Shown here in pieces: positions 1-64,000 of a DNA stretch of 64,000 bases. Location of the stretch: the IMG/VR virus record IMGVR_UViG_3300015365_000054; one strand, given 5' to 3'. Each line of letters opens with the position of its first letter. Position 1 is the stretch's first letter. Source of the stretch: a virus (lineage: Duplodnaviria > Heunggongvirae > Uroviricota > Caudoviricetes). The position numbers and the translations under genes are program-made. The notes beneath the pieces were generated by a model, which had not been told where the DNA came from, did no database searches, and was given only the letters and a program-made list of their open reading frames with translations.

Positions 1-2530
1 TTATGATATTCAATCTTTCCTTATTGATTATTGGTGATACATCAGAATCAGTTGTAGATAACTCAATAGCAACATTCATGGATTCTTTACTACCAGCAAC
101 AACCACTTTTTGTCGTGATGATGTGGTAGATACTGAGGATATTGCCAAATCACTACCAAAATTATACATTGTATTTACTGGAATATATGTATAAGGTAAT
201 ACGTTTCCAAACGTATCGGTTGTTGACATTTTGTATTTTGTGGTTGTTGGTTTTGGATCATATTCTGTTGATGATATAACAACAGAGTCCATTGCAATAT
301 TAGAATATGCAGGTTTTGCATATGTTGTAATTGCGCCAGATGTTACAAATGAGCATTTGTTGATCCTGAACATAAGATCTTGGGTTAATATTGGCGACCA
401 TAATGAAGCATTTTGTGATTTATATAACAATCCGACATATGGCTGATCAGATATTCTTCTTGCTGGATTCGAGCCTAGTACAGAACCCCCAACTTCAGCA
501 ACATATACACTATATTCCGGTGAATCTGATGATATGGTTATTGCATATGTTGTATTGTTCTCCAGATACACTGGATCATTGAATTTAAATTTCGTTGCGG
601 TTGACGAATTGTTTGCACTAGGAATAGTTGATAAATTAACACTACTCCAAGGTACATTCTTTTCGGCAATTATGTTATTGGTAGGTACTTCGTTTTCTAC
701 TTCTACTATTCGTACAGTTACTGATAATTTTGAATCGATATCGGAATATGATGTTGGTTTTGTAGCAAACCATAAATCAACAGATGAAACATATATTCCA
801 TATGAAGTTTTTACTTCACCATTTACTAGTGTATTAGATGATGGGACAAAGAATGTTTGAGCAACAGGATCAAAACCTGTTGCTGTCCATGAATATCTTC
901 TGGATGGTACTGTTGGATTTACGGCACTAACTGTGTTTACTGGTTGACCATAACTAAGATATCTATACCAATTACCTGCTCCGGTTGGATCTGTTTGATA
1001 TGGAATAGCACTGCTGAATGGTGGTGCAACCGTCGTAGTTATTATCGTAGGGACTAATGGTGTAGCATATCCACCAGTAGTCACTGTATATTTGGCAGAG
1101 CATCTCATTAGATAATTATTATCATCCGCAGTAGCCGTATCGGTTATTACGAATAAACCTTCCCCAGCTGGGAATTTAGCATCGTTATATTCTGGTATGT
1201 TAAATACACCCGCAGCAACACCATAATCATCCACAACTTGCGGACCAATACTATACCTAGAATTGGATGATAACGCAGGGAAATTAGTTGATACTGTTAT
1301 CTGATTACCATTAGATACAGCAGAAATTGTTCTTGATGCGCCATATCCAGTACCAGATACAATCTTGATTTCTTTTCCTATAATAGTGGAGGATACATTT
1401 CCTTGTGCATATAATGTATTGCCAGATGTACTGGATTTGACATCCAATACACCACCTGATCTATGTTCGTATGCAATAACCGTATCCACGAAACTGGAAT
1501 CTTTGGTTTTTATTATGTTACTTCCGGCAGGAAATGGTGTTTTTTGTGGTATTATGATATTCGTATTAGATGAATTTGTAGTATCCCATGTGGAACCAGT
1601 TATCATGGTTGACACATTGGATAATATAGTACTGTTAATTTTTCTTATGGTACTATCCACACCATCCTTACCACTTCGGAATGTACCCAGTTCAGGCACA
1701 ATAGCAAGTATTCCGGTAGCATAATTCCAATACGCAACTCTTCCTTCAAATACAGTGGATGTTTGTATGGTTTCTAATCCAGGTGGGAATCTAGCATTGA
1801 ATACTGTTGTTCCGGATCCTGTTCCACCGCTTGCAGTGGTTATTACTGCTGCAAACGCACCATTCCCGCCAGTATTAGTTGCACTATATGATACGGTATG
1901 CACACCAGCCGTGGTTATAGTGAAAGCCACACCACTTCCGGAAGCATATCCATTATATGTCCAATTTTTATATGGAGATGATATAAGAGCACCATCAACA
2001 TATACACTTGCATAATCATCCGCAGCACAATATAGATAATATGTTCCTGCTGTATCAAAAGATACCTTATATGATCGTGTTTCTGAAGTTGCAACATCAA
2101 CAGCAAAATTATTTACCCAACTACTATATCTATAATAGGATTTTGGTCCTGGTGCTGTTTGTCCATATGAATTCGTTCTAGTTAAAACTTGTTGATATAC
2201 TAGATCACCAACAGCATAATAATTTGCTGCTAAAGTATTGGCTGCGTATGGGGTAACATTTATCGTTATGTAATTCTGGTCTAGGTATATGTAATTATTT
2301 GATGTTGCCATTACCGTAGCAAAAGCATTGGTTGTCGTGTTCAATATACCATCACCAACCATCAAGGTTGATACGTTGGCGGTATTAGCAACCTCAACAC
2401 GATTACCTTGTTGACAATAACTATTTACTGATATACCGTTGAAAAAACAATTAGCTGTTCTATCTGGATTTAATGAGTTTCCAGTATAGATTATCTGATT
2501 TTGTCTAGCATATCTTGTTATTAAATCCAT
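1..2530 (-). CDS. large virion structural protein (tail-fibre or baseplate-associated), partial: ATG at 2530, runs off the window start (at least 843 aa)
   Basis: Continuous minus-strand frame from ATG 2530..2528 to position 2, absent from the ORF track only because no stop lies inside the window. Ser/Thr/Gly/Asn-rich composition like the neighbouring fibre proteins. Plus-strand ORFs 3..2015 are antisense artefacts. Confidence 0.5.
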   Translation of the reverse strand, partial: MDLITRYARQNQIIYTGNSLNPDRTANCFFNGISVNSYCQQGNRVEVANTANVSTLMVGDGILNTTTNAFATVMATSNNYIYLDQNYITINVTPYAANTLAANYYAVGDLVYQQVLTRTNSYGQTAPGPKSYYRYSSWVNNFAVDVATSETRSYKVSFDTAGTYYLYCAADDYASVYVDGALISSPYKNWTYNGYASGSGVAFTITTAGVHTVSYSATNTGGNGAFAAVITTASGGTGSGTTVFNARFPPGLETIQTSTVFEGRVAYWNYATGILAIVPELGTFRSGKDGVDSTIRKINSTILSNVSTMITGSTWDTTNSSNTNIIIPQKTPFPAGSNIIKTKDSSFVDTVIAYEHRSGGVLDVKSSTSGNTLYAQGNVSSTIIGKEIKIVSGTGYGASRTISAVSNGNQITVSTNFPALSSNSRYSIGPQVVDDYGVAAGVFNIPEYNDAKFPAGEGLFVITDTATADDNNYLMRCSAKYTVTTGGYATPLVPTIITTTVAPPFSSAIPYQTDPTGAGNWYRYLSYGQPVNTVSAVNPTVPSRRYSWTATGFDPVAQTFFVPSSNTLVNGEVKTSYGIYVSSVDLWFATKPTSYSDIDSKLSVTVRIVEVENEVPTNNIIAEKNVPWSSVNLSTIPSANNSSTATKFKFNDPVYLENNTTYAITISSDSPEYSVYVAEVGGSVLGSNPARRISDQPYVGLLYKSQNASLWSPILTQDLMFRINKCSFVTSGAITTYAKPAYSNIAMDSVVISSTEYDPKPTTTKYKMSTTDTFGNVLPYTYIPVNTMYNFGSDLAISSVSTTSSRQKVVVAGSKESMNVAIELSTTDSDVSPIINKERLNII

Positions 2531-2548
2531 GTGTATTGACCTAATTTA

Positions 2549-5500
2549 TTAAATGTTATTTTTTGTGGGAATCCCACCAGTAGATGTGGTTGGCGCAGCA
2601 CCATATACGGATGTTACCGGATTAGCATAATAATTTTGACTACTTACGATAACACCACTAGGTGTAGTAGGTAATATTGGTCGTGTCTCCAGCACATCTG
2701 GTGGTATATTTAGTGAGAACCAGAAATCAGAATCAGGATTCAATTTAAGATTACCATCAAATTTACCAAATAAGAAAGGATTCACCGTAACCTGTGTGGT
2801 TGCTGATGGCTGTTCTATTGCAGTTGTTTCTGTATAATTCAATACAATGCTCTTATCACCAACATATATAAGAGAACTATCATATGCACCAACTTGAAGT
2901 TGTGTACTGTTAAGATTTGCATATGCACCAAGTTTATTGTTTTCAATGGAGCATTTAAAATCGGGTGATAATGTATCTGCTGTGGAGAAATCAATGAAGC
3001 TATCCACAAGAATTCCATATTTTTCTTTTTGTGTTGCGTTATCTTTGTATAGTAGAACCTTATCCTTTGCTGTTTTTTCGGACAAACTCAAAGCAGTGTA
3101 ATACTCAATATTCTGTACTCTTTGTTCAAGATTACCTATATCTTGCATCGTATATCGTTTATGTTTAGTTAACGTTACATTAACATCGGACGGGAAATAT
3201 GTATATGCAGGTATACTTAATCTAAATAATTCCATGGAATTTGTATTATCCATTGGCGGAACCGGATTCTTTGCTGGTACACCAGATAACAATTTCATCT
3301 CTTTACTTTTTGTGAGAACAATTTTGTCTATTCTTGGTACATAGTATGCATACGTTAATCTAAAGACATCACTTGGTGATGGGGTTTTTGATCCATAATA
3401 CGTATTGGCAATATCTAATTTGACCCTAGTTGCTCTGAAATCAATACAATCACGTAAATTATATTCTGTACCATCTGATGTTATGAATGTGGGGATCGAA
3501 TTGTTTACATAATCTGATACATTCAGATATGAATCCACAGTGAAATACCCATTAGGACTACTGCTATGATCATAATATTGAGCCAATACAACAATACGTC
3601 CAGCCGGAACAGTTGCATTGGATTTTAGAACTATGCTGGCATGATCATATGTGGTTAATGTTTGTCCGGAATTTAGATAAAATCTATCTGTTATATCAAT
3701 TGCATTGCTTGGATTAGGATCAACCGAATTATCCCCAGAGGAATATATCTTCTTTATTCGGAACACATCAGGAAGGTATAGCGAAGTTTTTCCTTGCGGG
3801 TTTTTGTTGATGACAGTAGGATCAGTGAACCAAATAAACCCATTCGTGGTATTTACCTTAACCGATGTTTGTCCGGTAACTGAAGTTGTACCTGTACCAG
3901 ACAAATCACCGCTGGATAGTGTAGTTGTTGTATCATCACCGATTTTTGTTTTCGTTCGTAGATTTGGATTAGTACTTACAAGACTTCTATCCCAATTCGA
4001 TCTAACTTTAACAATGACATCAACTTTTGCTGTTGCACTGGCTGTTGTTCTATTTAAATTTAATGTTATTGATTGGTTTGTTGTTCTGGACACATATCCG
4101 ACACCACCCCCACCACTACCCGATAAATTTAATATTTCGCCGTTAGCTGTTACTGAGTTATTTGCCGACACCACGCATATGATGTTGTCATTGGCAGAAA
4201 CACCAACATTTGATCCATCAGTACCGAAATTAAATGTTTCATCACCAGATAATGTTATTGTTGCTTGTCCGGTAGTACTTAAAGTCAATCCCTTTATAAA
4301 TTTCTCATAAACAAAATCTGCTTTTGTTATGGAATTGTTTGCAATATGATCTTCTGGTAATTTGTATATGAATGAATTGATACTAGGATCATACATTATT
4401 GTAGAATTTGCTGCATCCTTACTAGTACTGGATATATCCATACTAACATTAAATACGGTCTTATTAGTCGATACTTCCACCATTGAATCTGTATCAGTAA
4501 TACCATACAAGAATGCTATATTACATGATGCTGTTGGAGTGACAGTGAATGTTCCTTGAATCGTCAGTGTTTTAGTGCCATCAGTGCCGCTATAACTCAA
4601 TACCTTTTTAACATCGCCAGCTGCTGCACCATCAAGCACTTTTATGGTTGTATTGGCATACGCATTAACCAAATTGCTATAATAAGCAGGAAGAGTTATC
4701 GTACTTATGGTTGGAACTGGTGATGCTACTGTTGCGACATTGGATACCATATTAACATTTGACAAATACATCGCATATTCTTTTGAATTTTTTCGGATCA
4801 CATTCAGAACGGTTGCTGATCCCATATATGTGGTATTATAACCAAGAAGGGATGTTGTATTAATATTACAAGATGGTACGCAATGCAAATCTATGGTTGG
4901 TAACTTGGTGATATCAAACATACCATTACTGGTATTTGATGTCGCAGCGGAATTTGTAGAAATAACATTAGATACATACAAATAATTGCCATAATTCATT
5001 GATAGGTCATAATCTGATGATGTATTTTGTGATCTTGCTTTAGGTATATTCAATACAGTTGAACCAACTGTTTCAAACTCATAACCGTTGATATAAGCCT
5101 TGCCCGGAGAAATACTAGCGACGAAATAATCATCCGATGTTGTATTAGCAGCAACAGAGATGGAGAAATCTTTTACAATATAATCACCAGATTCATCATA
5201 TGTTCGTCTTGCCAATGTCTTTTCCAATTCTGAGTATATTGGATAATCAACTTGCTTGGTGACAACACCATTTTCTACACGAAGCAACTCGAAAAACTTT
5301 TGATCTTCTATTGAAGTGAGGGATCGCTTTGCTAGATTTAGGCTAAATTTGTACCTTGCCGCACCAGGTGCTTGATAGTTAAATGAATCTTGTGCAGGAT
5401 CCAGTAAGTTGGCATCATCATTTTCATCCACAATAACATCATCTATTTCCAATCCAACTCTAAATGATGGTGTATTGCTATATGAATCCAGTACGATTGT

Positions 5501-6040
5501 TTGCCCAGCAACCTGCACGAAATATCCATCAACATAGAAAATACCATCATTAATTGATACTGTTGATCCAATGCCAGTACTAGTACTATCAAGTATTAGT
5601 TGTGCTGTTGGATTACCTGTAATTGTTTCAATTACATCCCCACCAGTGAATGGTCCACCACTCATATATGTAACCATGAGTGTTGGGTACTGCTGTGTGT
5701 CATCAACAGCAATTACTTTTGAGCGTACACCATTAGAATTGAATATAACTTTATCGATAAATTCACTAGAATCAACGTCAACGTTATTATATACTGGGTC
5801 TAATTTCAGATATTGTGCTTTTGTGTTTAGAGATAAATGACCACCAGTTACAGGAGAACCATCAGTGAATACATGATCACCAAAGTTCTTTATTTGATTC
5901 TGTAGAATTGATTGTATCTGGGTGAGTTCTCTAGCCTGAACAGCATATTCTGGGCGAAAGAGAATTTTCATGTAATTCTCGTCTTTTGCTCCATTTGTGC
6001 TTTCGAAATCATCCCAAAACGGTTCTGCGTTAAAATCCAT
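2549..6040 (-). CDS. baseplate or short-tail-fibre structural protein (gp10-position homologue?), 1163 aa
   Basis: Large Ser/Thr/Asn-rich beta-type protein in the baseplate operon, directly downstream of the gp8-like gene. Only 11 nt separate it from the neighbouring gene. Confidence 0.4.
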   Translation of the reverse strand: MDFNAEPFWDDFESTNGAKDENYMKILFRPEYAVQARELTQIQSILQNQIKNFGDHVFTDGSPVTGGHLSLNTKAQYLKLDPVYNNVDVDSSEFIDKVIFNSNGVRSKVIAVDDTQQYPTLMVTYMSGGPFTGGDVIETITGNPTAQLILDSTSTGIGSTVSINDGIFYVDGYFVQVAGQTIVLDSYSNTPSFRVGLEIDDVIVDENDDANLLDPAQDSFNYQAPGAARYKFSLNLAKRSLTSIEDQKFFELLRVENGVVTKQVDYPIYSELEKTLARRTYDESGDYIVKDFSISVAANTTSDDYFVASISPGKAYINGYEFETVGSTVLNIPKARSQNTSSDYDLSMNYGNYLYVSNVISTNSAATSNTSNGMFDITKLPTIDLHCVPSCNINTTSLLGYNTTYMGSATVLNVIRKNSKEYAMYLSNVNMVSNVATVASPVPTISTITLPAYYSNLVNAYANTTIKVLDGAAAGDVKKVLSYSGTDGTKTLTIQGTFTVTPTASCNIAFLYGITDTDSMVEVSTNKTVFNVSMDISSTSKDAANSTIMYDPSINSFIYKLPEDHIANNSITKADFVYEKFIKGLTLSTTGQATITLSGDETFNFGTDGSNVGVSANDNIICVVSANNSVTANGEILNLSGSGGGGVGYVSRTTNQSITLNLNRTTASATAKVDVIVKVRSNWDRSLVSTNPNLRTKTKIGDDTTTTLSSGDLSGTGTTSVTGQTSVKVNTTNGFIWFTDPTVINKNPQGKTSLYLPDVFRIKKIYSSGDNSVDPNPSNAIDITDRFYLNSGQTLTTYDHASIVLKSNATVPAGRIVVLAQYYDHSSSPNGYFTVDSYLNVSDYVNNSIPTFITSDGTEYNLRDCIDFRATRVKLDIANTYYGSKTPSPSDVFRLTYAYYVPRIDKIVLTKSKEMKLLSGVPAKNPVPPMDNTNSMELFRLSIPAYTYFPSDVNVTLTKHKRYTMQDIGNLEQRVQNIEYYTALSLSEKTAKDKVLLYKDNATQKEKYGILVDSFIDFSTADTLSPDFKCSIENNKLGAYANLNSTQLQVGAYDSSLIYVGDKSIVLNYTETTAIEQPSATTQVTVNPFLFGKFDGNLKLNPDSDFWFSLNIPPDVLETRPILPTTPSGVIVSSQNYYANPVTSVYGAAPTTSTGGIPTKNNI

Positions 6041-6051
6041 GTGGTTTTACC

Positions 6052-7452
6052 TTAAAAACTTAATACAAATTTAAACTGTGTTGTTTCGTCCAAAGACCTA
6101 TTGAATTTTGTACTATTCTCTATATATAGAAGATTGCCACTATACTTTTTCAATGGTGAAACTTCTTCGATCATAATACTATCCCCATTACCATTACTAT
6201 CTGCTATATTTAGTGGTAGTAAACTGACCCCACTAGAATTAACTAATTTTCCTGTTATATTAGACAAATAGAGTAGACTTCCGCTTGTCTTGTTTAATAC
6301 GTGATCAACTATCCCAGAAAATGTAATTGTATTATCTGCTTGGTTTTTGTGAAATACCGTTGAACCATGACTAAATGGAGCACTACCACTTGTTGTATAT
6401 TTATTAGTTGCTCTGTATTTAGTGTCTATAGCCAAGGCATTATTTGCCATGAGTCTTGGGGAATTTATTATTCCAATTTGTCTGGTATAGTGATATTCCC
6501 CAGCACTTATTGGGAAATATCCACCTTCATCACCTTCTATATCAACAGATACCATTAGGTTTGATGCGCCCAATTCTTTCACCACATCCGAACCATGCCC
6601 GCCAGCAGGACCTATAACTGCTAGGAGTGACCCATTAGCAGTCCCAGCTATCTTCAATGGATCATTTAATGTTAATGTGGCATTTCTATACCCATAACCA
6701 GCATCTATAATATTATAATCAACAATGTTCGCACCATTAGCAGCTGTTGTTGATACCTTTAACGTAATTATCGCATCTTCACCATCACCAGATACTGTTA
6801 CGATTGATAGGCTATTGGCATTACTGTTTGCATTATATCCAGCACCCGCAACTGGTATTTTAATAATATCCAATCTACCATCAACTGCGCTATTTGTAAC
6901 GATACTTTCTGATACAACTGGCATGAAATCTGATGTGAAAAACTTTTGTTTTAACCCCGATGGAATGGTGTACATATATTTCCACTTATATCCATCAGAT
7001 GTGATTATATACGCGCTTTCCGGTAGTTGACCATCAATACGTATTTCCGGCATAACTGTTGATGGTGCAGAATTATTGTTGTATAAACACTTGAATATCT
7101 GATCCTTCGTATTTCTTGCATAGAAGTTATAGTAATATTTTGTGCTGGAATCTGATACTTTCTTTAATAATTCTGTGCTACCAGAATACTCCGTATATAC
7201 TGTGCCAGTTGTCCAATCAACTCTAGGGATAACTAGATTTATGTCTGCTGGAGTTATCTGCTTCATTCCAATCATATTATCCCAATAATCAAAGAATGTA
7301 CTAGATGCATCTGTTGGTGTCGGTGGTGAACTCTCATCAGTCCAAGATGCACATTTACCAAAAGTAATGTATGTGTGTCCAACAGTGGAGATATATCTTT
7401 CGAAATTTAATGCATTGAATACTCCGAAATAATTTGTAAATAGTGAACTCAT
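6052..7452 (-). CDS. baseplate wedge protein, gp8-position homologue (466 aa)
   Basis: Lies between the gp7-like and gp10-like genes as in the T4 order 6-7-8-10. No sequence motif was recognised with confidence. Confidence 0.3.
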   Translation of the reverse strand: MSSLFTNYFGVFNALNFERYISTVGHTYITFGKCASWTDESSPPTPTDASSTFFDYWDNMIGMKQITPADINLVIPRVDWTTGTVYTEYSGSTELLKKVSDSSTKYYYNFYARNTKDQIFKCLYNNNSAPSTVMPEIRIDGQLPESAYIITSDGYKWKYMYTIPSGLKQKFFTSDFMPVVSESIVTNSAVDGRLDIIKIPVAGAGYNANSNANSLSIVTVSGDGEDAIITLKVSTTAANGANIVDYNIIDAGYGYRNATLTLNDPLKIAGTANGSLLAVIGPAGGHGSDVVKELGASNLMVSVDIEGDEGGYFPISAGEYHYTRQIGIINSPRLMANNALAIDTKYRATNKYTTSGSAPFSHGSTVFHKNQADNTITFSGIVDHVLNKTSGSLLYLSNITGKLVNSSGVSLLPLNIADSNGNGDSIMIEEVSPLKKYSGNLLYIENSTKFNRSLDETTQFKFVLSF

Positions 7453-7463
7453 GTTTCCCTCAA

Positions 7464-10400
7464 TTAATCTGGAATATAATTAGTTTTGATAATTTCATAA
7501 TTCTCTGCATTTATCTTCGATGATACATTATATGATACGTTATTCTTTGTATATACAATACCTGAACTTGTATTTAGGGTAATTGTATTACCCGTCACAC
7601 CAATAACAGATTTGGTTACCAATCCATTACCATATATGGCAATATTACTGGTTGCCGTTGGAGCCACACCTAACGCTGGTGATAAGTATGCTATTTTTGT
7701 TACTCCATTATATTCAACAATAGTGCTAGTATTTGGCTGCACTGTCGAATTCAACACTTGAAGTGTCATTCCAGTATAGTAATCACTGGTATTTGCCATA
7801 TAATTACTGGTATTTATATTGACTGTGCTGGTTGTATTACCACTTCCCGTTGTTAGGTTTGCTGTAATATAACTTGATCCCACATTGAAAGTCATTCTAT
7901 CAGAATTGTCATATTGTATATTCAATAAATTTCTAGTATATGAGAAACTACCACTACTTGTGCCAACCCCACTTTGCCAACTGGTGAATTTCACCTTGTA
8001 ATATTTATCATTAATTGTATCATGCATTACCAGATCATAATTTGGTGTATTTACGGATGTGTCACCAGTTGCAGCAGTTATTGTTGTGTAATATGTTCTT
8101 GTTTTTACATCCGTTAGTGTTGTCCAGCCACTTGCATTCCATAGAACACCAGTCACAGGCAATGAGCTACTACCAACTACATTCGTTAATGGATTATATA
8201 CTGAGCCAGCCTCACCACATCTTGTGATATAGACATTATTATCCACATAATCCGCAGCTTGAGCATATATTGTTGTCGATGATACTGGTTGACCAACATC
8301 ACGACTCAATTGCCAATAAGAACCCGAACTAACATACTCAACAACATACACATTAGCACCAATCAGATTTGTCGTGTCGTGTATATACATACCAGCAACT
8401 ATTCCACCAAGAGTTGGTGTTGGTGTGCCTATGTATAATTGATTATTGGCTGTGCCACCAATAGATCCACCAAACCCAGTTCCTGCTCTGGTAAATGAAT
8501 GAGTAGGTCCTAGCCCCACACTGGTTACTGTGGATATTGGTGTGGTGGTGTTTAATACCGGATAATCATTGGATGACATCACAACCGATGCATTCATGGC
8601 ATTCACGTATAATTTACCATCACCAAAGACTGCGCATGGACTTTCTATTGTTAGATGGTTGTTATCGACAACACTTGTTATCACTTTATTGAAAATTATA
8701 CCAGAATGCTCTATTCTGATGATATCATTTGCCGCAGCCACTGATGTTAGCGTATCACCACTGTATGTAACAACAGAAGTTGATCCATATGCAATATTGC
8801 AATTGGATATGCTAGTGTTGGAATTAACAACTTCAATATGAACATTGATTGTTGAGTGTTCATTCACCTTTTTATTGATCTGTCGTGTGTACACCGGAAG
8901 TAATTTTGTTCCAGCCGGATGCACAATATCTAATATAGACTTCGAATATTCTGAATATTGAATGTCTGACTGTATTCCATATGAAAAGTTGTGGTATTTA
9001 TTTGATCCTTGTAATTTTTTATCTGAACTCACCTGACCATCTGTGTTCATGTAGTATCCATTATATTTAATGATACCATTGGAGAATGATACATTAGCTT
9101 TAGCTTTACCGTCACCATACTTACGGAATAATGCAGGACTACCATTTATGATAACTGGCACTATTGTTGTGTTTATTGTTTCTGTTGATGATTTATATAC
9201 AACCAAATTAGATGATTGTGTTGGTGTACCTGAATAATTAAATACTCTAACTATGCTATTGGCTGTATCATAACTATCCACAGTAGAGTAGAATGATGCC
9301 GTATTTACGTTAGATCCCTGATAGATTATATCCCCATCAATTATGTGGTCATTTTCACTGAGTGGGGATATTTTAATATCCATTATTTTGAGTGATACTA
9401 TTGGTGTGGTTCCATAACCAACTCCCCTATCATCAACAATTATATCGCGTATTTGCCCAACTCTACCACTAACAGATGATAATGATTCACCATCACCAAG
9501 TAGAATTGGAGTTAAGATTGCACCAGATCCACCAGATGAATTTATTGTTATAGTAGGAGGATTTCTATATCCCTCTCCGGTGAAGTTCGTAGAGCTTGTT
9601 TCATAGTCATGTAGTGTAACTGCTGATATAGTGCCACTACCAGTAACTGATATAGTAGCAGACGCACCATAACCATCACCAACAAAGGTTAATGTATCAG
9701 ATGCACTGTAACCAACACCACCAGCAGATATTTTAATCTTGGCAATTTTACCCAATCCTTTTATATTACACCTAGAATCCAAGGTGGATCCAAAATCACT
9801 TATATTTGAATCAAGAATATTGGATTCAAATTTTCTATTTAAATAGGCTTTATTGGTTGCTCCATCATATCTTATGATAGATCTGGCTTGGTTACCTACA
9901 TGCAATAACCAGTTTGTGTAGTAATCATCAACTGAAGATACACCAACATGTGATAGCACAACCGTGGCAGCAACATTATCATAATTTAATAGGCTTGTGG
10001 TTATGATTGTGCCGGATGCATCCGTATCATATAGGGAGATGGCATCAAATGATGGAGTGTCTTTATAGAATGATCCAGAGCTTTCTACCATAATTGTTTT
10101 TATTGGTGATATACTCAAATCATTATATTGTAGATTTAATATATCAGATACCGTATTGGATATGTTTCTTGGAGGAGATGCCATTGTCGTAAATGGTGTT
10201 CCACTCAATAGTGTATCTCTGTGATTATATATTGATCCAGTGTAAACTCTAATAGGTATTGCATTTCCGGTATCTACAGAATCAACTTCCAACAGAGTAC
10301 CACTACCCGTATCAGTGCTAATATCTATCAGTGTTGAATATGTGCTGAAACCAAAACCCCCATCAAGAACATTAATGGCATCTATTGATCCGGTTGACAC

Positions 10401-11198
10401 GTTACCAACATGAGCAACAGCCTTTCGTGTTGTGGGAAGTGTCTTATCTAATCCACCGCTAATAACAACTGGATCACCCGTATTATATTGTGTCCCCCTA
10501 TAGCTTGGATTTGGTGTTATATTAGAAATAGCACCTATGATTTTCGCAGAAAACGTCTGCGAAATCCCATCGTCATCCAAATAGTTGATTACTAGATCTT
10601 CTCCGTTCTGGAAGAATCTATTAATGTTTGATATGAATAATTCCAGAATTTCGGTATTGCTTGATGTATCTATCCGTAGATACGCAGATTCCACCACACA
10701 ACTCGCCTTTGATAGGGAACCATAGGCTTTTCTCTTTTCCAGTAATTTTATATTGATGTTGGTATTTGTTATACTTAATCTTATGGATTGTGGCTGCACC
10801 CATTTACCATCAGATGCTTTTAATATTTGTAATTTAGGAAAGAATATATCTAAATCTTTGTTGTATAACACCCTGAATAGGAATTTGAATGATTCTGGTG
10901 TACCCTTCTTAGCATAGAAGTCTCTTGATGCTTTAATTATTCTTTCTGTTGATAATGCTGTTTCTTCTGGGAAAGATGGTAGTATTTTGCTCTTAAAATA
11001 TTTTAAGAGTGATTCGCGTGTTGCATCAATATCATAATTATCTTGAAATTTCTTTAATTCGTATATGGGATTGCTTGGTTGTTCAAGAAACTCATAATAC
11101 TTTTGAAGAAATTCAACAAAAATAGGATGTTCTTCCCTGATAAATCTAGGAAGCTGATCATTGATTAGTATTGATACTTTGTTTGTGCTAATTGTCAT
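7464..11198 (-). CDS. baseplate wedge initiator, gp7-like (1244 aa)
   Basis: Very large protein immediately downstream of gp6, matching T4 gp7 in size class and position. Confidence 0.45.
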   Translation of the reverse strand: MTISTNKVSILINDQLPRFIREEHPIFVEFLQKYYEFLEQPSNPIYELKKFQDNYDIDATRESLLKYFKSKILPSFPEETALSTERIIKASRDFYAKKGTPESFKFLFRVLYNKDLDIFFPKLQILKASDGKWVQPQSIRLSITNTNINIKLLEKRKAYGSLSKASCVVESAYLRIDTSSNTEILELFISNINRFFQNGEDLVINYLDDDGISQTFSAKIIGAISNITPNPSYRGTQYNTGDPVVISGGLDKTLPTTRKAVAHVGNVSTGSIDAINVLDGGFGFSTYSTLIDISTDTGSGTLLEVDSVDTGNAIPIRVYTGSIYNHRDTLLSGTPFTTMASPPRNISNTVSDILNLQYNDLSISPIKTIMVESSGSFYKDTPSFDAISLYDTDASGTIITTSLLNYDNVAATVVLSHVGVSSVDDYYTNWLLHVGNQARSIIRYDGATNKAYLNRKFESNILDSNISDFGSTLDSRCNIKGLGKIAKIKISAGGVGYSASDTLTFVGDGYGASATISVTGSGTISAVTLHDYETSSTNFTGEGYRNPPTITINSSGGSGAILTPILLGDGESLSSVSGRVGQIRDIIVDDRGVGYGTTPIVSLKIMDIKISPLSENDHIIDGDIIYQGSNVNTASFYSTVDSYDTANSIVRVFNYSGTPTQSSNLVVYKSSTETINTTIVPVIINGSPALFRKYGDGKAKANVSFSNGIIKYNGYYMNTDGQVSSDKKLQGSNKYHNFSYGIQSDIQYSEYSKSILDIVHPAGTKLLPVYTRQINKKVNEHSTINVHIEVVNSNTSISNCNIAYGSTSVVTYSGDTLTSVAAANDIIRIEHSGIIFNKVITSVVDNNHLTIESPCAVFGDGKLYVNAMNASVVMSSNDYPVLNTTTPISTVTSVGLGPTHSFTRAGTGFGGSIGGTANNQLYIGTPTPTLGGIVAGMYIHDTTNLIGANVYVVEYVSSGSYWQLSRDVGQPVSSTTIYAQAADYVDNNVYITRCGEAGSVYNPLTNVVGSSSLPVTGVLWNASGWTTLTDVKTRTYYTTITAATGDTSVNTPNYDLVMHDTINDKYYKVKFTSWQSGVGTSSGSFSYTRNLLNIQYDNSDRMTFNVGSSYITANLTTGSGNTTSTVNINTSNYMANTSDYYTGMTLQVLNSTVQPNTSTIVEYNGVTKIAYLSPALGVAPTATSNIAIYGNGLVTKSVIGVTGNTITLNTSSGIVYTKNNVSYNVSSKINAENYEIIKTNYIPD

Positions 11199-11201
11199 CT
11201 A

Positions 11202-13265
11202 TTATTTTATCGGTATAGGAGTGATTTTAACTGATGCCAAATTTTCGGTGTCTATGGTTATTATCGAATTCTTTTTGGAATTGAATAATACATTCTGTGG
11301 CTCCGCGAAAAAGCTGATTACTTTGGTATCATTACCAATATCCAATGGGGTGAATGAATTTAGTGTTATTTTTCCGGTAGTATAATTAATAACACCAGCA
11401 TCATTCGAATATATCTTTTTGATCTTATTATCATCATAGTAATATGTTCTCAGATTTCCTATTGTGTTTTCTATGTTCGCTGATAAGATAACATTACTTA
11501 ACGCATTGCCTTCCAAGTCATACGCAATTAATTCTACTGTAGTATATCCTGTACCACTCTTGACAACACTAACAGATGTTACTTTCCCGTTAGTCACTAA
11601 TGCTTCTACTTCCGCACCAACACCATCACCAATAACTCTGATGGTTGGGGTATAATCAAATCCTGAACCACCATAGATTATATTTACAGAACTTATTCCC
11701 GTGAATGATAGTGGAACTTCTTCAAAATAGAATTGGCGCACTGTGCCACTTCCATCTTTCTGTGAATAGCCGGGTGAGGAATTGATCTTAATCTTTCCGG
11801 TTGATCTCTTTATTTCTGTATGGAAATCTATGACATAGTTTCTGGATTTACCTAAAACAGGACTTAGCTTCTTCTCCATCAGAACATCTATCTGGTTGCT
11901 TTCTATTGATGATTCGATGTTATCAATAGCTCGCATAAGCCTAGACAATTTGAAATATGAATTGAATGTGTTTAGGTTGGCAGCAGAATATGAATACACA
12001 ACTGATCTGACCAGACTTTCTATTTGCCCAGCCGTTAAACTTGTACTGGTTGGATTGTATGTTACCTTTATATCCAAGTTCATGTAGGTATAATCCGGAT
12101 CAACGAACTCTGGAGTGACTGTTACAATACTCAAAGGAGACACGATATTATCAAGGATGTATTGTTTTTCTGTTGTTGTTATTTCATAGCCCAGCGCAGG
12201 TTTTGCTGATATGTATACTTTTCCATATACTGGTGGTACATTTTCTTCCCCACCCCAAACATTTACTGCTTGTAGGGATGGATATTTTTTCTGTAACAGA
12301 ACGATGTAATCATTCTTGGTTACTGCTCTATTGTTTGAAATGTATGATTTTGGTGCCGCAAATTTGATATTATCAATTGATTCAATGTATGCTCCACCAG
12401 CAGCTGCTTGTGTCGTTGTTACTGTTCCTTGAACTGACCCATCAATACTATCCAGCAAGGTGAAGTTGGTCGCTTTATTTGCAGCAACACCACTACTAAC
12501 CAAGTAGCTGATCACCACAAGATTACCATCGGATAGAGCATTTCCCAGAATACCATTACCGAAATATATTTTGTATTTTCCGTTTCTGGTTTCATCTATG
12601 AAGAATACAAGTGAAGTAGAATCAACTAATGTTGGATCTGTTGATAAAACATATTTTGTCTGTGTTGTATTTGTGGATGATGACTGTACAATTACTTCTA
12701 TGGTTGATACATCAACTCCAGCATCAGGAATTTCAAATTCTGCTTGTGGGTTTGTCTGCATGTTGTATTGGTACACGAAATTTACAGGATTACCCTCAGT
12801 AATATTAATACCCGTGAATTCGAATGTGTTTCCGGTTTTCAATACAGTGACTTCTTCCAGATTGGAAAATATGTAATTAACACCATCCAATGGCTCAGAT
12901 GAGAATTTAGTGAATCTCGGTAGAGTCAATATTGTTGCTGATGATGTATCTGTGAAGGATATATTTACTTTAGCAATGGCACTAGTCACAGAATGTGGTG
13001 TATAGCCAAGCATCTTAGCGTGAGATACCACGGAATCTCGTATTGATGCAGTATCCAAGAATGATTCATTTGCAATCATGTTAGCATAAAACGCCATATA
13101 GTGGGTATTGTATGCCAACAAATCAATAAGGTTGGATAATCCAGATCCTTCAAAATCATAATCAGAGAACGTATCCTGTGAACGTAGGAAGTTCTTGAGA
13201 TTTGTCTTTATGTTCTCAAAATCAGGATCAGTTACGATTAATTTGTTTTCTAGGTCATTTGTCAT
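11202..13265 (-). CDS. gp6: baseplate wedge subunit gp6
   Basis: N-terminal motif DYDFEGSGLSNLIDLLAYNTHY matches the conserved T4 gp6 segment DYDFEGSRLNVLCDLLAYNTLY. Length 687 aa versus T4 660 aa. Sits next to gp25. Confidence 0.85.
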   Translation of the reverse strand: MTNDLENKLIVTDPDFENIKTNLKNFLRSQDTFSDYDFEGSGLSNLIDLLAYNTHYMAFYANMIANESFLDTASIRDSVVSHAKMLGYTPHSVTSAIAKVNISFTDTSSATILTLPRFTKFSSEPLDGVNYIFSNLEEVTVLKTGNTFEFTGINITEGNPVNFVYQYNMQTNPQAEFEIPDAGVDVSTIEVIVQSSSTNTTQTKYVLSTDPTLVDSTSLVFFIDETRNGKYKIYFGNGILGNALSDGNLVVISYLVSSGVAANKATNFTLLDSIDGSVQGTVTTTQAAAGGAYIESIDNIKFAAPKSYISNNRAVTKNDYIVLLQKKYPSLQAVNVWGGEENVPPVYGKVYISAKPALGYEITTTEKQYILDNIVSPLSIVTVTPEFVDPDYTYMNLDIKVTYNPTSTSLTAGQIESLVRSVVYSYSAANLNTFNSYFKLSRLMRAIDNIESSIESNQIDVLMEKKLSPVLGKSRNYVIDFHTEIKRSTGKIKINSSPGYSQKDGSGTVRQFYFEEVPLSFTGISSVNIIYGGSGFDYTPTIRVIGDGVGAEVEALVTNGKVTSVSVVKSGTGYTTVELIAYDLEGNALSNVILSANIENTIGNLRTYYYDDNKIKKIYSNDAGVINYTTGKITLNSFTPLDIGNDTKVISFFAEPQNVLFNSKKNSIITIDTENLASVKITPIPIK

Positions 13266-13651
13266 TATCGTAGCCTATTGAGGAATAGATTAACTGTTAT
13301 TGGTTTTATGGAATTGTTGGTATAAAATACCAGAGTAACATCATATTTATCACTATCCGGATCAGCATTTACCTGTAGATCATTTATTCTGACTCTAGGT
13401 TCGTAATTGGAAATCATGGTTTTGATTTCGTTTCTCATGATTGATGCCGTGATAGTATCAATTGGTTCGAATAACAGAGCAGATATATTACTTCCCATTT
13501 TTGGGTTGAATGGTCTTTCATAATAATTGGTCATTATCAGATTGCGCAATGAGGCAATGATGGCATTGTCATTTATTTTTTTACTGACATCTTTCGTGAC
13601 TGGATGCTTTGTGAAATCCAGATCCAAATCAGAAAATATTCTTGTTACCAT
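13265..13651 (-). CDS. gp25: baseplate wedge subunit gp25 (GpW/lysozyme-like fold family)
   Basis: 128 aa. Motifs PFNPKMGSNISALLFEP and YEPR resemble T4 gp25 PFDPEFGCDLSDQLFE and YEPR. Stop and start overlap with gp6. Confidence 0.85.
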   Translation of the reverse strand: MVTRIFSDLDLDFTKHPVTKDVSKKINDNAIIASLRNLIMTNYYERPFNPKMGSNISALLFEPIDTITASIMRNEIKTMISNYEPRVRINDLQVNADPDSDKYDVTLVFYTNNSIKPITVNLFLNRLR

Positions 13652-13681
13652 TTTAGTCCTGCTGCCAAATATGTGTTATAT

Positions 13682-15682
13682 TTATGCTAGATTTATATAA
13701 TATGGTTTATATGGGGTATGATTCATAAATGTCATATTCTTGGTGGAATTCTGTCTATTTCCTTCCTTATTAAAGGATATATGTATCCACGGCATTCCAG
13801 TACCAGTAGTTTTGTACTCCAGCAATAATTGATCATGTGGAACATTGTCACGTATCCAAAGTACAATGTTATAGTATTCGGATTTACTGAAACTAGGGAA
13901 TTGCATATCAGCAGCCTGTCCAATTTCATGCTGTGACCTACCAGCAGCTGCACCTGTAGGATATCTGAACGCATTGGTTACTATCATCGATGGGTATTTT
14001 GCCTTAATTGGATCAAGGCAATTCATCGCAAGAAGTTTTAAGTTACATGCAATCTGACCCTTAGTTAATCCTCTTTGATCCTTCAATGGATCACCCATGA
14101 CAGCTTGACCGGATAATGCACCAAGAGTAAATGATTTGGATAATTGTAGGCTATTTGGGAAATCTGTATTTTTCTCTATTCCACCACAATCTTTAGTTTC
14201 AGTTATATTCGTTGGTGGTGGAGTTGTGTCTGATTCGCCTTCCGTTGGGTTCTTACCTTCATCAATTTGTTGCTGGGTGTACACTCCAGCATCTATTTGT
14301 TTTTGTACATATTCAGCTGTTTCCGCCGGATCATCACCAGAATCAACAAAAAATGCTGCTCTATCTGCTGGTGTCTGTTCAATGAATGGTGCGGCTGTTG
14401 TGGGTGATCCTGTTTCTGGGGCATCACCCAAACCGGACTTTTTAGCGGATTCAGCGGAGCTTGGTGATGCTGCATCAGTGCCATTTATAGGTAGAGCATG
14501 GCTATCCCCATTGGAATCCGAACCAGTGGCTATTAGATTGGTGGTGGAGCCAACATCCAACATACCAGTACTTAGCTTATTTGCGGAGTTGGTGGCTGAC
14601 CCAGCAAGATTGATTGCACCAGAGCCACTTAAATTGACGCTGGAGCCACTTTTGGCGTTGAACGACCCCCCACTGCTCATTTTGGTAGCACCGCCAGAAA
14701 CGGCGTTTAATTCGTCTGATAGTTCGACGTTCATATTGGTGGCTTTTATGTTAAAATCCCCACCTATGGTGAGATTGGTGTCTCCGGCAATGCCAGCATT
14801 CAGGTTTCCGTTTCCTTCCAGATTGATATCACCCACAACTTTTATATTGGCATGGGAATTTATGGTTATGTTAACTTTACCTGCCACATATAGGTGATCA
14901 TCACATAATATGATCTGGTAATTATTCTTTACGATTTTTTCTACTTTAGTGCCGGATGGATATATCTCTTCGAATGTTCCAGTTCTGTGTGCAATATGGA
15001 TTCTTTCTGCTTTTGGTGTGTCGTCGAATTCCATTATATGACCAGATTCGGTTTCCAGTGCTTTATTGTATGGATACTTTGTGGCGTATGCCGGAAATGG
15101 TTCTTTCCAAGAAGTGCCAAATGCACCCTCAACTGACGTTAGATTTTCACGTCTATCTTGTATCAATGTCTTTTTGATATTTTCATTTCGTGTGAGATTG
15201 CTATTTGTTGGATGCCCAAGTTGATCATCCGGCGGAAATCGCAATGGCTCAAATGATTCTTTTTCTGTCACCTTTACACCGGAGCCATCAGAACTGAAAT
15301 TCAAGGAATCTGGCTTTTTTGGTGCGGTTGATATTTCTTCTGTTGTGCGCAGATCAGCAAATCCGGTTGATGTTGATTGTTTTTCATGAGGTATGCCGGG
15401 TATTATTCCAACCATAACAGGTGATTGGGCGAACTTACCATCAATGAAAAATCCGAATACATGCTCACCTTCTTTTGGTGTTGAGAATGTTTGATTGTTT
15501 AATGCGTGAACTGGATGCGCCCAAGGCAAATCGTCTGATGGGATATCACTCAATACTTCTGTGTGTGCACCAAATATTCTAACTTGGCATCTACCAAGAC
15601 CAAGTGGATCCTGTCTATTCTCAACAACACCAAACCACCAATAGAAACCATCTAATCCAATAAACTCTTTTCTAAATTTCAT
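13682..15682 (-). CDS. gp5: baseplate hub and puncturing device gp5-like: N-terminal OB domain, beta-helix, then a C-terminal M15-type peptidase domain
   Basis: N-terminus WWFGVVENRQDPLGLGRCQVRIFGAHTE is the gp5 OB-fold signature (T4: NWFVGVVEDVMDPSLIGRVRVRVVGLHTE). Central repeats such as VGDINLEGNGNLNAGIAGDTNLTIGGDFNI indicate a beta-helix. C-terminal SQHEIGQAADMQF resembles the M15 Zn-peptidase motif SxHxxGxAxD. Confidence 0.8.
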   Translation of the reverse strand: MKFRKEFIGLDGFYWWFGVVENRQDPLGLGRCQVRIFGAHTEVLSDIPSDDLPWAHPVHALNNQTFSTPKEGEHVFGFFIDGKFAQSPVMVGIIPGIPHEKQSTSTGFADLRTTEEISTAPKKPDSLNFSSDGSGVKVTEKESFEPLRFPPDDQLGHPTNSNLTRNENIKKTLIQDRRENLTSVEGAFGTSWKEPFPAYATKYPYNKALETESGHIMEFDDTPKAERIHIAHRTGTFEEIYPSGTKVEKIVKNNYQIILCDDHLYVAGKVNITINSHANIKVVGDINLEGNGNLNAGIAGDTNLTIGGDFNIKATNMNVELSDELNAVSGGATKMSSGGSFNAKSGSSVNLSGSGAINLAGSATNSANKLSTGMLDVGSTTNLIATGSDSNGDSHALPINGTDAASPSSAESAKKSGLGDAPETGSPTTAAPFIEQTPADRAAFFVDSGDDPAETAEYVQKQIDAGVYTQQQIDEGKNPTEGESDTTPPPTNITETKDCGGIEKNTDFPNSLQLSKSFTLGALSGQAVMGDPLKDQRGLTKGQIACNLKLLAMNCLDPIKAKYPSMIVTNAFRYPTGAAAGRSQHEIGQAADMQFPSFSKSEYYNIVLWIRDNVPHDQLLLEYKTTGTGMPWIHISFNKEGNRQNSTKNMTFMNHTPYKPYYINLA

Positions 15683-16953
15683 GATTTTTTCGCCTTATCA
15701 TATAGAACACCATTTGACATTTCTGGTATTGCTTCTACCATAGAATCCTTACATATCTCCAGATAATTTATGTACTTATTATTGAATATCCTGTGCCTAA
15801 GAGACGTAACAATATATTTACCAGACTTACTATTATCCGGTTTTATTTTTTGTGATGAATCTGTTGGTTGTATGGATGGATAATCCACATTCAGAATAGC
15901 ACCAACTCTGAGTTGTGAGTCACCAGATAATTGAATATTCATACGAAATGAATTTAACAAGGATAGTTGTGTGGCTCTTTGTAGCAACCATTTATCAACC
16001 AAGTTCCCCTGAAATGACGGGAAATATCTGGTATACGCAGAACCATCAACAAGACTATTACCTAATCTATTCGTGGCATTGTTTGTGATTGGAAAATCAT
16101 TTAATGCTGGAACCTTGTTCTTGATTGGATTGAATGATAGGAACTCATGCTTCTGTCTCAATAGGTCAAGTTTTATCATGTTTGATGAATACCCACCAGT
16201 TGATAATGTACCCAACACATCAAAGGTTTGAGGGATTTCCATCCTATCTGGAATATATCTGTTTTGCTCCGGCTTATTATCGTCATCTATTATGTTTTTT
16301 GGATTTATTGTTATATCCTTGTATACTTGTGATGTAAACATGCTATCAAGGGATATAAAGTTAAATCCATCTCTATTTTCAAAAAACAGATATGATGAAC
16401 TGAGTTTTTTATTAAGAGAGAATGAGGATATCCAATTTATGGCTTCGAATGGCTTCATGTTGGGAACAATTATATTTTGTATACCCTTAGTTTCTTCTAT
16501 GAATGATATTTTTTCTGCTGGAACTTTTAATTTGTTCTTTAGGATATCCTGCACGATATTATCGTTGGTCATATTTGAATACGATTTGGATATTCTTATT
16601 TGTTGATTTATTACAAATTCATCTGAGCAAAAATGCATGGTATACTCATATGAATTGAGATTACGCATGTTCAGATTTGATATCTTATATACTCTAAAAT
16701 ACTTATCAAATGGTTTTAATGTTGGTGTTTCGAATGCTATATGTAAATATTCATTACCACATAGACTCATCACATCAACTATATTGTGTGCATCTCTGAC
16801 TAGAATATCACCTGTAATAACAGAAGAAAATATATCCTCATATACATTCATATCCTGTATCATGAATTTTATATCTATCGCTGCACCACTGGAGTTAACT
16901 AGTGTTGCAGTAGTAAATGTAAATTGTGTGGATTCTGTTACACCATCTGCCAT
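15679..16953 (-). CDS. baseplate hub subunit, gp27-like (424 aa)
   Basis: Immediately upstream of gp5 and overlapping its start by 4 nt, as expected for a gp27-gp5 pair. The match to T4 gp27 is weak, so the call rests on position and size. Confidence 0.4.
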   Translation of the reverse strand: MADGVTESTQFTFTTATLVNSSGAAIDIKFMIQDMNVYEDIFSSVITGDILVRDAHNIVDVMSLCGNEYLHIAFETPTLKPFDKYFRVYKISNLNMRNLNSYEYTMHFCSDEFVINQQIRISKSYSNMTNDNIVQDILKNKLKVPAEKISFIEETKGIQNIIVPNMKPFEAINWISSFSLNKKLSSSYLFFENRDGFNFISLDSMFTSQVYKDITINPKNIIDDDNKPEQNRYIPDRMEIPQTFDVLGTLSTGGYSSNMIKLDLLRQKHEFLSFNPIKNKVPALNDFPITNNATNRLGNSLVDGSAYTRYFPSFQGNLVDKWLLQRATQLSLLNSFRMNIQLSGDSQLRVGAILNVDYPSIQPTDSSQKIKPDNSKSGKYIVTSLRHRIFNNKYINYLEICKDSMVEAIPEMSNGVLYDKAKKS

Positions 16954-16959
16954 ACTATA

Positions 16960-17847
16960 TTACCCACCAAGTAGAGATTTAAATTGAGATTCTATGACAG
17001 ACACATGTTCTTTCTTTGGAATCTTTATTTTTCTTTTCTCTTCATTAAGAGCATCTTCATATTGGTAATATGATATTGGTGCTGTTGTTTTTTCTATGAT
17101 GAGTTCTGATCCATCACTAATTGGAGTGGACGATGTTGATGATACGTATTCTACATCATTATCCACAATTGACTTCGTTGCAAAATTATATGTTTTGTTA
17201 GTGACTTTATAGCTGGAGTTTGTCACTGTTTTATCGTGTGTATTATATTTTCTTTCTGTTGTTTCATAGTATATGTGGGTATTTGATGCCCAGTTAAAGC
17301 CATCATTGTTGATGGTTATACTAGCCACATTGTGCGTTACTCCAGAGGATGATCCTGTTACTGGTTGGCTCGCATCCAATGAATCTGTTAGGAAATTGAC
17401 GTGTAATATTTTGTTTATGTTGTCATATGATATGACATGCCCATACGCAATTGATTTATCTATGGAGCTTCCCTGATATAGAGTCTCAGATGCAATATAA
17501 TCACCTGAATACGTATCACTGGTATCAAGTTGTATATTAACTGATGAGTATTTTTTGTTAATGTATTCTTGGAAAGAATTATAACTCAATACCCAATCAA
17601 ATTGTGGATCTGTAATATCATTAGCCAACAGTATTATCCAATGTTTGAATGGGTCATCATACAGTTTACTGGCAATATCTTCTGGTTTCTCCCCATCTCG
17701 CACAGTGTACTCAAAGTATAATGCTGAATTGTTCAGTGTATTTTTTATGAAATTTACTTTAGATAAGATGTTGGGTACTTGCACAAAATTCTGTGCATTT
17801 AAACTTGTCGAATATAATAGCTGTGGGAAGTATTTAAAATATGACAT
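16960..17847 (-). CDS. gp53: baseplate wedge subunit gp53-like
   Basis: Segment PEDIASKLYDDPFKHWIILLANDITDPQFDW resembles T4 gp53 PEELANAIYGNPQLYWVLLMCNDNYDPYYGW. Position is upstream of gp5 as in T4. Confidence 0.6.
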   Translation of the reverse strand: MSYFKYFPQLLYSTSLNAQNFVQVPNILSKVNFIKNTLNNSALYFEYTVRDGEKPEDIASKLYDDPFKHWIILLANDITDPQFDWVLSYNSFQEYINKKYSSVNIQLDTSDTYSGDYIASETLYQGSSIDKSIAYGHVISYDNINKILHVNFLTDSLDASQPVTGSSSGVTHNVASITINNDGFNWASNTHIYYETTERKYNTHDKTVTNSSYKVTNKTYNFATKSIVDNDVEYVSSTSSTPISDGSELIIEKTTAPISYYQYEDALNEEKRKIKIPKKEHVSVIESQFKSLLGG

Positions 17848-17849
17848 GC

Positions 17850-18968
17850 TTAGTATCCGATATCTATATCTTGTTTTGTTAGCACCACTGTTTCAACAAA
17901 CAATAGCGTCATTTTTATTTCAATTGGTGTACCATCCCAGAATGTCGAATAGTGTCCGGAGCTGGCATAATCGACATTTATTTCTGATAACACGCATTGT
18001 CCTATTCTAGGTAACTTTTCGTTTGGGTATCCACCCATAAGAAAGTTTAATCTGAATTCTGATGGGGGAACAAAATATCTGCTACCAACGGCAGCAGAAT
18101 ATTCTGGTGCGGCATGATACCTGAGAGTTCTGATTATGGAGTCAATCGAATCCGCTTCTTTCTTGCTTCTCGGTGAGAACTTGAATTCGTATCTGAATTC
18201 TCTATTTTTAGTTTTACTGTATAGAATTTCAAGTTGAGGATTCAATGCATATCCATTCGAGAATATAGATACATCCTTTATCTTATCTCCCATTATTCCA
18301 GTTGCAGAAGCTGCTGCTCCAGATAATTCGCCAGTGCCAGTTTTACTCTGATCCAATAACCCAGCACTACCAAGTGCATCAGTTACAGAAACAGGATCAA
18401 AATCGTGTCTATAATCATATACAACCATATCCGGCATGAATAGATGGATATAGGCAACAGGATCTTTTACTGTCTTACGTGATACATCAACTGTAGCAGC
18501 AGCATGACCAGTAACAACTTGACCGCCCTTAACTACACCATTGGTCACGGATTTAACCGTTGAACTACCAACAGCATCCACACCAATCTGCCCAGCTTTA
18601 ACATCATATCCGGTTGTTACATCAATCTTATTATTTTTATCAAATCCGGCTTCTTGTTTCCATTGATCACTATTATATTTGATGTTGCCTTTATTTAATG
18701 TTGATTGTATCTGCTTATACACAACTATTTCTAATATGTGCTTATTTACAGAATCAACAGAACCAAGATCTTCTGGATATTTCAACATTGATGCATGTGG
18801 ATCTGTGTTATTGAGATCAGATGCCGGAGAATTTTTTTCTGATGGTTTAAGTGTTCCTTTCGAAATAGCCCATGCTGTATTCGGAGGAGCACCCGCACCA
18901 CCACGAGGACCAACCTTACCACCACTAGTGAATGCTGGTTTACCATTTATATTCGATGGTAGCCCCAT
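17850..18968 (-). CDS. baseplate tail-tube cap, gp48-like (gp19/gp48/gp54 family)
   Basis: 372 aa, first gene of the minus-strand operon. C-terminus PIEIKMTLLFVETVVLTKQDIDIGY resembles the shared C-terminal module of tube-family proteins. Confidence 0.5.
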   Translation of the reverse strand: MGLPSNINGKPAFTSGGKVGPRGGAGAPPNTAWAISKGTLKPSEKNSPASDLNNTDPHASMLKYPEDLGSVDSVNKHILEIVVYKQIQSTLNKGNIKYNSDQWKQEAGFDKNNKIDVTTGYDVKAGQIGVDAVGSSTVKSVTNGVVKGGQVVTGHAAATVDVSRKTVKDPVAYIHLFMPDMVVYDYRHDFDPVSVTDALGSAGLLDQSKTGTGELSGAAASATGIMGDKIKDVSIFSNGYALNPQLEILYSKTKNREFRYEFKFSPRSKKEADSIDSIIRTLRYHAAPEYSAAVGSRYFVPPSEFRLNFLMGGYPNEKLPRIGQCVLSEINVDYASSGHYSTFWDGTPIEIKMTLLFVETVVLTKQDIDIGY

Positions 18969-19026
18969 TAGAAAATACCTATATATGTGTTGATATACAT
19001 CTTTTTTACCTACTAAATAACGTTAT

Positions 19027-19470
19027 ATGGCATATTCAGGAAAATTTACACCCAAAAATCCTAGTAAATATTTAGGCGACCCCACGAACATAATTTTTAG
19101 AAGTTTGTGGGAAAGGAAGACTATGGAGCATTTAGACACGAATCCTGGTGTTATTAAATGGGCTAGTGAAGAATTGTTCATTCCTTATTTATCACCAATA
19201 GATAATAGATGGCACAAATATTATCCGGATTTTTATGTGGAAACCAAGAACGTAAATGGATTGATTGATAACACAATAATAGAAATCAAACCAGCCAAGG
19301 AAAGCAGCCCACCAGAGAAAAAATCCAAAATAAGTAAGAGATACATAAGAGAAGTTGTTACTTGGGGAATCAATGAAGCCAAATGGAATGCGGCTATCGA
19401 ATATTGTAATAAGCGGGGATGGAATTTTAAGGTGTTAACCGAAAGAGAGCTTTATGGCATCACTGTTTGA
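19027..19470 (+). CDS. head completion nuclease-fold protein, gp4-like (PD-(D/E)xK)
   Basis: 147 aa, transcribed divergently from the baseplate operon as T4 gene 4 is from 53-5-6. Motif YPDFYV...IIEIKP is PD-(D/E)xK-like. A CTAAATAA motif lies 10 nt upstream. Confidence 0.45.
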   Translation: MAYSGKFTPKNPSKYLGDPTNIIFRSLWERKTMEHLDTNPGVIKWASEELFIPYLSPIDNRWHKYYPDFYVETKNVNGLIDNTIIEIKPAKESSPPEKKSKISKRYIREVVTWGINEAKWNAAIEYCNKRGWNFKVLTERELYGITV

Positions 19471-19999
19471 TAAATTTAGTAAGAATATGACTGCTGCTGG
19501 GATAAAGCCAAGAACGGATCAGGCAAGAGCTTGGCTTGGCTCACAGATAGCAAAGACAAGAATCCCATCAAACAGGTCAAATATATTAAATGATGCCAAG
19601 CGCATTGCATCAAGGGCATATATTGGGAAAATGTATTTCTTCCATTATGACGCTAAACACAAAGATACTTTACCAGTATGGGATAAATATCCATTGGTGA
19701 TACCAATGGAGCATTATGATAATGGTTTTTTGGGTTTAAATCTTCACTACCTAGACCCATATAGCAGACTGGTATTGTTGGATAAATTACACGACTTCAT
19801 AAATAATGATAAATATGATGACACGACAACATTTAATTTGTCGTATAATTTATTGGCTGGATCTAGGCGTTATAAACTTATAGAAAATTGTGTAAAGAGA
19901 TATTTGTTCGAACATATAGTATCCCCTATGATATACATAGAACCAGATAATTGGGAAACTGCACTATTCCTTCCTGTGCAAAGATTTGTTTATTTGTAG
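19454..19999 (+). CDS. hypothetical protein (position suggests gp2- or gp3-like head/tail completion)
   Basis: 181 aa ORF overlapping the gp4-like stop by 17 nt. No diagnostic motif. Confidence 0.3.
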   Translation: MASLFDKFSKNMTAAGIKPRTDQARAWLGSQIAKTRIPSNRSNILNDAKRIASRAYIGKMYFFHYDAKHKDTLPVWDKYPLVIPMEHYDNGFLGLNLHYLDPYSRLVLLDKLHDFINNDKYDDTTTFNLSYNLLAGSRRYKLIENCVKRYLFEHIVSPMIYIEPDNWETALFLPVQRFVYL

Positions 20000-20014
20000 G
20001 AGCAATGACAATTA

Positions 20015-20923
20015 ATGGCAATTAGACCCCCACCACTTCCACCTCCTCCGCCACATGGTAATACGAGTGGATATCTTAGACCACCACTAGCAAGAACTGA
20101 TGTAACTTCTTCAAGAAGTAAGCCATTCTTCGATGTTAAGGGTGAAATTAAAACAGCAGTAAAAACCAGTGCTGCGGTTGGACAGCTTAAAGCATTAGGG
20201 AAAGAAATTAAGAATATCCATTCTTTTAGTGATGCATATAATGCCGCTAATGATATAGGTAAATATTTGGGTGGTATCGGATTCAAAAAGCGTGTTCAGC
20301 CAAATGGTGCAGATGACGCATTAGGGTTTATGAGAGTAACACCTGATACCAATCTACTAGAAAGAGCAGACACAAACATCAGTCCATCTAGCGTTGATAC
20401 ATTCATAGCACAAGTAAAATCTGATGGATTAGCAAAAAGCAATAGGTTTAATGTTATATTTTCTTCACCAAAATTTATAGGTGATAATAACGTCGAACAT
20501 CGCTTTTCCACAGACACTCTACAAAGGATGACATTTTATTGTGAAATGGCTGAATTTCCTGGTAGGTCATTGAATACTGTAGATTCAAGAATATATGGTG
20601 CCACGTATAAAACACCAACACTATCAACGTATCAGGAAGTGAATTTCACATTATTATGTGATAGATCATTAGAACAAAAGAAGTTCTTTGATGTCTGGAT
20701 GGAATATATAAATCCAACCAAAACATTTGATTTTAGTTTTAGAGATGATTACACATCAAACATAACTATAAATCAATATACAGAACATGGAGATCTTACA
20801 TACGCATGTACACTCATGGAAGCATTTCCCACAACAACGACACCAATGACTATCACATGGAGCGACGACCAATTCCAGAAGATACAGGTTACCATGTGCT
20901 ATAGATATTGGGTTGCAGAATAA
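20015..20923 (+). CDS. tail tube or baseplate tube initiator protein, gp19/gp54 family
   Basis: C-terminal module YGATYKTPTLSTYQEVNFTLLCDRSLEQKKFFDVWMEYINP ... TITWSDDQFQKIQVTMCYRYW is typical of T4 gp19/gp54/gp48. The Pro-rich N-terminus (MAIRPPPLPPPPP) may be mis-started, and an internal Met near 20327 is an alternative start. Preceded by AGGAG. Confidence 0.55.
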   Translation: MAIRPPPLPPPPPHGNTSGYLRPPLARTDVTSSRSKPFFDVKGEIKTAVKTSAAVGQLKALGKEIKNIHSFSDAYNAANDIGKYLGGIGFKKRVQPNGADDALGFMRVTPDTNLLERADTNISPSSVDTFIAQVKSDGLAKSNRFNVIFSSPKFIGDNNVEHRFSTDTLQRMTFYCEMAEFPGRSLNTVDSRIYGATYKTPTLSTYQEVNFTLLCDRSLEQKKFFDVWMEYINPTKTFDFSFRDDYTSNITINQYTEHGDLTYACTLMEAFPTTTTPMTITWSDDQFQKIQVTMCYRYWVAE

Positions 20924-20955
20924 ATATAAACATAATTGAATTACAGAGAGACATT

Positions 20956-21687
20956 ATGAATTTACCAAAAATTGATTTGCCGACATATACAATGAAATTG
21001 GCATCATCGAAGAAAGATATACAGTTCAGACCATTCTTAGTGAAAGAAGAAAAAGTATTGCTTCTTGCCCTTGAGAGTGGTGATTTTAACGAAATACTGG
21101 CAGCAACAAAACAGATGATACGAAACTGTGTATTATCTGATATAAATGTTGAGCAACTACCACTATTTGAAATAGAACATATATTTCTAAACATACGCGC
21201 TAGGTCAATGGGGGAAACAATATCATTAGGATATACTTGCCAAACTAATGTGTCGGATAATGACGATGTTGTTATATGTGGTAACCAGATGCCAGTAAAC
21301 GTAAATTTGCTTGAGGCTAAACTGAATGTGGTAGATGATAATATGACCATAATGCTAGATTCTACCACAGGGATAAAACTAAAATACCCAACCATTAATA
21401 TATCAAGTATATTGAATGATTCTATATCAGAAGCAGATTCAGCCATAGCCATAATAGAGCAGTGTACTGATTATCTGTTTGATTCGGATCAAGTATATAA
21501 GCCAGAGGATATGCAGGAAGGGGAATTTGTTGGGTTTGTTGAAGGTCTTACACAGTATCAATTTAATCTGATACAGAACTTTTTCAATAATCTCCCTAAA
21601 GTAGAATATGATACAGAAGTTGTTTGCTCCAGATGTAATACACAACACAAGATACATCTGGAGGGAATTATGGATTTTTTCGAATAA
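20956..21687 (+). CDS. hypothetical baseplate-hub-associated protein (gp26/gp28/gp51-position)
   Basis: ORF 20908..21687 is taken from the internal Met (MNLPKIDL). It lies between the tube-family gene and the gp29-like gene. C-terminal CSRCNTQH Cys pair. A TATAAATA-like motif ATAAATAT sits at 20921. Confidence 0.3.
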   Translation: MNLPKIDLPTYTMKLASSKKDIQFRPFLVKEEKVLLLALESGDFNEILAATKQMIRNCVLSDINVEQLPLFEIEHIFLNIRARSMGETISLGYTCQTNVSDNDDVVICGNQMPVNVNLLEAKLNVVDDNMTIMLDSTTGIKLKYPTINISSILNDSISEADSAIAIIEQCTDYLFDSDQVYKPEDMQEGEFVGFVEGLTQYQFNLIQNFFNNLPKVEYDTEVVCSRCNTQHKIHLEGIMDFFE

Positions 21688-21704
21688 GCTTTCGTAATGA
21701 AAAT

Positions 21705-21896
21705 TTGAGAAGTTATTTTAAAACTAACTTCGAGTTGATGCAACACCACCATTATAGTCTCACAGAGCTTGAGGCTATGATCCCGTGGGAAAGGGATGTG
21801 TATATCGCTATGGTATCTAAGTATGTGCAAGAGGAGAATGATCGAATCAAGCATGAAAAAGAACAAATAGAAGCAAATAAACGAAGAAGAAGGTAG
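21705..21896 (+). CDS. small basic hypothetical protein (63 aa)
   Basis: ORF directly upstream of the gp29-like gene with a Lys/Arg/Glu-rich C-terminus. May be an assembly chaperone. Confidence 0.25.
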   Translation: MRSYFKTNFELMQHHHYSLTELEAMIPWERDVYIAMVSKYVQEENDRIKHEKEQIEANKRRRR

Positions 21897-21897
21897 A

Positions 21898-23646
21898 ATG
21901 GATAAGAAACGCGAAGACACAGTAAAGCAACTTGAGGCTCTTTTATCGGATCTCAAAAAGAAAGAAAAAAAGAAAAAAAGTAATACTTTATTTTCCCATA
22001 TCAAACGTACTGGGAATGTTCGTGCTGGGTTCAAGGATTATGTTGGTAGTAAGAATGAAGAATCCATAAAAGAACACGGAAGAACTAGTACAGTAGAAAC
22101 TGTAGCTGGGTTGTTCTTCAATAAAGATATATCTTCTGTATTGGGGAAAGTATTTGATAAAGATGTTGCATCTCCACCAACAGAAGCCAATATACCACAA
22201 CAAGAAGAGTCGCAGGAAAAACAATCACCAAAAACAGATGCATCAGTATCTAAGAGTTACATGGATCATAATTTTGGCAAGATATACAAATCTGTTATGG
22301 GATTAGAAAAATTCCTAAAGACAATAAAAGATGACTTTAAAACATCATCACAAAAGATAGAAAAAAGCGTAAGTAATCTATCGAAAGATGTTGATAATAA
22401 AATAATCAACAAAACAAAGAAACTACTGAATGATATTAGTCTAAAATTAGAAAAGGATCTCGGTAAGCTGGACGATTCCTTCTCCAGTTCATTGTCTAAT
22501 GTCAATCATGATATGGAATCTATTCTAGATAAACTCAACAAATTGATAAAAATAACAGAATCCAACACAAAGAAGGGTGGGGGTAGCGATCATGATTCAA
22601 GTAAAGATGAATTATATGATCCATTGGCGGATGAAGATGATGAAAAAGAAGATCAAATGTATCATTCTGTGAAGAAAGCATTAGAAGATATAATGAGAGA
22701 TAATCCAGACTTATTAGGTAACAAATCTTCCGATGGTGGAATATTGGGTGGAGTTGGAAATTTAATTGGTTCTAGGGCTATTACGGCTGGTGCTGGTGAA
22801 TTATTGGGTAGTGCTGGTGCTGCCATTGGTGGTGCTGGTGGATTAATGAGTGGGGCATTAGTTGCTGGTGCTGGTGCTATTGGATATGGCACAGGAAAAC
22901 TAATAAACAAGTTAGGACCAAACGGGAATCTTGGTGGATGGATTGGGGATAAAATTTATGATATGACCCATTCCGATAACTCTAATACAACAGAATCACC
23001 AAAAACAGTTATCAATAACACAACGAAGAACACGACTGCGCAACAAAAAACACAACCTCTTGTGATTAAACCAACACAGGAAAAAGAAGAAGATGCGCCA
23101 GACAAAAAAACACCAACATCCACAGCAATAAAACAAAAAGAAATTGCCCCAACAGAAAAACCCACATCAGTGAGTAATGATAAGGCAGATACGAATACTA
23201 CATCATTAACACCACAACCACAACAATCACAAGTTACTGATACTATTTTCATAGCAAATGAGCCAGTGATAGATGGTGTACCATTAAGTCCTAAACAGAT
23301 GAAGATGGCGGACATGTCCATGAGAATGGGAAATAAACTAGATCCAATTGTTAAGAAATCGTATGATCTAGCTATACAAAGGAATCAAACGGCTACATTA
23401 GCACCAAATCAACAAATAAACAATCAATCATATGTTGTGGATAAGAATACGAACAATATAGATAAATCATCAAATCAACAATCTGATAATGCAACCAATC
23501 AAACAATCAACCAAATAACCAATAATACCGTATTGCCTACACCACAAAGCGGTAATAAAATTGTTGTTGCTAATAATGAGAACACACTGAATAAATTAAT
23601 ATTCCATGACAGTGATCTTCCATACGTAGCATTTAATATGGGTTAA
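21898..23646 (+). CDS. tail length tape-measure and baseplate hub protein, gp29-like
   Basis: 582 aa versus T4 gp29 590 aa. Coiled-coil N-half, a Gly/Ala-rich run (GSAGAAIGGAGGLMSGALVAGAGAIG) and a Thr/Asn/Gln-rich C-half. Follows a hub-like gene as in the T4 order 27-28-29. Confidence 0.5.
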   Translation: MDKKREDTVKQLEALLSDLKKKEKKKKSNTLFSHIKRTGNVRAGFKDYVGSKNEESIKEHGRTSTVETVAGLFFNKDISSVLGKVFDKDVASPPTEANIPQQEESQEKQSPKTDASVSKSYMDHNFGKIYKSVMGLEKFLKTIKDDFKTSSQKIEKSVSNLSKDVDNKIINKTKKLLNDISLKLEKDLGKLDDSFSSSLSNVNHDMESILDKLNKLIKITESNTKKGGGSDHDSSKDELYDPLADEDDEKEDQMYHSVKKALEDIMRDNPDLLGNKSSDGGILGGVGNLIGSRAITAGAGELLGSAGAAIGGAGGLMSGALVAGAGAIGYGTGKLINKLGPNGNLGGWIGDKIYDMTHSDNSNTTESPKTVINNTTKNTTAQQKTQPLVIKPTQEKEEDAPDKKTPTSTAIKQKEIAPTEKPTSVSNDKADTNTTSLTPQPQQSQVTDTIFIANEPVIDGVPLSPKQMKMADMSMRMGNKLDPIVKKSYDLAIQRNQTATLAPNQQINNQSYVVDKNTNNIDKSSNQQSDNATNQTINQITNNTVLPTPQSGNKIVVANNENTLNKLIFHDSDLPYVAFNMG

Positions 23647-23674
23647 AAAATGGGGGCTTTTCAGCCCCCAAATT
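23645..23674. terminator. bidirectional intrinsic terminator between the convergent gp29-like and gp32 genes
   Basis: AAAAAA followed by the hairpin TGGGGGCT-tttc-AGCCCCCA (8 bp, GC-rich) at 23651..23670. Confidence 0.6.
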
Positions 23675-23677
23675 GGA

Positions 23678-24616
23678 TCATTCGTTGTTATTAGCTAACC
23701 TCTTGAAAAAATCCAAATCTCCATCTTCATCTTCCATATCAAGTCCTTCTGCTGATGATATTGGCATCTGTGGAGCAGGAGATGTCTTCTGTGGTGCAGC
23801 AGATGACTGATGATCTTCTCTATCAGCAATCTTACCCGCAACAGCACCAGCGACTCCACCAGCACCCAAGACAATATTTAACCTGTCCTTTAGTTGGTCA
23901 TATGTCTTGAACTTATCTGGTGCCACGTAATCCTTTAGTGAATGCCCCATTCTCCAGATACGTTCAATCTCAGCATCCGAACTTGCAATCGGTGATGGGT
24001 TATCAAACTCAGATTTGTCGTAGTTTGTATATGCCTCACCATCACCAACAGCGATCTTACAAATTCGCAATTTGAAATTTGCGCCCTTAAAGAGATCGAA
24101 TACTTCCACTAATGTCTCACCCAATTCAGGCTTGGGATTTAGTTTGGCATTGATCTTTTCATAAATCTTTGCGCCATACTTAAACAGAAATACCTTACCC
24201 TCATTCTCTGGATGCTTTGGATCAGTTACCACCAGAATATTGGATACGTATGTCAATTTACGCTTTTGGGAGCTTGCCTTCTTTTTATTTTCTGGAATAC
24301 CGGAATTCCACAAGGATGTGTTATATTCCGATACCGGATCCGGTTTGCCCAGAGACGTTAGGGATTTTTCTATGTACCAACCACCCGGTCCTTTGAATCC
24401 GTGCTGGTAGTACTTCACATATGCTGTACCATCCTCACCATCCTGTGGGGGAGCGTCAAGAAATCGAATAACGGCATATCCATTACCATCTTTATCAACA
24501 TCGGCTCGCCATTCGCGGTCATCCTTATATGATGCCTTTCCTTTAGATTGTTCCTGTAGCTTTGCTAATGCTTCGCCAGTGCTGGAACGTGCTTTCAATC
24601 TGTTAAAATCAATCAT
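23678..24616 (-). CDS. gp32: single-stranded DNA-binding protein gp32
   Basis: [14 protein letters not shown] and [23 protein letters not shown] match T4 gp32 GNGQAVIRFLPSK and [23 protein letters not shown]. Acidic C-terminal tail. Confidence 0.9.
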   Translation of the reverse strand: [312 protein letters not shown]

Positions 24617-24673
24617 GTTTAATTCCTCTTAATTAGTTTAAATTAGTTCGACTTGTCCACTTACACATAATAA

Positions 24674-25264
24674 CTAGGTATATAAATTTTTCGTTATTGA
24701 TCTATATACACTAGCATCAAATTTCAAGAAACAACCATACTTGGAAATTTTCCTTGAAATCTTGGGATAAATTATATCATCCGATATGTATTTATCCCAA
24801 ATCTTTAGATAACCAACGACACTATCCAATATGACCATAGTTTCAAGGGAAACATCTTTCTGTAAAAATGCAGAAAGTAATTTTGGATATTGTGCCTGTT
24901 TAGTCTTAAAAAGTTCATTAAAATCATCAGATGATTTGGTAATTCCGATAATATCATTTTTATATACATTCTCCATAGAATCCATTCGTCTCTTCCAATC
25001 ATCAAATGTTTTCTTTGCATCCAATTTCAATAAATCATTCACCCATATATCATCAGAGTGTGCAAAATTCACCGCAATATAATTCACCATATCATCATAT
25101 TCATATAATCTAGCAAGACGATGAAACAGGTATTTATCTTTTCTTTTCTGGAAAGAATCTACCGAACTTCTGGTCTTACCACCATACAAAAAGAAATTGT
25201 ATGAGTCAGATTTGAAATGTAATTTTAATGAATTAAATAGGCAGAACAAATCATATGCATTCAT
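24674..25264 (-). CDS. gp59: helicase loader gp59 (loads the gp41 helicase)
   Basis: SFQKRKDKYLFHRLARLY and SLETMVILDS match T4 gp59 AYQKRRDKYFFQKLSEKY and SFETFILLDS. Adjacent to gp32 as in T4. Start taken at the internal Met (MNAYD). Confidence 0.8.
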   Translation of the reverse strand: MNAYDLFCLFNSLKLHFKSDSYNFFLYGGKTRSSVDSFQKRKDKYLFHRLARLYEYDDMVNYIAVNFAHSDDIWVNDLLKLDAKKTFDDWKRRMDSMENVYKNDIIGITKSSDDFNELFKTKQAQYPKLLSAFLQKDVSLETMVILDSVVGYLKIWDKYISDDIIYPKISRKISKYGCFLKFDASVYRSITKNLYT

Positions 25265-25443
25265 AGAATATATGTTAGTATTACTGGTAACATTAACCAC
25301 CAAGGGGATGCGTTAGTCAGCAATATAATACCACCAGCAACCATCCATATGGATAATATTATTTCGAAAGTGATACTTGGAAATGTTCTACCAAAAATCA
25401 TCAACATAAACAATATTAATCTATTAAACAGTGCAGTTATCAT
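25261..25443 (-). CDS. small hydrophobic membrane protein (60 aa, 2-3 predicted TM)
   Basis: Almost entirely hydrophobic. Its TGA overlaps the gp59 ATG (ATGA), indicating translational coupling. Confidence 0.4.
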   Translation of the reverse strand: MITALFNRLILFMLMIFGRTFPSITFEIILSIWMVAGGIILLTNASPWWLMLPVILTYIL

Positions 25444-25679
25444 AGCGGCAACCTACTTATCTTGGGAATGATTCTCATACTAGATGCTTCATTGGCTAAT
25501 AGACTCTTTAGATTTTCATCTATCATCTTAGCTGCCAATTCAACTTCCATTTCATTCTCTTCACAATATGTAGTAATGGAATCAATGTAATCACATTTTA
25601 ACCTAATTGCTCTTTCGATTATCATCATCGAGAATTTTTCTTTCTCTTGCTTGGATATTACTGCCATTAATAACCCCAT
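25440..25679 (-). CDS. late transcription co-activator gp33-like (79 aa)
   Basis: Small acidic protein in the T4 gene-33 position next to gene 59. Segment ITTYCEENEMEVELAAKMIDENL resembles T4 gp33 TTAFLEENSIPE...SEAIDENL. Recognised from memory only. Confidence 0.4.
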   Translation of the reverse strand: MGLLMAVISKQEKEKFSMMIIERAIRLKCDYIDSITTYCEENEMEVELAAKMIDENLKSLLANEASSMRIIPKISRLPL

Positions 25680-26299
25680 TATGTATTGGTCTTATAGAAC
25701 AAATGACCACCGATTTGTTTCACGAACACGCTAGATGTTGCCCAAGTTGGGGTGACGTAGCTTGCATGATAATTCATCACTGTTGGTGGTATTATACTGT
25801 ATTTCTTCTTGGAAAGCAAAATGTTCTCCGCAATCCGTTTAGAATCTCTCCAAGCGGATGTTGTTGATGATATTGCTTTCGATTTCACACAAACCCAACT
25901 AAACTGGCATGTTCCTTTTATTTTCTGCTTGACTACTCCACACACAGTGCTTGCATAATCTCCACTACGAACCCTATTCATTGTCACTTGAGCAACTGCA
26001 ATTTTTCCTTCAATTGGTTCTGCCCCAGCTTCATAATAGATATTCTGTGCCAGACAATCTACCTCTTTCATCATCACTTGCTGTTTATCGAATGAGAGTT
26101 GGTAAAACGACATACGAGTCTTCATCTCTTCCATTTCATCTACCAACTCTTGATACTTCTGCTCTTTTTGATTGATCTGGGATGTCAATTGTGCGGGTAT
26201 ATACAATGCCAATAAAAGGAATGTAAATAGCCCAAAAAATCTAATCCAAAGATTTCTAGTTCGATCAAAATACGCATCTATTTTATCGACATAAGTCAT
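25679..26299 (-). CDS. membrane-anchored cell-wall hydrolase, SleB/Hydrolase_2 family
   Basis: N-terminal TM segment (LWIRFFGLFTFLLLALYIP), a coiled-coil linker, and the SleB catalytic-domain signature NIYYEAGAEPIEGKIAVAQVTMNRV. Confidence 0.7.
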   Translation of the reverse strand: MTYVDKIDAYFDRTRNLWIRFFGLFTFLLLALYIPAQLTSQINQKEQKYQELVDEMEEMKTRMSFYQLSFDKQQVMMKEVDCLAQNIYYEAGAEPIEGKIAVAQVTMNRVRSGDYASTVCGVVKQKIKGTCQFSWVCVKSKAISSTTSAWRDSKRIAENILLSKKKYSIIPPTVMNYHASYVTPTWATSSVFVKQIGGHLFYKTNT

Positions 26300-26309
26300 T
26301 TAATTGCTC

Positions 26310-27704
26310 CTATTCGTTAGACCTATTGCGAATCTCGTCAAACGTGTATTCTTTAACCAGCTTACCATTTTCAAATATTGTTTCCAGTACTGGTTTCCAT
26401 TCAACCCCACGATCCGCCCAATTAGTGGGCTTTTCGATAGATGATTGATATTCACCACCACATTCCCATAGCTCAATTCGTCCTTTCTTGCTGCGCTTTC
26501 CTGAATCTGTAATTGGATCTTTCTGTACATCTTCCCAAACATCATCAATACAAGCGGATGAACATTTCATAGCAAATTTTGCGGTATCTCGGACAACACC
26601 TTGAAGTAGAGCACCACCCATACCAAATGCGATGTTATCTGCACTCCATCCATTTACTTCAAACGTGTGTAGAATTGATTCAATGGTATTTTCGTTGACA
26701 CCATCGCCTTGAATCAGTCTTACATGATTCAGTACTTTGTATCCCTTAGAGTTTTTAATGTAACCAAATTTACTACCCAGAATCTCAATTAGCTTGATAT
26801 TGACTTCTACAGGGTCACCTGAATCAGGACGGATAACAACAACCGCACCGCTGTCGATAACTTCCTGTCTTAGTTCTTCACCCCACAGTTTTTCTGCGGC
26901 ATTAAACACATCATAACTATCAGATACGCATGCTAGGATAGCACCCGGTTTTGCATAATTTTTCAACATGTTTCTATATGCATCAACTTCACGGTCTCTG
27001 CCCCATGAAGTCACAGTGCTGTGCTCCATTGCTGGAATAGAGAAACCAGCAACACCGGCATCGTAATATTCTCTTGCATACAAGAGTCCAGTAATATTAT
27101 CAGTACCCATGAAATTTACAAGGTGAGCAGCACCACCAATACCAACACTTTCCATACTTGACCCACCACGAGCACCAAAATCATGCAATTTGAAATTGAT
27201 ACCAGCAGGATCACCTGTTAGATTTAGGTATGGTAGAATAATGTCTTTAATTGACCTACTTAGTGTAGCGACCGTGGTTGGATACCATACCGCACGTAAT
27301 AATGCAGTCTCTGCTTGAGTGGTTAACCAAAAGCAATTTGTGTCTGTGGCTTCAATCGTAACGAGAACGTTACTGGTTGGCAGAATAGTGCCTTCTGGTA
27401 CAGCCCGAATACGTAATGGCAAATAACCATTGTGTTTATCTAAAATATATTCCCATCCTGCACGATAGAATGGCACACCATGTGCTGTGAGAATCTCGTC
27501 TGCAATGGTAATATCTTCTTTGGTGATTGGCTTGGTTAGATAATCCTTAATGAATATCTGTAGCCCAAAGAATAGAGTCTTTTCCCACGCACCACCACGG
27601 GATTCGATATAAGAATATACACCAGTGGTATTTGGTGGATATTGGTTATACATCGAAGTTTTGTACGAATCTAAATTAAGTATGATATTATTTTCTAGTT
27701 TCAT
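26310..27704 (-). CDS. nadV: nicotinamide phosphoribosyltransferase (Nampt/NadV)
   Basis: 464 aa. N-terminus NIILNLDSYKTSMYNQYPPNTTGVYSYIESRGG is the Nampt signature. Confidence 0.9.
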   Translation of the reverse strand: MKLENNIILNLDSYKTSMYNQYPPNTTGVYSYIESRGGAWEKTLFFGLQIFIKDYLTKPITKEDITIADEILTAHGVPFYRAGWEYILDKHNGYLPLRIRAVPEGTILPTSNVLVTIEATDTNCFWLTTQAETALLRAVWYPTTVATLSRSIKDIILPYLNLTGDPAGINFKLHDFGARGGSSMESVGIGGAAHLVNFMGTDNITGLLYAREYYDAGVAGFSIPAMEHSTVTSWGRDREVDAYRNMLKNYAKPGAILACVSDSYDVFNAAEKLWGEELRQEVIDSGAVVVIRPDSGDPVEVNIKLIEILGSKFGYIKNSKGYKVLNHVRLIQGDGVNENTIESILHTFEVNGWSADNIAFGMGGALLQGVVRDTAKFAMKCSSACIDDVWEDVQKDPITDSGKRSKKGRIELWECGGEYQSSIEKPTNWADRGVEWKPVLETIFENGKLVKEYTFDEIRNRSNE

Positions 27705-27776
27705 TTTTTAAATCTCCTTTAAAATTAAATTGCCCCAAGTCTATCTTGAGGACTTCTCAACATTATAACAAAAAGT

Positions 27777-28286
27777 TCAACCAAATTCAACCAATGAAGT
27801 TTGGCAAGCATTATTAGAAACTATACTTGCAAACTCTTCGATCATATTAATAATGCGGGTTTTATCACCACAAGCCAATCCCATACCAATATACGGAAAC
27901 CCAAAACGCATTCCGACATGCATACCATAGATAAAAGACAATTTCTGTAGAATTAGTTGGAATGAATTATATTCAAATACATCCCTTCTTGCACCAGAAA
28001 CATTAATATTATATTGTGTGTATGCATTGATCACAGTAAAAGAAGATGCTGGGGATGAATCTGTTGCTGGTATAATTATCTCAGCATGAGTATAATTTCC
28101 CAATTTGTTATAGTCACCCCATTCTGATTGCTGATCCACAATCCATGCTGGCTCACAACGTCCTCTAATTTGCTTGGCAATACCACTACCCATAGTATTG
28201 AAACAATTACACCCATGGACAATCACATCAAACTGCCTATCAAACGCCATAGTGATCAAATCACCTTTTATACGTTGTAACATCAT
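27777..28286 (-). CDS. macro-domain protein (ADP-ribose or O-acetyl-ADP-ribose binding or hydrolysing)
   Basis: GDLITMAFDRQFDVIVHGCNCFNTMGSGIAKQI matches the macro-domain motif GDITxxxxDAIVNAANxxLxxGGGVxxAI. 169 aa. Confidence 0.65.
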   Translation of the reverse strand: MMLQRIKGDLITMAFDRQFDVIVHGCNCFNTMGSGIAKQIRGRCEPAWIVDQQSEWGDYNKLGNYTHAEIIIPATDSSPASSFTVINAYTQYNINVSGARRDVFEYNSFQLILQKLSFIYGMHVGMRFGFPYIGMGLACGDKTRIINMIEEFASIVSNNACQTSLVEFG

Positions 28287-28939
28287 TCACTCCTTGAGGT
28301 ATCATTACGTGTTACCTTACGTGCATACATTTCCCAATCATAATTGAATAGGTAATTGTGTGAATTATTCTCCAGATTATATCTATTATTAGAAAAAGAT
28401 AGTTTGACAAATGACCTGAGTATTGGTTCATCCACAACTGGATTGGCATGTACAATAGTGTTGTCTAATCTATACAATCCATAAGGTACGCAAGTCATTA
28501 CTGTATCTGGATTAATTTGCTGCTCAAATTGGGCAAGAGAAACTTCGTGATCATCCGAGATATCATAGAAATCCTGAAATGCATATTTCGTAGGACATAC
28601 ATCAGACCAGATATAGTTTATATCATCCGTACCAAATCCATCACAATGCCATCCAGCTCTATTTTGTGTATTGCCAGCAACCACCCATGATTTCTTTGCT
28701 GTTATGTATACGTATACTGGCAATATTTGATATGTAAGTACATAATCATCCAATGCCATTTTGACCAATGATCTAAGTGATTGCAGATTGGGTGGCAATC
28801 TGATTTCATCCTTGGCTTCCGGATACATCATAATGGGCAGATTCTGGTACAACATGAATTCAGAAATGCGACCCCCAACAATACCTAATCTAGTTGGAAG
28901 GGTAAATGAATATCTATCATCTGGTGTTTGGGTATTCAT
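28283..28939 (-). CDS. possible 2OG-Fe(II) oxygenase superfamily protein
   Basis: HxD (WHCDGFGTDD), a distal His (TIVHANP) and RxS 13 residues later (LRSFVKLSF) fit the HxD...H...RxS pattern. The evidence is weak. Confidence 0.3.
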   Translation of the reverse strand: MNTQTPDDRYSFTLPTRLGIVGGRISEFMLYQNLPIMMYPEAKDEIRLPPNLQSLRSLVKMALDDYVLTYQILPVYVYITAKKSWVVAGNTQNRAGWHCDGFGTDDINYIWSDVCPTKYAFQDFYDISDDHEVSLAQFEQQINPDTVMTCVPYGLYRLDNTIVHANPVVDEPILRSFVKLSFSNNRYNLENNSHNYLFNYDWEMYARKVTRNDTSRSE

Positions 28940-29220
28940 AGAGTCATATCCACTACTTCAAAAACATACAAGCATAATTCTTGCATGATAAAGAGTTTAC
29001 ATGTACCCAGAAATTTCAATTTACTAGGTTCAGTAACGATTGGCATGCCAGTCTTATAACATTCAAAATATCTTTTGGTTGGTTCTTTTTCTGTATCAAC
29101 CATAGCCCACATAAAGAACATACCATCAACATCTTCTACACGAATGATATTCGCACCATCTGGCAAGTTCAATGTAAATTTTTCTTGCACAGGAATCTGA
29201 TATTTAAAAATTGTATACAT
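28936..29220 (-). CDS. small hypothetical protein (about 94 aa from the internal Met MYTIFKY)
   Basis: Starts 1 nt after the natV stop, with a GGGGG Shine-Dalgarno inside the natV 3' end, so it is tightly coupled to natV. Confidence 0.4.
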   Translation of the reverse strand: MYTIFKYQIPVQEKFTLNLPDGANIIRVEDVDGMFFMWAMVDTEKEPTKRYFECYKTGMPIVTEPSKLKFLGTCKLFIMQELCLYVFEVVDMTL

Positions 29221-29221
29221 A

Positions 29222-30250
29222 TTAACCCCCAATAGCCCATGAAATGATATCGTAATGATCTTCAAAACATTCCCAGCGTTTTACTTCTGACAATGGAACC
29301 CACTTTGCTTTTTCAGCATCGTCCATGCCCTTTACTCTAGGAAGTTTACCATCAGGCAATACAATCTTGAATGCATGTGTTACAGTTCTGCCTCTTGATG
29401 AACGTCCAATTGCGTCAAATACTTTGCTATCTACGATTGATCCAGCTAGTACAGGCTCTGGTACTTTGATGCCAGTTTCTTCACGCAGTTCTCGTAACAT
29501 TGCTGCTTCAATGGATTTATCCGTGTCGGCATTGACAAACCCACCGGGTAGTGCCCACAAACCTTTACCGGGTAGTGCTTTTCGCTTGACCATCAGTACA
29601 TGACCAGACTGAATCACTATTGCATCAGTGGTGACAAAGATTGGTGGATGTGGAAGAGGTGCGTATGGTATGTTATATTTTTCAACATGTTGTCTTTCAG
29701 CAATGATCTGGTTAAATGCATCACGCTCATTGACATGAAATCGTTGCAGGAAAGATAGTGTTGATAATGGTACAACACCACGAATGAAATTGAAATTTAG
29801 ATTTTCTCTAAAGAACATTTCGCGGACTGCGGTCGCATCCAATGGTTCAAACAATGGTGTTTCAATGTGAACCCATTGAGGGAACATGTCTAGGTAATCT
29901 GAAGTCCGATCTTTCTTATGCCCAATAATCCCAATGTTGTTATCGATATGGTTGTCGATGCAACCATCGACAATTTCTTGTATCTGAGTTATCCATTTTG
30001 GATTATTATAGATGTAATCCACCGAATGATTGATCTCATAATTCACATCATATTGATTAACAATAGATGAAATCATCTCAGTTCTTTCTTTGAAATTGAA
30101 TGGATTTTTGTATGTTCTTGGTTGATCACAAGAACCGATAATGATAATTAGATTATCTGTTAGTGCTGCTGCACGACGAATTGTTTCTTCATGCCCATTA
30201 TGGCATGGTTGAAAACGTCCAATAAGGACTATATGACTATACACTTTCAT
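29222..30250 (-). CDS. natV: bifunctional NMN adenylyltransferase / Nudix ADP-ribose pyrophosphatase (NadM-Nudix, NatV)
   Basis: N-terminal IGRFQPCHNGHEETI carries the HxGH nucleotidyltransferase motif. C-terminal GGFVNADTDKSIEAAMLRELREETGIKV is a Nudix box. Confidence 0.9.
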   Translation of the reverse strand: MKVYSHIVLIGRFQPCHNGHEETIRRAAALTDNLIIIIGSCDQPRTYKNPFNFKERTEMISSIVNQYDVNYEINHSVDYIYNNPKWITQIQEIVDGCIDNHIDNNIGIIGHKKDRTSDYLDMFPQWVHIETPLFEPLDATAVREMFFRENLNFNFIRGVVPLSTLSFLQRFHVNERDAFNQIIAERQHVEKYNIPYAPLPHPPIFVTTDAIVIQSGHVLMVKRKALPGKGLWALPGGFVNADTDKSIEAAMLRELREETGIKVPEPVLAGSIVDSKVFDAIGRSSRGRTVTHAFKIVLPDGKLPRVKGMDDAEKAKWVPLSEVKRWECFEDHYDIISWAIGG

Positions 30251-30316
30251 TCTAACTCCTAGAATTTAAATTATCAACCAAGTCTATCTTGGTTATTCTT
30301 ATTTAGTACAAATTAA

Positions 30317-30643
30317 TCAAGATCCAACATGTAACACCAAAGTTTCACCCCGTGGGGAGAAACCTTCAATAAACACATGAAAACCATCACCACTATCACG
30401 AATACATGCATTCGCTGCCATATACAATGCAGCATATGTACTCCCCACAATCGCTCTGGTAATTGGCTTTCCACCCAAATGATTTTCGTGAGTTATTGTC
30501 TTTGCTGCTGCATATGGATGTGGTTTGTTGAGATTATCAATCTCAAAAATAGACCAAATAGCATCCAAATCAAGATCAGAACGAACACTTTCATAGTGTT
30601 CAAACTTCTCATGAAATGTATCATACTCAGGCAAAGTCTTCAT
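30317..30643 (-). CDS. hypothetical protein (108 aa), first gene downstream of a consensus sigma70 promoter
   Basis: ORF with its ATG 23 nt downstream of the predicted transcription start. No recognisable motif. Confidence 0.4.
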   Translation of the reverse strand: MKTLPEYDTFHEKFEHYESVRSDLDLDAIWSIFEIDNLNKPHPYAAAKTITHENHLGGKPITRAIVGSTYAALYMAANACIRDSGDGFHVFIEGFSPRGETLVLHVGS

Positions 30644-30672
30644 TTCAAAATCCCATTTGTTGGTATGGGGTA

Positions 30673-30701
30673 ATTATATAGGTAATTTGGTTATATGTCA
30701 A
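30673..30701 (-). promoter_or_regulatory. perfect consensus sigma70 promoter (TTGACA-17 nt-TATAAT) reading leftward into the NAD island
   Basis: Minus-sense ATCTTGACA-tataaccaaattaccta-TATAAT-taccc. The -35 element is the reverse complement of 30696..30701 and the -10 of 30673..30678. Confidence 0.7.
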
Positions 30702-31133
30702 GATAAAACACCAGACTATTTCTAGTCTGGTGGGTATTTTTGGTAACAAGGTATTTCCTACCCCGTGGAGATCACGCTGCTAGGCGGTCTGCTCCAAAAA
30801 ATGCGTCATTTGCATTTATATTTTTTGCTTCTTCGGCTAGGAAACTCCCAACCCTAACGGCTTTCACATTGCCGAATTGTCTGGTCTAATACTACGTCGC
30901 CTGTCGAACCTATTTCCAGCCCATCAAATATAGTCTGACTTCACAGACAGTAGAGACTATATTTGGTGGACTGGGCGAGGAACTGCCCCTCGCGTCCAGT
31001 CAACTGTTCTTATTCCTTCATACAATCATAAATATAACTAATAAGGAGTGTCCTGCTGTTCACAGGTCGGGAATTCCAGTCCTCTAAGTCGTGTTAAACT
31101 TATACTTACCACCCTAAACACCACTTCTATTTA
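30702..31133. other. ORF-free, relatively GC-rich structured spacer
   Basis: No ORF of 60 aa or more on either strand. Perfect 11-bp inverted repeat AAATATAGTCT...AGACTATATTT (30926..30964) and an extended hairpin GACTGG-GCGAGG...CCTCGC-G-TCCAGTC (30969..31001). Confidence 0.4.
30926..30964. repeat. perfect 11-bp inverted repeat with a 17-nt loop
   Basis: AAATATAGTCT (30926..30936) and AGACTATATTT (30954..30964). Confidence 0.8.
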
Positions 31134-31523
31134 TCATAAAACAATGGGATCACTATCTTTTCTATTTTTATGTGCCTTGTATTTAGCAATCAATTCCCTA
31201 TGCGCAGTATCACTGCATGCTATTTTAATTTCCCTAATATATTTATCCTCCAAACATGTATTATTACCATATGTAACCACTGTACAATCGCAATTATCTT
31301 CTTTTCTTCTGACTCTAATAATAGAGGATACACCTTGAACAGTATCGAAATCCACCAAGAACGGAGAATCGATAATGCTTGTTTTGTTCAACATGTTCTC
31401 TAGTGTTTTCATATCTTCCTTCAAATACTCAATTTGCTTTTTGAGCATTTTGATTTCGACATCTTTTTCGGTATTGCGCTTGAGGTCAATTAAATAATCA
31501 ATAAATTTCATTTTTATCACCAT
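31134..31523 (-). CDS. hypothetical coiled-coil protein (129 aa)
   Basis: N-terminal heptad-like Lys/Glu-rich segment and a C-terminal Cys cluster (DNCDCTVV...NNTC). Confidence 0.4.
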   Translation of the reverse strand: MVIKMKFIDYLIDLKRNTEKDVEIKMLKKQIEYLKEDMKTLENMLNKTSIIDSPFLVDFDTVQGVSSIIRVRRKEDNCDCTVVTYGNNTCLEDKYIREIKIACSDTAHRELIAKYKAHKNRKDSDPIVL

Positions 31524-31525
31524 TT

Positions 31526-31553
31526 AAAGAAACCCTCTCATGGTGAGAGGGTT
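31526..31553 (-). terminator. putative intrinsic terminator after the SPFH gene
   Basis: Hairpin AACCCTCTCA-tgg-TGAGAGGGTT (10 bp) followed in minus sense by TCTTT. The U-run is weak. Confidence 0.35.
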
Positions 31554-31567
31554 TCGATTACGTCAGG

Positions 31568-32416
31568 TTACTTATTTGTAATCCCACTCAAGTTAATGAA
31601 TGGTGTGTTACCACCAGACACTGTTGGGAGTTTTCCATCCCAACGTTCAATCGCAGTCAGTTCAACCAGACGTGGATTCTCACGAAGAGCCTCACCACGG
31701 ATTCGGATTGATTCAGCTTCACCCTTGGCTTGAGCAATTGTCTTCGCAGCTTCGGCTTCTGCCTGTGCTACTTCATTCTGACGTTGCTGTGCCATCTGTG
31801 TTGCCTTAATCTTAGCATTGATTGAGTCTGTTACTGTTTCTGGTAGACGGAAATCACCTGCCCAGTATAGACGCTCAAGTTTAATACCAACAGGGTCAAC
31901 CTGCTCACGAACACGCTTTTCAACATCCGCAATCAACTCAGCCTTACCAGAACCATATACGCTTTCAATTGGCTTGGTGCTTGCAGCAGTAACCAATGCA
32001 TCACGAACCATGTTTCTCAGATAAGTATCTGTAATTTCATCAATACCCTTGCGGTACTTCTGATACAACATACTTACCTTTGCTGGATCAACTGAATAGC
32101 TAATACCCACGTCGCTGTTAACACTCAATCCTTCCACTGTCTGAAACGAAATTGATTCATCAGCAGCATTACCCTCATGTGTATTTTTAGTCCACGTATA
32201 ATTCTGTGTGAATGTTGGGAACAGATAAAGCTCCTCATTCACACCAATCCAGTATCGTCCTGGTGTCAATTCTTGCGTATCAACACCCTTCGCACCACCC
32301 AACAGATACACCTTGACACCTACGTTACCTGCGGGGACTTTTGAACACCCCACAAGACCAATCATCATAATCAACAGAATACTAAAGATCTTATTCACTG
32401 AATTTCTCCCATACAA
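31568..32416 (-). CDS. SPFH/band-7 (stomatin/prohibitin/HflKC-like) lipoprotein
   Basis: Signal peptide with lipobox LVGC. SPFH-like core with an Ala/Glu/Gln-rich coiled coil (QMAQQRQNEVAQAEAEAAKTIAQAKGEAESIRIRGEA). Confidence 0.6.
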   Translation of the reverse strand: MYGRNSVNKIFSILLIMMIGLVGCSKVPAGNVGVKVYLLGGAKGVDTQELTPGRYWIGVNEELYLFPTFTQNYTWTKNTHEGNAADESISFQTVEGLSVNSDVGISYSVDPAKVSMLYQKYRKGIDEITDTYLRNMVRDALVTAASTKPIESVYGSGKAELIADVEKRVREQVDPVGIKLERLYWAGDFRLPETVTDSINAKIKATQMAQQRQNEVAQAEAEAAKTIAQAKGEAESIRIRGEALRENPRLVELTAIERWDGKLPTVSGGNTPFINLSGITNK

Positions 32417-32594
32417 ATTTAAAAGTTGACATCACCAATACCACTCCCACCACAACTCCAGCAAGAACCAGCTCAGTAGCCCTTTCTGAAATCAAAGTAG
32501 GTCCAACGAAGCCCAAGTATAACACCCAAACTAACACATAAGCAAGACTCTTATAGTCCCACTTAAATTCTTTTTTACTCGCCTTTATCTTCAT
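32391..32594 (-). CDS. small membrane protein (2 TM) overlapping the SPFH gene start
   Basis: Hydrophobic segments LAYVLVWVLYLGFVG and LVLAGVVVGVVLVM. Overlaps the SPFH start by 26 nt. Resembles an NfeD-like partner of SPFH proteins. Confidence 0.4.
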   Translation of the reverse strand: MKIKASKKEFKWDYKSLAYVLVWVLYLGFVGPTLISERATELVLAGVVVGVVLVMSTFKFVWEKFSE

Positions 32595-32733
32595 TTCTTA
32601 TCCTCACAAGTGACCACATGTAAAAGAAAACACACTAGTGCCGCAACGTTCAACCAATTTACCCAAGACAATACATGATAAAAGTATGCATCGGCTAATA
32701 TGAATATATTCATTATACTCAAAATCATAATTA

Positions 32734-33015
32734 TCATAGCAACCCATCTCCCCTATAAACCGATTGGTCTTCTTCCAAGAATTCTACTGGACGAATGCAA
32801 TAATGGGTTCGTTCATCATCCCTAGCAGAATCATGTTCACTCCAATCCAGTAGAGGTCGTGTATACAGCATCCCACGGACTATTTTTAGTAGCCCCACCT
32901 CTATTAGTTGATGTTGCTTTACTAGCAATTCTCGATCAAAGCTCACACACTGTAAATGCTCCCATTCGTGGTAGTCATATTTGTATCGAAACAGTCCCAG
33001 CAATTCTCTTTTCAT
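32734..33015 (-). CDS. hypothetical protein (93 aa)
   Basis: ORF only. Confidence 0.3.
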   Translation of the reverse strand: MKRELLGLFRYKYDYHEWEHLQCVSFDRELLVKQHQLIEVGLLKIVRGMLYTRPLLDWSEHDSARDDERTHYCIRPVEFLEEDQSVYRGDGLL

Positions 33016-33054
33016 GATTAGTAATCATCCTCACCAAATGATATTTCTCGTGAA

Positions 33055-33504
33055 TTACGCTGCAATCAAAGTATCAACTTGCTCATACTTGTATGGTTTA
33101 TTCCAACGCCCGATGTTGATTTCAATATAATGAGAGCAATGGAAATAATCTGTTTGTGAATCACTATCATCAAAAAAGTCTGCTCCGCGCATGGCTTGCT
33201 TCACTTCATTCAGAAAGTCCAATGATACACCACTAAACTGATAGTGCTGCCAATAGGTATTGACGCTAATATGATCCTTGGCTGGATGGAATGGTTCATT
33301 TTGATTTTGTGCTTTCTCACTAGCGATCTGATTGAACATACCGATAAAATCGATACAACCAGATTGCACTGTGAGAACCAGTGTTGAATTATTACGCACA
33401 GAAATAGAACCTTTTACCCCATAACGCTTGCAAATCTTTTTGATTGCAGGGGCAAGTTCAGCTTTCTTTTCTTGTGATACGTATGCCATTTTTGTGCTCC
33501 ACAA
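33055..33504 (-). CDS. hypothetical protein (149 aa; alternative start at MAYVSQ)
   Basis: ORF only. Confidence 0.35.
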   Translation of the reverse strand: MWSTKMAYVSQEKKAELAPAIKKICKRYGVKGSISVRNNSTLVLTVQSGCIDFIGMFNQIASEKAQNQNEPFHPAKDHISVNTYWQHYQFSGVSLDFLNEVKQAMRGADFFDDSDSQTDYFHCSHYIEINIGRWNKPYKYEQVDTLIAA

Positions 33505-33576
33505 AAGTGCCTTCGATGGGGTGTACTATACCACCAAATTAATGCCCTGTCAACAGATTTTTGTGTTTCCTAGATC

Positions 33577-33816
33577 TTATTGTGTCCAACTTTCCCTTTC
33601 CAAGCGTCGAAGTACCTTATTATACTGATCATGCAGTAAAAATCCAACACAAGCAAGAACGAACCCAATACTGAACATAATTGTATACTTTACTATAAGC
33701 CATAGACTTATAATAACACCGGATACGATTGCTGCCCATATCCCAGTGCATAACACAACATCCATTGCGACAGTTTTTGCCGTTTCGATAAGTGCCTTTT
33801 TCTGTAAAGGTGACAT
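33577..33816 (-). CDS. small membrane protein (79 aa, 2 TM)
   Basis: Two hydrophobic helices and a basic C-terminus. No diagnostic motif. Confidence 0.4.
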   Translation of the reverse strand: MSPLQKKALIETAKTVAMDVVLCTGIWAAIVSGVIISLWLIVKYTIMFSIGFVLACVGFLLHDQYNKVLRRLERESWTQ

Positions 33817-33962
33817 AATATTTTACCTACCCTCTGTTCTTGAATATTGATAGCAAATCACATTATGATTGACTATGCGTTCGTCTAGTCATCTTGGATA
33901 TGTTGTATTATACATGAAATCGAATAAAATGCAAGGAAAATAAATTCAATAAAAACAATAAC

Positions 33963-34202
33963 TTACGCTGTGACATCAAACATTTGGGTATCCAATTTAT
34001 TCAACATCATCAATAATTCTGAAATATCAACTTCGTTTAGTATATAACCACGAACTAGACCAGCATTAATTTTGTCTCTTATGTTGTTTATGATTGGTCT
34101 AAATTCACCGATATAGCCATCATATGGGAAGTTGTAGAATTTATTTTGATTTATCATATTGACCTCTACAGCAAATAACTTGTGTTCCGTATTTCTGCTC
34201 AC
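33963..34202 (-). CDS. hypothetical protein (79 aa)
   Basis: ORF only. Confidence 0.3.
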   Translation of the reverse strand: MSRNTEHKLFAVEVNMINQNKFYNFPYDGYIGEFRPIINNIRDKINAGLVRGYILNEVDISELLMMLNKLDTQMFDVTA

Positions 34203-34638
34203 CAGTTAATGCACATTCAATTCTATCATACAAATACTTATAGTGATTATTATCAACACCTATATATTTTTTTATTACATCCAATGCTTGTTTCTGGAAA
34301 TCTATATTAAAGTCACAATGTTGAGTCAGTAACCAATATCTATCCCAATCATCATCGGTAAAAATATCAAAATCAAATTCCATACCCATGAATGTATTCA
34401 ATCTTTCCTTATCACCAAATATATCATCTATGTGTCTGTGTTTGATATCTGCATATATTAGTGCTCCCTGATCATAATCCCCATCAGCTTCCAAGCGGAT
34501 AAAGTGTGCATAGTCATTACGCTCTGCTTGATCTTGTGACACCAAATCATTCAATATGATTGATTCATGATTGTCTGGATTGATTTTTCTCATTTTTGGC
34601 TTTTTCTGCTGCCACTTGATCCAGTGTGGAATCAACAA
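34141..34638 (-). CDS. hypothetical acidic protein (up to 165 aa), downstream partner of the DUF2384-like ORF
   Basis: Overlaps the upstream ORF by 29-74 nt depending on start. Asp-rich, no RES-domain signature recognised. Confidence 0.3.
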   Translation of the reverse strand: MLIPHWIKWQQKKPKMRKINPDNHESIILNDLVSQDQAERNDYAHFIRLEADGDYDQGALIYADIKHRHIDDIFGDKERLNTFMGMEFDFDIFTDDDWDRYWLLTQHCDFNIDFQKQALDVIKKYIGVDNNHYKYLYDRIECALTGEQKYGTQVICCRGQYDKSK

Positions 34639-34828
34639 TCATATTCACGACGATGGATAATCTACCAAGTTGTAGCATTTGTTTTGGTGTTATTTCACCA
34701 AACATCGGATTGGGTGATTTCCACCAAATATCAACCTTTTCTCTGTCCTTATCGAAAAATCGCATCAGTAAAATATCCAGAACGGATAGTAGAAGTTCTT
34801 CTGTTGTTAATTTTTCTTCATTATTCAT
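34565..34828 (-). CDS. possible DUF2384 (ParS/MbcA/Xre-like antitoxin C-terminal domain) protein
   Basis: WWKSPNPMFGEITPKQMLQLGRLSIVVNMI fits the recalled DUF2384 core pattern W..PN..LGG..P..LL..G...V...L..I. 87 aa. Identified from memory, not from a search. Confidence 0.35.
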   Translation of the reverse strand: MNNEEKLTTEELLLSVLDILLMRFFDKDREKVDIWWKSPNPMFGEITPKQMLQLGRLSIVVNMIVDSTLDQVAAEKAKNEKNQSRQS

Positions 34829-34839
34829 GATATTATTTC

Positions 34840-35172
34840 CTAAAGGGGGAGTGTCACCTTAGACGAAGTTGTCTTTTTTGGCTTTGTGGTTTTCTTCTTT
34901 GCTGTCTTTTTCTTGACAACAGGTGTATCTGCCACATAGTCAGGTGTATCTACCGACTTGATAGATTCTGTTTTTGCTCCATGAGCATAAAATGCCTTTG
35001 TATCATCTTGGATGTAATATGGTTTCACTTCTTCATCCATAATGGATACATTAATATTTTCCTTTGCCTTGTTTTCTGCTATATCATTTGCATTGCCAAT
35101 GAATTTGGCAACTTTATACATGATGTAGAATAATCCAAGTATCGCAACTAAAATTAATATGCTATTAAACAT
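34840..35172 (-). CDS. membrane-anchored protein with a Lys-rich C-terminal tail (110 aa)
   Basis: N-terminal TM (ILILVAILGLFYIMY) and a KKKTAKKKTTKPKKTT tail. Confidence 0.4.
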   Translation of the reverse strand: MFNSILILVAILGLFYIMYKVAKFIGNANDIAENKAKENINVSIMDEEVKPYYIQDDTKAFYAHGAKTESIKSVDTPDYVADTPVVKKKTAKKKTTKPKKTTSSKVTLPL

Positions 35173-35837
35173 TTTTGATTCCCCTGTGTTTTCTCGTTGT
35201 AAATATCTATATATCTCTTTAATTCATCAATATGGTTACTGGCTTTTTCCGTAATGACCTGACAATCAATGGTTTCATCTACGGCAATCATGATAACTAT
35301 ATCATCAATATATATGCCTGTCAATTCATGGAACATTTGTGAATATGCAGCACATTGCATGAAATAATTACCAACCCAATCATTCCTTTTGATCTTTTTT
35401 GAGGTTTTGAAGTCAATTATGGACAACACCCCATTATATTCCGCAATGCAGTCAACTGTGCCAGCCAAGCATAAATTATCAGAGAACATCCTAGTTTCTA
35501 GGCAATGGATATTATCTATTTTTTTTAGTTGTGGTTTTAGTTGGACAAATGATGGTTTCACATCAGCTGCAATTGGATAAGAAGACATATCATTATTATT
35601 CAGATAATGTTCTATGGTGGAATGCACCTTTGTGCCTCTTGATGTTGCATATCTGGATATTCTATCTGCCTCTTCCTCACCAACACGTTTTCTCCATGCA
35701 GTAATACTTTTCTTACTATATTCGGATAGGACAGTTGTCACTGATGGATATCGTTTTCCATTAGCCACATAATATCTTCCGGTGCTGGTGTTTTCCTGAA
35801 TTATTTCAGGAAAACTATATTTTTTATGGGTAAACAT
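35154..35837 (-). CDS. PD-(D/E)xK nuclease of the RecB/Cas4/lambda-exonuclease type
   Basis: Motifs GTVD...SIIDFKTSKK (D...D-x-K) and QCAAYSQM (the QxxxY motif of the RecB nuclease family). Start taken at MFTHKKY. Confidence 0.55.
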   Translation of the reverse strand: MFTHKKYSFPEIIQENTSTGRYYVANGKRYPSVTTVLSEYSKKSITAWRKRVGEEEADRISRYATSRGTKVHSTIEHYLNNNDMSSYPIAADVKPSFVQLKPQLKKIDNIHCLETRMFSDNLCLAGTVDCIAEYNGVLSIIDFKTSKKIKRNDWVGNYFMQCAAYSQMFHELTGIYIDDIVIMIAVDETIDCQVITEKASNHIDELKRYIDIYNEKTQGNQKCLIAY

Positions 35838-35838
35838 A

Positions 35839-36516
35839 TTATTTTCTGGAAGTAAGCATTGGTGATGTTCTGATCGGTTGTCGAACTGATTGCAGTCTCT
35901 TCTCAAAAACAACCACACTATCATAGCATGCAATATAATCTGTTATTGCGGTGAATATTGTTGGATTATAATTTTCTCTGATGTGAATAGCATTAATTTC
36001 ATCCAACTTATCTTTAGTGAATTCCATGAAGCTACCACCTTTCTTCAATCCGCCCTCATGTGATTCCCAGTAACATGCATGAGTATCTTCTACCATATAG
36101 ACACCATTGTGGTGTATTTTATCATATAGCAACTCAAATGTTTTCACCATATGCCTATTGATATGGCTACCATCATCCAACACAATATCAATACGTGGAT
36201 ACTTTTCTAAAATAGCATCAATCACAGTAGCATCATCTTGACTACCAATAAACACATCGATATTATTATCGGGATCATTGAATGCCTCACATGCAGGGTT
36301 TATATCCAATCCAACAATCTGACATCCCTCGCCAAAATAATCTCTCCACATCGACAATGATCCGCCACCCATCACACCAATTTCTAGGATGACTGGTGCT
36401 TTTCCCCTGAATCGAGAAAAATGTCGTTCGTATATATCGAAGTAATGTAGCCACTTCTCCATATATAATGTGGAATTGTTAAGACAGTATTTGTGTAAAT
36501 ATCCAGAATTACTCAT
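35839..36516 (-). CDS. class I SAM-dependent methyltransferase, CmcI/rhamnosyl-O-methyltransferase-like
   Basis: VILEIGVMGGGSLSMWRDYFGEGCQIVGLDINP is a motif I/II Rossmann SAM-binding segment, with the acidic IVLDDGSH motif downstream. Confidence 0.55.
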   Translation of the reverse strand: MSNSGYLHKYCLNNSTLYMEKWLHYFDIYERHFSRFRGKAPVILEIGVMGGGSLSMWRDYFGEGCQIVGLDINPACEAFNDPDNNIDVFIGSQDDATVIDAILEKYPRIDIVLDDGSHINRHMVKTFELLYDKIHHNGVYMVEDTHACYWESHEGGLKKGGSFMEFTKDKLDEINAIHIRENYNPTIFTAITDYIACYDSVVVFEKRLQSVRQPIRTSPMLTSRK

Positions 36517-36536
36517 ATCATTCTCTCCATCAAAAA

Positions 36537-37292
36537 TTAATTATCTATATGATCTCTCTCATATTTGTCTACGGCAACTAGGAAATCTTTAACCAAGCTG
36601 CTACGAACAATATCATCCACAGTAAATTCCACACTAGAGAATGATTGCATTGTTTTTGCAATATCATGGAACTTACGCAATCCGGATTTATCACTCTGTT
36701 TTCTATATAGGTCACTTTGTCTGTAATCACCACAAAATATGATCTTTGATCTATATCCAACACGAGTCATTATAGTGGACATTTCTTCCCATGTTAAATT
36801 TTGACATTCATCTACTATGATAACAGAATCATCAAAACTCATACCACGAATAAAACTTGTCGAAATGAATTCAATTTTACCTGCTTCTTTTAAGCACTCA
36901 TATGCATTGTGTCTATTGAAGAGTGTGTGGTATATCTGCACATATGGCTGTTCATATAAGCTCATTTTTTCTTCTAGTGAACCTGGTGTAAAACCAATGT
37001 CTCTGCCCTGTACTGCGGATCTTACTATAACGACCCTTTTGAATGATGTCGTTTTATCATATACTTCTTTTATAGCTTTATAACATGCAATAAATGATTT
37101 CCCTGTCCCAGCACTTCCGGTTAACATGACAAAATAATCCCCACGATCATAATTATCAAAGAAGGTACGTTGATTTGCGGTTAATGGTTCAAATGTTCTT
37201 AGTTCGCTTGGCTTTATTCTTGGTGGGGGTGGGGTTTTGGTTAAATCTACATCAGATTCTACATGATCAATGTGCTTTCTTTTATTGGACAT
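36537..37292 (-). CDS. phoH: PhoH-like ATPase
   Basis: Walker A GSAGTGKS and Walker B IIVDECQN. 251 aa. Confidence 0.9.
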   Translation of the reverse strand: MSNKRKHIDHVESDVDLTKTPPPPRIKPSELRTFEPLTANQRTFFDNYDRGDYFVMLTGSAGTGKSFIACYKAIKEVYDKTTSFKRVVIVRSAVQGRDIGFTPGSLEEKMSLYEQPYVQIYHTLFNRHNAYECLKEAGKIEFISTSFIRGMSFDDSVIIVDECQNLTWEEMSTIMTRVGYRSKIIFCGDYRQSDLYRKQSDKSGLRKFHDIAKTMQSFSSVEFTVDDIVRSSLVKDFLVAVDKYERDHIDN

Positions 37293-37618
37293 TAACGCTC
37301 CTTTTTCTTAGCCTTTTTCATGTGTTTATTGAATATTTCCTTCGTCTTGATTTCCTTCGTACTCTTCTTGCCATGTGTTTGTGCTAGAGCACTTGCCGGA
37401 TGGTGCTCTGATATCTTTTGTAGAACTTCTTTGAAGGTATTATCTGTCCTATCTGTTACTGATCTAAACCCCTGACCAGAATAGTTGAATTGTGGAGGAT
37501 GCTCCATATAGGATTCCAGATGCACATTTTCTTTTAGATATTCTTCTCTGGCAGATATGGACATGAATTCTTCTGTTATCTCGCCAGTTTCTTTATTACG
37601 AAAATTATAGGTCGGCAT
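37292..37618 (-). CDS. hypothetical basic protein (108 aa)
   Basis: ORF ending in a 1-nt overlap with the phoH start. Confidence 0.4.
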   Translation of the reverse strand: MPTYNFRNKETGEITEEFMSISAREEYLKENVHLESYMEHPPQFNYSGQGFRSVTDRTDNTFKEVLQKISEHHPASALAQTHGKKSTKEIKTKEIFNKHMKKAKKKER

Positions 37619-37871
37619 GCATTGCCTCGACAGATGTAACCACTAATTCTTTATGTAGCGATCCAAATTTACGTCTGTAGACAGTTTTGCCTTTATCTGG
37701 ACTTTCGTAAATGTATTGTGGTTCTTTATTTTGCACATGATGTGCACCATCAAAATCATTAGGCCAATTCATTGTATTTTCACTCATATAATTATAACTT
37801 TTTGTTTGGTTGTTTTTTCTTTGGTTTGAAAATAGCGTCCCAATTACTTTCGAATTTATCTCTTGGAACAC
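37605..37871 (-). CDS. hypothetical protein (88 aa)
   Basis: ORF only. Confidence 0.3.
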   Translation of the reverse strand: MFQEINSKVIGTLFSNQRKNNQTKSYNYMSENTMNWPNDFDGAHHVQNKEPQYIYESPDKGKTVYRRKFGSLHKELVVTSVEAMHADL

Positions 37872-37907
37872 TTATTGGTCGTGGTTTACTGCCCTTTCCG
37901 CCTGAAC

Positions 37908-38189
37908 TCATGTTATACCTACTTTTGCCTTTATTTGTGATAAAAATGAAACCTTTTGATCAATCGTATTTGATGTCAATGCGTTAGCATATACTCTTGA
38001 TGTATTTATGAGATTATTTGCACATACATTAAAAATATCTCTGACTTCATCATCATTTAGGGAAATGCTTAATTTTGTGGGTGATTCTGTGTCGGTGAAT
38101 GACACAGAACCTTCATATTGTCCCTTTCTATCCCCATATCGGATTTTATCTATTCTGATCTCTTCTATGATAATTGGCATATAACCCAC
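37908..38189 (-). CDS. hypothetical protein (93 aa)
   Basis: ORF preceded by a near-consensus promoter. Confidence 0.35.
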   Translation of the reverse strand: MGYMPIIIEEIRIDKIRYGDRKGQYEGSVSFTDTESPTKLSISLNDDEVRDIFNVCANNLINTSRVYANALTSNTIDQKVSFLSQIKAKVGIT

Positions 38190-38211
38190 CCAGTAATATA
38201 TTAATGGACAT

Positions 38212-38240
38212 ATTATAACATAGCATAATCACATAGGCAA
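38212..38240 (-). promoter_or_regulatory. near-consensus sigma70 promoter (TTGCCT-17 nt-TATAAT)
   Basis: Minus sense TTTGCCTATGTGATTATGCTATGTTATAATATG in the 52-nt gap between two minus-strand genes. Confidence 0.5.
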
Positions 38241-38241
38241 A

Positions 38242-39873
38242 TTATGGTATGGGATATGCGTTATTTGCTCCCGGAAGAGCAGGAACACCACCCGGAACAT
38301 TCACAAGAACAATATTAACATTATTGAAAATTTGAGCAGTGTTAGCACCTAATTGCACAACATTTGTTCCTGTCACTAGATCTGATATTGGGATTGTTAC
38401 TGCGAATGTACGCCATGAATATTGTATTTGATCCGGATAAGGCCAAGCTACTGAATGTGCGTGACCATTCACGATTACATTTATCGTAGTTGGTACTGGA
38501 TTCAATTCCCCGTTGAATGAGAACAATACGCGAGCAGCCGCAGCTTGTCTGTTAGCTGGCATACCCAACACATTCCATGTTGATGTTTGATTAGCAGCGG
38601 AGAATTTGCCCAGATTTATGGAATTATTAACCCCAGCAATATTATTATCTAATGCATCATAACTAAAATCACGATATGTGAACTGACCATCAAACGCAAC
38701 ATTATCCCAAGCAAAAGTGTGGTTTCTCTGTGAAGGACGATCTGTTGGGCCTTTGTCTGCATTATAGTGTACGTCTTCTAACCATATCAATCCTTTCGTT
38801 AGAGTTAGATTTAAATTAGTAATGACCGCAATATGTTTTAATGATGCAAGAGTAGCAGGTACTCCGGCATCTGTTGCATATACATCTATCTGATTCTGTG
38901 AAATTTTCAATTCCACATGATTCATTTGACCAGTAACAGTTGGTTCAGTAACACAATCCAATTGCGTTACCTTTATATTTGTATTAGGAGTAATACCAGG
39001 GAATGTGTCATCTAATACATAATTGCGAGAAACCACAACAGAATCAACAGTCCATCTCAATTTATCACTGTTAGTTAAATTTGGACAAAGACCAAATTGT
39101 CCAATAGGAGCACCCGCCGCAAAACGAACACCAAATCCATTAGCGGGTAATGATTGCCATGAGTCGAAATGATTAAATGGGATGGGTACTGGAAGATCCG
39201 ACATCCAAAATTCTGGCCAGGCTGCATGTGGTCCGCCCGTATCATTCGACACATCAAAACTTACTGTTCCAGTACGTCCAGCAAAATCAAATGGTTGTTT
39301 AGGATACATAGCAAGTGTTGTTACGCTACCAGCCTCAAATGCTCCAGTAAGGTTGTCATTGGTTGCTTCTCTAAGTTGACCATTACAAATAATAACATCA
39401 TTTGGTGGGTTTACTGGTGTCATTACACCATTACAATTTTCTATTATTGCTTGTGCCCATGTATTCCAATTACTTTGACCAAAATTAACTTCACCACCAG
39501 CCCTCGAAACACCCCAAACATTAGCATCTAAATCACCAGATCGACTTACTGTTTTATGTGGCGCATCAAATGTATCACAGAAAATAGCTGGAGTATCATT
39601 TAATAACATGCCACATGGATTATCTGTGGATGCCACTGAACTGGAAGAACTACTTGAACTACTTGATACACTATTAGAACTTGAAGAGCTAGAGCTAGAT
39701 AAACTAGAACTTGAACTAGAACTAGATACAACACTACTGGATGAACTAGAGCTGGATGATAATAGTTGATCACAAGTTGGACAACTGATGTTAAGTGATT
39801 GGTTACAACTATTAAGTCCAGCTGTAGCTGCTAATAGCGTTAATAATAATACAAATACATTGTTCATAATCAC
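38242..39873 (-). CDS. secreted or lipoprotein with a poly-Ser linker and a beta-rich C-terminal domain (paralog A, 543 aa)
   Basis: Signal peptide ending LNSC. A 44-residue run SSSSSSSSSVVSSSSSSSSLSSSSSSSSNSVSSSSSSSSSSVAS. The globular part shares FCDTFDAP, QPFDFAGRTGTxSFDV and WDNVAFDG with paralog B. Confidence 0.6.
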   Translation of the reverse strand: MIMNNVFVLLLTLLAATAGLNSCNQSLNISCPTCDQLLSSSSSSSSSVVSSSSSSSSLSSSSSSSSNSVSSSSSSSSSSVASTDNPCGMLLNDTPAIFCDTFDAPHKTVSRSGDLDANVWGVSRAGGEVNFGQSNWNTWAQAIIENCNGVMTPVNPPNDVIICNGQLREATNDNLTGAFEAGSVTTLAMYPKQPFDFAGRTGTVSFDVSNDTGGPHAAWPEFWMSDLPVPIPFNHFDSWQSLPANGFGVRFAAGAPIGQFGLCPNLTNSDKLRWTVDSVVVSRNYVLDDTFPGITPNTNIKVTQLDCVTEPTVTGQMNHVELKISQNQIDVYATDAGVPATLASLKHIAVITNLNLTLTKGLIWLEDVHYNADKGPTDRPSQRNHTFAWDNVAFDGQFTYRDFSYDALDNNIAGVNNSINLGKFSAANQTSTWNVLGMPANRQAAAARVLFSFNGELNPVPTTINVIVNGHAHSVAWPYPDQIQYSWRTFAVTIPISDLVTGTNVVQLGANTAQIFNNVNIVLVNVPGGVPALPGANNAYPIP

Positions 39874-39877
39874 CCCA

Positions 39878-41794
39878 TTAGTGTGTTAAAATAAGATCAA
39901 TGTTTGCAACAGTTGGGAAGTATCCACCAAATGGCACATTGACAGTTGCGATTTCTAATACATTATCCCCATCAACAAGATCATACACCGGCACATCAAC
40001 AACATGTCCAAAGACACCTTGCATTCCACCATTAGCCTGTCCAAGCTTAGAACCCATGAATACTATACCATTGTTATACATCGCCACTTCCTGCATAGAC
40101 AATGTATATACATGCCATGCTTTACCATTTACTCTGTATTTGAATCCCCAATCAAGTGTTGCTGGAGTCCAGCTACCCCAATAATGTAGATTCAATGTTA
40201 ACTTGGCACTGGATGCTGTAGATGAACCAGTGACATTGTGTATTGTGAGTGGGATGATTGGTTTAGTTGAATCATCTATGAAATAACCCACATCCACACC
40301 ATTCTCTACACCTGTAACGCCGGCATCTGTTCTCGAATCTGGCTTGTAAGAATCATATACTTCAAATTCTTTAGTGTTAGTAATTGCAGGTCCATCAAAT
40401 CCTACGTTATCCCAGCTGGCTACCCAAGCAGCTTGCATGTCTGGTGGGCTTATGACTTGTGTATTCCAATATTTTAATGTTGCATGGTTTCTGCCAATCA
40501 GCTGAACATACCCTCTAGTGAAACCAAGATTAACATTTGCACTTGCAACTAAGCTGAGAGCACCAAAGTGTACTCCATCATCAGAGTAAGGTGTTGCCCA
40601 CAATTCTAATTTAGTTTGTGATAGACGCAATTCAAAGTGGTTTAGGTGATATCGTGAAGCTGTGAAGCAAGGGGCATCACCCCATCCAAAGTCATGATCA
40701 TAATCAACATAGTTTCTAAACTCATGGATCATAGTCACCCACGTATTGCTTGGATTGTCTAAGCAAGATCCAGCCATTTCGACACTGATGCCGTTCTTAG
40801 GTATCAAACCAGTTTCAAAATTACCAGCACCTGGTATATTAGCAAAAGATGGGGATTGTATTGGATCTTCTGTTACTGCTATCGCAACCCATCCCATAAG
40901 TCCCACAGTTGTGGGATCAACATCGAAAGCAATCGTACCTGTGCGCCCAGCAAAATCAAATGGTTGACGGATGCGATATGAGTTTGAACCATAATTTTGT
41001 GCACCCGTTGCAGTCTTTAGGAATCTGCTTTGGATAGCACTGTTGCTATCACATATTCTAGTATCATATGGTGGTAGATTGGTGGCTGGGATATCAAAAC
41101 GACAATCCAACATAGATGCAGCACCAACAATAATGTCTGGGTGACTGAGATCAGGAGCCATACGAGCTAAACTCCAGCGTGTGGAATCCAATTCATAAGA
41201 ACGTCCTGATAATGAAGTTGCTGGTGCATCAAAGGTATCACAGAATGCTGGAGAAGAAAGTCCACATTGCGAACCAGATGATGCGCTACTAGAAGAGCTA
41301 GAGCTACTAGATGATCCTGATCCAGAAGAATTTACACTACAGTTAATTACCACATCAGTAACATCAGCACCACTAATAGTGCCTGAGTTGTTTAAAGCAA
41401 GACAAGTCTCACCACTTGGTTGAATTGCAACATTCACTGCATATGTAGAACCATCTGCTACTAGTGTATTGAATTTAAATGATGTTGCAGTATTAGCTAT
41501 CACTAAACTAGATGTATTCATTCTGAGTACTAATCCAGATACATTCAATCCAGTGATTGAACCCGAAATAGAATAGAAACTAGGTTGGTTTACTGATGAA
41601 CTAGAAGAACTTGATACACTGGAAACGCTAGACGAGCTACTGGAAACGCTTGAGGAACTACTAGACAGTGATGTAGTAGTGAGACATATCATTGTTCCGG
41701 AGGATGAACTGTTACCTGAACAGTTTAATGAGATTACACCATCACACCCAGAAAGGACAAGCAATAATAGTACAAATGAGAATATTTTTGTCAT
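39878..41794 (-). CDS. lipoprotein with two poly-Ser linkers, an Ig/beta-sandwich-like module and a beta-rich domain (paralog B, 638 aa)
   Basis: Lipobox LLLLVLSGC. Ser-rich linkers flank a 90-aa module. Shares AFCDTFDAP, QPFDFAGRTGTIAFDV and WDNVGFDG with paralog A. Confidence 0.6.
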   Translation of the reverse strand: MTKIFSFVLLLLVLSGCDGVISLNCSGNSSSSGTMICLTTTSLSSSSSSVSSSSSSVSSVSSSSSSSVNQPSFYSISGSITGLNVSGLVLRMNTSSLVIANTATSFKFNTLVADGSTYAVNVAIQPSGETCLALNNSGTISGADVTDVVINCSVNSSGSGSSSSSSSSSSASSGSQCGLSSPAFCDTFDAPATSLSGRSYELDSTRWSLARMAPDLSHPDIIVGAASMLDCRFDIPATNLPPYDTRICDSNSAIQSRFLKTATGAQNYGSNSYRIRQPFDFAGRTGTIAFDVDPTTVGLMGWVAIAVTEDPIQSPSFANIPGAGNFETGLIPKNGISVEMAGSCLDNPSNTWVTMIHEFRNYVDYDHDFGWGDAPCFTASRYHLNHFELRLSQTKLELWATPYSDDGVHFGALSLVASANVNLGFTRGYVQLIGRNHATLKYWNTQVISPPDMQAAWVASWDNVGFDGPAITNTKEFEVYDSYKPDSRTDAGVTGVENGVDVGYFIDDSTKPIIPLTIHNVTGSSTASSAKLTLNLHYWGSWTPATLDWGFKYRVNGKAWHVYTLSMQEVAMYNNGIVFMGSKLGQANGGMQGVFGHVVDVPVYDLVDGDNVLEIATVNVPFGGYFPTVANIDLILTH

Positions 41795-41890
41795 ATCAAT
41801 CCACCCAATACAATTGTTTTATTGTATTTAGTAAAATCAGAATGACCAAATCCGCCCTGCATTCCTGCAAGACGGATTTTTATTATTCCC

Positions 41891-42457
41891 TCAGTTGTTC
41901 CAGACTCTGGAAGTTTTTGGGATACTAGCCATTAGGAATTCCATCTGATCCGCAAGTACTTTCCTATTTTGCAGAAGAATCCGTTCATGTACTGTTGGTG
42001 CATATGGAACATAAAGAAGCTCCATTCCAGCATCTTTTAGTAGTCTGTCACCTTTGTAATGATTACATCTTTTACATGCAGTCACACAGTTTACCCACAT
42101 ATTGGATCCACCCTTAGATTTTGGATGAACGTGATCAATTGTTAGGTTACTTGAAGTAAATACTTCCCCACAGTATGCACACATATGTCTATCTCTGGCA
42201 TATAGTGTCCATCTATCTGCGTACTTTGTTTCTCTGCTGTAGAATTTGTCGCCAAGGATTGGTCCGGACACACCTATGATGGCTGACACATTCAGAATGG
42301 ATTGTTCACCATTCTTATTATGACCACCATGGAATGTTCGTACTGTTTGACCAACTTCCCATAGAACCTTTTCTCTTGCGTAGTAGCAGCAAGCGTCTTC
42401 TGTGGAAGCCCAATCTTTTGGAGTACCATTTTTATCAACAACTAATACCTGTACCAT
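41891..42457 (-). CDS. HNH endonuclease (McrA-like)
   Basis: CAYCG...LTIDHVHPKSKGGSNMWVNCVTACKRCNHYKG is an HNH motif with two Zn-binding Cys pairs. Confidence 0.8.
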   Translation of the reverse strand: MVQVLVVDKNGTPKDWASTEDACCYYAREKVLWEVGQTVRTFHGGHNKNGEQSILNVSAIIGVSGPILGDKFYSRETKYADRWTLYARDRHMCAYCGEVFTSSNLTIDHVHPKSKGGSNMWVNCVTACKRCNHYKGDRLLKDAGMELLYVPYAPTVHERILLQNRKVLADQMEFLMASIPKTSRVWNN

Positions 42458-42493
42458 ATTATATCTCTAAAATAACAATTATTTATAACCGAA

Positions 42494-43084
42494 TCATTCA
42501 TCTCCACCAGACAATAAGAACTTATTGCTGATTGTTTTGAAGCTGAAATCTTCGTTCACATTTTTCCAAACCAATCCTTCTCTGACTTTGGCGTTAATTG
42601 ATGCACCATCAGCAAATGCTAATAGATCACCAACAGTGTTACCAATTTCAGCTGGAGTGTAGTGCCCAATCACAGGAACATGTTCAATGCAATCAGTCAA
42701 ACCAAGATTCTTCATAACATTAAAGAGTTGCATTCTATCTGCTGGGGATAAATACGATTGTTTATCGATATCGAAAATATCAAAAACAAACAATTTAACA
42801 TCATCAAATCCTTCCTTGTTTCCTTGAATACCTGGTCCCATAAGTTCACATTGGATGGCGATATTCCCATAAGAATCACCGTGGTTTTTTAATAGGTCAA
42901 GTAATCCGGATAGACGTGCTGCTCGAACAAACGAATTACCAGCATTTTCGTCCGAAATTACAAGATCCATATTCCTAGAACATACCCCAACATCACCATC
43001 ATTGTAGTAGATGGTGCAAGAACTTCTTATATTTTTCTTTTCTGGATTCAACATATGCATGCTCAACTTCTTTACCAAATCCAT
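42494..43084 (-). CDS. hypothetical protein with Rnl2-like nucleotidyltransferase motifs III-V but no motif I
   Basis: IQCELMGPGIQG resembles motif III, EGLVWK motif IV and FKTISNKF motif V of ATP-dependent RNA ligases. No KxDGxN was found. The listed ORF uses a TTG start at 43099, and the first ATG is at 43084. Confidence 0.3.
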   Translation of the reverse strand: MDLVKKLSMHMLNPEKKNIRSSCTIYYNDGDVGVCSRNMDLVISDENAGNSFVRAARLSGLLDLLKNHGDSYGNIAIQCELMGPGIQGNKEGFDDVKLFVFDIFDIDKQSYLSPADRMQLFNVMKNLGLTDCIEHVPVIGHYTPAEIGNTVGDLLAFADGASINAKVREGLVWKNVNEDFSFKTISNKFLLSGGDE

Positions 43085-43913
43085 GGTCACGAGCCACAAT
43101 ATGTTTCTCCCCAGTTAATGGATGCGTCCATATTCCCATATTTTTTATCTGTCCATAATCAGCTGGCGATGTTCCCATGTTATTATGGAAATCTGTAAAT
43201 TTTCGAACCAATGGATGGTTCGATAGATGATTATGTTTAGCCTCAACCTCTTCTGTATTTTCCCAATATCTACCATTATTCATATGGTGTGTTCTATTCA
43301 ACGTATCAACAAAATCTCTATGTGATATTCCTTGTGGATATTCTGGTGTCTTTGTCAATGATTTAAATTGTGATGGTGATACATTAGATACATGACCAAC
43401 ATGACTCCATGTATGTGTGTGCCAATCATGATCCACTAATGGTGGAAATATACCATCATGATTGGTTTCATAGTTACCATTATCCTTATGCTCTAATACC
43501 CTATAACCAGCATTTACAAACGAATCCGCATTCTCTGATGCATTTTGCATCTCACCCAAGCTTCTATCGCCATATTCTTGCTTCTTATGGAATTTATCCA
43601 ATGCGCTTCTAATAGCAACTTTCATTCCGGTTGCCATTGTTGTTGGTGTACCATCCACAGTCACGGGCACACGTTCTCCAATTTTCAGATATGCACGGGA
43701 GCTGCCTTTTGGCATGTTCCCTTCAATACCCGTCTCTTCGCCACGATTTGTTAGTTCACGTATTTTCTTAGCAAGTTTCGTCTGCATTGGCGTAGTTGAG
43801 CGTATCCCAGCTGCGCGTGATGCATATGATGTATCATGTATCACATCCTGTAATTCAGGATGTAAGTTCTCTGTAATTAGGTTGATTATAAAATCTTTGA
43901 AATTTGTGATCAT
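42999..43913 (-). CDS. His-rich hypothetical protein (304 aa)
   Basis: Many His residues (HDWHTHTWSHVGHV, HNHLSNH), suggestive of metal binding. Its 3' end overlaps the downstream ORF by about 86-101 nt in another frame. Confidence 0.4.
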   Translation of the reverse strand: MITNFKDFIINLITENLHPELQDVIHDTSYASRAAGIRSTTPMQTKLAKKIRELTNRGEETGIEGNMPKGSSRAYLKIGERVPVTVDGTPTTMATGMKVAIRSALDKFHKKQEYGDRSLGEMQNASENADSFVNAGYRVLEHKDNGNYETNHDGIFPPLVDHDWHTHTWSHVGHVSNVSPSQFKSLTKTPEYPQGISHRDFVDTLNRTHHMNNGRYWENTEEVEAKHNHLSNHPLVRKFTDFHNNMGTSPADYGQIKNMGIWTHPLTGEKHIVARDHGFGKEVEHAYVESRKEKYKKFLHHLLQ

Positions 43914-43972
43914 GAGACCGTCCTATGTGGGTGATATGGCGTATATGTGTTAGTATATACACCATATTTATA

Positions 43973-44248
43973 TCACATAGACCAATATGTCTCTGATGAT
44001 GGGGAGCAACAGTTTGGGGTATCATATCGTTCTTGATATTCTTCCCCACTCAACAGATTGGTCTTGGTGACATACATTTCATGGATTTCATAGCGATATC
44101 CACCACTACCAAACAGCTCCCGCCAGATATCTTTGATATCTCTCTCAACAGATTCCTTATCCTTCCGGTCATACTCATATTCCCCAAACAGACGCTCACC
44201 TTTCTTTGTACGCTTGTCTGTCTTGAAGATTTTAACTACGAACAACAT
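43973..44248 (-). CDS. hypothetical protein (91 aa)
   Basis: ORF only. Confidence 0.35.
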   Translation of the reverse strand: MLFVVKIFKTDKRTKKGERLFGEYEYDRKDKESVERDIKDIWRELFGSGGYRYEIHEMYVTKTNLLSGEEYQERYDTPNCCSPSSETYWSM

Positions 44249-44258
44249 TTTACACCTC

Positions 44259-44789
44259 TTATGCAGTTACGGTATAAGGACATGACTTGTTGAGAACAGA
44301 ACCAAAACTCGTTCTATACACTACACCCTTCTGGATTCTATTGTGGCGTGTCGTACTAACCACAATTATTCTACCACAAGAAAGTGTATATGTAAACTGT
44401 TTTCCATTAGCATATACAAATTTCAGTTTATGGCATCGTTCACCGGATCCACCCAAGTTTTTGCAAACACGACTCCATCCGGTATTGTGGTTCTTTCCCA
44501 GATATGGGCAAATGAAACACACAATATGTGCAAGTTCGTGTGGGACAGTATCACCGATGATATCATTCCAAGATTCATCAGAAGCCATCATATCCACATT
44601 AATGCGAATATAATACCCATTGTAATCTCGCCCTGCACGTCCAGCACAACGTCCTTTTAAATCGAATCGAATGGCAATATGTGGAAGAGTGATACCATAG
44701 ATAGATTTGACTTTGAGTGTCAGATTCCGGATTTTTTCCTGTACGGATTCACATCTACGGACGAAAGTACTATTTCTATAATGAGACAT
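44259..44789 (-). CDS. SprT-like zinc metalloprotease
   Basis: HELAH zinc motif (TVPHELAHIV) followed by Cys-rich segments (CFICP...C...C). 176 aa. Confidence 0.5.
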   Translation of the reverse strand: MSHYRNSTFVRRCESVQEKIRNLTLKVKSIYGITLPHIAIRFDLKGRCAGRAGRDYNGYYIRINVDMMASDESWNDIIGDTVPHELAHIVCFICPYLGKNHNTGWSRVCKNLGGSGERCHKLKFVYANGKQFTYTLSCGRIIVVSTTRHNRIQKGVVYRTSFGSVLNKSCPYTVTA

Positions 44790-44826
44790 GGTTATGTTCC
44801 AGTTGTAAAAATGCTCTATCTGCTGA

Positions 44827-44866
44827 GTATTATACGGGAATATTACACAAAGTCAACAACTATTTT
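44827..44866. repeat. 40-nt direct repeat, copy 1 (identical to 45167..45206)
   Basis: GTATTATACGGGAATATTACACAAAGTCAACAACTATTTT occurs twice, 340 nt apart. Confidence 0.9.
44829..44856 (-). promoter_or_regulatory. strong sigma70-type promoter (TTGACT-16 nt-TATAAT), copy 1 of a 40-nt repeat
   Basis: Minus sense AAAATAGTTGTTGACTTTGTGTAATATTCCCGTATAATAC, 40 nt upstream of the SprT-like start. Confidence 0.6.
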
Positions 44867-44884
44867 ATCAATAAAAACAATGAT

Positions 44885-45139
44885 TTACGGCTTGAATGTC
44901 TCGTAACTACGAATAGGGCTGCGCTTGTCTGTATATCGGTCAATAAATTCTGGCACAATTCCACGGGATTTTATGGTGGAGATTAATATGGACATATCAC
45001 GATCCTCTTCCAGATATACAGTACCACCTCGTTGGTAACTATAACTGGAAATACGTTCTAATATTCCAAGATCAATCAACACTTTACGCTTCACCGCAGC
45101 CCAACCATGAGCAGGATCATTATAAAAACGAATTTTCAT
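44885..45139 (-). CDS. hypothetical protein (84 aa)
   Basis: ORF directly downstream of promoter copy 2. Confidence 0.4.
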   Translation of the reverse strand: MKIRFYNDPAHGWAAVKRKVLIDLGILERISSYSYQRGGTVYLEEDRDMSILISTIKSRGIVPEFIDRYTDKRSPIRSYETFKP

Positions 45140-45166
45140 GTCAGATGCCTTTTTGTTTGGAATGTG

Positions 45167-45206
45167 TGTATTATACGGGAATATTACACAAAGTCAACAA
45201 CTATTT
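45167..45206. repeat. 40-nt direct repeat, copy 2
   Basis: Identical to 44827..44866. Confidence 0.9.
45169..45196 (-). promoter_or_regulatory. strong sigma70-type promoter, copy 2 of the 40-nt repeat
   Basis: Identical -35, spacer and -10 to copy 1. Lies immediately downstream of the terminator at 45218..45246. Confidence 0.6.
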
Positions 45207-45217
45207 TCAGATTTTAT

Positions 45218-45246
45218 AACAAAAAATCCGGCATTATAGCCGGATT
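45218..45246 (-). terminator. intrinsic terminator (minus strand)
   Basis: Hairpin ATCCGGC-attata-GCCGGAT followed in minus sense by TTTTTTGT. Downstream of the 45260..46138 gene. Confidence 0.65.
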
Positions 45247-45259
45247 TAGTGTATTTTGG

Positions 45260-46138
45260 TTATACCACGAATTTGTAGAGTTTCAGTTTCTGCTTTTCTT
45301 CGTCACTTGCATTAGCAATTGCTTGCTCCTGCTGTGCTGGATGATTGGCATGTAATATCCCATTAGCATCCAAATTTTTTGGATTGTGTAATAATGTTGA
45401 ATGCTTTAATTCATCATTAGGTGTCGATGATACAGCACTGGATACGATAGCTAATCCAACATGCTTTCCTTCTGGTGTTTTGGTATTACCACCGCCAATT
45501 TCATCATCAGCTGCTCTATTATCATGTGCTGGTGTGATGGCTTGATAATCTTGATAATGATATCTTATTTTTCTGCCATCTGGACGATGTATGGTTATAT
45601 GACCAAATCCAGATTCATCATGATGTTCATCTGCTGTGGCATCAGTGGCATCAACCGCAACACCTTGATCCCAATTTCTAAATTTCTTCACTCTACCCAT
45701 AAAATCTTCATGGGTTTTGTATGTTTTATCTTTGGTCTTTTTGGATTTCTTATTTGGTCTACGCAAACCAACAACAACGTATTGATTCATCCCAATGGAT
45801 TCCCCAGTTTCTGGGTTTATGTTTTTGGTATTTTCTGTTGTTTTGATTTTTGTATGGGTGTGTCTCGTTACATTATTGAATATGGCTGATGCATTGTTAT
45901 CTGGATCAGTATGCATGAAAGGACCCGGATTACTCCACACAATACTCTTGCCTCTTTTAGGATCAGTATAATCTGTAGTTTTCTTCGTATATCCATATTG
46001 AATATATGGTCTTCTTCCTGCTTCAACTTCCTTGAAATTTAAATAATTATGTAATGCACCATATTTGTCATTGTGATCATTGGTGTAGTTATCACCACGA
46101 AGCAATAAGTTGCGTCCGTCATCTGTAGTATTAGTCAT
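45260..46138 (-). CDS. hypothetical protein (292 aa, basic and His-rich)
   Basis: ORF only. Confidence 0.45.
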   Translation of the reverse strand: MTNTTDDGRNLLLRGDNYTNDHNDKYGALHNYLNFKEVEAGRRPYIQYGYTKKTTDYTDPKRGKSIVWSNPGPFMHTDPDNNASAIFNNVTRHTHTKIKTTENTKNINPETGESIGMNQYVVVGLRRPNKKSKKTKDKTYKTHEDFMGRVKKFRNWDQGVAVDATDATADEHHDESGFGHITIHRPDGRKIRYHYQDYQAITPAHDNRAADDEIGGGNTKTPEGKHVGLAIVSSAVSSTPNDELKHSTLLHNPKNLDANGILHANHPAQQEQAIANASDEEKQKLKLYKFVV

Positions 46139-46943
46139 TTGAAGAATTCTCCGCAGAATTAGCTTGTTTATTCAATAGTCTTATATTGTGCATTAGTGTG
46201 ATAACGTGATCACTTAGACTGTCTTTATTATGATGCTCTGCTTGTGAGTAATGATCTCTGGCTGCACGGATAATAGATTGCTTTCCTTGTGCCATTTGAG
46301 CCAAACATGTACCACCAATACCACGCTTTGTTCCAGTACCACCACATGATGCAGTTGCTGCTGGGCATGTCACAACATATTTCACACCACCAGATGTTAT
46401 ATGTGGATATCCTTCTGGGCTACCGGATAATCCATATGTTAAATTTTTTCTTCCCGCACTTGGAACATCATTTGCTGTTTCATTTTTAGAATTACCAGCA
46501 GTATGTGTGCTCTGTAGTCCAGCAGCAGTTCTTCTTTGTTTTGCTAGAGACAAACGTGCTTTTTGGTCTTTTGGTGATAAGGAATCGAATTCCATTGCAA
46601 CATTTACCGCATGAGCTGAAATTTCTTTATTTGATAATGGTTTATCACTGACACCATACACATCTTCTAAACGTTTCTGTTTTGCATTACGTATTTTTGT
46701 GTATTTTGGATCCCATCTATCAGCACCATATTCAGTGGATGCTACGTGATCTGCACCATGCGCCTCTCTGATCAGAGATTCATCTGGTTCTGCCAATGTT
46801 ACTAGATGCTTTTCTTTGTTGATTTTTTGATCTCTGGCATCTTGTGCGTCCATATTCATAAATCCTTGTACACCAGCATCATAATCTACTCCTTTAGAAT
46901 GTGTAAACACATCCTCTTTCAGGAACTCAATAAATGTTAGCAT
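46131..46943 (-). CDS. hypothetical protein (270 aa)
   Basis: ORF overlapping the downstream gene by 8 nt. Confidence 0.45.
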   Translation of the reverse strand: MLTFIEFLKEDVFTHSKGVDYDAGVQGFMNMDAQDARDQKINKEKHLVTLAEPDESLIREAHGADHVASTEYGADRWDPKYTKIRNAKQKRLEDVYGVSDKPLSNKEISAHAVNVAMEFDSLSPKDQKARLSLAKQRRTAAGLQSTHTAGNSKNETANDVPSAGRKNLTYGLSGSPEGYPHITSGGVKYVVTCPAATASCGGTGTKRGIGGTCLAQMAQGKQSIIRAARDHYSQAEHHNKDSLSDHVITLMHNIRLLNKQANSAENSSND

Positions 46944-46982
46944 GTAGATATCCTCAAATTATGTTTACTATATTTATATTTA

Positions 46983-47375
46983 TTAGATGATGATATCCAT
47001 TCCCAAAACGGCATCTCTTTTGATGAATTTGAAGAGGGTTTGCTGTGGCGAAAAATACTCACTAACTACAGAAATAACATCAGATGCATGGAATTTCTTA
47101 CATGAGAACACATCCAGATACATGTCTCCGGTATCATTACAGAAATGAGCACAAATATTACTGGTTTCAATCAGCTGAACAAGGGTGTATCCTGCCTTGT
47201 TTCCTGTGCCGAAATTGACAATTTGTGGATCACCATATGCCACCATATCAATTCTTTTCACTAATTCCCTAACAAAGGCATCAATATTATCCTTATCCAT
47301 TATCTTTTCTTTATCACATGCTGCGCAATTCAGCATCAATGAAAATCCCCAATATCCACTCATATTACTCTCCAA
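46983..47375 (-). CDS. speD: S-adenosylmethionine decarboxylase proenzyme (pyruvoyl-dependent, SpeH/SpeD-type)
   Basis: 130 aa. GYTLVQLIETSNICAHF contains the E-S self-cleavage site. Flanking AYGDPQIVNFG and DMYLDVFSCKKF fit bacterial SpeH. Confidence 0.65.
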   Translation of the reverse strand: MESNMSGYWGFSLMLNCAACDKEKIMDKDNIDAFVRELVKRIDMVAYGDPQIVNFGTGNKAGYTLVQLIETSNICAHFCNDTGDMYLDVFSCKKFHASDVISVVSEYFSPQQTLFKFIKRDAVLGMDIII

Positions 47376-47386
47376 TTTATTTTTTG

Positions 47387-47728
47387 TTATTTAATGTTTC
47401 TTTTATCATATGGCGATAATTCTTTGATTACGGATTTAGCCCTATCAATATCACCCTGTATGGCTAATTGACAATGATCCTTTTCCATCCAAGAAAGGAA
47501 TGTTGACATGGCTTTACCCCATCGCTTTCCTTTTGTTTCAGCAACTCCGGCTCTTGCCGAAATAGTTATTCCCACTGTGCCGCCAGTAATGACGTTCCAA
47601 AAAACATCAAATGCCAATGCGATATAGCGACTAAATGTATAATTGCCCGAGAAAATACCAGCAATTACCATTAATATAGTGAAAACAGTAAACCCAAGCG
47701 TAACGTATGCGATTGTTAAAATATCCAT
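47387..47728 (-). CDS. membrane protein (113 aa, 3 TM)
   Basis: Hydrophobic N-terminal two-thirds. No motif. Confidence 0.4.
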   Translation of the reverse strand: MDILTIAYVTLGFTVFTILMVIAGIFSGNYTFSRYIALAFDVFWNVITGGTVGITISARAGVAETKGKRWGKAMSTFLSWMEKDHCQLAIQGDIDRAKSVIKELSPYDKRNIK

Positions 47729-47851
47729 GAATATCCCCCGTTAAGTACTAGGGATATTTATTCTTTTTTATCTTTTCTCTCAAAATAATTACATTTATCT
47801 GACCAATACATATATATCCCATAACAACAAAATATAAAAAATGCTTCTGCT

Positions 47852-47995
47852 TCAACGATCATCATTGATAACGTAAACATCTTTTTCGGATTTGTGGTGT
47901 GTTAGGCAATATACAGCTGGTAGTATTAAAAATAATATAAGAATACAAAATCTTTTGATGATAAACATCATAGCCTGTTTTTGATATTTGTTCAT
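47852..47995 (-). CDS. small membrane protein (47 aa, below the ORF-track cutoff), paralog of 47992..48258
   Basis: Minus-strand ORF MNKYQKQAMMFIIKRFCILILFLILPAVYC.... Its N-terminus MNKYQKQAMM matches MNNYQKQAMI of the next gene. Confidence 0.3.
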   Translation of the reverse strand: MNKYQKQAMMFIIKRFCILILFLILPAVYCLTHHKSEKDVYVINDDR

Positions 47996-48258
47996 GATTT
48001 CTCTGCTCTCAATTTTTCATCTCTACTCTCTAGTTCTTTTGATATCCTTACCCAATCACTGTATAGCATAGGAACAAATGTTAACCATGTATATACCATA
48101 GCTCCAACTATCCATACGACAAAAAGAGGAATAGCCCAAAAACTTAGATATATCAAAACAATTGTTGCAATAAACACATTCAATATGGATACACCAAGTA
48201 GAATAATACCTAACTTTTTAGCTAAGATTATCATAGCTTGTTTTTGATAATTGTTCAT
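47992..48258 (-). CDS. small membrane protein (88 aa, 2 TM)
   Basis: Hydrophobic helices and an acidic or basic coiled C-terminus. Shares its N-terminus with the 47-aa paralog. Confidence 0.4.
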   Translation of the reverse strand: MNNYQKQAMIILAKKLGIILLGVSILNVFIATIVLIYLSFWAIPLFVVWIVGAMVYTWLTFVPMLYSDWVRISKELESRDEKLRAEKS

Positions 48259-48518
48259 TCTTCCTCTTCTTTAAGAATCAATTTCATTTCATGAATACGC
48301 ATTGTATTTCTGAAATCACGAATCATTAGTTTAAATGTTAAATACAACGCAAAAGCAAACACCGCCGAGACAGACCAAAGTATAATTCTTTCTGATATAT
48401 GTCTTCCAATAAAATAAATGGCTTTGGTGAACAAATAAATTGCTGGTGAAAGAATCATAGTAGGTATGATAATTTCACCATACAATGTATACCAAAATGA
48501 TTTTGATCTGTTATTCAT
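48255..48518 (-). CDS. small membrane protein (87 aa, 2 TM)
   Basis: Its stop overlaps the next gene's start by 4 nt. The architecture is similar to its neighbours. Confidence 0.4.
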   Translation of the reverse strand: MNNRSKSFWYTLYGEIIIPTMILSPAIYLFTKAIYFIGRHISERIILWSVSAVFAFALYLTFKLMIRDFRNTMRIHEMKLILKEEEE

Positions 48519-48957
48519 ATGTTAACCCCAAATACTGCATCATCCTTCGCTTTACCATTGTATTTGGTATTCGGTGTTTTCTGTTTGTTGGTTCAAACCC
48601 AAGTATAGTACCCACTTCAACTACAGCACCAGACCTGCAAACTCCAGCATGACAATGTACAATCACATCATGCTTATCATCTATTGCAGATGTGAGAATC
48701 TTACACAGATATTCAGCCTGTGTTGGTGTGATTAAATCCTCATATCCACACTTATACAAAACAGATGATTCCCAAGTATCATTGGTGACATCTGATTCAT
48801 CAGCATCCAAAAATTTGAGCTGATACACTTCCTTGAATTTTTTCTTTGGAAAAGGATGACCAACACCCGGATCTGAAATTTGGATCAGGATGGCATTAGA
48901 TGAATCAGAATGATTCCCTTTAATAATATCATCTCTTGATACATTTTCAATGAACAT
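48511..48957 (-). CDS. dual-specificity protein phosphatase (Cys-based, CX5R)
   Basis: VIVHCHAGVCRSGAV is the HCxxGxxRS catalytic P-loop. 148 aa. Confidence 0.8.
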   Translation of the reverse strand: MFIENVSRDDIIKGNHSDSSNAILIQISDPGVGHPFPKKKFKEVYQLKFLDADESDVTNDTWESSVLYKCGYEDLITPTQAEYLCKILTSAIDDKHDVIVHCHAGVCRSGAVVEVGTILGFEPTNRKHRIPNTMVKRRMMQYLGLTYE

Positions 48958-48994
48958 TTAATTTTATTTCCTAGATAATTCAATTTCAAAAATA

Positions 48995-49219
48995 TTATTC
49001 GATACCATATTCTTTTTTCATATCCCCAAGTTTACTTAGATATAACATTCGAATCCAAGCACCAAGAAATACAAGACCAAGAATTGAACTGGATACAAGC
49101 TGAACTGTTATGTCGCGAGAACAAACCATAATAGCAAAATTAGAAAACATGAATATGAAACAGAATGCTTCCCATATGGTTTTCTTGAGTGCCTTTTTCT
49201 TAATGGCTACGACATCCAT
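48995..49219 (-). CDS. small membrane protein (74 aa)
   Basis: Two hydrophobic segments. Confidence 0.35.
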   Translation of the reverse strand: MDVVAIKKKALKKTIWEAFCFIFMFSNFAIMVCSRDITVQLVSSSILGLVFLGAWIRMLYLSKLGDMKKEYGIE

Positions 49220-49695
49220 TATTCAATACCCAATGCTTCTTTTGCTACTCTCTCAAGAAAAGCAATATACGTTTCACCGGAAGACCTATCTTCTAAATAT
49301 GCATTATATAATGCGCTGTGTGGATTACCAACTTCACTAAAGTAGTTATTTGGATCAGCGTTTAGATCAAAGTAGATGGCTTCCTTTCCTCGGTAATATC
49401 CTGCTTCACGGGCTGATAATACCGGATTGCCTTTGTTGTCGTAATAGTTTGATGATTCAAATTGCTTATTATAATCATCAAATTGTGTATAATCAAAATA
49501 CACACAAATACAATCGCATTCAATCGTAATGTTTGTGATGTTTGCTCTCATTCCCTTTTCAGCATAACACTCCATGTAGCGTATCTCGTTGGTGAACTCA
49601 ACCGTAATCGGCATCTGACGGGTGCGAAAATCCATCAAGTCGAATCCAGATTCCAATTCGCGGAATGTATTTGGAAACATCACATCAATCCTCAT
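49219..49695 (-). CDS. hypothetical protein (158 aa)
   Basis: ORF preceded by a strong promoter. Confidence 0.4.
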   Translation of the reverse strand: MRIDVMFPNTFRELESGFDLMDFRTRQMPITVEFTNEIRYMECYAEKGMRANITNITIECDCICVYFDYTQFDDYNKQFESSNYYDNKGNPVLSAREAGYYRGKEAIYFDLNADPNNYFSEVGNPHSALYNAYLEDRSSGETYIAFLERVAKEALGIE

Positions 49696-49711
49696 AATTC
49701 AGTATATGGCG

Positions 49712-49739
49712 ATTATACAGGAAACAATATAGAAGTCAA
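49712..49739 (-). promoter_or_regulatory. sigma70-type promoter (TTGACT-16 nt-TATAAT)
   Basis: Minus sense TATTGACTTCTATATTGTTTCCTGTATAATCGCC, about 17 nt upstream of the ATG at 49695. Confidence 0.55.
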
Positions 49740-49748
49740 TAGATAAAT

Positions 49749-50000
49749 TCAGGAATTGGTACCAATACGATCAATTCTATCATGCAGATCATTTATCTGT
49801 GCCTGTAAAGTATCAAATGAATACTTTATGTCAGAAACCTCTGCATCATGTGCGTATTTCAGGTTACATAAAATCTCGGCGGTGCTGAGACGATCCGGAT
49901 CAAATGGTAGATCACCAACCTTTTCATTTATTTTGGCTTCTACCCATTCCAGCATGATGTCGAAGGATGTCTGTACTGGTGGATTTGTATTTTTGCTCAT
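49749..50000 (-). CDS. hypothetical protein (83 aa)
   Basis: ORF only. Confidence 0.35.
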   Translation of the reverse strand: MSKNTNPPVQTSFDIMLEWVEAKINEKVGDLPFDPDRLSTAEILCNLKYAHDAEVSDIKYSFDTLQAQINDLHDRIDRIGTNS

Positions 50001-50006
50001 GATATA

Positions 50007-50234
50007 TTATTCCGATATAACATCATCTTCGATAACACTCAACATCATTTTCTTCATATCTTCAAAGCTTTTTTGAAGGTCAATGAGGAATTTCCGTTTT
50101 GATCTAAATGATTCATTACCCTTCATATTCGAAAGCGTCCCGTTTAGGGGTTTAAGATCTTTCAGTGCATCATCACAAGCCTTAATTACAGACTTGCAAT
50201 ATGCATTCATTGAGGTTCTTTGTTCTGGTGTCAT
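50007..50234 (-). CDS. hypothetical protein (75 aa)
   Basis: ORF only. Confidence 0.35.
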   Translation of the reverse strand: MTPEQRTSMNAYCKSVIKACDDALKDLKPLNGTLSNMKGNESFRSKRKFLIDLQKSFEDMKKMMLSVIEDDVISE

Positions 50235-50254
50235 ATGTGCTCATTATGTAATGA

Positions 50255-50342
50255 TGGCGGGTAGTGAAGGATTCGAACCCTCGTGGCTGTTACACCCATC
50301 TGATTTCAAATCAGCGACAATTGGCCTCTCTGTCAACTACCC
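50255..50342 (-). tRNA. tRNA-Ser (anticodon TGA), class II
   Basis: Acceptor GGGTAGT/ACTACCC, discriminator G, encoded CCA. Anticodon loop TTTGAAA, long variable arm, T-loop TTCGAAT. Confidence 0.75.
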
Positions 50343-50389
50343 ATAATCTTAGTGTATATTATTTATGATCAAATGTACAGCATTATTTT

Positions 50390-50479
50390 CGGAAGATGTA
50401 GGATTTGAACCCACAAACCATTTTTCAATGATCAAACAACTTTCGAAGTTGCGCGGCTCACCAATACCGTAGATCTTCC
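50390..50479 (-). tRNA. tRNA-Ser (anticodon CGA), class II
   Basis: Acceptor GGAAGAT/ATCTTCC, discriminator G. Anticodon loop TTCGAAA, long variable arm, T-loop TTCAAAT. CCA not encoded. Confidence 0.65.
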
Positions 50480-50484
50480 ATATA

Positions 50485-50931
50485 TTATTGCATAAATTCC
50501 GGAACTTGTCTATTTTTCCAGTGAGCAATATGCCCCTTATGTAATTTATAGTATTTTCGGTATGATTCAATAACATTATTAGTTTTACAATCATCTGGCA
50601 TTGCTTGTGCAAATGTAGTCAATTCCCCATCAGGAATGTTGTCTGGTGGTGATGTCAGTTGTTCGATTATAGCCTGACACTTATGCACTTTACCATATCT
50701 ATGCGTATATTCCTTACACAATGCAATCCCCAACTCAACCAACCAAGAATAATTTGATTTTGTTGATCTCGCCCATATAGTGCATGGGTGATTCCGATGT
50801 GTAGGTTTATACGGACCGCCACAAATCGTACTCAACATTTGTGCTGTCTCCAATGGCATCTTAACCACATGCTTATCCATGTGCATCTGTGCTGATATTA
50901 CAGGATCTTTATCTAATACAAATATGTTCAT
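50485..50931 (-). CDS. possible pyrimidine-dimer DNA glycosylase (DenV-like)
   Basis: 148 aa. N-terminus MNIFVLDKDPVISAQMHMDKHVVKMPLETAQML follows the pattern of the T4 endonuclease V N-terminus ([24 protein letters not shown]). Resemblance is weak and from memory. Confidence 0.3.
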   Translation of the reverse strand: MNIFVLDKDPVISAQMHMDKHVVKMPLETAQMLSTICGGPYKPTHRNHPCTIWARSTKSNYSWLVELGIALCKEYTHRYGKVHKCQAIIEQLTSPPDNIPDGELTTFAQAMPDDCKTNNVIESYRKYYKLHKGHIAHWKNRQVPEFMQ

Positions 50932-50945
50932 AATTTAGTGTGTAA

Positions 50946-51020
50946 TGGTGCGGATAGTGAGAATCGAACTCACATCTAAACGTTGGCAACGTCCAATAAT
51001 AGCCTTTATACCATATCCGC
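50946..51020 (-). tRNA. tRNA-Gly (anticodon GCC)
   Basis: Acceptor GCGGATA/TATCCGC, discriminator A, CCA encoded. Anticodon loop TTGCCAA, T-arm GTGAG-TTCGATT-CTCAC. Confidence 0.65.
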
Positions 51021-51033
51021 ATAATAATGTAAA

Positions 51034-51122
51034 TGGCAGAGGATAGTGGAATCGAACCACAGCCAGTTTCCCAACTATCTTGATTTCCAATCAAGCGCAG
51101 ATGCCAAACTGCAATATCCTCT
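51034..51122 (-). tRNA. tRNA-Ser (anticodon GGA), class II
   Basis: Acceptor AGAGGAT/ATCCTCT, discriminator G, CCA encoded. Anticodon arm CTTGA-TTGGAAA-TCAAG, long variable arm. Confidence 0.65.
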
Positions 51123-51124
51123 AC

Positions 51125-51199
51125 TGGTGCCCAAATAAGGAATCGAACCTTAATCTCATTCTTACCAAGAATGTATACTTACCATTGTAATATATGGGC
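51125..51199 (-). tRNA. tRNA-Thr (anticodon GGT)
   Basis: Anticodon arm CATTC-TTGGTAA-GAATG, T-loop TTCGATT, CCA encoded. One acceptor mismatch. Confidence 0.6.
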
Positions 51200-51204
51200 A
51201 ATGA

Positions 51205-51627
51205 TTACCTAATACCGATTAAAACAGCGTGATCATAAATGAGTTCACAGTCTGGCATGTCAACAACATATACACATGGTATCATTTTGGTCGAATCATT
51301 TCTTCTACCTTCAAGATTAAAATAATTACCTTCCCACATAACATTTCTATAACAATGTATTGTTGCTGTGTCATTATGACTGAAGTTGATCGTGCATCCC
51401 CTAATCAGTCTATTACCAATATAAGATGGTATTTCTATGGAGTTGTGGATATGATATATCTTACCATCAACTAATTGATTATAGGTGATATCATTCAACA
51501 AATCATTTTCATTTAGTTCTCTGGTATATTGATTCGTTTTGGGTAAAATCCGTAAATTTTTAGCTGCCACAGGAAATGCAACCACCGAAGCAATACCCAA
51601 TCCAAGCAAAAAATGTCGTCTATTCAT
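51205..51627 (-). CDS. secreted protein with a twin-arginine (Tat) signal peptide (140 aa)
   Basis: N-terminus MNRRHFLLGLGIASVVAFPVAAK matches the Tat consensus (S/T)RRxFLK followed by an AxA-like cleavage site. Confidence 0.45.
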   Translation of the reverse strand: MNRRHFLLGLGIASVVAFPVAAKNLRILPKTNQYTRELNENDLLNDITYNQLVDGKIYHIHNSIEIPSYIGNRLIRGCTINFSHNDTATIHCYRNVMWEGNYFNLEGRRNDSTKMIPCVYVVDMPDCELIYDHAVLIGIR

Positions 51628-51644
51628 AACAAATTCCTCGTATT

Positions 51645-51717
51645 TGGTAGCGGGCTAGGGTAACGATCCCTATTCGACTTAGGCTTATGAGACCTAGCGG
51701 TGCCATCACAACCCGCA
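51645..51717 (-). tRNA. tRNA-Met/fMet/Ile2 (anticodon CAT) with an unpaired 1-72 position and an atypical T-loop ATCGTTA
   Basis: Acceptor TGCGGGT/GCCCGCT with T-T at 1-72. Anticodon arm TAGGT-CTCATAA-GCCTA, T-arm TAGGG-ATCGTTA-CCCTA, CCA encoded. The 1-72 mismatch suggests an initiator. Confidence 0.5.
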
Positions 51718-51721
51718 AAAC

Positions 51722-51796
51722 TGGTGCGCAAAGAAGGACTTGAACCTTCATCCTCGGTTTCGTAAACCGAAATTCTCTCCATTGAACTATTCGCGC
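51722..51796 (-). tRNA. tRNA-Arg (anticodon ACG)
   Basis: Acceptor GCGCGAA/TTTGCGC, anticodon arm TCGGT-TTACGAA-ACCGA, T-loop TTCAAGT, CCA encoded. Confidence 0.75.
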
Positions 51797-51801
51797 AAAA
51801 T

Positions 51802-51876
51802 TGGTTGTGGCGGTCAGACTCGAACTGACACATAATCCCCTATGATGGGATCTTTCTACCATTGAACTACACCACA
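51802..51876 (-). tRNA. tRNA-Met or Ile2 (anticodon CAT)
   Basis: Acceptor TGTGGTG/CGCCACA, D-arm AGTTCAATGGTAGAA, anticodon arm ATCCC-ATCATAG-GGGAT, T-loop TTCGAGT, CCA encoded. Confidence 0.7.
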
Positions 51877-52093
51877 ATATTATTTATTTAAACAATACAT
51901 ATCCGGCATCAGATGGGAAGGAACTTCCCCAATCCATAATTTTCTTAATATCGTCCGCTTCACTTGCACCATCTACTTGCCCAACATAGTACTTGTGACT
52001 AAAATCATCACAAATTACCTTAACAATGCCGACATTACCATGTCCCGCACAAAACCACTTTACACCAACAAATGATTGCATATATACCTCTTG

Positions 52094-52167
52094 TGGGTTT
52101 ACTGAGATTCGAACTCAGATCATACTGGGTAAGAGCCAGATATAATAGCCATTATACGATAAACCCA
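52094..52167 (-). tRNA. tRNA-Lys (anticodon CTT); the anticodon assignment is tentative
   Basis: Acceptor GGGTTTA/TAAACCC, T-arm CTGAG-TTCGAAT-CTCAG. Best anticodon parse is a 4-bp stem with loop CTCTTAC. Confidence 0.5.
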
Positions 52168-52181
52168 AATTAATTGCAAAC

Positions 52182-52400
52182 TTAAACTCCAAAATGGTCA
52201 ATAATTCTCGCAACTGCTTCATATGCCACACCATTTTCGTCTTTCCTAATTTGTGCAATGCATTCATTCACAATCAATGCGGTGAACTTTTGTAAATCTT
52301 CTTCTTTATAGAACTTGACAGAGGTTGACATACCTTCCCACCATCCAGGGAAGAATTCTCCACCAGCCTGTTCAGCCAATACTTTAATTCTTTCATTCAT
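52182..52400 (-). CDS. hypothetical protein (72 aa)
   Basis: ORF only. Confidence 0.3.
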   Translation of the reverse strand: MNERIKVLAEQAGGEFFPGWWEGMSTSVKFYKEEDLQKFTALIVNECIAQIRKDENGVAYEAVARIIDHFGV

Positions 52401-52581
52401 ACATCACCATCAACTTCTAAAATCAACTCGAAACCAAACGCCAGTCGCATCACACCTTTCTTCAGCATCAGCAAACTGATCTGCTTCGGGGACATTATCA
52501 AACTCCGCCACATCCTTTTCCCAAGTTTCATAACCATCGTTAAAGCATCTGACCACAACCCACGTCATTTCAATCTCCTGA

Positions 52582-52827
52582 TTAAACACAACCTTCTAAT
52601 AACTGACTGACCCAGATCGATTTAGTATTATCGACCAACGTCCCGTCACTGGTTGCAACTTTAACCTTAACAACACGATCTGGTTTACCAAATCTCTTAG
52701 AAACATCTTCTAGTGATAGAACTGTAGAGACGTAGAAGAAAGCATCCCCATACCAACCTTTGCGTAAACTGCTAGTGAATATATCACCAACTTTCACGTT
52801 TAAATAATTTGGGTTATTTGCTGGCAT
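52582..52827 (-). CDS. hypothetical protein (81 aa)
   Basis: ORF only. Confidence 0.3.
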   Translation of the reverse strand: MPANNPNYLNVKVGDIFTSSLRKGWYGDAFFYVSTVLSLEDVSKRFGKPDRVVKVKVATSDGTLVDNTKSIWVSQLLEGCV

Positions 52828-52908
52828 TTCTCTCTACCTCAATTCACTATAGAATCATTATACACGAAAAAAGTAAAAAAGCAATAGAAAAATTAGACAA
52901 ATTTAAAA

Positions 52909-52984
52909 TGGCGACCCCGCAAGGATTCGAACCTCGATTTTACGGCTTTGGAGACCGATGTAATAGCCATTATACCACGGAGTC
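52909..52984 (-). tRNA. tRNA-Trp (anticodon CCA)
   Basis: Acceptor GACTCCG/CGGGGTC (one G-T), discriminator G, CCA encoded. Anticodon loop CTCCAAA on a 4-bp stem, T-loop TTCGAAT. Confidence 0.6.
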
Positions 52985-53075
52985 ATAGTGCTAGGACTCG
53001 AACCTAGTATCGTAATGCGATTTCACGTAGGGCAACGTAACCTTCCTACGCCTTACCATACAGCTGGAGGCACAT
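52985..53075 (-). other. tRNA-like element: canonical T-arm (CTAGG-TTCGAGT-CCTAG) without a resolvable acceptor stem
   Basis: Perfect T-arm at 52991..53007 abutting tRNA-Trp. No complementary 5' acceptor strand within 120 nt. Possible pseudo-tRNA or a fold I could not resolve. Confidence 0.3.
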
Positions 53076-53108
53076 TTGATAGCAAAATCCTGCCACTGTA
53101 TATATTTA

Positions 53109-53183
53109 TGGTGTGACATGCAGGATTCGAACCTACATCAAGAGTTTAGGAAACTCCTATTCTATCCATTGAACTAATGTCAC
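53109..53183 (-). tRNA. tRNA-Arg (anticodon CCT)
   Basis: Acceptor GTGACAT/ATGTCAC, anticodon arm GGAGT-TTCCTAA-ACTCT, T-loop TTCGAAT, CCA encoded. Confidence 0.65.
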
Positions 53184-53186
53184 AAT

Positions 53187-53606
53187 TTATCGCCCACATT
53201 TGGTGGCTATTTCCACTAGATTGGGTGTTTCCAACACTGTTCTACTTGCTAAGAAACGGGTATCTGAAGAGTCACCATCTATCCTAACCCAAATGTATTC
53301 TGATGGTTTGGGTTCGATGTATTTAACCACGCCACGGCTGATTCTCTCGAATCCATGAAAAATACCTACTCTACTACCGATATTAACAGTGTCAATCTCT
53401 AAAATGGTTTTTAATTTGGCTGTCAGGATATTTTTCTGTATTGGGGATGATGTAGCATCATCAACACATACACCAATGATCATTTTTGTATATTCCTTTA
53501 GATCAAAGTTATCACACTGAGAACACGAATCAAAATCATCTTCTTGCCACCCAGCCTGTGCTGCTATTTTTTCCCATCTATTCATAATATTCATAACCTT
53601 ACTCAT
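53187..53606 (-). CDS. hypothetical protein (139 aa)
   Basis: ORF only. Cys pair CSQCDN near the N-terminus. Confidence 0.35.
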   Translation of the reverse strand: MSKVMNIMNRWEKIAAQAGWQEDDFDSCSQCDNFDLKEYTKMIIGVCVDDATSSPIQKNILTAKLKTILEIDTVNIGSRVGIFHGFERISRGVVKYIEPKPSEYIWVRIDGDSSDTRFLASRTVLETPNLVEIATKCGR

Positions 53607-53626
53607 AATCTACCTCTATATTAAAT

Positions 53627-53710
53627 TGGTGCGAGTGGTCGGACTCGAACCGACATGATTTTCATCGACGGATTTTAAGTCCGTTGCGTCTACCATTTCA
53701 CCACACTCGC
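53627..53710 (-). tRNA. tRNA-Leu (anticodon TAA), class II
   Basis: Acceptor GCGAGTG/CACTCGC, anticodon arm ACGGA-CTTAAAA-TCCGT, long variable arm, T-loop TTCGAGT, CCA encoded. Confidence 0.75.
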
Positions 53711-53711
53711 A

Positions 53712-53930
53712 TTATGCATTAATTTTCTTTACAAATTTATCATATAGGATTTTAAGTTTAATTTTAATTGTCTGATCCCTATCAACCAAGTACGTGATGG
53801 AATTACCTGTTTTTTCTATCACGTAATAATTTTTAACTATGTTACGAAATGTTTCATCTTCCACAAAATACATGTATAACAAATCCCAGCCTTCCGGTGT
53901 GATATTTTCAGCTTGTAATTCTTGTATCAT
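53712..53930 (-). CDS. hypothetical protein (72 aa)
   Basis: ORF only. Confidence 0.3.
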   Translation of the reverse strand: MIQELQAENITPEGWDLLYMYFVEDETFRNIVKNYYVIEKTGNSITYLVDRDQTIKIKLKILYDKFVKKINA

Positions 53931-53939
53931 AAATCCCCC

Positions 53940-54272
53940 TTAGAACATTGTTCTTATTTCTATTCCATATTTGGATGGTCTGATATAAGTGTTTCCTAAC
54001 CAGACACCAAGTGATGCTCCAACAGCATCAGCCAACAAATCGCCCTTTGAAAATATGTTGTTATGTTGTCTTGAATCAATAATTTCTTTGATAAGACCAG
54101 ATGCCATAGCAACACCAAAAGCAGCATATTTGTTTTCTATCAGTGTCCCTGATGCAGCACCTAATAATAGGGATACACCAGCATGATAGTTTTTGTCAAC
54201 ACCATATGTATCCGTCTCTGCTGCAATGGCTGTTGATGATAAAAGTAACAATAAAATATATAATGTTTTCAT
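53940..54272 (-). CDS. small secreted or membrane protein with an N-terminal signal peptide and a Gly/Ala-rich hydrophobic core (110 aa)
   Basis: MKTLYILLLLLSSTAIAAE signal peptide. Gly-zipper-like segments GAASGTL and GVAMASG. Confidence 0.35.
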   Translation of the reverse strand: MKTLYILLLLLSSTAIAAETDTYGVDKNYHAGVSLLLGAASGTLIENKYAAFGVAMASGLIKEIIDSRQHNNIFSKGDLLADAVGASLGVWLGNTYIRPSKYGIEIRTMF

Positions 54273-54478
54273 ACAGTGATGTTATTGACGAATGAATCCA
54301 ATACTTCCATTTTAAATCGGTTACATCCAAAACTATCTTTCTGATTGTCCATTTCATATCTATCCGAAGTAGAATATGCCTCTCTTTCATCAGTATGAAT
54401 GGAGACAACATCTATTGTATCATCTATTATATCTCGACGTATTACAACATATAACATTTTAACATTTATGTCCATCAA
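54269..54478 (-). CDS. hypothetical protein (69 aa)
   Basis: ORF only. Confidence 0.25.
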   Translation of the reverse strand: MMDINVKMLYVVIRRDIIDDTIDVVSIHTDEREAYSTSDRYEMDNQKDSFGCNRFKMEVLDSFVNNITV

Positions 54479-54499
54479 TAAACCCTCATGATATTAAAT

Positions 54500-54577
54500 T
54501 GGTCGGGTATGCAGGATTTGAACCTGCAACCTTCTGCTCCCAAAGCAGACGCACTACCAAGTTGTGCTAATACCCGA
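54500..54577 (-). tRNA. tRNA-Pro (anticodon TGG), copy 1
   Basis: Acceptor (T)CGGGTA/TACCCGA, anticodon arm TCTGC-TTTGGGA-GCAGA, T-loop TTCAAAT, CCA encoded. Confidence 0.7.
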
Positions 54578-54586
54578 ATTTCAAAA

Positions 54587-54662
54587 TGGTGCAAGGTCCA
54601 AGATTTGAACTTGATTCTTACCGTCTTCAGCGGTACGCTATGACCACACCAGCTCACCTTGC
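54587..54662 (-). tRNA. tRNA-Phe (anticodon GAA)
   Basis: Acceptor GCAAGGT/ACCTTGC, anticodon arm TACCG-CTGAAGA-CGGTA, T-loop TTCAAAT, CCA encoded. Confidence 0.8.
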
Positions 54663-55297
54663 AATATTCTTTTGTATTCTGCTTTCTCAACAATTACTAT
54701 TTTTTTATCCGGATGCTGTTCCATTACAGCCTCCATTTTTTGCTTATCATTTCCCCACCAGTATCCTTTAATCTCAAGATAAACATTAAATCCAGAGAGA
54801 TAGAAATCTGGAGAGTAAGATCTAATTTTACCATTTAATACATACTTTATCAAATCTGTATTGGTTTTTGGTTTGCTCCAGTCAATTCCCATTTCGTTTA
54901 ACTTTAATGCTATATTGTATTCCCATGTACCTTGTACCTTAATACCATTAACATCAAACCATTTACATTTTCCGCCACGATTTTTTATGGATTGTTCTTC
55001 GCTTAATTTCAAGCGAGCTGATTCCCCCATACGATTGATTCGATATGTGCCGTTTTTAACTTTAGTTTGTAGTGTATCTGAAACTGCTTTGGCGTGTCTT
55101 GCTACAGCATCACTAGTTTCTTTTGTTAATCCTTTATTCCACGCAGGAACCCCAACTGGGTGACCAACTTTACCTGGTCTATTTGCACGTTCTTCTTGCA
55201 TTCGTAAACACTTTGATTGATGATCTTTATGTCTAGTTGATACAATAGATTTATTACAATGAATACAATTTCTATAACTCTTAATATACATGGGCAT
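54638..55297 (-). CDS. putative endonuclease: N-terminal Zn-finger plus C-terminal PD-(D/E)xK-like domain (possible free-standing homing endonuclease)
   Basis: CIHCNKS...H..H..C finger and a C-terminal YSPDFYL...NVYLEIKGYW (D...E-x-K) motif. The 3' end overlaps tRNA-Phe by about 25 nt, so the true stop may differ. Confidence 0.3.
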   Translation of the reverse strand: MPMYIKSYRNCIHCNKSIVSTRHKDHQSKCLRMQEERANRPGKVGHPVGVPAWNKGLTKETSDAVARHAKAVSDTLQTKVKNGTYRINRMGESARLKLSEEQSIKNRGGKCKWFDVNGIKVQGTWEYNIALKLNEMGIDWSKPKTNTDLIKYVLNGKIRSYSPDFYLSGFNVYLEIKGYWWGNDKQKMEAVMEQHPDKKIVIVEKAEYKRILQGELVWS

Positions 55298-55368
55298 ATC
55301 TCCTCTACACCAATGTATTTATTATTCAGTGCTAATCCATCTCAGCTAAGTTGGCAAATAAACGACTT

Positions 55369-55447
55369 TGGGGTGACTGGTGGGACTTGAACCCACAAAA
55401 ATCCAAGGTCACAGCTTGGGATGTCTACCAATTCCATCACAGTCACC
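55369..55447 (-). tRNA. tRNA-His (anticodon GTG) with an encoded G-1
   Basis: 8-bp acceptor G-1 plus GTGACTG paired with CAGTCAC plus C73. Anticodon arm CCAAG-CTGTGAC-CTTGG, T-loop TTCAAGT, CCA encoded. Confidence 0.8.
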
Positions 55448-55480
55448 CCAAAGTCGTCTAATTATAAGATAACACACCAG

Positions 55481-55570
55481 ATGCTGATCAGGCATTTACA
55501 GGAATCGAACCTGCCACCCTGTGGTACAAGGCTGTATCCAACGACCCATTGCGCATGGGCTAGTGTGTTA
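55481..55570 (-). other. tRNA-like element: T-arm (GCAGG-TTCGATT-CCTGT) lacking a matching acceptor stem, flanked by the inverted repeat AACACAC/GTGTGTT
   Basis: T-arm at 55498..55514. No 5' strand complementary to AAATGCC was found. Possible degenerate tRNA. Confidence 0.25.
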
Positions 55571-55807
55571 TATTCGAATTTGTTTACCGCTACTCGTTAC
55601 CACGAAATTGAATAGCTGAATCAACGTATTGATCTGCTGCACACATCGGATTCACACATAACGGCAGTGGTGTGGTTATGTGCTTTTGGGTATCTGTGCA
55701 CACACGTAAACAAAATAGGTTAAATATCTAAATATACTAAATAAAGGTGTCTGTCACGATATTAGCAGTATCCACAGACTCTAGTAACTTAATAGGAGTA
55801 TACCAGC

Positions 55808-56617
55808 ATGTCTATTTATTCAACAATATATTGTTCCTGCATTATCTGTAAGGAAGTAAGACCATCCAAAGGCATTCGTTCTCACTACGCTGCTTCACAT
55901 ACCGAAGAAGGTAGGAAGCGAATAAAGGAAAATGGTATTCTATATGGTAAACTTGGCAGAGATACCTTTAAAAAGAAATGCACATCTAAAAAAGAATATG
56001 CAATTCACCAATATAATTTATCACCTAATACATGTAAACATTGTAATAGTATATTAGATTTTGATAAAAAAAGCAATAAATTTTGTTCACAATCATGTTC
56101 TGTTTCCTATTCTAACAAAAGAAGACATAAAATATTATCTCAAACTGCACTTGATAATATCCGTAACGCTAACTTAGTTCGTTCTGTTGTTGCTGGTGAT
56201 TATTGTAGAATTTATCGCTGTAGGAAATGTCAAAAATATCACCCATCAACCGAACAAAAACATTTATGTTGTAAAGATTCATCTACCGCATATAGACCAT
56301 TATGTAAATTTTCCTTTAATCTCGGTGATTATCCAGAAGAGTTCGACTTGAGTTTAATAGAAAAGCATGGAATGTTTTCCCCAACAAAAAATCCAACTGG
56401 AGTATCAAGGGATCATATGGTTTCTATTGATTATGCGTTTAAGCATAAAATAGATCCATCAATAATCAGGCATCCAGCAAATTGTAGGATTATTCTACAA
56501 AAAGATAATTCTCAAAAACACACTAAGAGCGAAATATCTTTAGATGAATTACTATATAGAATTATCGATTGGGATATCAAATATCAATCTAGGAATGGTG
56601 GGTCCGCTGAGAGTTGA
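55808..56617 (+). CDS. HNH-type endonuclease-like protein with N-terminal Cys-rich zinc-finger repeats (possible homing endonuclease)
   Basis: C-terminal SRDHMVSIDYAF...HPANCRIILQKDNSQKH is HNH-like (DH..N..H). Multiple CxxC pairs upstream. Only plus-strand gene inside the minus-strand tRNA array. Its 3' end overlaps tRNA 56596..56672 on the other strand. Confidence 0.45.
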   Translation: MSIYSTIYCSCIICKEVRPSKGIRSHYAASHTEEGRKRIKENGILYGKLGRDTFKKKCTSKKEYAIHQYNLSPNTCKHCNSILDFDKKSNKFCSQSCSVSYSNKRRHKILSQTALDNIRNANLVRSVVAGDYCRIYRCRKCQKYHPSTEQKHLCCKDSSTAYRPLCKFSFNLGDYPEEFDLSLIEKHGMFSPTKNPTGVSRDHMVSIDYAFKHKIDPSIIRHPANCRIILQKDNSQKHTKSEISLDELLYRIIDWDIKYQSRNGGSAES

Positions 56618-56672
56618 ACTCAGAGTTTCATCGATTATGAGTCGAGTGTTTTGACCATTAAACTACAGACCC
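56596..56672 (-). tRNA. tRNA-Met (anticodon CAT), G1-C72 paired, so elongator Met or Ile2
   Basis: Acceptor GGGTCTG/CGGACCC, anticodon loop CTCATAA on a TCGA/TCGA stem, T-arm CTGAG-TTCAACT-CTCAG, CCA encoded. Confidence 0.65.
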
Positions 56673-56679
56673 CAAACAT

Positions 56680-56955
56680 TTACAATTTCTCAGTAGGATT
56701 CCATATAGTAACAATAAATCTGTTTTGTCCTTTTCCAATAGAATGCTGTTCATATCCATCAGGAATAGAAACATACCAATTGTTTTTTCTAGCTTCACTT
56801 ATGGATTTAAACTTACCAATCCTAGCAAGAAGATGTGCCATTGTTTTATCAGATTCTTCCAATGGAATGATTATATCATCTCCACCAAATCCAAGCAAAT
56901 CATTATCAACATCAGATTGATAATTTTTTCCAACAATGACAAAATTATTTTTCAT
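56680..56955 (-). CDS. hypothetical protein (91 aa)
   Basis: ORF only. Confidence 0.3.
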   Translation of the reverse strand: MKNNFVIVGKNYQSDVDNDLLGFGGDDIIIPLEESDKTMAHLLARIGKFKSISEARKNNWYVSIPDGYEQHSIGKGQNRFIVTIWNPTEKL

Positions 56956-56971
56956 ATAATCTCCAAAACAA

Positions 56972-57046
56972 TTGGCAGGGGATGGTGGTAACGCTCCACC
57001 TCACTCGGTTTCAAAGACCGATATCTGCTCTTATCGATTTATCCCC
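56972..57046 (-). tRNA. tRNA-Gln (anticodon TTG) with atypical T-loop AGCGTTA
   Basis: Perfect acceptor AGGGGAT/ATCCCCT, discriminator G, CCA encoded. Anticodon arm TCGGT-CTTTGAA-ACCGA, T-arm GGTGG-AGCGTTA-CCACC. Confidence 0.55.
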
Positions 57047-57052
57047 TATAAA

Positions 57053-57127
57053 CTGGAGTTGTGGACTGGATTTGAACCAGCGTAATAGAATTTTGCAGAC
57101 TCTAACCTAACCACTCGGTCACCACAA
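57053..57127 (-). tRNA. tRNA-Cys (anticodon GCA)
   Basis: Acceptor GTTGTGG/CCACAAC, discriminator T, CCA encoded. Anticodon arm AGAGT-CTGCAAA-ATTCT, T-loop TTCAAAT. Confidence 0.65.
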
Positions 57128-57146
57128 CATAAACCTGCGAAATCAA

Positions 57147-57320
57147 TTTGGTTTATACCAAACACATTCCTTATCATGTTCTAATTCTTTTCCCACATAG
57201 TGTGGAGCACCACAACAATTACAGTAACTATCAATACCAGTTCGTCGTATTAGTTCCTGTATATCTCTCTGGTGATAAAATTCCCTCAACCATTCGGAAA
57301 AATTAAATTCTTTATCCATA
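57147..57320 (-). CDS. small Cys/His-rich zinc-finger-like protein (57 aa, below the ORF-track cutoff)
   Basis: Minus-strand ORF MDKEFNFSEWLREFYHQRDIQELIRRTGIDSYCNCCGAPHYVGKELEHDKECVWYKPN between two tRNAs. Confidence 0.25.
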
Positions 57321-57345
57321 AAAATTACCCCAACAATAAAATAAA

Positions 57346-57435
57346 TTGGCGGAAGGTACAGGATTCGAACCTGTGTGCCCTTTTCAGAACCATCTGTTTA
57401 GCAAACAGTGTCAATTAGCCACTCTGACAACCTCC
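57346..57435 (-). tRNA. tRNA-Ser (anticodon GCT), class II
   Basis: Acceptor GGGAGGT/ACCTTCC, discriminator G, CCA encoded. Anticodon loop TTGCTAA on stem CTGT/ACAG, long variable arm, T-arm ACAGG-TTCGAAT-CCTGT. Confidence 0.6.
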
Positions 57436-57747
57436 CATAAATTTTATCTTAAAAACTGTTCCGGTTGGTGTGGTCATTGGTTGAACATCAACTAGACTTG
57501 CAGCGATTATAGATGGATACAAACCTCGTACCTTTCTTGTGTAGATTCTAAAAGCACGTATCATATACAATTTCTTATGTCTACCGGATAACTTATTATA
57601 TCGATGTGATGTACCAGCCTTTTCATGATTGGTAATAGCATCTGTTAACTGTTTTTCCAAGTATTCTAATGTATGCTTCATATATAACCTGTATATAATT
57701 GGTGCCCTCACGAGGTAACGCTCCCCGAACTGATGATTACAAGTCAA
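57415..57747 (-). CDS. hypothetical basic protein (110 aa; may start at the internal MKHTLEY)
   Basis: ORF whose last 20 nt overlap the tRNA-Ser(GCT) 5' end. Uncertain. Confidence 0.25.
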   Translation of the reverse strand: MTCNHQFGERYLVRAPIIYRLYMKHTLEYLEKQLTDAITNHEKAGTSHRYNKLSGRHKKLYMIRAFRIYTRKVRGLYPSIIAASLVDVQPMTTPTGTVFKIKFMGGCQSG

Positions 57748-57781
57748 CTGTTATACTACTTAACTATAAGGGCAAATCATT

Positions 57782-57857
57782 TGGTGCACAGTGTAGGACT
57801 CGAACCTACATCTTCCACTTTGTAAGAATGGTGCTTAACCCCTCAGACCAACTGTGC
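57782..57857 (-). tRNA. tRNA-Val (anticodon TAC)
   Basis: Acceptor GCACAGT/ACTGTGC, anticodon arm CCATT-CTTACAA-AGTGG, T-arm GTAGG-TTCGAGT-CCTAC, CCA encoded. Confidence 0.7.
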
Positions 57858-57864
57858 GTGAATT

Positions 57865-57946
57865 TGGTGGAAGCCGAGGGAGTTGAACCCTTCTAGTCAG
57901 CAATCTTGCAAGGATTACCCGTAACCCGTTACTGCCCCCATGAAAT
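57865..57946 (-). other. tRNA-like element with an Ala-type anticodon arm (TAATC-CTTGCAA-GATTG, anticodon TGC) but no resolvable acceptor stem
   Basis: T-loop TTCAACT with only a 4-bp stem. The 3' end GGCTTCC-A-CCA has no complementary 5' strand before tRNA-Tyr begins. Possible pseudo-tRNA-Ala. Confidence 0.3.
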
Positions 57947-58031
57947 TGGTGGAATGTACTGGGATCGAACCAGTCGTGCCATTAGGCGGCTGATTTACAG
58001 TCAGCTGCATCACCATTGATGCTTCCACTCC
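57947..58031 (-). tRNA. tRNA-Tyr (anticodon GTA), class II
   Basis: Acceptor GGAGTGG/ACATTCC (6 of 7 pairs), D-arm GCAT-CAATGGTG-ATGC, anticodon arm GCTGA-CTGTAAA-TCAGC, variable hairpin GCC-TAAT-GGC, T-arm ACTGG-TTCGATC-CCAGT, CCA encoded. Confidence 0.7.
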
Positions 58032-58042
58032 GAAATAAAATT

Positions 58043-58118
58043 TGGCGGTCTTAGGGGGTAACGATCCCCACTCTTCGGCAGTGACAGTACCGTGTGCGTC
58101 CATAAACACTTTAAGACC
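58043..58118 (-). tRNA. tRNA-Asp (anticodon GTC) with atypical T-loop ATCGTTA
   Basis: Perfect acceptor GGTCTTA/TAAGACC, discriminator G, CCA encoded. D-stem GTGT/GCAC, anticodon arm CGGTA-CTGTCAC-TGCCG, T-arm (T)GGGG-ATCGTTA-CCCC(C). 76 nt. Confidence 0.55.
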
Positions 58119-58262
58119 TATGTTCTTTTCTTTCCAGCATATGTACTGGTTTGTGAGTGACAATTTGGACAGACCAATCTGATGTTTTCTGGTCTATTAT
58201 CATTATTGATGCCATTCACATGATCGACTTGAAGCGATAGGTAATTGCCATTCTTTATAGCG

Positions 58263-58280
58263 TACCATATAGAAACACAC
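58263..58280. repeat. 18-nt repeat copy 1 (TACCATATAGAAACACAC)
   Basis: Matches 58480..58497 with one mismatch and is the inverse complement of 58341..58357. Confidence 0.75.
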
Positions 58281-58340
58281 TGCGTTGACAAATCTTGTCA
58301 ATAACACATAATCTTATTTCGACACTGCTTATTCCTACAT

Positions 58341-58357
58341 TGTGTTTCTATATGGTA
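58341..58357. repeat. inverted copy of the 18-nt repeat (TGTGTTTCTATATGGTA), itself embedded in a CCTACAT/ATGTAGG hairpin
   Basis: Reverse complement of copy 1. Confidence 0.75.
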
Positions 58358-58479
58358 TGTAGGGCGGGGGGTGGTTTTAATTCCCGTTTCAAACGATAGT
58401 CCGGACTATCTACGCGGTTATCAGTGAACTTTGCTTCCGCAACCTAACTAAGTCTTTGTCGTTTCGGTTACTTCCTACA

Positions 58480-58497
58480 TACCATATAGGAACACAC
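58480..58497. repeat. 18-nt repeat copy 3 (TACCATATAGGAACACAC), preceded by TCCTACAT like the inverted copy
   Basis: One mismatch relative to copy 1. Confidence 0.75.
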
Positions 58498-58688
58498 CTA
58501 ATTTGTTCAATGCTGACACAAAGAACCTTTCGCAACTGTTAGGTCACCGCAGACAGCACTGCGGCTTAGGGCAGCACTGAATGCGTCAGGAATGTTCATA
58601 TATGGTACTAATTTTTAAAGAACGTTTAATATCTAATTAATATAACATTATTTAACGTACATGTCAACAAGATTCACATTACCATAAA

Positions 58689-59111
58689 TTACAGTAACTT
58701 CAAATGTCCAGTAATTGGATCTAATTTCTCTGGAAATTCGGGTCCAATAGCTACTACAGTGTTAGTAGGAACCCCATGAAATTCAGTTAATCCACTATCA
58801 GTAATTAATGAACAAAGTATACCAGCATCTTGTGCTTTTTTATAAAGATCAAGTAATTCTTCTTCTGAATCTACTGATACACAAACTTTAGTAAATTTTC
58901 CTTTAATCCAATTGTTTAATGGACTGTTATAGTACAACGGAAGAACTAACCCATCTATTACATGATTTTCATCATTAGTATATTCTTCCATTAAATCCAA
59001 TAACACTTTCATTGAAGCATGTGCGACTTGCGCAGCAATTTTACCTTTACGCATGTTCAAGTCTTTTCGCACAATTAAAATTTGTTTTGGTTCACTCATA
59101 TTATCCCACAT
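58689..59111 (-). CDS. peptidyl-tRNA hydrolase, PTH2 (archaeal/eukaryotic type) family
   Basis: KGKIAAQVAHASMKV and ITDSGLTEFHGVPTNTVVAIGP match the PTH2 signature segments (GKxAAQxxHA and DAGxTEfxGxPTxTAxAIGP). 140 aa. Confidence 0.7.
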   Translation of the reverse strand: MWDNMSEPKQILIVRKDLNMRKGKIAAQVAHASMKVLLDLMEEYTNDENHVIDGLVLPLYYNSPLNNWIKGKFTKVCVSVDSEEELLDLYKKAQDAGILCSLITDSGLTEFHGVPTNTVVAIGPEFPEKLDPITGHLKLL

Positions 59112-59301
59112 ATGTTGATTGTTGATACTGAAATGTTCTGGTATGGACTCGCACCATACTCCGCTCTATCCACAAACTACTAATGAATACGGAACTTGTA
59201 CTTCATTCTATCTTATCACTTTCACCTAAAGCACATGCACATCAAACACTTCAGAACATATCAATAATCTGTACTAGTGATAACGCACACTAGCAAGCAA
59301 A

Positions 59302-59377
59302 GTCTGATTGTTGGCGCGTCTGGTAGGATTCGAACCTACGTTTATCTGCTTAGAAGGCAGATGCCTGATCCACTAGA
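59302..59377 (-). tRNA. tRNA-Arg (anticodon TCT)
   Basis: Acceptor GCGTCTG/CAGACGC, discriminator G, CCA encoded. Anticodon arm TCTGC-CTTCTAA-GCAGA, T-arm GTAGG-TTCGAAT-CCTAC. Confidence 0.8.
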
Positions 59378-59383
59378 CTACAG

Positions 59384-59459
59384 ACGCATAATTTGGTAGG
59401 CATGAGTGGAATTGAACCACACATCTATGAGTTATCAGCTCATTGTTCTCGCCATTGAA
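59384..59459 (-). tRNA. tRNA-Ile (anticodon GAT)
   Basis: Acceptor GGGCATG/CATGCCT, anticodon arm ATGAG-CTGATAA-CTCAT, T-loop TTCAATT, CCA encoded. Confidence 0.7.
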
Positions 59460-59467
59460 CTACATGC

Positions 59468-59544
59468 CCAATAAAATTGGCTCCACCTCGTGGGTTCGAA
59501 CCACGCAATTTCTGATTAACAGTCAGACCCGTTCACCAAGCTCG
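59468..59544 (-). tRNA. tRNA-Asn (anticodon GTT)
   Basis: Perfect acceptor TCCACCT/AGGTGGA, discriminator G, CCA encoded. Anticodon arm TCTGA-CTGTTAA-TCAGA, T-arm CGTGG-TTCGAAC-CCACG. Confidence 0.75.
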
Positions 59545-59617
59545 GTCAGGTGGAATAAAATTGGTCGTTTATTATAGACCGAACGATAGCGGTCACCTCT
59601 TTCTACCACTGGTAGGT
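59545..59617. other. 73-nt spacer folding into three consecutive hairpins; contains an ATCGTT T-loop-like segment and a TATAAT box but no foldable tRNA
   Basis: Minus sense CTACC-agt-GGTAG, GACCG-ctatcgtt-CGGTC and GGTC-tataataaac-GACC, ending ACCA. Confidence 0.3.
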
Positions 59618-59703
59618 GAGCAAAAATTGGAGCGGATAGCGAGACTCGAACTCGCGTGCAACTTTCGTTTGCTGGTTTGGAAGACCAGTGCCTGACCTCT
59701 AGG
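59618..59703 (-). tRNA. tRNA with a Gly anticodon (TCC) but a 16-nt class-II-like variable region (86 nt)
   Basis: Perfect acceptor GCGGATA/TATCCGC, discriminator T, CCA encoded. Anticodon arm CTGGT-CTTCCAA-ACCAG, variable region CAAACGAAAGTTGCAC (hairpin AAC-gaaa-GTT), T-arm GCGAG-TTCGAGT-CTCGC. Confidence 0.5.
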
Positions 59704-59707
59704 CTAT

Positions 59708-59783
59708 ATCCGCAAATTGGTACTCCAGAAGGGATTCGAACCCTCTCTTCAAGATTGAAAGTCTTGCGATCTGACCGATTAAT
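59708..59783 (-). tRNA. tRNA-Glu (anticodon TTC)
   Basis: Anticodon arm CAAGA-CTTTCAA-TCTTG, T-arm GAGGG-TTCGAAT-CCCTT, CCA encoded. Acceptor has one mismatch and one wobble. Confidence 0.6.
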
Positions 59784-59786
59784 CTA

Positions 59787-59860
59787 CAGGAGCATATGGT
59801 GGGGGTGTAGGGTACTGACCCCTATTTTACGAGTTAAAAGCTCGGTACTTCACCTTAAAG
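59787..59860 (-). tRNA. tRNA-Lys (anticodon TTT) with a non-canonical T-loop (GTCAGTA)
   Basis: Perfect acceptor GGGGGTG/CACCCCC, discriminator A, CCA encoded. Anticodon loop CTTTTAA on a 4-bp stem CGAG/CTCG, T-stem TAGGG/CCCTA. Confidence 0.5.
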
Positions 59861-59868
59861 TTTCACCC

Positions 59869-59954
59869 CCCCGAAACTTGGTGCCTGTGGAGGGAATCGA
59901 ACCCCCAATCTCGTATGAGCAATGCGTTCTAAGCGCATCGTGTATCCCGTTCCA
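59869..59954 (-). tRNA. tRNA-Leu (anticodon TAG), class II
   Basis: Perfect acceptor GCCTGTG/CACAGGC, discriminator A, CCA encoded. Anticodon arm ATGCG-CTTAGAA-CGCAT, variable hairpin CTC-atac-GAG, T-loop TTCGATT. Confidence 0.75.
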
Positions 59955-59958
59955 CCAC

Positions 59959-60035
59959 ACAGGCAAATTGGTCAGCTAGGCAGGACTCGAACCTGCAACC
60001 ACATGCTCCCAAAGCATGCATTCTCGCCAATTGAA
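59959..60035 (-). tRNA. tRNA-Pro (anticodon TGG), copy 2 with a different body
   Basis: Perfect acceptor CAGCTAG/CTAGCTG, discriminator A, CCA encoded. Anticodon arm CATGC-TTTGGGA-GCATG, T-arm GCAGG-TTCGAGT-CCTGC. Confidence 0.65.
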
Positions 60036-60533
60036 CTACTAGCTGTGAAATCATTGTATGTCTCTCCATACTGTCACGCACTCTTGAATTAAGAATAGTG
60101 GCGTTGACTATATTCGTAAAACTAATATGTTATTAAAGATCATAATTCCAATCAACTTAGGATTAGAACCCCAGCTTACTTTATACTGGGTCTTTTATCA
60201 AAAGAGACAAAAGACAGAATTCATAATAAATCATGCCGCATTTTTCATCGTCGGATGACGACTTGGGATTTTTCACAATCCTACCCAATTTGGGAAGTAG
60301 CGGATCACTCCAGATAATTCCGGTTTACTATATAGTCATATTATATAATTATATAGCACTTTTTTTGAAAAATCAACACATTTTTATTAAAAATTTAAAA
60401 CTTTTAACTAAATGTCTAGCGGCTGATTCATCATGTGAAGCATTATACACGCTAACCAAAAGAAGTCAATACATATTTTACATAAACACTAAATATTAAT
60501 TATACCCCAACCCATCTGAACACAAGGACAATC

Positions 60534-61607
60534 ATGAAGCCACGAGTGATCTTTATACTAAAACGACGCGAAGATTATAATGCAATTACACATTCCCATA
60601 TTGGATTGAGCACCGGATTATACAATTCAGCAAATTTCATGAATGAAATGCTGAATTCAATGCACATAGAAAGCAAACTCGTGGTGGTTCCGGATAACAA
60701 TCATATTGACAGGGAAGTAACAAAACACAAACCCACACACGTCATAATAGAAGCATTGTGGGTAGTTCCACAGAAATTTAATATATTAAAGAAACTACAC
60801 CCTAAAGTCAAATGGATAATCAGATTACATAGTGAGATGCCATTTATGGCTGGTGAAGGTATGGCTATGGATTGGATTGGTGATTACAGTGAAATTGATA
60901 ACGTTATTCTTGGTATCAATGCACCAAGAATGTATCATGAAGTTAAAAATTATCTAAAAATAAAGAACAATTGGAATGAAGCCACCAGCAATGAGAAAGT
61001 AGTATATCTACCAAATTACTATCCACAGCAATATAAGAAAACGAAAAAAATAGACAAGAACAAAGATACTATTGATATTGCATGTTTTGGAGCCATACGT
61101 CCATTGAAAAATCACTTGGTTCAAGCATTTGCTGCTATAGAATTTGCTGATAGAATTGGTAAGAAATTAAACTTCCATGTTAATGCAGGTAGAATCGAAA
61201 TGAATGGTTCACCAGTAATAAACAATCTGAAAGGATTATTTCAACATTTACACGGAAAACATGAACTAATAAACCACACATGGTGTCCAAGGGAACAATT
61301 CTTAGAGCTATGTTCTACTATGGATATTGGGGTACAATCCAGCTTTTCGGAAACATTTAATATTGTCGGTGCGGATCTTATAAGTCAGGGTGTACCTCTT
61401 GTTGGTAGCACAGAAATTCCTTGGTGTTCTACATTATATACAGCTGATCCAACAGATAGTAGAGACATAGCGAACAAATTGGAGAGGTCATATAACTGGG
61501 CATGCGCCAATGTGTTCCTCAATCAAGGATTACTATATGACTATTGTGGTACTTCGGCTACCATTTGGTATAAATACATGACACACAAACAAGGTACTAT
61601 TAAATGA
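60534..61607 (+). CDS. glycosyltransferase, GT-B fold (group 1/GT4-like)
   Basis: C-terminal half contains the E-x7-E-type motif (SFSETFNIVGADLISQGVPLVGS) typical of GT4 donor-binding domains. 357 aa. Preceded by AAGGA 8 nt upstream of the ATG. Confidence 0.5.
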   Translation: MKPRVIFILKRREDYNAITHSHIGLSTGLYNSANFMNEMLNSMHIESKLVVVPDNNHIDREVTKHKPTHVIIEALWVVPQKFNILKKLHPKVKWIIRLHSEMPFMAGEGMAMDWIGDYSEIDNVILGINAPRMYHEVKNYLKIKNNWNEATSNEKVVYLPNYYPQQYKKTKKIDKNKDTIDIACFGAIRPLKNHLVQAFAAIEFADRIGKKLNFHVNAGRIEMNGSPVINNLKGLFQHLHGKHELINHTWCPREQFLELCSTMDIGVQSSFSETFNIVGADLISQGVPLVGSTEIPWCSTLYTADPTDSRDIANKLERSYNWACANVFLNQGLLYDYCGTSATIWYKYMTHKQGTIK

Positions 61608-61816
61608 GTAAACATCACCACAACAGAGAAGGATATTTCAAAGCAAGAATCCATAAATGGGATAAGCATGGAAAATTGGCAATTATAGAAGAATACCTAT
61701 CTAGCTTAGATGCCTGTATAGAATACGCAAGAGGATTCCATGGTCACATGGTGAAAATATACGATAATGGTGAATTGATTCATACAGAGAGCATCAGCTA
61801 CGACACCTATGCGTAG
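61604..61816 (+). CDS. hypothetical His-rich protein (70 aa)
   Basis: Start overlaps the glycosyltransferase stop (ATGA). Its stop lies inside the terminator hairpin. Confidence 0.35.
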   Translation: MSKHHHNREGYFKARIHKWDKHGKLAIIEEYLSSLDACIEYARGFHGHMVKIYDNGELIHTESISYDTYA

Positions 61817-61832
61817 CTGATGCTCGTTTTTA
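61792..61832 (+). terminator. intrinsic terminator of the plus-strand pair
   Basis: 11-bp stem CATCAGCTACG/CGTAGCTGATG with a 9-nt loop, followed by CTCGTTTTTA. Confidence 0.65.
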
Positions 61833-62036
61833 CGAATATTCCGATAAAGTCTCTACTCGTTTTTCTGGGAACTCACATGTGTTCTGTTGACACATCCTAC
61901 GTTGATAGTCAACAGTGCAATCTGAGCATATATCAAATTTTCTCACACCCTTATCTTTTGGGATATATTTGATATATTCATTCCATTCTTTCTCAGAAAA
62001 ACATTTCAATTTACTAATCATACAACTCCACACCAC
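61830..62036 (-). CDS. small Cys-rich hypothetical protein (68 aa)
   Basis: Seven Cys residues including CSDC and CQQNTC, possibly a zinc ribbon. Confidence 0.3.
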   Translation of the reverse strand: MVWSCMISKLKCFSEKEWNEYIKYIPKDKGVRKFDICSDCTVDYQRRMCQQNTCEFPEKRVETLSEYS

Positions 62037-62368
62037 TCAACACGACCAAAAGTACCATCCAGAATATTTCCACGAGGGAAATTTGTGGCTGGAGTATTCC
62101 AAGAAGCAGCCTTTAACACATCACCAACACGAAACACTGTTCCTTTCGAATTTGTGAACTCTTTCTTTACAACGAAAGAATGCACATACCTTGCGCCACC
62201 ATCCGATGGACACTGGAAAACTTTAATATACTTTGATCCTGCACTCAGGGACAAAGAAAATGTTCCAGTTGGCATGATGATATAGTCATTATACACTTGT
62301 TTGATATGATCCATATATCGTGCAATTGCAATATCAAAATCTGATTCAGGCAGAGGATCATTATACAT
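62018..62368 (-). CDS. hypothetical protein (116 aa)
   Basis: ORF only. Confidence 0.35.
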   Translation of the reverse strand: MYNDPLPESDFDIAIARYMDHIKQVYNDYIIMPTGTFSLSLSAGSKYIKVFQCPSDGGARYVHSFVVKKEFTNSKGTVFRVGDVLKAASWNTPATNFPRGNILDGTFGRVEWCGVV

Positions 62369-62407
62369 GTGAGTATCCTATGTGATGAATTGAATTATTA
62401 ACAACAA

Positions 62408-62749
62408 TTAATCCAGACGATTACGGGCATTTGCCTTGATGCCATACTTACGCAGTACGTCCGCATAAGCAATTGCACCAAGTTCTTTCACATCAACATT
62501 CTGCACAGGCAGTCCGGACGGATTCCACAAATCCAAACCCTTGTCATATGATTTACGGAAACCAAGTGATACAAGTGTCTTGCCGAGCTTGGTTGATGCC
62601 TTTTCGGAAACATTAACCCAAGCGAAACCACACATAGGACGATCAACACCATTCAAATGTGTCTGGAAGGCATTATTTGCGGCATTATACGCTGCAATCT
62701 TAGCTTCCTCGTGGATCGCTTTCATGGCTTCTACTGTGATAGTGGTCAT
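62408..62749 (-). CDS. hypothetical protein (113 aa)
   Basis: ORF only. Confidence 0.35.
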   Translation of the reverse strand: MTTITVEAMKAIHEEAKIAAYNAANNAFQTHLNGVDRPMCGFAWVNVSEKASTKLGKTLVSLGFRKSYDKGLDLWNPSGLPVQNVDVKELGAIAYADVLRKYGIKANARNRLD

Positions 62750-62805
62750 CAGAATCTCCAGTTACGTTGTCGATGTGAAGTATTACACGCCCAAATTACC
62801 CGAAG

Positions 62806-63390
62806 TCAACAACTTTTTTCAACATTTGTTGATGTTTTTCCGTGGTGTGTCCGGATTTCCCTAGCACCCATCATGGCATCCAGTTCTTCCCAATCCCACA
62901 ACATCATATCACCACCAAATCTGGTGTCAATACCCACGTTGAAGTTTCTACCAGGAATTGGTGCGATTTCTTGGTGAATATGTCCATAGAACATATATGA
63001 TCCATAGTGCATATTTCGCCATTCCCAAACAGGATAGTGAAACATACACACCAGCTGATCACCAATTTTGATTTCCTTATAATCTTGAACAGACACAAAC
63101 AAATCACGCAATGATTTATTGTTGCGAATCACGTTGTCATGGTTGCCATACACCAGATGTATTTGACCAGTCAACTGCTTCATGATGTGTAATGCTCTTT
63201 CATAGTTACAAAAGAACACATCACCAAGAACATAAACCCTATCCTGTGGACGAACTTGTTCACGCCAATTCTTGATCAGAATTTCATCCATTTCCATAAA
63301 GTCTTTTCCCTGACGGGTTTCTCTACAGAAATTCAAAATGTTCTTGTGTGAAAAATGAACATCGCTTGTGAAAAATATTTTCTCAGTCAT
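62806..63390 (-). CDS. calcineurin-like metallophosphoesterase (Ser/Thr phosphatase-like)
   Basis: Motifs SDVHFSH, VLGDVFF and VYGNHD (the GDxHG / GDxxDRG / GNHE-type metal-binding set). Start taken at MTEKIFF, 2 nt after the upstream stop. Confidence 0.75.
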   Translation of the reverse strand: MTEKIFFTSDVHFSHKNILNFCRETRQGKDFMEMDEILIKNWREQVRPQDRVYVLGDVFFCNYERALHIMKQLTGQIHLVYGNHDNVIRNNKSLRDLFVSVQDYKEIKIGDQLVCMFHYPVWEWRNMHYGSYMFYGHIHQEIAPIPGRNFNVGIDTRFGGDMMLWDWEELDAMMGAREIRTHHGKTSTNVEKSC

Positions 63391-64000
63391 AATTTCCTTC
63401 ATATACAATATCCAAAAACCAATCAAAATTTGAATCGTATATCATACGATATTTTTTACCATCTATATCATAATATAATTCACCAAACCCATCTTCAACA
63501 TCATCCCTATAAGGTTGCAGTTTTAATTCATCAATTTTACTACATAGGTTTTTTGTTTCTTCGTCAGACAATTGCCGTTCGTTCATATTTGACTCCAATT
63601 TAATAATATAAAGATATAAATCACGTATTCCACGAGCATCACACAATGCGTTGTGTGGGATTTTGCTTTCGCCAAAATCTATCCTAACAACTTCCATCGT
63701 TAGTGGTGGGGTATCAATACGCATACCTGCACCAACAATAAGAGCATCACAAAAATGCTTAATGTCTTCCGGCCAATCCGCAATAATATGAACCTTGTCA
63801 AATTGAGCAAGAAAATGTTGTAAACTACGTTGCATTTCTTGTACAGATATAGCTGGCTTTCCTAAAATGGGCATAACATGTTCTTTTACCCAAGGACCAG
63901 GATTCTCACATGGAACCACCTCATACCATTCATAGTTACCATCTTCTGATACCAGTGCCATCGATATAAGGTCACCCTTGAATTCATTAAATTCGCAATC
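63383..64000 (-). CDS. DEDDh-family 3'-5' exonuclease (DexA/oligoribonuclease-like), N-terminus beyond the window end
   Basis: Frame is open to the window edge. DCEF at the edge fits Exo motif I (DxE) and HNALCDARGIRDLY fits Exo motif III (H-x4-D). Confidence 0.5.
   Translation of the reverse strand, partial: DCEFNEFKGDLISMALVSEDGNYEWYEVVPCENPGPWVKEHVMPILGKPAISVQEMQRSLQHFLAQFDKVHIIADWPEDIKHFCDALIVGAGMRIDTPPLTMEVVRIDFGESKIPHNALCDARGIRDLYLYIIKLESNMNERQLSDEETKNLCSKIDELKLQPYRDDVEDGFGELYYDIDGKKYRMIYDSNFDWFLDIVYEGNYD

Follow-up and report, generated by a model that had tools for sequence, protein, structure and literature searches.

Our analysis shows that about 33 tRNA genes, 32 of them credible, lie on a single strand of the 64-kb stretch of phage DNA studied here (the window), with small phage ORFs between them, and that several of these tRNAs have an altered "elbow" that is specific to viruses and is overlooked by standard tRNA finders. 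The region very probably represents the tRNA gene cluster of an AT-rich, T4-superfamily-like myophage, a large phage seen in metagenomes only; it would serve to supply tRNAs and to recycle them through a PTH2 peptidyl-tRNA hydrolase, and would host homing-type nucleases. JGI contig Ga0182850_1000002 matches the window at 100% identity, and the window carries baseplate hub, tail and NAD-salvage (NAMPT, NMNAT) genes. Its structural proteins share <30% identity with those of GenBank phages, to which no nucleotide similarity was found, single tRNA genes excepted.

The tRNA array

At its default threshold ARAGORN called 27 tRNA genes, every one of them on the minus strand within 50255-60045 and none in the rest of the window, and Rfam RF00005 gave 27 minus-strand matches above its gathering score, a set that overlaps that of ARAGORN without being identical. 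Lys-UUU and Tyr-GUA were recovered by RF00005 and are absent from the default ARAGORN calls; Ser-GGA and Ser-CGA have no RF00005 match, their best being tRNA-Sec, below its gathering score. The relaxed ARAGORN threshold (-ps90) gave 33 calls, minus strand throughout and each in a gap between ORFs, where the chance level is 0.13 calls per 10.3 kb (100 dinucleotide shuffles) and the remaining 50 kb of the window yielded one call. A preliminary description of this DNA had proposed a dense minus-strand array of 30 tRNAs plus three tRNA-like fragments at 50255-60035. That count agrees with the 33 calls and the array is confirmed; the start of the span holds, but its end does not, the last tRNA reaching 60045. 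Additions to the earlier listing are a further Thr gene, Ala-UGC and an Arg-UCG-like gene that is degenerate. The genes are:

59969..60045 (-) tRNA-Pro(UGG), the array's first gene; ARAGORN, Rfam 66.2 bits
59879..59964 (-) tRNA-Leu(UAG); ARAGORN, Rfam
59797..59870 (-) tRNA-Lys(UUU), T-loop GUCAGUA (G54, G58); Rfam 42.9 bits (59800-59870), ARAGORN -ps90
59718..59793 (-) tRNA-Glu(UUC); ARAGORN, Rfam
59628..59713 (-) tRNA-Gly(UCC), 86 nt, variable arm a stem-loop (AAC-GAAA-GUU), Gly-type acceptor (U73); ARAGORN, Rfam 61.2 bits
59478..59554 (-) tRNA-Asn(GUU); ARAGORN, Rfam
59394..59469 (-) tRNA-Ile(GAU); ARAGORN, Rfam
59312..59387 (-) tRNA-Arg(UCU); ARAGORN, Rfam
58043..58118 (-) tRNA-Asp(GUC), T-loop AUCGUUA (A54, U58); default ARAGORN, no Rfam match
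57947..58031 (-) tRNA-Tyr(GUA); Rfam 34.8 bits (57950-58031), ARAGORN -ps90
57865..57939 (-) tRNA-Ala(UGC), lower confidence, G3:U70 present, D arm aberrant; ARAGORN -ps90 only
57782..57857 (-) tRNA-Val(UAC); ARAGORN, Rfam
57700..57773 (-) tRNA-Thr(UGU), T-loop AGCGUUA, D-loop AGUAGUA (no GG); ARAGORN, Rfam 48.5 bits
57347..57436 (-) tRNA-Ser(GCU); ARAGORN, Rfam
57054..57128 (-) tRNA-Cys(GCA); ARAGORN, Rfam
56973..57047 (-) tRNA-Gln(UUG), T-loop AGCGUUA, D-loop without GG; ARAGORN -ps90, no Rfam match
56596..56672 (-) tRNA-Met/Ile2(CAU); ARAGORN, Rfam
55499..55575 (-) tRNA-like fragment, canonical T arm and 6-bp D-like stem, without 3' acceptor strand
55369..55446 (-) tRNA-His(GUG), G-1 encoded, extended leader/trailer pairing; ARAGORN, Rfam
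54587..54662 (-) tRNA-Phe(GAA); ARAGORN, Rfam
54500..54576 (-) tRNA-Pro(UGG), second copy; ARAGORN, Rfam
53627..53710 (-) tRNA-Leu(UAA); ARAGORN, Rfam
53109..53183 (-) tRNA-Arg(CCU); ARAGORN, Rfam
52982..53055 (-) Arg(UCG)-like degenerate remnant, without U33 or CCA, two acceptor mismatches, 3-nt overlap with Trp; ARAGORN -ps90 only
52909..52984 (-) tRNA-Trp(CCA); ARAGORN, Rfam
52093..52166 (-) tRNA-Lys(CUU), without encoded CCA; ARAGORN, Rfam
51802..51876 (-) tRNA-Met(CAU); ARAGORN, Rfam
51722..51796 (-) tRNA-Arg(ACG); ARAGORN, Rfam
51645..51717 (-) tRNA-Met/Ile2(CAU), lower confidence, T-loop AUCGUUA; ARAGORN -ps90, no Rfam match
51125..51199 (-) tRNA-Thr(GGU); ARAGORN, Rfam
51034..51122 (-) tRNA-Ser(GGA), drawn with 8-bp acceptor and 4-bp T stem; ARAGORN, best Rfam match tRNA-Sec (43.9 bits, gathering score 47)
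50946..51020 (-) tRNA-Gly(GCC); ARAGORN, Rfam
50389..50480 (-) tRNA-Ser(CGA), without encoded CCA; ARAGORN
50255..50342 (-) tRNA-Ser(UGA), the array's last gene; ARAGORN, Rfam

All 20 amino acids are represented. CCA is encoded in 30 of the 33 genes, as the preliminary description had said of most (Ser-CGA, Lys-CUU and the Arg-UCG-like gene lack it), and A/U-rich trailers follow nearly all of the tRNA genes. Ala-UGC, Met-CAU at 51645 and Gln-UUG come from the relaxed ARAGORN threshold only and have no Rfam tRNA match; a search for relatives of Ala-UGC found none, and the T arm of Gln-UUG recurs in other viral tRNAs. Unlike the fragment at 55499-55575, its relative at L216 2759-2830 has a full acceptor stem.

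The phage has a GC content of 37%, and its own codon usage is dominated by A-ending codons (GCA 46%, CCA 67%, ACA 51%, AGA 51%, GAA 79%, AAA 66%, CAA 65%), for each of which there is a cognate U34 tRNA; a U34 tRNA is available for nearly every A-ending codon. ATA makes up 43% of Ile codons, and three tRNAs have the anticodon CAU. The phage tRNAs would sustain phage translation by matching phage codon usage and freeing it from host tRNAs. The array genes would be transcribed as polycistronic precursors, from which host RNase P and RNase E/Z may excise the tRNAs.

tRNAs with altered T-loops

The near-universal U54·A58 T-loop pair is missing in five of the 33 tRNAs, and the UUC T-loop motif is absent from five array tRNAs; such non-canonical tRNAs were not part of the preliminary description. 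At least the tRNA-Asp gene is part of a structurally constrained, virus-specific family in which A54…U58 replaces U54·A58, and related non-canonical T-loops are seen in the sequences of four further array tRNAs. The Asp family appears to be essentially virus-specific, since its matches were tRNAs in 105 of 120 cases in IMG/VR and in 2 of 93 in 596 Gb of cellular genomes. In its stems 99.7% of cells are paired, with 106 compensatory cells and compensatory changes in 10 of 20 pairs. The Rfam tRNA model gives no match to this tRNA-Asp. Ralstonia phage RSP15 (NC_030948), otherwise no close relative of the window phage, has an 83%-identical A54…U58 copy, unannotated, in its own tRNA array. Across viral tRNAs, positions 54/58 and 18/55 covary: A54 co-occurs with U58 (Fisher 1.6e-19), and G55 accompanies loss of G18 (12/12 versus 0/109).

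It is highly improbable that many of the tRNA genes, above all the non-canonical ones, are functionless, decaying pseudogenes. The clear Arg-UCG-like remnant, the fragment at 55499-55575, a T-arm-like hairpin upstream of PTH2 and the blindness of the Rfam tRNA model to four calls would fit such decay, but the non-canonical tRNAs have every stem intact and CCA encoded, and their T-loop changes are not random, falling into two fixed patterns with D-loop changes to match. The compensation and pairing in the Asp family argue likewise, as does a compensatory T-stem change in the copy of the long-arm tRNA-Gly(UCC) in L007, a near-identical contig (97-98.6% identity).

A purpose for the altered elbow may be sought in defence. 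The cluster could be mainly anti-defence, making up for host tRNAs lost to tRNA-cleaving immune nucleases, with rewired elbows (A54…U58, A18/G55) that escape recognition by such nucleases or by other elbow-binding host factors; we regard this as possible, if rather doubtful. Cash, a bacterial Schlafen nuclease, cuts the T-loop at UUC, and single changes of U54 or U55 abolish cleavage, the authors leaving phage-tRNA targeting open (PMC13462974), and phage tRNAs are a known counter to tRNA-targeting defences (PMC13096335 and work cited there). The missing UUC motifs, the recurrence of a structurally coherent altered-elbow class in viral contigs, the essentially virus-specific and stem-constrained Asp family and the fact that Asp and Gln are supplied by the phage only in the non-canonical version all favour such a role. 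However, 28 of the 33 have canonical positions 54/58 and would remain sensitive, the elbow change could instead stem from evasion of modification enzymes, from a different mode of processing or from drift that a brief infection tolerates, and the anticodon set is already explained by codon usage alone.

Embedded nuclease genes and mosaicism

Three predicted nuclease genes are interspersed with the tRNA genes, the third of which had escaped the preliminary description:

54638..55297 (-) 219-aa protein with T7-endonuclease-I-type PD-(D/E)xK domain; PF05367 31.5 bits, cut-off 29.1
55808..56617 (+) 269-aa protein, N-terminal zinc-finger modules and probable C-terminal His-Me-finger (HNH-like) nuclease domain
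58118..58291 (-) truncated HNH endonuclease gene, 57-aa ORF; above cut-off for PF01844 (25.4 bits) and PF13392 (26.3 bits)

The 219-aa protein had been described as a zinc-finger plus PD-(D/E)xK endonuclease overlapping tRNA-Phe, and this is borne out by a score above the Phage_endo_I cut-off, an N-terminal CxxC…H…C, the motif SPDF…LEIKG (PD…E-x-K) and an overlap of the last 25 nt of the ORF with tRNA-Phe (54587-54662). Its PHROGs matches are phrog_945, phrog_15137 and phrog_9019 ('Holliday junction resolvase'). For the 269-aa protein, previously called an opposite-strand HNH-type endonuclease, the location is correct but every HNH profile failed; in its family a DH…N…N motif is invariant, the His-Me-finger fold matches are consistent but weak, and the C-terminal structure model is confident. 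The 3' end of the ORF overlaps tRNA-Met antisense by 22 nt, and all five family members examined lie within tRNA arrays and meet a tRNA gene at their 3' end, frequently on the strand opposite to the tRNAs. The truncated HNH gene matches phrog_10822, has an in-frame stop upstream and abuts tRNA-Asp; an intact relative of 116 aa lies at L025 6475-6825. It appears to be the only polymorphic nuclease, and its activity can no longer be assumed. Presence/absence polymorphism of the endonuclease ORFs, which the preliminary description had suggested looking for, was not seen for the two full-length ORFs, both being present in every near-identical contig covering them, including L007.

Comparison with L007 shows that, at the sequence level, single tRNA genes and small ORFs are swapped as cassettes among near-identical genomes, because at the corresponding sites this 98%-identical contig has Asp and Pro genes that are not homologous to those of the window, and it has no HNH remnant. 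The second tRNA-Pro(UGG) (54500..54576) is exchanged gene-for-gene for a non-homologous Pro(UGG), the 69-aa ORF adjoining the HNH remnant is missing, unrelated sequence replaces the non-coding stretch 58292-58667, and tRNA-Lys(CUU) has CCA, unlike the window copy. In relatives' arrays the nuclease genes are sporadic, the 219-aa type occurring in 0 and the 269-aa type in 1 of 80 related loci of only ~20 kb each. Of the earlier suggestion that endonuclease-driven gene conversion shuffles this region, the mosaic and the sporadic nucleases hold, whereas homing and gene conversion are what we infer from them.

The nucleases might instead be ordinary DNA-metabolism enzymes (e.g. a T7-endonuclease-I-type resolvase or a host-DNA nuclease) found by chance in a variable region, which we consider unlikely. 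The only significant domain of the 219-aa protein corresponds to the junction resolvase T7 endonuclease I, phrog_9019 agrees, and both full-length ORFs are conserved across all near-identical contigs; this protein could act in junction resolution and not in homing. Against this stand the rarity of both types in the related loci and the constant placement of the 269-aa family in tRNA arrays, often opposite in strand and running into a tRNA gene, a pattern that agrees with insertion of a selfish gene. Fusion of an N-terminal zinc-finger array to a small nuclease domain would also be typical of site-specific enzymes. The nuclease genes may be selfish homing-type elements aimed at tRNA-gene neighbourhoods and driving the mosaicism.

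PTH2 and other features

Further features between the tRNA genes are:

58689..59111 (-) peptidyl-tRNA hydrolase PTH2, 140 aa; PF01981 3.9e-34, TIGR00283 104 bits, cut-off 82
58292..58667 (-) promoter-like site, then a non-coding stretch that folds strongly; folding z -3.99
51205..51627 (-) 140-aa protein with twin-arginine-like N-terminus (MNRRHFLLGLG…VAA)
50485..50931 (-) 148-aa Pyr_excise-like protein; PF03013 9.6e-8, phrog_624 6.5e-65

The PTH2 gene, already recognized in the preliminary description, passes the Pfam and TIGR00283 cut-offs and is 46-55% identical to annotated phage Pth (XacN1, RsoM2USA, Atu_ph07, phiM12, mycobacteriophages); a T-arm-like hairpin lies upstream. The non-coding stretch has a promoter-like site (TTGACA-17-TATATT at 58667-58639, minus strand), a 23-bp inverted repeat and no Rfam match. 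The ORF and RRHFLLG motif of the protein described as Tat-signal are present, but searches of Pfam, PHROGs and NCBIfam gave it no family match.

Discussion

Phage T5 has a long tRNA region broken up by small ORFs and genes for HNH-type site-specific endonucleases. No sequence relationship to it was found, T5-type enzymes lying outside the comparison. Homing endonucleases (T4 SegB) and PTH2 (jumbo phages) both have known precedents in phage tRNA clusters. The T4 cluster likewise has a free-standing endonuclease gene among its tRNA genes; SegB favours inheritance of neighbouring tRNA genes in T4 and their amplification in T6, and the association of homing-type genes with phage tRNAs is widespread (PMC2330249; PMC13096335). 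In T4, however, there are 8 tRNAs and the enzyme is of the GIY-YIG type, whereas this cluster has ~33 tRNAs and three other predicted nuclease types. Jumbo phages and mycobacteriophages (e.g. Xanthomonas phage XacN1, PMC5852040; jumbo-phage survey, PMC7824862) share dozens of tRNAs, coverage of all 20 amino acids and an archaeo-eukaryotic-type PTH2, although the window phage is otherwise of an unrelated lineage (<30% identity in structural proteins). A translation-rescue role for PTH2 was proposed earlier for jumbo phages (PMC7824862), and here the enzyme would likewise free tRNA for reuse from peptidyl-tRNA that has stalled or dropped off.

The eukaryotic initiator tRNA-Met, whose T-loop (A54·A58, A60) is the one exception to U54 named in a T-loop review (PMC7912444), similarly has A54 in a functional tRNA. 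In the viral tRNAs, by contrast, A54 comes with U58 as a swapped pair and is found among elongator tRNAs with many different specificities; another form has, in addition, G in place of U55 and A in place of G18. The arrangement of the cluster is itself ordinary; it is the altered-elbow tRNAs that are unexpected.

Results

With ARAGORN at its default threshold, the 64-kb window yielded 27 tRNA genes; each is on the minus strand, within 50255-60045, and the rest of the window has none. The Rfam tRNA model (RF00005, gathering score 29 bits) also gave 27 minus-strand matches at or above that score (34.8-70.3 bits), among them two gains over the default ARAGORN set, Lys-UUU at 59800-59870 (42.9 bits) and Tyr-GUA at 57950-58031 (34.8 bits). 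Lowering the ARAGORN threshold to 90% raised the number to 33 calls, every one on the minus strand and between ORFs.

Extra tRNA calls at the 90% ARAGORN threshold
51645-51717, minus strand, Met-CAU
52982-53055, minus strand, Arg-UCG-like gene
56973-57047, minus strand, Gln-UUG
57865-57939, minus strand, Ala-UGC
Tyr and Lys-UUU, minus strand, also Rfam matches

Since 100 dinucleotide shuffles gave 0.13 calls per region at the 90% threshold, and the remaining 50 kb of the window gave a single call, chance does not account for the six extra tRNA calls. A cloverleaf test (four paired arms, a 7-nt anticodon loop with U33 and a CCA/discriminator end) was passed by 32 of the 33 ARAGORN structures, the exception being the Arg-UCG-like gene, where U33 is absent and the acceptor has mismatches. 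All 20 amino acids are represented in the set, and CCA is encoded in 30 of the 33 genes, usually followed by an A/U-rich trailer. The preliminary description of a dense minus-strand array, in which most tRNAs carry an encoded CCA, is thus confirmed by two programs and a shuffle control, and its 30 genes and "three fragments" correspond to the 33 calls obtained here.

The covariance model was less complete on several of these genes. RF00005 gave no match at or above the gathering score for Asp 58043, Gln 56973, Ala 57865, Met 51645 or the Arg-UCG-like gene, and the first four went unreported by the model even at E <= 10 on short stretches. Ser-GGA and Ser-CGA likewise had no RF00005 match at that score; their best Rfam match was tRNA-Sec, below the gathering score of that family. 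An IMG/VR scan with the odd D arm of tRNA-Ala returned zero matches, which leaves tRNA-Ala without comparative support, and a scan with the Met-51645 T arm returned three, one of them a Lys-UUU tRNA and none a Met relative. Recent duplication within the array was considered and rejected, as the repeats go no further than the general resemblance of tRNAs to each other, and similarity between the two Pro genes is 74%. The 3' end of tRNA-Lys(CUU) (52093-52166) reads …ACAA in the window and …ACCA in the near-identical contig L007, a strain-level difference in CCA encoding.

The array belongs to a phage genome. Genes for a baseplate hub with lysozyme, tail and wedge proteins, NAMPT and an NMNAT-NUDIX protein are present in the window, and a host-derived tRNA island was rejected because of these phage structural genes. 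The tail protein is less than 30% identical to that of any GenBank phage, the nearest being T4-superfamily myoviruses, and megablast of the whole region against GenBank phages found similarity in single tRNA genes only and no close relative. A 72.8-kb JGI metagenome contig matches the window at 100% identity, and several ENA contigs match at 97-99.98%. A contig family in IMG/VR was recognised by the 357-aa glycosyltransferase-like gene adjoining the array (48-73% amino-acid identity); some of its contigs are 150-330 kb long, many carry 10-30 tRNA genes beside this gene and others none. Two relatives contain a well-formed tRNA with a CUA anticodon (amber suppressor, labelled "Pyl" by ARAGORN; L010 8420-8496 and L087/L088 4048-4121), which hints at stop-codon reassignment or suppression in part of the phage family; this tRNA is absent from the window.

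The phage has a GC content of 37%, and A-ending codons predominate in its genes (GCA 46%, CCA 67%, ACA 51%, AGA 51%, GAA 79%, AAA 66% and CAA 65%), with a cognate U34 tRNA in the array for each of these codons. ATA makes up 43% of Ile codons, and presumably one of the three CAU tRNAs is Ile2. With wobble, the set can read essentially every codon that the phage uses, which fits a tRNA supply that would suit phage codon usage without reliance on the host.

The U54·A58 pair of the T-loop and the contact between G18 and U55 are regarded as near-universal features of tRNA. In an elbow test covering U54·A58, U55 C56 and G18 G19, 28 of the array genes passed and the following five failed.

Array tRNA genes with a non-canonical elbow
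58043-58118, minus strand, tRNA-Asp, T-loop AUCGUUA
51645-51717, minus strand, tRNA-Met, T-loop AUCGUUA
57700-57773, minus strand, tRNA-Thr-UGU, T-loop AGCGUUA, D-loop without GG
56973-57047, minus strand, tRNA-Gln, T-loop AGCGUUA, D-loop without GG
59797-59870, minus strand, tRNA-Lys-UUU, T-loop GUCAGUA (G54…G58, a third form)

A review of T-loops describes U54 as universal except for the A54·A58 of eukaryotic initiators (PMC7912444). Full-text literature searches did not find an A54-U58 T-loop pair, an absence that is no proof of novelty.

The Asp gene offers the best view of such tRNAs outside the window. Its exact 16-nt T arm occurs in at least 120 IMG/VR stretches, and among the 120 matches listed 105 are tRNAs (99 Asp, 4 Lys-UUU and 2 Gly-GCC). 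The same 16-mer, on which this comparison rests as one exact string, has 93 occurrences in 596 Gb of cellular genomes, not above chance expectation, and 2 of the 93 are tRNAs. The sole cellular-genome copy of the odd tRNA-Asp, identical to a viral variant, lies at 5673-5688 of L362, a short 23-kb contig of a Haliscomenobacter sp. MAG that is probably a mis-binned phage contig. When 31 distinct Asp sequences were aligned, 99.7% of cells were paired and 10 of the 20 pairs had compensatory changes, against 35-54% paired when partners were slid by 1-3 columns; the T arm is invariant in this alignment only because it was the search key. Together, the virus-biased occurrence, the pairing and the compensatory changes of the Asp family argue that the non-canonical tRNAs are not decaying genes. 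The single GenBank isolate with an A54…U58 tRNA-Asp is Ralstonia phage RSP15 (NC_030948 93341-93416, equivalent to L289 6001-6076; 83% identical), where the gene sits within an annotated tRNA array, yet has no feature in the record.

A census was made of the 2144 distinct tRNAs called at the default ARAGORN threshold in all viral loci collected (L009-L341 included).

Elbow types among distinct viral tRNAs
Canonical U54…A58: 1971 tRNAs; D-loop GG in 1874, absent from 97
A54-U55…U58: 109 tRNAs; D-loop GG (G18 G19) in 109 of 109
A54-G55…U58: 12 tRNAs; D-loop GG in 0 of 12

The A54-U55…U58 type spans many specificities, including Asp, Ile, Glu, Lys, Thr, His, Met and Ala, and the D-loops of the A54-G55…U58 type read AAAAGYA or AGUAGUA, that is, A18 G19. 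Position 54 covaries with 58 (Fisher 1.6e-19) and position 55 with 18 (Fisher 4e-16), values to be read with the sequences not being independent. Some loci had been fetched by a T-arm pattern; the D-loop was in no search key, and the scoring bias of ARAGORN runs against, not towards, the association of 55 with 18. These counts argue for two fixed elbow types, with changes that compensate one another, in viral tRNAs without other defects of form.

Other tRNAs of the array and its relatives have unusual shapes. Ser-GGA (51034-51122) is drawn by ARAGORN with an 8-bp acceptor and a 4-bp T stem, where an A8-U pair stands in place of the would-be U·U mismatch of a 7/5 fold; the 8/4 fold is found in 3 of 6 distinct Ser-GGA genes of the viral loci (window, L066 3998-4084 and L255). 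This drawing resembles tRNA-Sec or allo-tRNA geometry, and the gene scores 43.9 bits with the Rfam tRNA-Sec model, under the gathering score of 47, with an ordinary Ser anticodon. The 86-nt tRNA-Gly(UCC) (59628-59713) has a hairpin variable arm capped by GAAA and a Gly-type acceptor with U73; it is kept in L007 with a compensatory T-stem change, and such an arm occurs in 1 of 64 Gly-UCC genes of the viral loci. A long stem-loop variable arm was also seen in 35 of 41 distinct tRNA-Ile(UAU) sequences (91-95 nt) of related and other large phage contigs (for example, L010 7026-7120, L011 638-729, L084 7142-7236 and L342 4777-4871), a class-II form in tRNAs of an amino acid usually served by class I; Ile-UAU is not among the tRNAs of the window. 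For tRNA-His (55356-55463, minus strand), G-1 is encoded and the leader and trailer lengthen the acceptor helix to ~17-24 bp, with CCA paired. In a conserved tRNA-like element nearby (55499-55575, minus strand; L216 2759-2830), the T arm is canonical, a 6-bp D-like stem shows compensatory changes, and there is no consistent anticodon; its acceptor is a full 7 bp in L216, and the 3' strand is missing in the window copy.

Three nuclease or candidate nuclease genes lie among the tRNAs, the third of which had been overlooked in the preliminary description.

Nuclease and candidate nuclease ORFs in the array
54638-55297, minus strand, 219-aa ORF, Endo-I-like
55808-56617, plus strand, 269-aa ORF
58118-58291, minus strand, 57-aa ORF, HNH remnant abutting tRNA-Asp

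The claim of a PD-(D/E)xK endonuclease whose ORF overlaps tRNA-Phe holds for the 219-aa ORF. It matches T7 endonuclease I (PF05367) at 31.5 bits over residues 127-205 (cut-off 29.1) and carries SPDF…LEIKG, a PD…ExK motif, preceded by a Cys/His-rich N-terminus. Its last 25 nt (54638-54662, the last 8 codons and the stop) are shared with the same-strand tRNA-Phe, and release of this tRNA by RNase P would therefore take the stop codon off the mRNA.

The opposite-strand gene had been called HNH-type. No HNH family (PF01844, PF13392 or related) matched the 269-aa ORF in Pfam at E <= 10, nor was there an HNH match in NCBIfam or among PDB sequences in single-sequence and profile searches; the Pfam, NCBIfam and PDB sequence searches gave zinc-finger noise only and no nuclease family, and Foldseek against PDB gave nothing significant. 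However, 25 homologues have an invariant block in common, GVSRDH…HPANC…N…K, in which D202, H203, N225 and N234 never vary, and the C-terminal domain is modelled by AlphaFold with pLDDT >90. On the strength of the DH…N…N block and the confident C-terminal model, we regard the protein as probably, though not certainly, a His-Me-finger nuclease that carries an array of zinc fingers at its N-terminus. The five family members examined are each located in the tRNA array of a large phage contig, with their 3' end touching or overlapping a tRNA gene, often on the strand opposite to the tRNAs; the window ORF runs antisense into tRNA-Met (22-nt overlap, 56596-56617), and the C-terminus GLEPTTSxLEG of three homologues is a tRNA T arm read antisense. 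This zinc-finger and His-Me-finger-like family, always in tRNA arrays, is a candidate new family of homing endonucleases targeting tRNA genes.

The 57-aa ORF matches PF01844 (25.4 bits, cut-off 21.4) and PF13392 (26.3 bits, cut-off 24.8). It corresponds to only positions 113-155 of the 245 in phrog_10822 and has a stop codon directly upstream, and an intact relative in L025, another viral locus, has 116 aa; it is a probable pseudogene.

Comparison with L007, which is 97-98.6% identical to the window, revealed differences at two places. The stretch 58571-58068, which includes tRNA-Asp, the HNH remnant and a non-coding segment that folds strongly, is swapped for 211 unrelated bases with a different, canonical tRNA-Asp, so that the HNH remnant and the neighbouring Asp gene are present or absent jointly. 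In addition, the interior of tRNA-Pro (54500-54576) is swapped for a non-homologous Pro-UGG gene, and the adjacent 69-aa ORF (orf69) is gone. Genuine differences are limited to the exchanges at Asp/HNH and Pro and the missing orf69; apparent L007 deletions of Ser-GCU and Arg-CCU and an apparent L001 insertion were rejected as 100-N scaffold gaps. Among 80 related loci, each covering part of a genome, genes of the HNH type were seen in 10, the 269-aa type in a single locus and the Endo-I type in 0.

The PTH2 gene (58689-59111) is as had been proposed, a peptidyl-tRNA hydrolase with a full-length match to PF01981 (117.8 bits, cut-off 23; residues 9-140 on profile positions 2-115 of 115) and a match to TIGR00283 (104.4 bits, cut-off 82). 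Annotated hydrolases from jumbo phages and mycobacteriophages share 46-55% identity with it, and it is present in 1 of the 80 related loci, which represent part of each genome. For the presumed Tat-signal protein, we looked for an S/T-R-R-x-F-L-K motif, a hydrophobic stretch and an A-x-A site, and for the profiles TIGR01409 and PF10518. A twin-arginine-like motif is visible in the translation, where the N-terminus reads N-R-R-H-F-L-L followed by the hydrophobic stretch GLGIASVVAFPVAA, but Pfam and NCBIfam gave zero profile matches.

Some non-coding and flanking features accompany these genes. A T-arm-like hairpin, GUAUGG-UGCGAGU-CCAUAC, with a preceding D-arm-like segment (59130-59185, minus strand) lies 20-70 nt upstream of the PTH2 start codon and may be a tRNA remnant or a processing signal. 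Right after the PTH2 stop, in the stretch 58292-58667 (minus strand), there is a near-consensus extended -10 promoter-like site, TTGACA-17-TATATT; overall, promoter and terminator scans were not above shuffle expectation. Downstream of it, ~300 nt fold much more strongly than shuffles (z -3.99) around a 23-bp inverted repeat, and this structured stretch (58292-58640) matched no Rfam family and had one partial relative, in L201. L007 carries a different structured segment at the 58292-58667 site, with relatives in L196 and L308. The array is flanked by genes for a metallophosphoesterase (62806-63426) and a dual-specificity-phosphatase-like protein (48511-48957), both on the minus strand, and a metallophosphatase lies within the array of a relative (L025 3066-3629); such phosphatase-like proteins could be RNA-end-healing enzymes.

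Discussion

The array as originally reported is factually correct and is a known kind of phage region, a further example of large phages with a near-complete tRNA set, PTH2 and selfish nucleases. PTH2 would recycle tRNA from dropped-off or stalled peptidyl-tRNA, the same role already proposed for the PTH2 of jumbo phages (PMC7824862). The sporadic nucleases and the L007 swaps are what mobile nuclease genes and the exchange of cassettes would be expected to leave behind, and match the established case of T4 SegB in its tRNA cluster (PMC2330249, PMC13096335). The suggestion that endonucleases shuffle this region is therefore reasonable, but only partly supported, since both full-length nuclease ORFs are in all near-identical contigs, with no presence/absence polymorphism; homing is a putative activity here.

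What appears to lift this array above the ordinary are its virus-specific tRNAs with a rewired elbow, which the comparisons indicate to be real, structurally constrained and under-annotated. A possible reason for the altered elbow comes from the CRISPR-associated Schlafen nuclease (Cash), which cleaves the T-loop at UUC and is blocked by single changes of U54 or U55; the authors of that study left the targeting of phage tRNAs open (PMC13462974). Phage tRNAs with AUC or AGC at the UUC site would be predicted, purely as a hypothesis, to resist T-loop nucleases, although most tRNAs of the array remain canonical, which speaks against evasion of such nucleases. The full proposal is of a virus-specific, functional tRNA class with an elbow rewired in two forms (U54·A58 to A54…U58, or this plus U55 to G and G18 to A), of many specificities, common in large environmental phages, with five genes here and missed by covariance-model finders. 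Such a class would exist to hide phage tRNAs from T-loop- or elbow-reading host factors, for which Schlafen/Cash-type T-loop-cleaving immune nucleases are the most plausible candidates, while staying usable by synthetases, EF-Tu and the ribosome. Taken jointly, class and purpose together, we consider this proposal tentative and rather unlikely to be right in full.

The absence of the Asp gene from the RSP15 annotation and the four window genes unreported by the Rfam tRNA model mean that phage tRNA counts are underestimated. The rewired-elbow tRNAs provide a concrete, ready set for asking whether phage tRNAs escape T-loop-directed nucleases.

What the first reader, a model, noticed from the sequence alone, without database searches (positions are those of the whole stretch)
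58119..58688. 570-nt non-coding region inside the tRNA operon with a thrice-repeated 18-mer and multiple palindromes
It lies between Pth2 and tRNA-Asp. It contains TACCATATAGAAACACAC twice in direct and once in inverted orientation (58263, 58480, 58341), each associated with a CCTACAT element. It also has a GGGCGGGGGGTGG tract and a perfect 16-nt palindrome GATAGTCCGGACTATC. Direct plus inverted copies of one motif suggest protein-binding iterons, such as an origin of replication or a partition or packaging site, or a MITE-like insertion. A structured ncRNA is also possible.
Basis: seen in the sequence. Interest (0 to 1): 0.55.

Follow-up and report, generated by a model that had tools for sequence, protein, structure and literature searches.

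The report
Shared-stem hairpin RNAs among phage tRNAs
The repeated 18-mer forms the two arms of long RNA hairpins that belong to a widespread and apparently undescribed family of small structured RNAs lying between the tRNA genes of uncultured freshwater phages; it is not a replication origin.

Summary
The 18-mer occurs three times, plus a fourth degenerate copy, only in this region (0.17 expected by chance). The four copies are not iterons. They are the 5' and 3' arms of two hairpins on the tRNA-coding (-) strand: unit A (58263-58357) and unit B (58480-58608). A third, diverged unit lies at 55460-55580.

The same arms occur in at least 120 uncultured phage contigs, always in the tRNA orientation (97 vs 0). 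They typically start at the ACCA end of tRNA-Lys(UUU) (80 of 97 genes) and end at the next tRNA.

The 19-bp stem covaries strongly: 217 double changes vs 57 in shuffles, and 18 of 19 pairs covary. It keeps a conserved A·C mismatch and prefers G·U over A·C on the sense strand, so an RNA hairpin is under selection. The enclosed 'cargo' (about 30-140 nt) falls into many unrelated classes that are themselves conserved and covarying. Cargo is shuffled between flanks, and part of the locus is replaced in a 99%-identical sibling genome.

No Rfam family, paper or isolated phage matched. The function is unknown. My best reading is a set of modular small RNAs co-transcribed with tRNAs and released by tRNA processing. 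The region also holds a σ70-like promoter, a tRNA-slot element and an HNH endonuclease remnant.

The parts
58639..58667 (-). σ70-like promoter (TTGACA, 17 nt, TATATT, with TG upstream of the -10) about 22-30 nt upstream of unit B. It is the predicted start of the transcript that carries the units and the downstream tRNAs.
   Evidence: 11 of 12 hexamer matches, extended -10; sequence; identical in sibling contig L263. This is a consensus match only, with no expression data.
58480..58608 (-). Unit B: 5' arm 58608-58590 (GUACCAUAUAUGAACAUUC), 92-nt structured cargo, 3' arm 58497-58480 (GUGUGUUCCUAUAUGGUA). The stem keeps a mismatch (U·C) at family position 10 and has a compensatory G-C at position 11.
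   Evidence: MFE -54.6 kcal/mol, z -5.9. Homologues in L090, L059, L092 and L117, with 19 of 49 pairs changed on both sides.
58358..58479 (-). 'Mid' element that occupies the slot a tRNA takes in related phages. It is closed by a 7-bp acceptor-like stem AUGUAGG/CCUACAU (with the flanking bases 58480 and 58357). It ends in ACCA, which overlaps the 5' arm of unit A. It contains the palindrome hairpin (58395-58410) and the C-rich tract (G tract on the + strand, 58362-58374).
   Evidence: Sequence; fold (z -1.7, not significant). Not called as a tRNA by ARAGORN or Rfam. No homologue in any fetched locus.
58263..58357 (-). Unit A: 5' arm 58357-58339 (UACCAUAUAGAAACACAAU), 57-nt cargo, 3' arm 58281-58263 (AGUGUGUUUCUAUAUGGUA, identical to the family consensus). 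Position 10 is a G-C pair here.
   Evidence: MFE -33.6 kcal/mol, z -5.2. The cargo has no clear homologue.
58118..58291 (-). 57-aa ORF with an HNH motif (LQVDHVNGINNDNRPENIRLVCPNCHSQT). It is a remnant of a homing-type endonuclease gene. It reads through the 3' arm of unit A and stops at the first base of tRNA-Asp.
   Evidence: Pfam HNH_3 26.3 bits (cutoff 24.8) and HNH 25.4 bits (cutoff 21.4); translation. DNA matches to the middle of full-length HNH genes, e.g. the 227-aa ORF162 of Enterococcus phage 113.
55460..55580 (-). Unit C, outside the reported coordinates. It is a diverged member of the same family, 14 nt upstream of tRNA-His. Its arms are AAUAUAACACACUAG/CUGGUGUGUUAUCUU. Its cargo has a T-arm-like hairpin GCAGGUUCGAUUCCUGU.
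   Evidence: The cargo is homologous to canonical-armed units in L079, L031 and L093.
58043..58118 (-). tRNA-Asp(GTC), the downstream boundary. Its 5' half is part of the segment that differs in sibling contig L263.
58689..59111 (-). Peptidyl-tRNA hydrolase (PTH2 family) gene, the upstream boundary.
   Evidence: PF01981.

Best explanation
The region is a short array of small structured RNA genes inside the phage's tRNA operon, not a DNA-binding site cluster. Each 'unit' is a hairpin on the tRNA-sense strand. It has a nearly sequence-invariant 19-bp basal stem, 5'-(U)ACCAUAUAAAAACACAYU ... AGUGUGUUUCUAUAUGGUA-3', usually with an A·C mismatch at pair 10. The stem encloses a variable, independently folded 'cargo' domain.

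Shown:
- The stem is under selection for pairing in the sense strand.
- Several cargo classes are conserved and covary across distant phages. Some are tRNA-like, with a T-arm.
- Units fill the spacer between tRNAs, mostly right after the encoded CCA of tRNA-Lys(UUU) and up to the first base of the next tRNA.
- Cargo and flanks are reshuffled between genomes.

Inferred:
- In the window, the units are transcribed from the σ70-like promoter at 58667-58639 together with tRNA-Asp and the tRNAs downstream.
- The tRNA-end-processing enzymes release them as discrete RNAs of about 90-130 nt. RNase P would cut at the next tRNA or at the acceptor-like 'mid' element. A 3'-end endonuclease would cut after CCA.
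- The invariant stem with its mismatch serves as a common handle, for a protein or for a double-strand-specific RNase, and for stability.
- The cargo supplies the specific activity, for example tRNA mimicry or a decoy or adaptor role in the tRNA-centred conflict between phage and host.

The adjacent 57-aa HNH ORF is a decayed homing-endonuclease gene. It fits with this part of the tRNA cluster being a recombination hot spot.
For: 1. The motif is unique to this region of the window: 3 copies against 0.17 expected. The copies form two hairpins with z-scores of -5.2 and -5.9.

It gave only 58 hits in 596 Gb of bacterial and archaeal genomes, which is about chance level.

3. In those contigs the motif is the 3' arm of a hairpin whose 5' arm overlaps the ACCA of the upstream tRNA. 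Of 97 tRNA-Lys(UUU) genes, 80 are followed by a unit. In loci chosen without reference to the motif, the figure is 12 of 14 contexts.

4. On 148 distinct arm pairs, 91.7% of cells are paired against 83.1% in shuffles. There are 217 double-change cells against 57.5 (0 of 500 shuffles reach this), and slid controls give 12-46. Eighteen of 19 pairs covary.

5. Outside pairs 10 and 18, G·U-type wobbles outnumber A·C-type by 131 to 21 on the sense strand. Asymmetric units are sense to the tRNAs 97 to 0.

6. Pair 10 is non-standard in 96 of 148 arm pairs, and it stays non-standard when its neighbours covary.

7. Cargo classes are conserved with compensatory changes: the unit B class in 19 of 49 pairs, the unit D class in 15 of 44, and the unit C class.

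8. A tRNA starts within 20 nt of the 3' arm in 103 of 214 contexts. In 49 of them the tRNA starts at the first G of the arm's GGUA.

9. σ70-like promoters precede unit B and a tRNA-less unit in L025.

10. No Rfam 15 family matches the units.
Against: - There are no expression or end-mapping data. Transcription, excision and stability are inferred from position and from established knowledge of RNase P and tRNA 3'-end processing.
- No partner protein was identified. The handle idea rests only on sequence invariance and the kept mismatch.
- The related loci were found with the motif itself, and units were accepted only if at least 14 of 19 positions paired. This inflates the percentage paired, though not the double-change counts relative to the slid controls.
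- Many loci are related, so cells are not independent events.
- In the window, units A and B are not flanked by real tRNAs. Unit A has a G-C at pair 10 and an orphan cargo. The 'mid' element folds no better than shuffles (z -1.7).
- Cassette shuffling and the L263 replacement fit a DNA-level mobile or recombining element equally well.
Confidence: 0.58

Rival explanations
1. A selfish or recombining DNA cassette (MITE-, attC- or PeSL-like). The 19-bp inverted arms would be sites for a transposase or recombinase, or simply short homologies for phage recombination. The element would spread or shuffle among tRNA junctions, and the RNA hairpin would be a by-product. This is not mutually exclusive with the RNA reading.
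For: The same cargo occurs with different flanks in 104 locus pairs. Identical flanks carry unrelated cargo in 6 pairs. In sibling contig L263, which is about 99% identical in the flanks, 502 nt of the region are replaced by 210 nt carrying other units. Empty tRNA-Lys sites exist. An HNH remnant lies next to unit A. The arms look like terminal inverted repeats.
Against: Variation in the outer arm is complementary rather than direct, so no target-site duplication is seen. The interior is not conserved between copies. The strand asymmetry (131 G·U-type against 21 A·C-type, and 97 to 0 in orientation) and the compensatory changes point to selection on a single-stranded sense-strand fold. Cargo classes are conserved with covariation even where the arms have drifted, as in unit C. 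No transposase or integrase is consistently nearby.
Confidence: 0.2
2. A pure processing or insulating stalk. The long stem would exist only as an RNase III-type cleavage site or as a folding insulator that helps maturation of the flanking tRNAs, especially tRNA-Lys. The cargo would be a functionless loop.
For: The stem starts at the discriminator and CCA of the upstream tRNA and ends in the first bases of the next tRNA. At 19 bp or more, it is about the size of RNase III substrates (established knowledge). There is a tight link to tRNA-Lys(UUU).
Against: Cargo classes are conserved between distant phages with compensatory changes. Cargo is rarely reduced to a short loop: only 2 of the roughly 170 detected units have 13 nt. 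A generic double-strand site would not need a near-invariant sequence or a kept A·C mismatch. Units also occur without flanking tRNAs (L025; units A and B in the window).
Confidence: 0.1
3. A phage-specific promoter or composite promoter-terminator motif, T7-like or PeSL-like. The conserved 19-mer upstream of tRNAs would be recognised by an RNA polymerase or sigma factor, with transcription starting at the GG of ...CTATAT|GGTA.
For: There is a conserved block of about 15 nt followed by GG at the exact 5' end of the next tRNA in 49 contexts. The core CTATA(T)GG loosely resembles T7/SP6-type promoters (own knowledge). PeSLs in T4-like phages combine a promoter with a stem-loop and mediate shuffling (PMC4122927).
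Against: The two arms covary as base pairs. Back-to-back tandem units would place such promoters head to head. In the window, CTATATGG is not found upstream of the other tRNAs. No single-subunit RNA polymerase was seen. There is no U tract for termination.
Confidence: 0.07
4. One reading: iterons of a replication origin, or a partition or packaging site bound by a DNA-binding protein.
For: A motif repeated in both orientations within 350 bp, with an AT-rich stretch at 58600-58690.
Against: There is no direct-repeat array and no change in GC skew. The AT-rich stretch is a promoter-like site. In related phages the motif occurs one to several times per tRNA array, always in the transcription orientation, with RNA-type covariation. 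Much of the region is replaced in a sibling genome.
Confidence: 0.03

Closest known systems
Bacterial and phage Y RNAs of the YrlA type (Rfam RF02553; Chen et al. 2014, PMC4201824)
   Same: RNAs of about 80-130 nt built from a long stem formed by the 5' and 3' ends plus a variable or tRNA-like module. They are also encoded in phages. Some cargos here, such as the unit C class, carry a T-arm-like hairpin on top of the long stem.
   Different: There is no covariance-model match. The GNCGAA(N)G Ro-binding motif is not in the stem. There are no invariant T and D arms shared by all units. No Ro60/TROVE gene was found in the window. Here the stem is invariant and the module hypervariable, which is the reverse of YrlA.
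TMER transcripts of murine gammaherpesvirus 68: viral tRNA-like element followed by pre-miRNA hairpins (own knowledge, Bogerd et al. 2010)
   Same: A virus-encoded tRNA is directly followed by hairpin RNAs, and these are freed by the cell's tRNA 3'-end processing enzyme. This is the working principle proposed here.
   Different: That system is eukaryotic (Pol III, tRNase Z, Dicer) and the hairpins are miRNA precursors. There is no sequence or family relation.
Small stable RNAs in the phage T4 tRNA cluster (species 1 and 2, rnaC/rnaD), and tRNA-spacer-derived RNAs such as E. coli 3'ETS-leuZ (own knowledge)
   Same: Non-tRNA RNAs are co-transcribed with tRNAs and cut out by the tRNA-processing machinery. 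Their function is unknown (T4) or regulatory (3'ETS).
   Different: They have no shared invariant stem, no cargo diversity and no link to tRNA-Lys.
PeSL cassettes of T4-like phages (Arbiol 2010, PMC2839356; Comeau 2014, PMC4122927)
   Same: Short conserved motifs with a stem-loop recur in plastic regions of T4-like genomes. They act as points of exchange between otherwise unrelated modules.
   Different: PeSLs flank protein genes and combine an early promoter with a terminator hairpin. Here the two conserved arms pair with each other across the module, show RNA-type covariation, and sit at tRNA ends.
Bacterial MITE-like palindromic repeats (Correia, ERIC, REPIN) and integron attC sites (own knowledge)
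   Same: Elements of about 100-150 bp with inverted arms. They are transcribed as hairpins (Correia, ERIC) or folded as single strands with conserved unpaired bases and a variable centre (attC). They are linked to cassette reshuffling.
   Different: There is no target duplication, no conserved interior, no GTTRRRY boxes and no associated transposase or integrase. Orientation is strictly that of the tRNAs.
GOLLD and ROOL large RNAs (Rfam RF02032; PMC12286853)
   Same: Structured RNAs of unknown function encoded in phage tRNA arrays. A GOLLD copy lies in the same array as a unit B homologue in L090.
   Different: They are much larger, with a conserved complex fold. The units do not match them.

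Membership tests
Shared-stem hairpin units of freshwater-phage tRNA arrays (family defined here) | Two arms matching TACCATATAAAAACACAYT and AGTGTGTTTCTATATGGTA that pair over about 19 bp around a cargo of roughly 30-140 nt | tested here: met
   Unit A: the 3' arm is identical to the consensus and the 5' arm differs at 2 positions. Unit B: arms at 58608-58590 and 58497-58480.
Shared-stem hairpin units of freshwater-phage tRNA arrays (family defined here) | Same strand as the tRNA genes | tested here: met
   In the window the 5' arm comes before the 3' arm on the - strand, as do all 27 or more tRNAs. In the family the count is 97 to 0.
Shared-stem hairpin units of freshwater-phage tRNA arrays (family defined here) | Non-Watson-Crick pair at stem position 10 (usually A·C) | tested here: inconclusive
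   Unit B keeps a mismatch (U·C). Unit A has G-C, as do 23 of 148 family arm pairs.
Shared-stem hairpin units of freshwater-phage tRNA arrays (family defined here) | 5' arm overlaps the ACCA of an upstream tRNA, and the 3' arm abuts the next tRNA | tested here: inconclusive
   Unit A follows ACCA of the acceptor-like 'mid' element, which is not a recognisable tRNA. Unit B follows a promoter. Unit C lies 14 nt from tRNA-His.
YrlA / Y RNA | Match to the Rfam covariance models (RF02553 YrlA, RF00019 Y_RNA) | tested here: not met
   No hit at E <= 1 in window 49000-64000 or on canonical units in six loci. There the only YrlA hits, at 24-25 bits, lie on tRNAs.
YrlA / Y RNA | GNCGAA(N0-1)G motif near the 5' end (the Ro/Rsr binding site) and nearly invariant T and D arms (PMC4201824) | tested here: not met
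   The arms lack the motif. A GGCGAAAG string occurs only inside unit-B-class cargo, in 3 of 5 members and not in the window. T-arm-like hairpins occur in only some cargos.
YrlA / Y RNA | Ro60/TROVE gene nearby | tested here: inconclusive
   No TROVE or DUF2828 homologue was found in the 64-kb window (not every ORF was scanned). DUF2828-vWA genes lie beside tRNA arrays in related phages. Their link to Ro60 was not shown.
Replication-origin iterons, or partition or packaging site | Array of direct repeats next to an AT-rich unwinding element, with a skew switch | tested here: not met
   The copies form inverted pairs. Cumulative GC skew runs monotonically through the region.
MITE | Terminal inverted repeats, a target-site duplication, and an interior conserved between copies | tested here: not met
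   Inverted arms are present. Outer-arm variation is complementary, not direct. There are 202 distinct cargos in 144 clusters.
Integron attC | R''/R' boxes (RYYYAAC / GTTRRRY) and an integron integrase | tested here: not met
   The arm sequences lack the boxes. No integrase appears among the recurrent neighbouring ORFs.
CRISPR or TIGR arrays | Direct repeats with short spacers of uniform length (TIGR: 8-12-nt repeats, 9-nt spacers, 36-nt RNAs; PMC12045711) | tested here: not met
   The arms are inverted. Cargo is 11-139 nt and structured. Most units are solitary.
tRNA (for the 'mid' element 58358-58479) | Cloverleaf recognised by ARAGORN or Rfam RF00005 | tested here: not met
   No call at default settings. 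Only a weak internal call appears at an 80% threshold.
HNH endonuclease (ORF 58118-58291) | HNH motif above Pfam's curated cut-off, in a full-length protein | tested here: inconclusive
   The motif is met: HNH_3 26.3 bits against 24.8, and HNH 25.4 against 21.4. The ORF is only 57 aa with a TTG start inside unit A. It aligns to the middle of a 227-aa gene, so it is judged a remnant.

The most novel reading that the evidence does not exclude
The units are a modular phage RNA system. The invariant duplex with its A·C mismatch would be the docking handle for one dedicated protein. That protein could be a phage protein encoded beside the tRNA arrays, such as the DUF2828-vWA protein or the PF04308 RNase-H-like protein, or it could be a host RNase. 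The hypervariable cargos would be exchangeable tRNA mimics, decoys or adaptors that phages swap as cassettes to counter tRNA-targeting host defences. The anchoring to tRNA-Lys(UUU), Glu(UUC) and Gln(UUG), the classic targets of anticodon nucleases, would then be functional rather than historical.
Probability: 0.15. Interest if true: 0.85.

Novelty: new variant of a known kind. Interest (0 to 1): 0.66.

Why it matters
Phage tRNA clusters are now seen as counter-defence gear, but the non-tRNA RNAs inside them are almost unexplored. Here a single 19-bp stem, kept nearly letter for letter across more than a hundred uncultured phage genomes, carries dozens of unrelated folded RNA domains. It is fixed to the 3' end of tRNA-Lys(UUU).

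If the units are expressed, they would be a new class of modular viral small RNAs. The class comes with a ready-made alignment, a clear handle for pull-downs, and natural cassette variants. It could also serve as a natural scaffold for expressing RNAs from tRNA operons.

For annotation, it explains 'empty' gaps in phage tRNA arrays and warns against calling such repeats origins.

Tried and rejected
- Rfam on the window and on 18 related loci. Only tRNAs and one GOLLD were found, and nothing on the units.
- Megablast and blastn of the region and of a canonical unit against 50,697 GenBank phage records. There was no homologue. The only hits were codon-level matches of the HNH remnant and one chance 21-mer in phage NCTB.
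- Full-text search for the arm sequences and for descriptions of such elements. Nothing relevant was found.
- A general promoter role in the window. CTATATGG is not upstream of the other tRNAs.
- Antisense targets of cargos among all fetched loci. Only homologous units were found.
- Link to a Ro-like protein. DUF2828-vWA genes neighbour the arrays, but only 23 of 79 such loci have canonical units. There is no sequence link to solved Ro60 structures.
- Close relatives through Pth2 peptide patterns in IMG/VR. None were found. The exact-protein look-up succeeded instead.
- The 'mid' element as a tRNA with an intron. There was no convincing call.
- TIGR/CRISPR-like reading of tandem units. The dimensions do not fit.
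- A 3' arm upstream of tRNA-Lys, which would make the tRNA the enclosed module. Seen in only 2 of 84 cases.
Full report
**1. What is in the sequence**

The window carries a tRNA cluster on the - strand. ARAGORN tRNAs and Rfam adds a few more. The finding lies between a PTH2-family peptidyl-tRNA hydrolase gene (58689-59111, -) and tRNA-Asp (58043-58118, -).

The 18-mer is at 58263 (+, exact), 58340-58357 (-, one mismatch) and 58480 (+, one mismatch). With up to three mismatches it occurs nowhere else in the 64 kb. The chance expectation is 0.17 copies. A fourth, degenerate inverted copy lies at 58590-58608. The four copies form two inverted-repeat pairs with almost the same spacing, 55 and 56 nt between the arms.

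Read on the - strand, these are two hairpins:
- Unit B, 58608 to 58480.
- Unit A, 58357 to 58263.

Both fold far better than shuffled sequence, with z-scores of -5.9 and -5.2. The G tract and the 16-nt palindrome are real. They lie in the 122 nt between the two units.

**2. Other parts of the region**

- A σ70-like promoter with an extended -10 (TTGACA, 17 nt, TG-n-TATATT) lies on the - strand at 58667-58639, just downstream of Pth2 and upstream of unit B.
- The stretch between the units (58479-58358) is closed by a 7-bp acceptor-like stem, AUGUAGG/CCUACAU. It runs into ACCA, which is at the same time the start of unit A's 5' arm. No tool recognises it as a tRNA, and its fold is not significant.
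- Between unit A and tRNA-Asp there is a 57-aa ORF (58291-58118) with a clear HNH motif. It passes Pfam's cut-offs. It corresponds only to the middle of full-length HNH genes such as a 227-aa gene of Enterococcus phage 113. I read it as a decayed homing-endonuclease gene. It also explains the blastn hits to 'HNH endonuclease' genes of unrelated phages.

**3. The motif elsewhere**

A scan of 596 Gb of bacterial and archaeal genomes gave 58 scattered hits, which is about the chance level. A few of those hits were small contigs of freshwater MAGs.

In the viral contigs the flanks of the motif are unrelated from contig to contig, but the motif is invariant. Turned to the tRNA strand, the picture is uniform. 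The order is: a tRNA; then (U)ACCAUAUAAAAACACAYU, whose ACCA is the tRNA's discriminator plus CCA; then a variable stretch; then AGUGUGUUUCUAUAUGGUA; then the next tRNA.

These contigs are tRNA-rich. ARAGORN finds 1976 tRNAs in 117 loci, all on one strand per locus. Some come from contigs of about 350 kb.

Position relative to tRNAs:
- 80 of 97 tRNA-Lys(UUU) genes are followed directly by a unit. The figures are 18 of 86 for tRNA-Glu(UUC), 8 of 80 for tRNA-Gln(UUG), and at most 6% for any other tRNA.
- In loci fetched through a neighbouring protein rather than through the motif, 12 of 14 distinct tRNA-Lys(UUU) contexts carry a unit. Some of these have variant arms.
- tRNA-Lys is not itself preceded by a 3' arm (2 of 84), so the hairpin encloses the variable stretch and not the tRNA.
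- A tRNA begins within 20 nt after the 3' arm in 103 of 214 contexts. In 49 of them its first base is the first G of the arm's GGUA.

**4. Evidence that a hairpin is selected, and in which strand**

On 148 distinct arm pairs:
- 91.7% of cells form standard pairs, against 83.1% after shuffling.
- 217 cells carry changes on both sides, against 57.5 in shuffles. None of 500 shuffles reaches the observed value. Slid-register controls give 12-46.
- 18 of the 19 pairs show compensatory changes.

Examples are CTATTCT/AGAATAG and CCAAACA/TGTTTGG in place of CCATATA/TATATGG.

Pair 10 is non-standard in 96 of 148 arm pairs, nearly always A·C. It stays mismatched when its neighbours covary. G-C (23) and A-U (22) are minority states, and G·U is virtually absent.

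Outside pairs 10 and 18, wobbles that are G·U on the tRNA-sense strand outnumber those that would be G·U on the other strand by 131 to 21. Units whose two arms differ at pair 10 are in the tRNA orientation 97 times, and never in the opposite orientation.

Caveats: the loci were found with the motif, units were accepted only with at least 14 of 19 pairs, and many loci are related. Percentages are therefore inflated and cells are not independent events. The contrast with the slid registers and the strand asymmetry do not depend on that.

**5. The cargo**

The enclosed stretch is 11-139 nt, mostly 40-65 nt. There are 202 distinct sequences in 144 clusters. It is not a neutral loop.
- Unit B's 92-nt cargo has homologues in four contigs. 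In that alignment 19 of 49 predicted pairs change on both sides.
- A third unit in the window, unit C at 55580-55460 (14 nt upstream of tRNA-His), has drifted arms. Its cargo, with a T-arm-like GCAGGUUCGAUUCCUGU, is homologous to cargos of canonical-armed units in three contigs.
- The different unit found in a sibling genome also has covarying homologues, with 15 of 44 pairs changed on both sides.
- Several other cargos end in GGUUCGAAUCC-type hairpins.

**6. Cassette behaviour**

Across loci, 104 pairs share a cargo but neither flank. Six pairs share both flanks but have unrelated cargo.

The exact Pth2 protein occurs on contigs from a JGI sample and from ENA 'GROS21' metagenomes. Four of the six loci fetched match the window without a mismatch over the region of the finding. 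Three of these, L259, L261 and L262, are 100% identical over the whole of 56600-59200, and the fourth, L264 (98.8% over that span), has no difference within 58000-58720.

One sibling, L263, is 98-99.8% identical in the flanks. In L263, window 58570-58069 is replaced by 210 nt. The window segment holds the rest of unit B, the 'mid' element, unit A, the HNH remnant and the 5' half of tRNA-Asp. The replacement holds a truncated B-like hairpin and a unit with variant arms, CTATATTAAAGTACACTC/GAGTGTACTTTAATATGG.

So the locus is a replacement hot spot, and the region is not indispensable in cis. The breakpoint inside tRNA-Asp next to an HNH remnant is what homing-endonuclease-driven conversion would leave. 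That last point is an inference.

**7. What it is not**

- No Rfam 15 family matches the units in the window or in 18 related loci. One locus has a GOLLD RNA in the same array.
- YrlA/Y RNA is the nearest architecture, but its covariance model, its GNCGAA motif and its invariant T and D arms are all absent.
- TIGR and CRISPR dimensions do not fit.
- There is no target duplication or conserved interior as in MITEs, and there are no attC boxes.
- The iteron/origin reading fails. The repeats are arms of hairpins, the skew is flat through the region, and the motif follows transcription polarity in every genome.
- A general promoter role is unlikely in this phage, because CTATATGG does not precede its other tRNAs.
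- No GenBank phage isolate carries the element. The sequences are absent from the searchable literature.

**8. How it most likely works**

Shown:
- A sense-strand hairpin with an invariant stem and a kept mismatch.
- Conserved, structured cargos.
- Exact placement between tRNA ends.
- Promoter-like sites upstream of unit B and of a tRNA-less unit in L025.

Inferred from established tRNA maturation:
- The units are co-transcribed with the tRNAs.
- RNase P cleavage at the downstream tRNA sets the 3' end of a unit. In the window this cut may fall at the acceptor-like 'mid' element.
- Endonucleolytic cleavage after the upstream CCA sets the 5' end.
- The result is blunt-ended hairpin RNAs of about 90-130 nt.

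The near-invariant stem and the selected A·C argue for recognition by a common factor, either a protein or a double-strand-specific RNase. The diversity and exchange of cargos argue for diversifying functions.

The neighbourhoods are rich in RNA-end-healing and tRNA-related genes. In the window these are Pth2, an Rnl2-type RNA ligase domain, a metallophosphoesterase and a dual-specificity phosphatase. In related phages they also include an AAA_33 kinase, a PF04308 RNase-H-like protein and DUF2828-vWA. This fits a role in the phage-host conflict over tRNAs, but no partner was established.

A DNA-level cassette mechanism, meaning recombination at the arms as proposed for PeSLs in T4-like phages (PMC4122927), probably operates as well. 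It is the main rival if the RNAs prove not to accumulate.

**9. Verdict**

The origin/iteron interpretation is rejected, and the 'structured ncRNA' alternative is supported.

The window holds three members of a widespread family of shared-stem hairpin RNAs in phage tRNA arrays. As far as these tools show, the family is undescribed. The same region also holds a promoter, a tRNA-slot element and an HNH remnant. Function remains untested.

Noticed in passing
window 55460-55580 (-): A third, diverged shared-stem unit 14 nt upstream of tRNA-His. Its cargo has a T-arm-like hairpin and is homologous to canonical units in L079, L031 and L093.
   Followed up: yes
window 55356-55379 / 55440-55463: tRNA-His is flanked by a 24-nt leader/trailer complementarity (92%). 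It extends the acceptor stem by about 12 bp and may be a processing stalk.
   Followed up: no
window 57950-58031, 59800-59870 and about 57860-57945 (-): tRNA genes missed by ARAGORN. Rfam scores the first two at 34.8 and 42.9 bits. The third stretch looks tRNA-like and ends in CCA, but neither tool called it.
   Followed up: partly
window 58285-58312 (+), inside unit A cargo: A palindrome TTGACAAATCTTGTCAA overlaps a strong + strand promoter-like site (TTGACA, 16 nt, CATAAT; 11 of 12). That site would drive transcription antisense to the tRNA operon.
   Followed up: no
window 56549-56562 / 56698-56711: A 14-nt inverted repeat with a CCATATAG core flanks tRNA-Met(CAT). It may be a relic of arm sequences.
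   Followed up: no
L263:1436-1634 versus window 58069-58570: A sibling contig about 99% identical in the flanks carries a different set of units and a different 5' half of tRNA-Asp. L260 also has an indel at window 57079-57133: a 100-nt stretch in place of the window's 53 nt.
   Followed up: partly
L090:10884-11346 (-): A GOLLD RNA (198.9 bits) with an embedded tRNA lies in the same phage tRNA array as a unit B homologue.
   Followed up: no
L179-L257 (e.g. L192, L227): DUF2828 + DUF7788 (vWA) genes sit next to very dense tRNA arrays, with up to 39 tRNAs in 14 kb, in freshwater phage contigs of up to about 350 kb. Metallophosphoesterase, PF04308 RNase-H-like, AAA_33 kinase, phosphatase and RpoZ-like ORFs recur there.
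   Followed up: partly
window 42494-43099 (-), 50485-50931 (-), 54638-55297 (-), 55808-56617 (+): An Rnl2-type RNA ligase domain lies upstream of the tRNA cluster. Inside the cluster are a pyrimidine-dimer glycosylase (DenV-like), an endonuclease-I-like gene and a DUF559-like endonuclease relative on the opposite strand.
   Followed up: no
L025:6586-6758: A canonical unit with perfectly complementary arms stands alone in a tRNA-less intergenic region, behind a σ70-like promoter (TTGACA, 17 nt, TAAAAT) and a small GC hairpin. The surrounding genes are on the other strand.
   Followed up: partly
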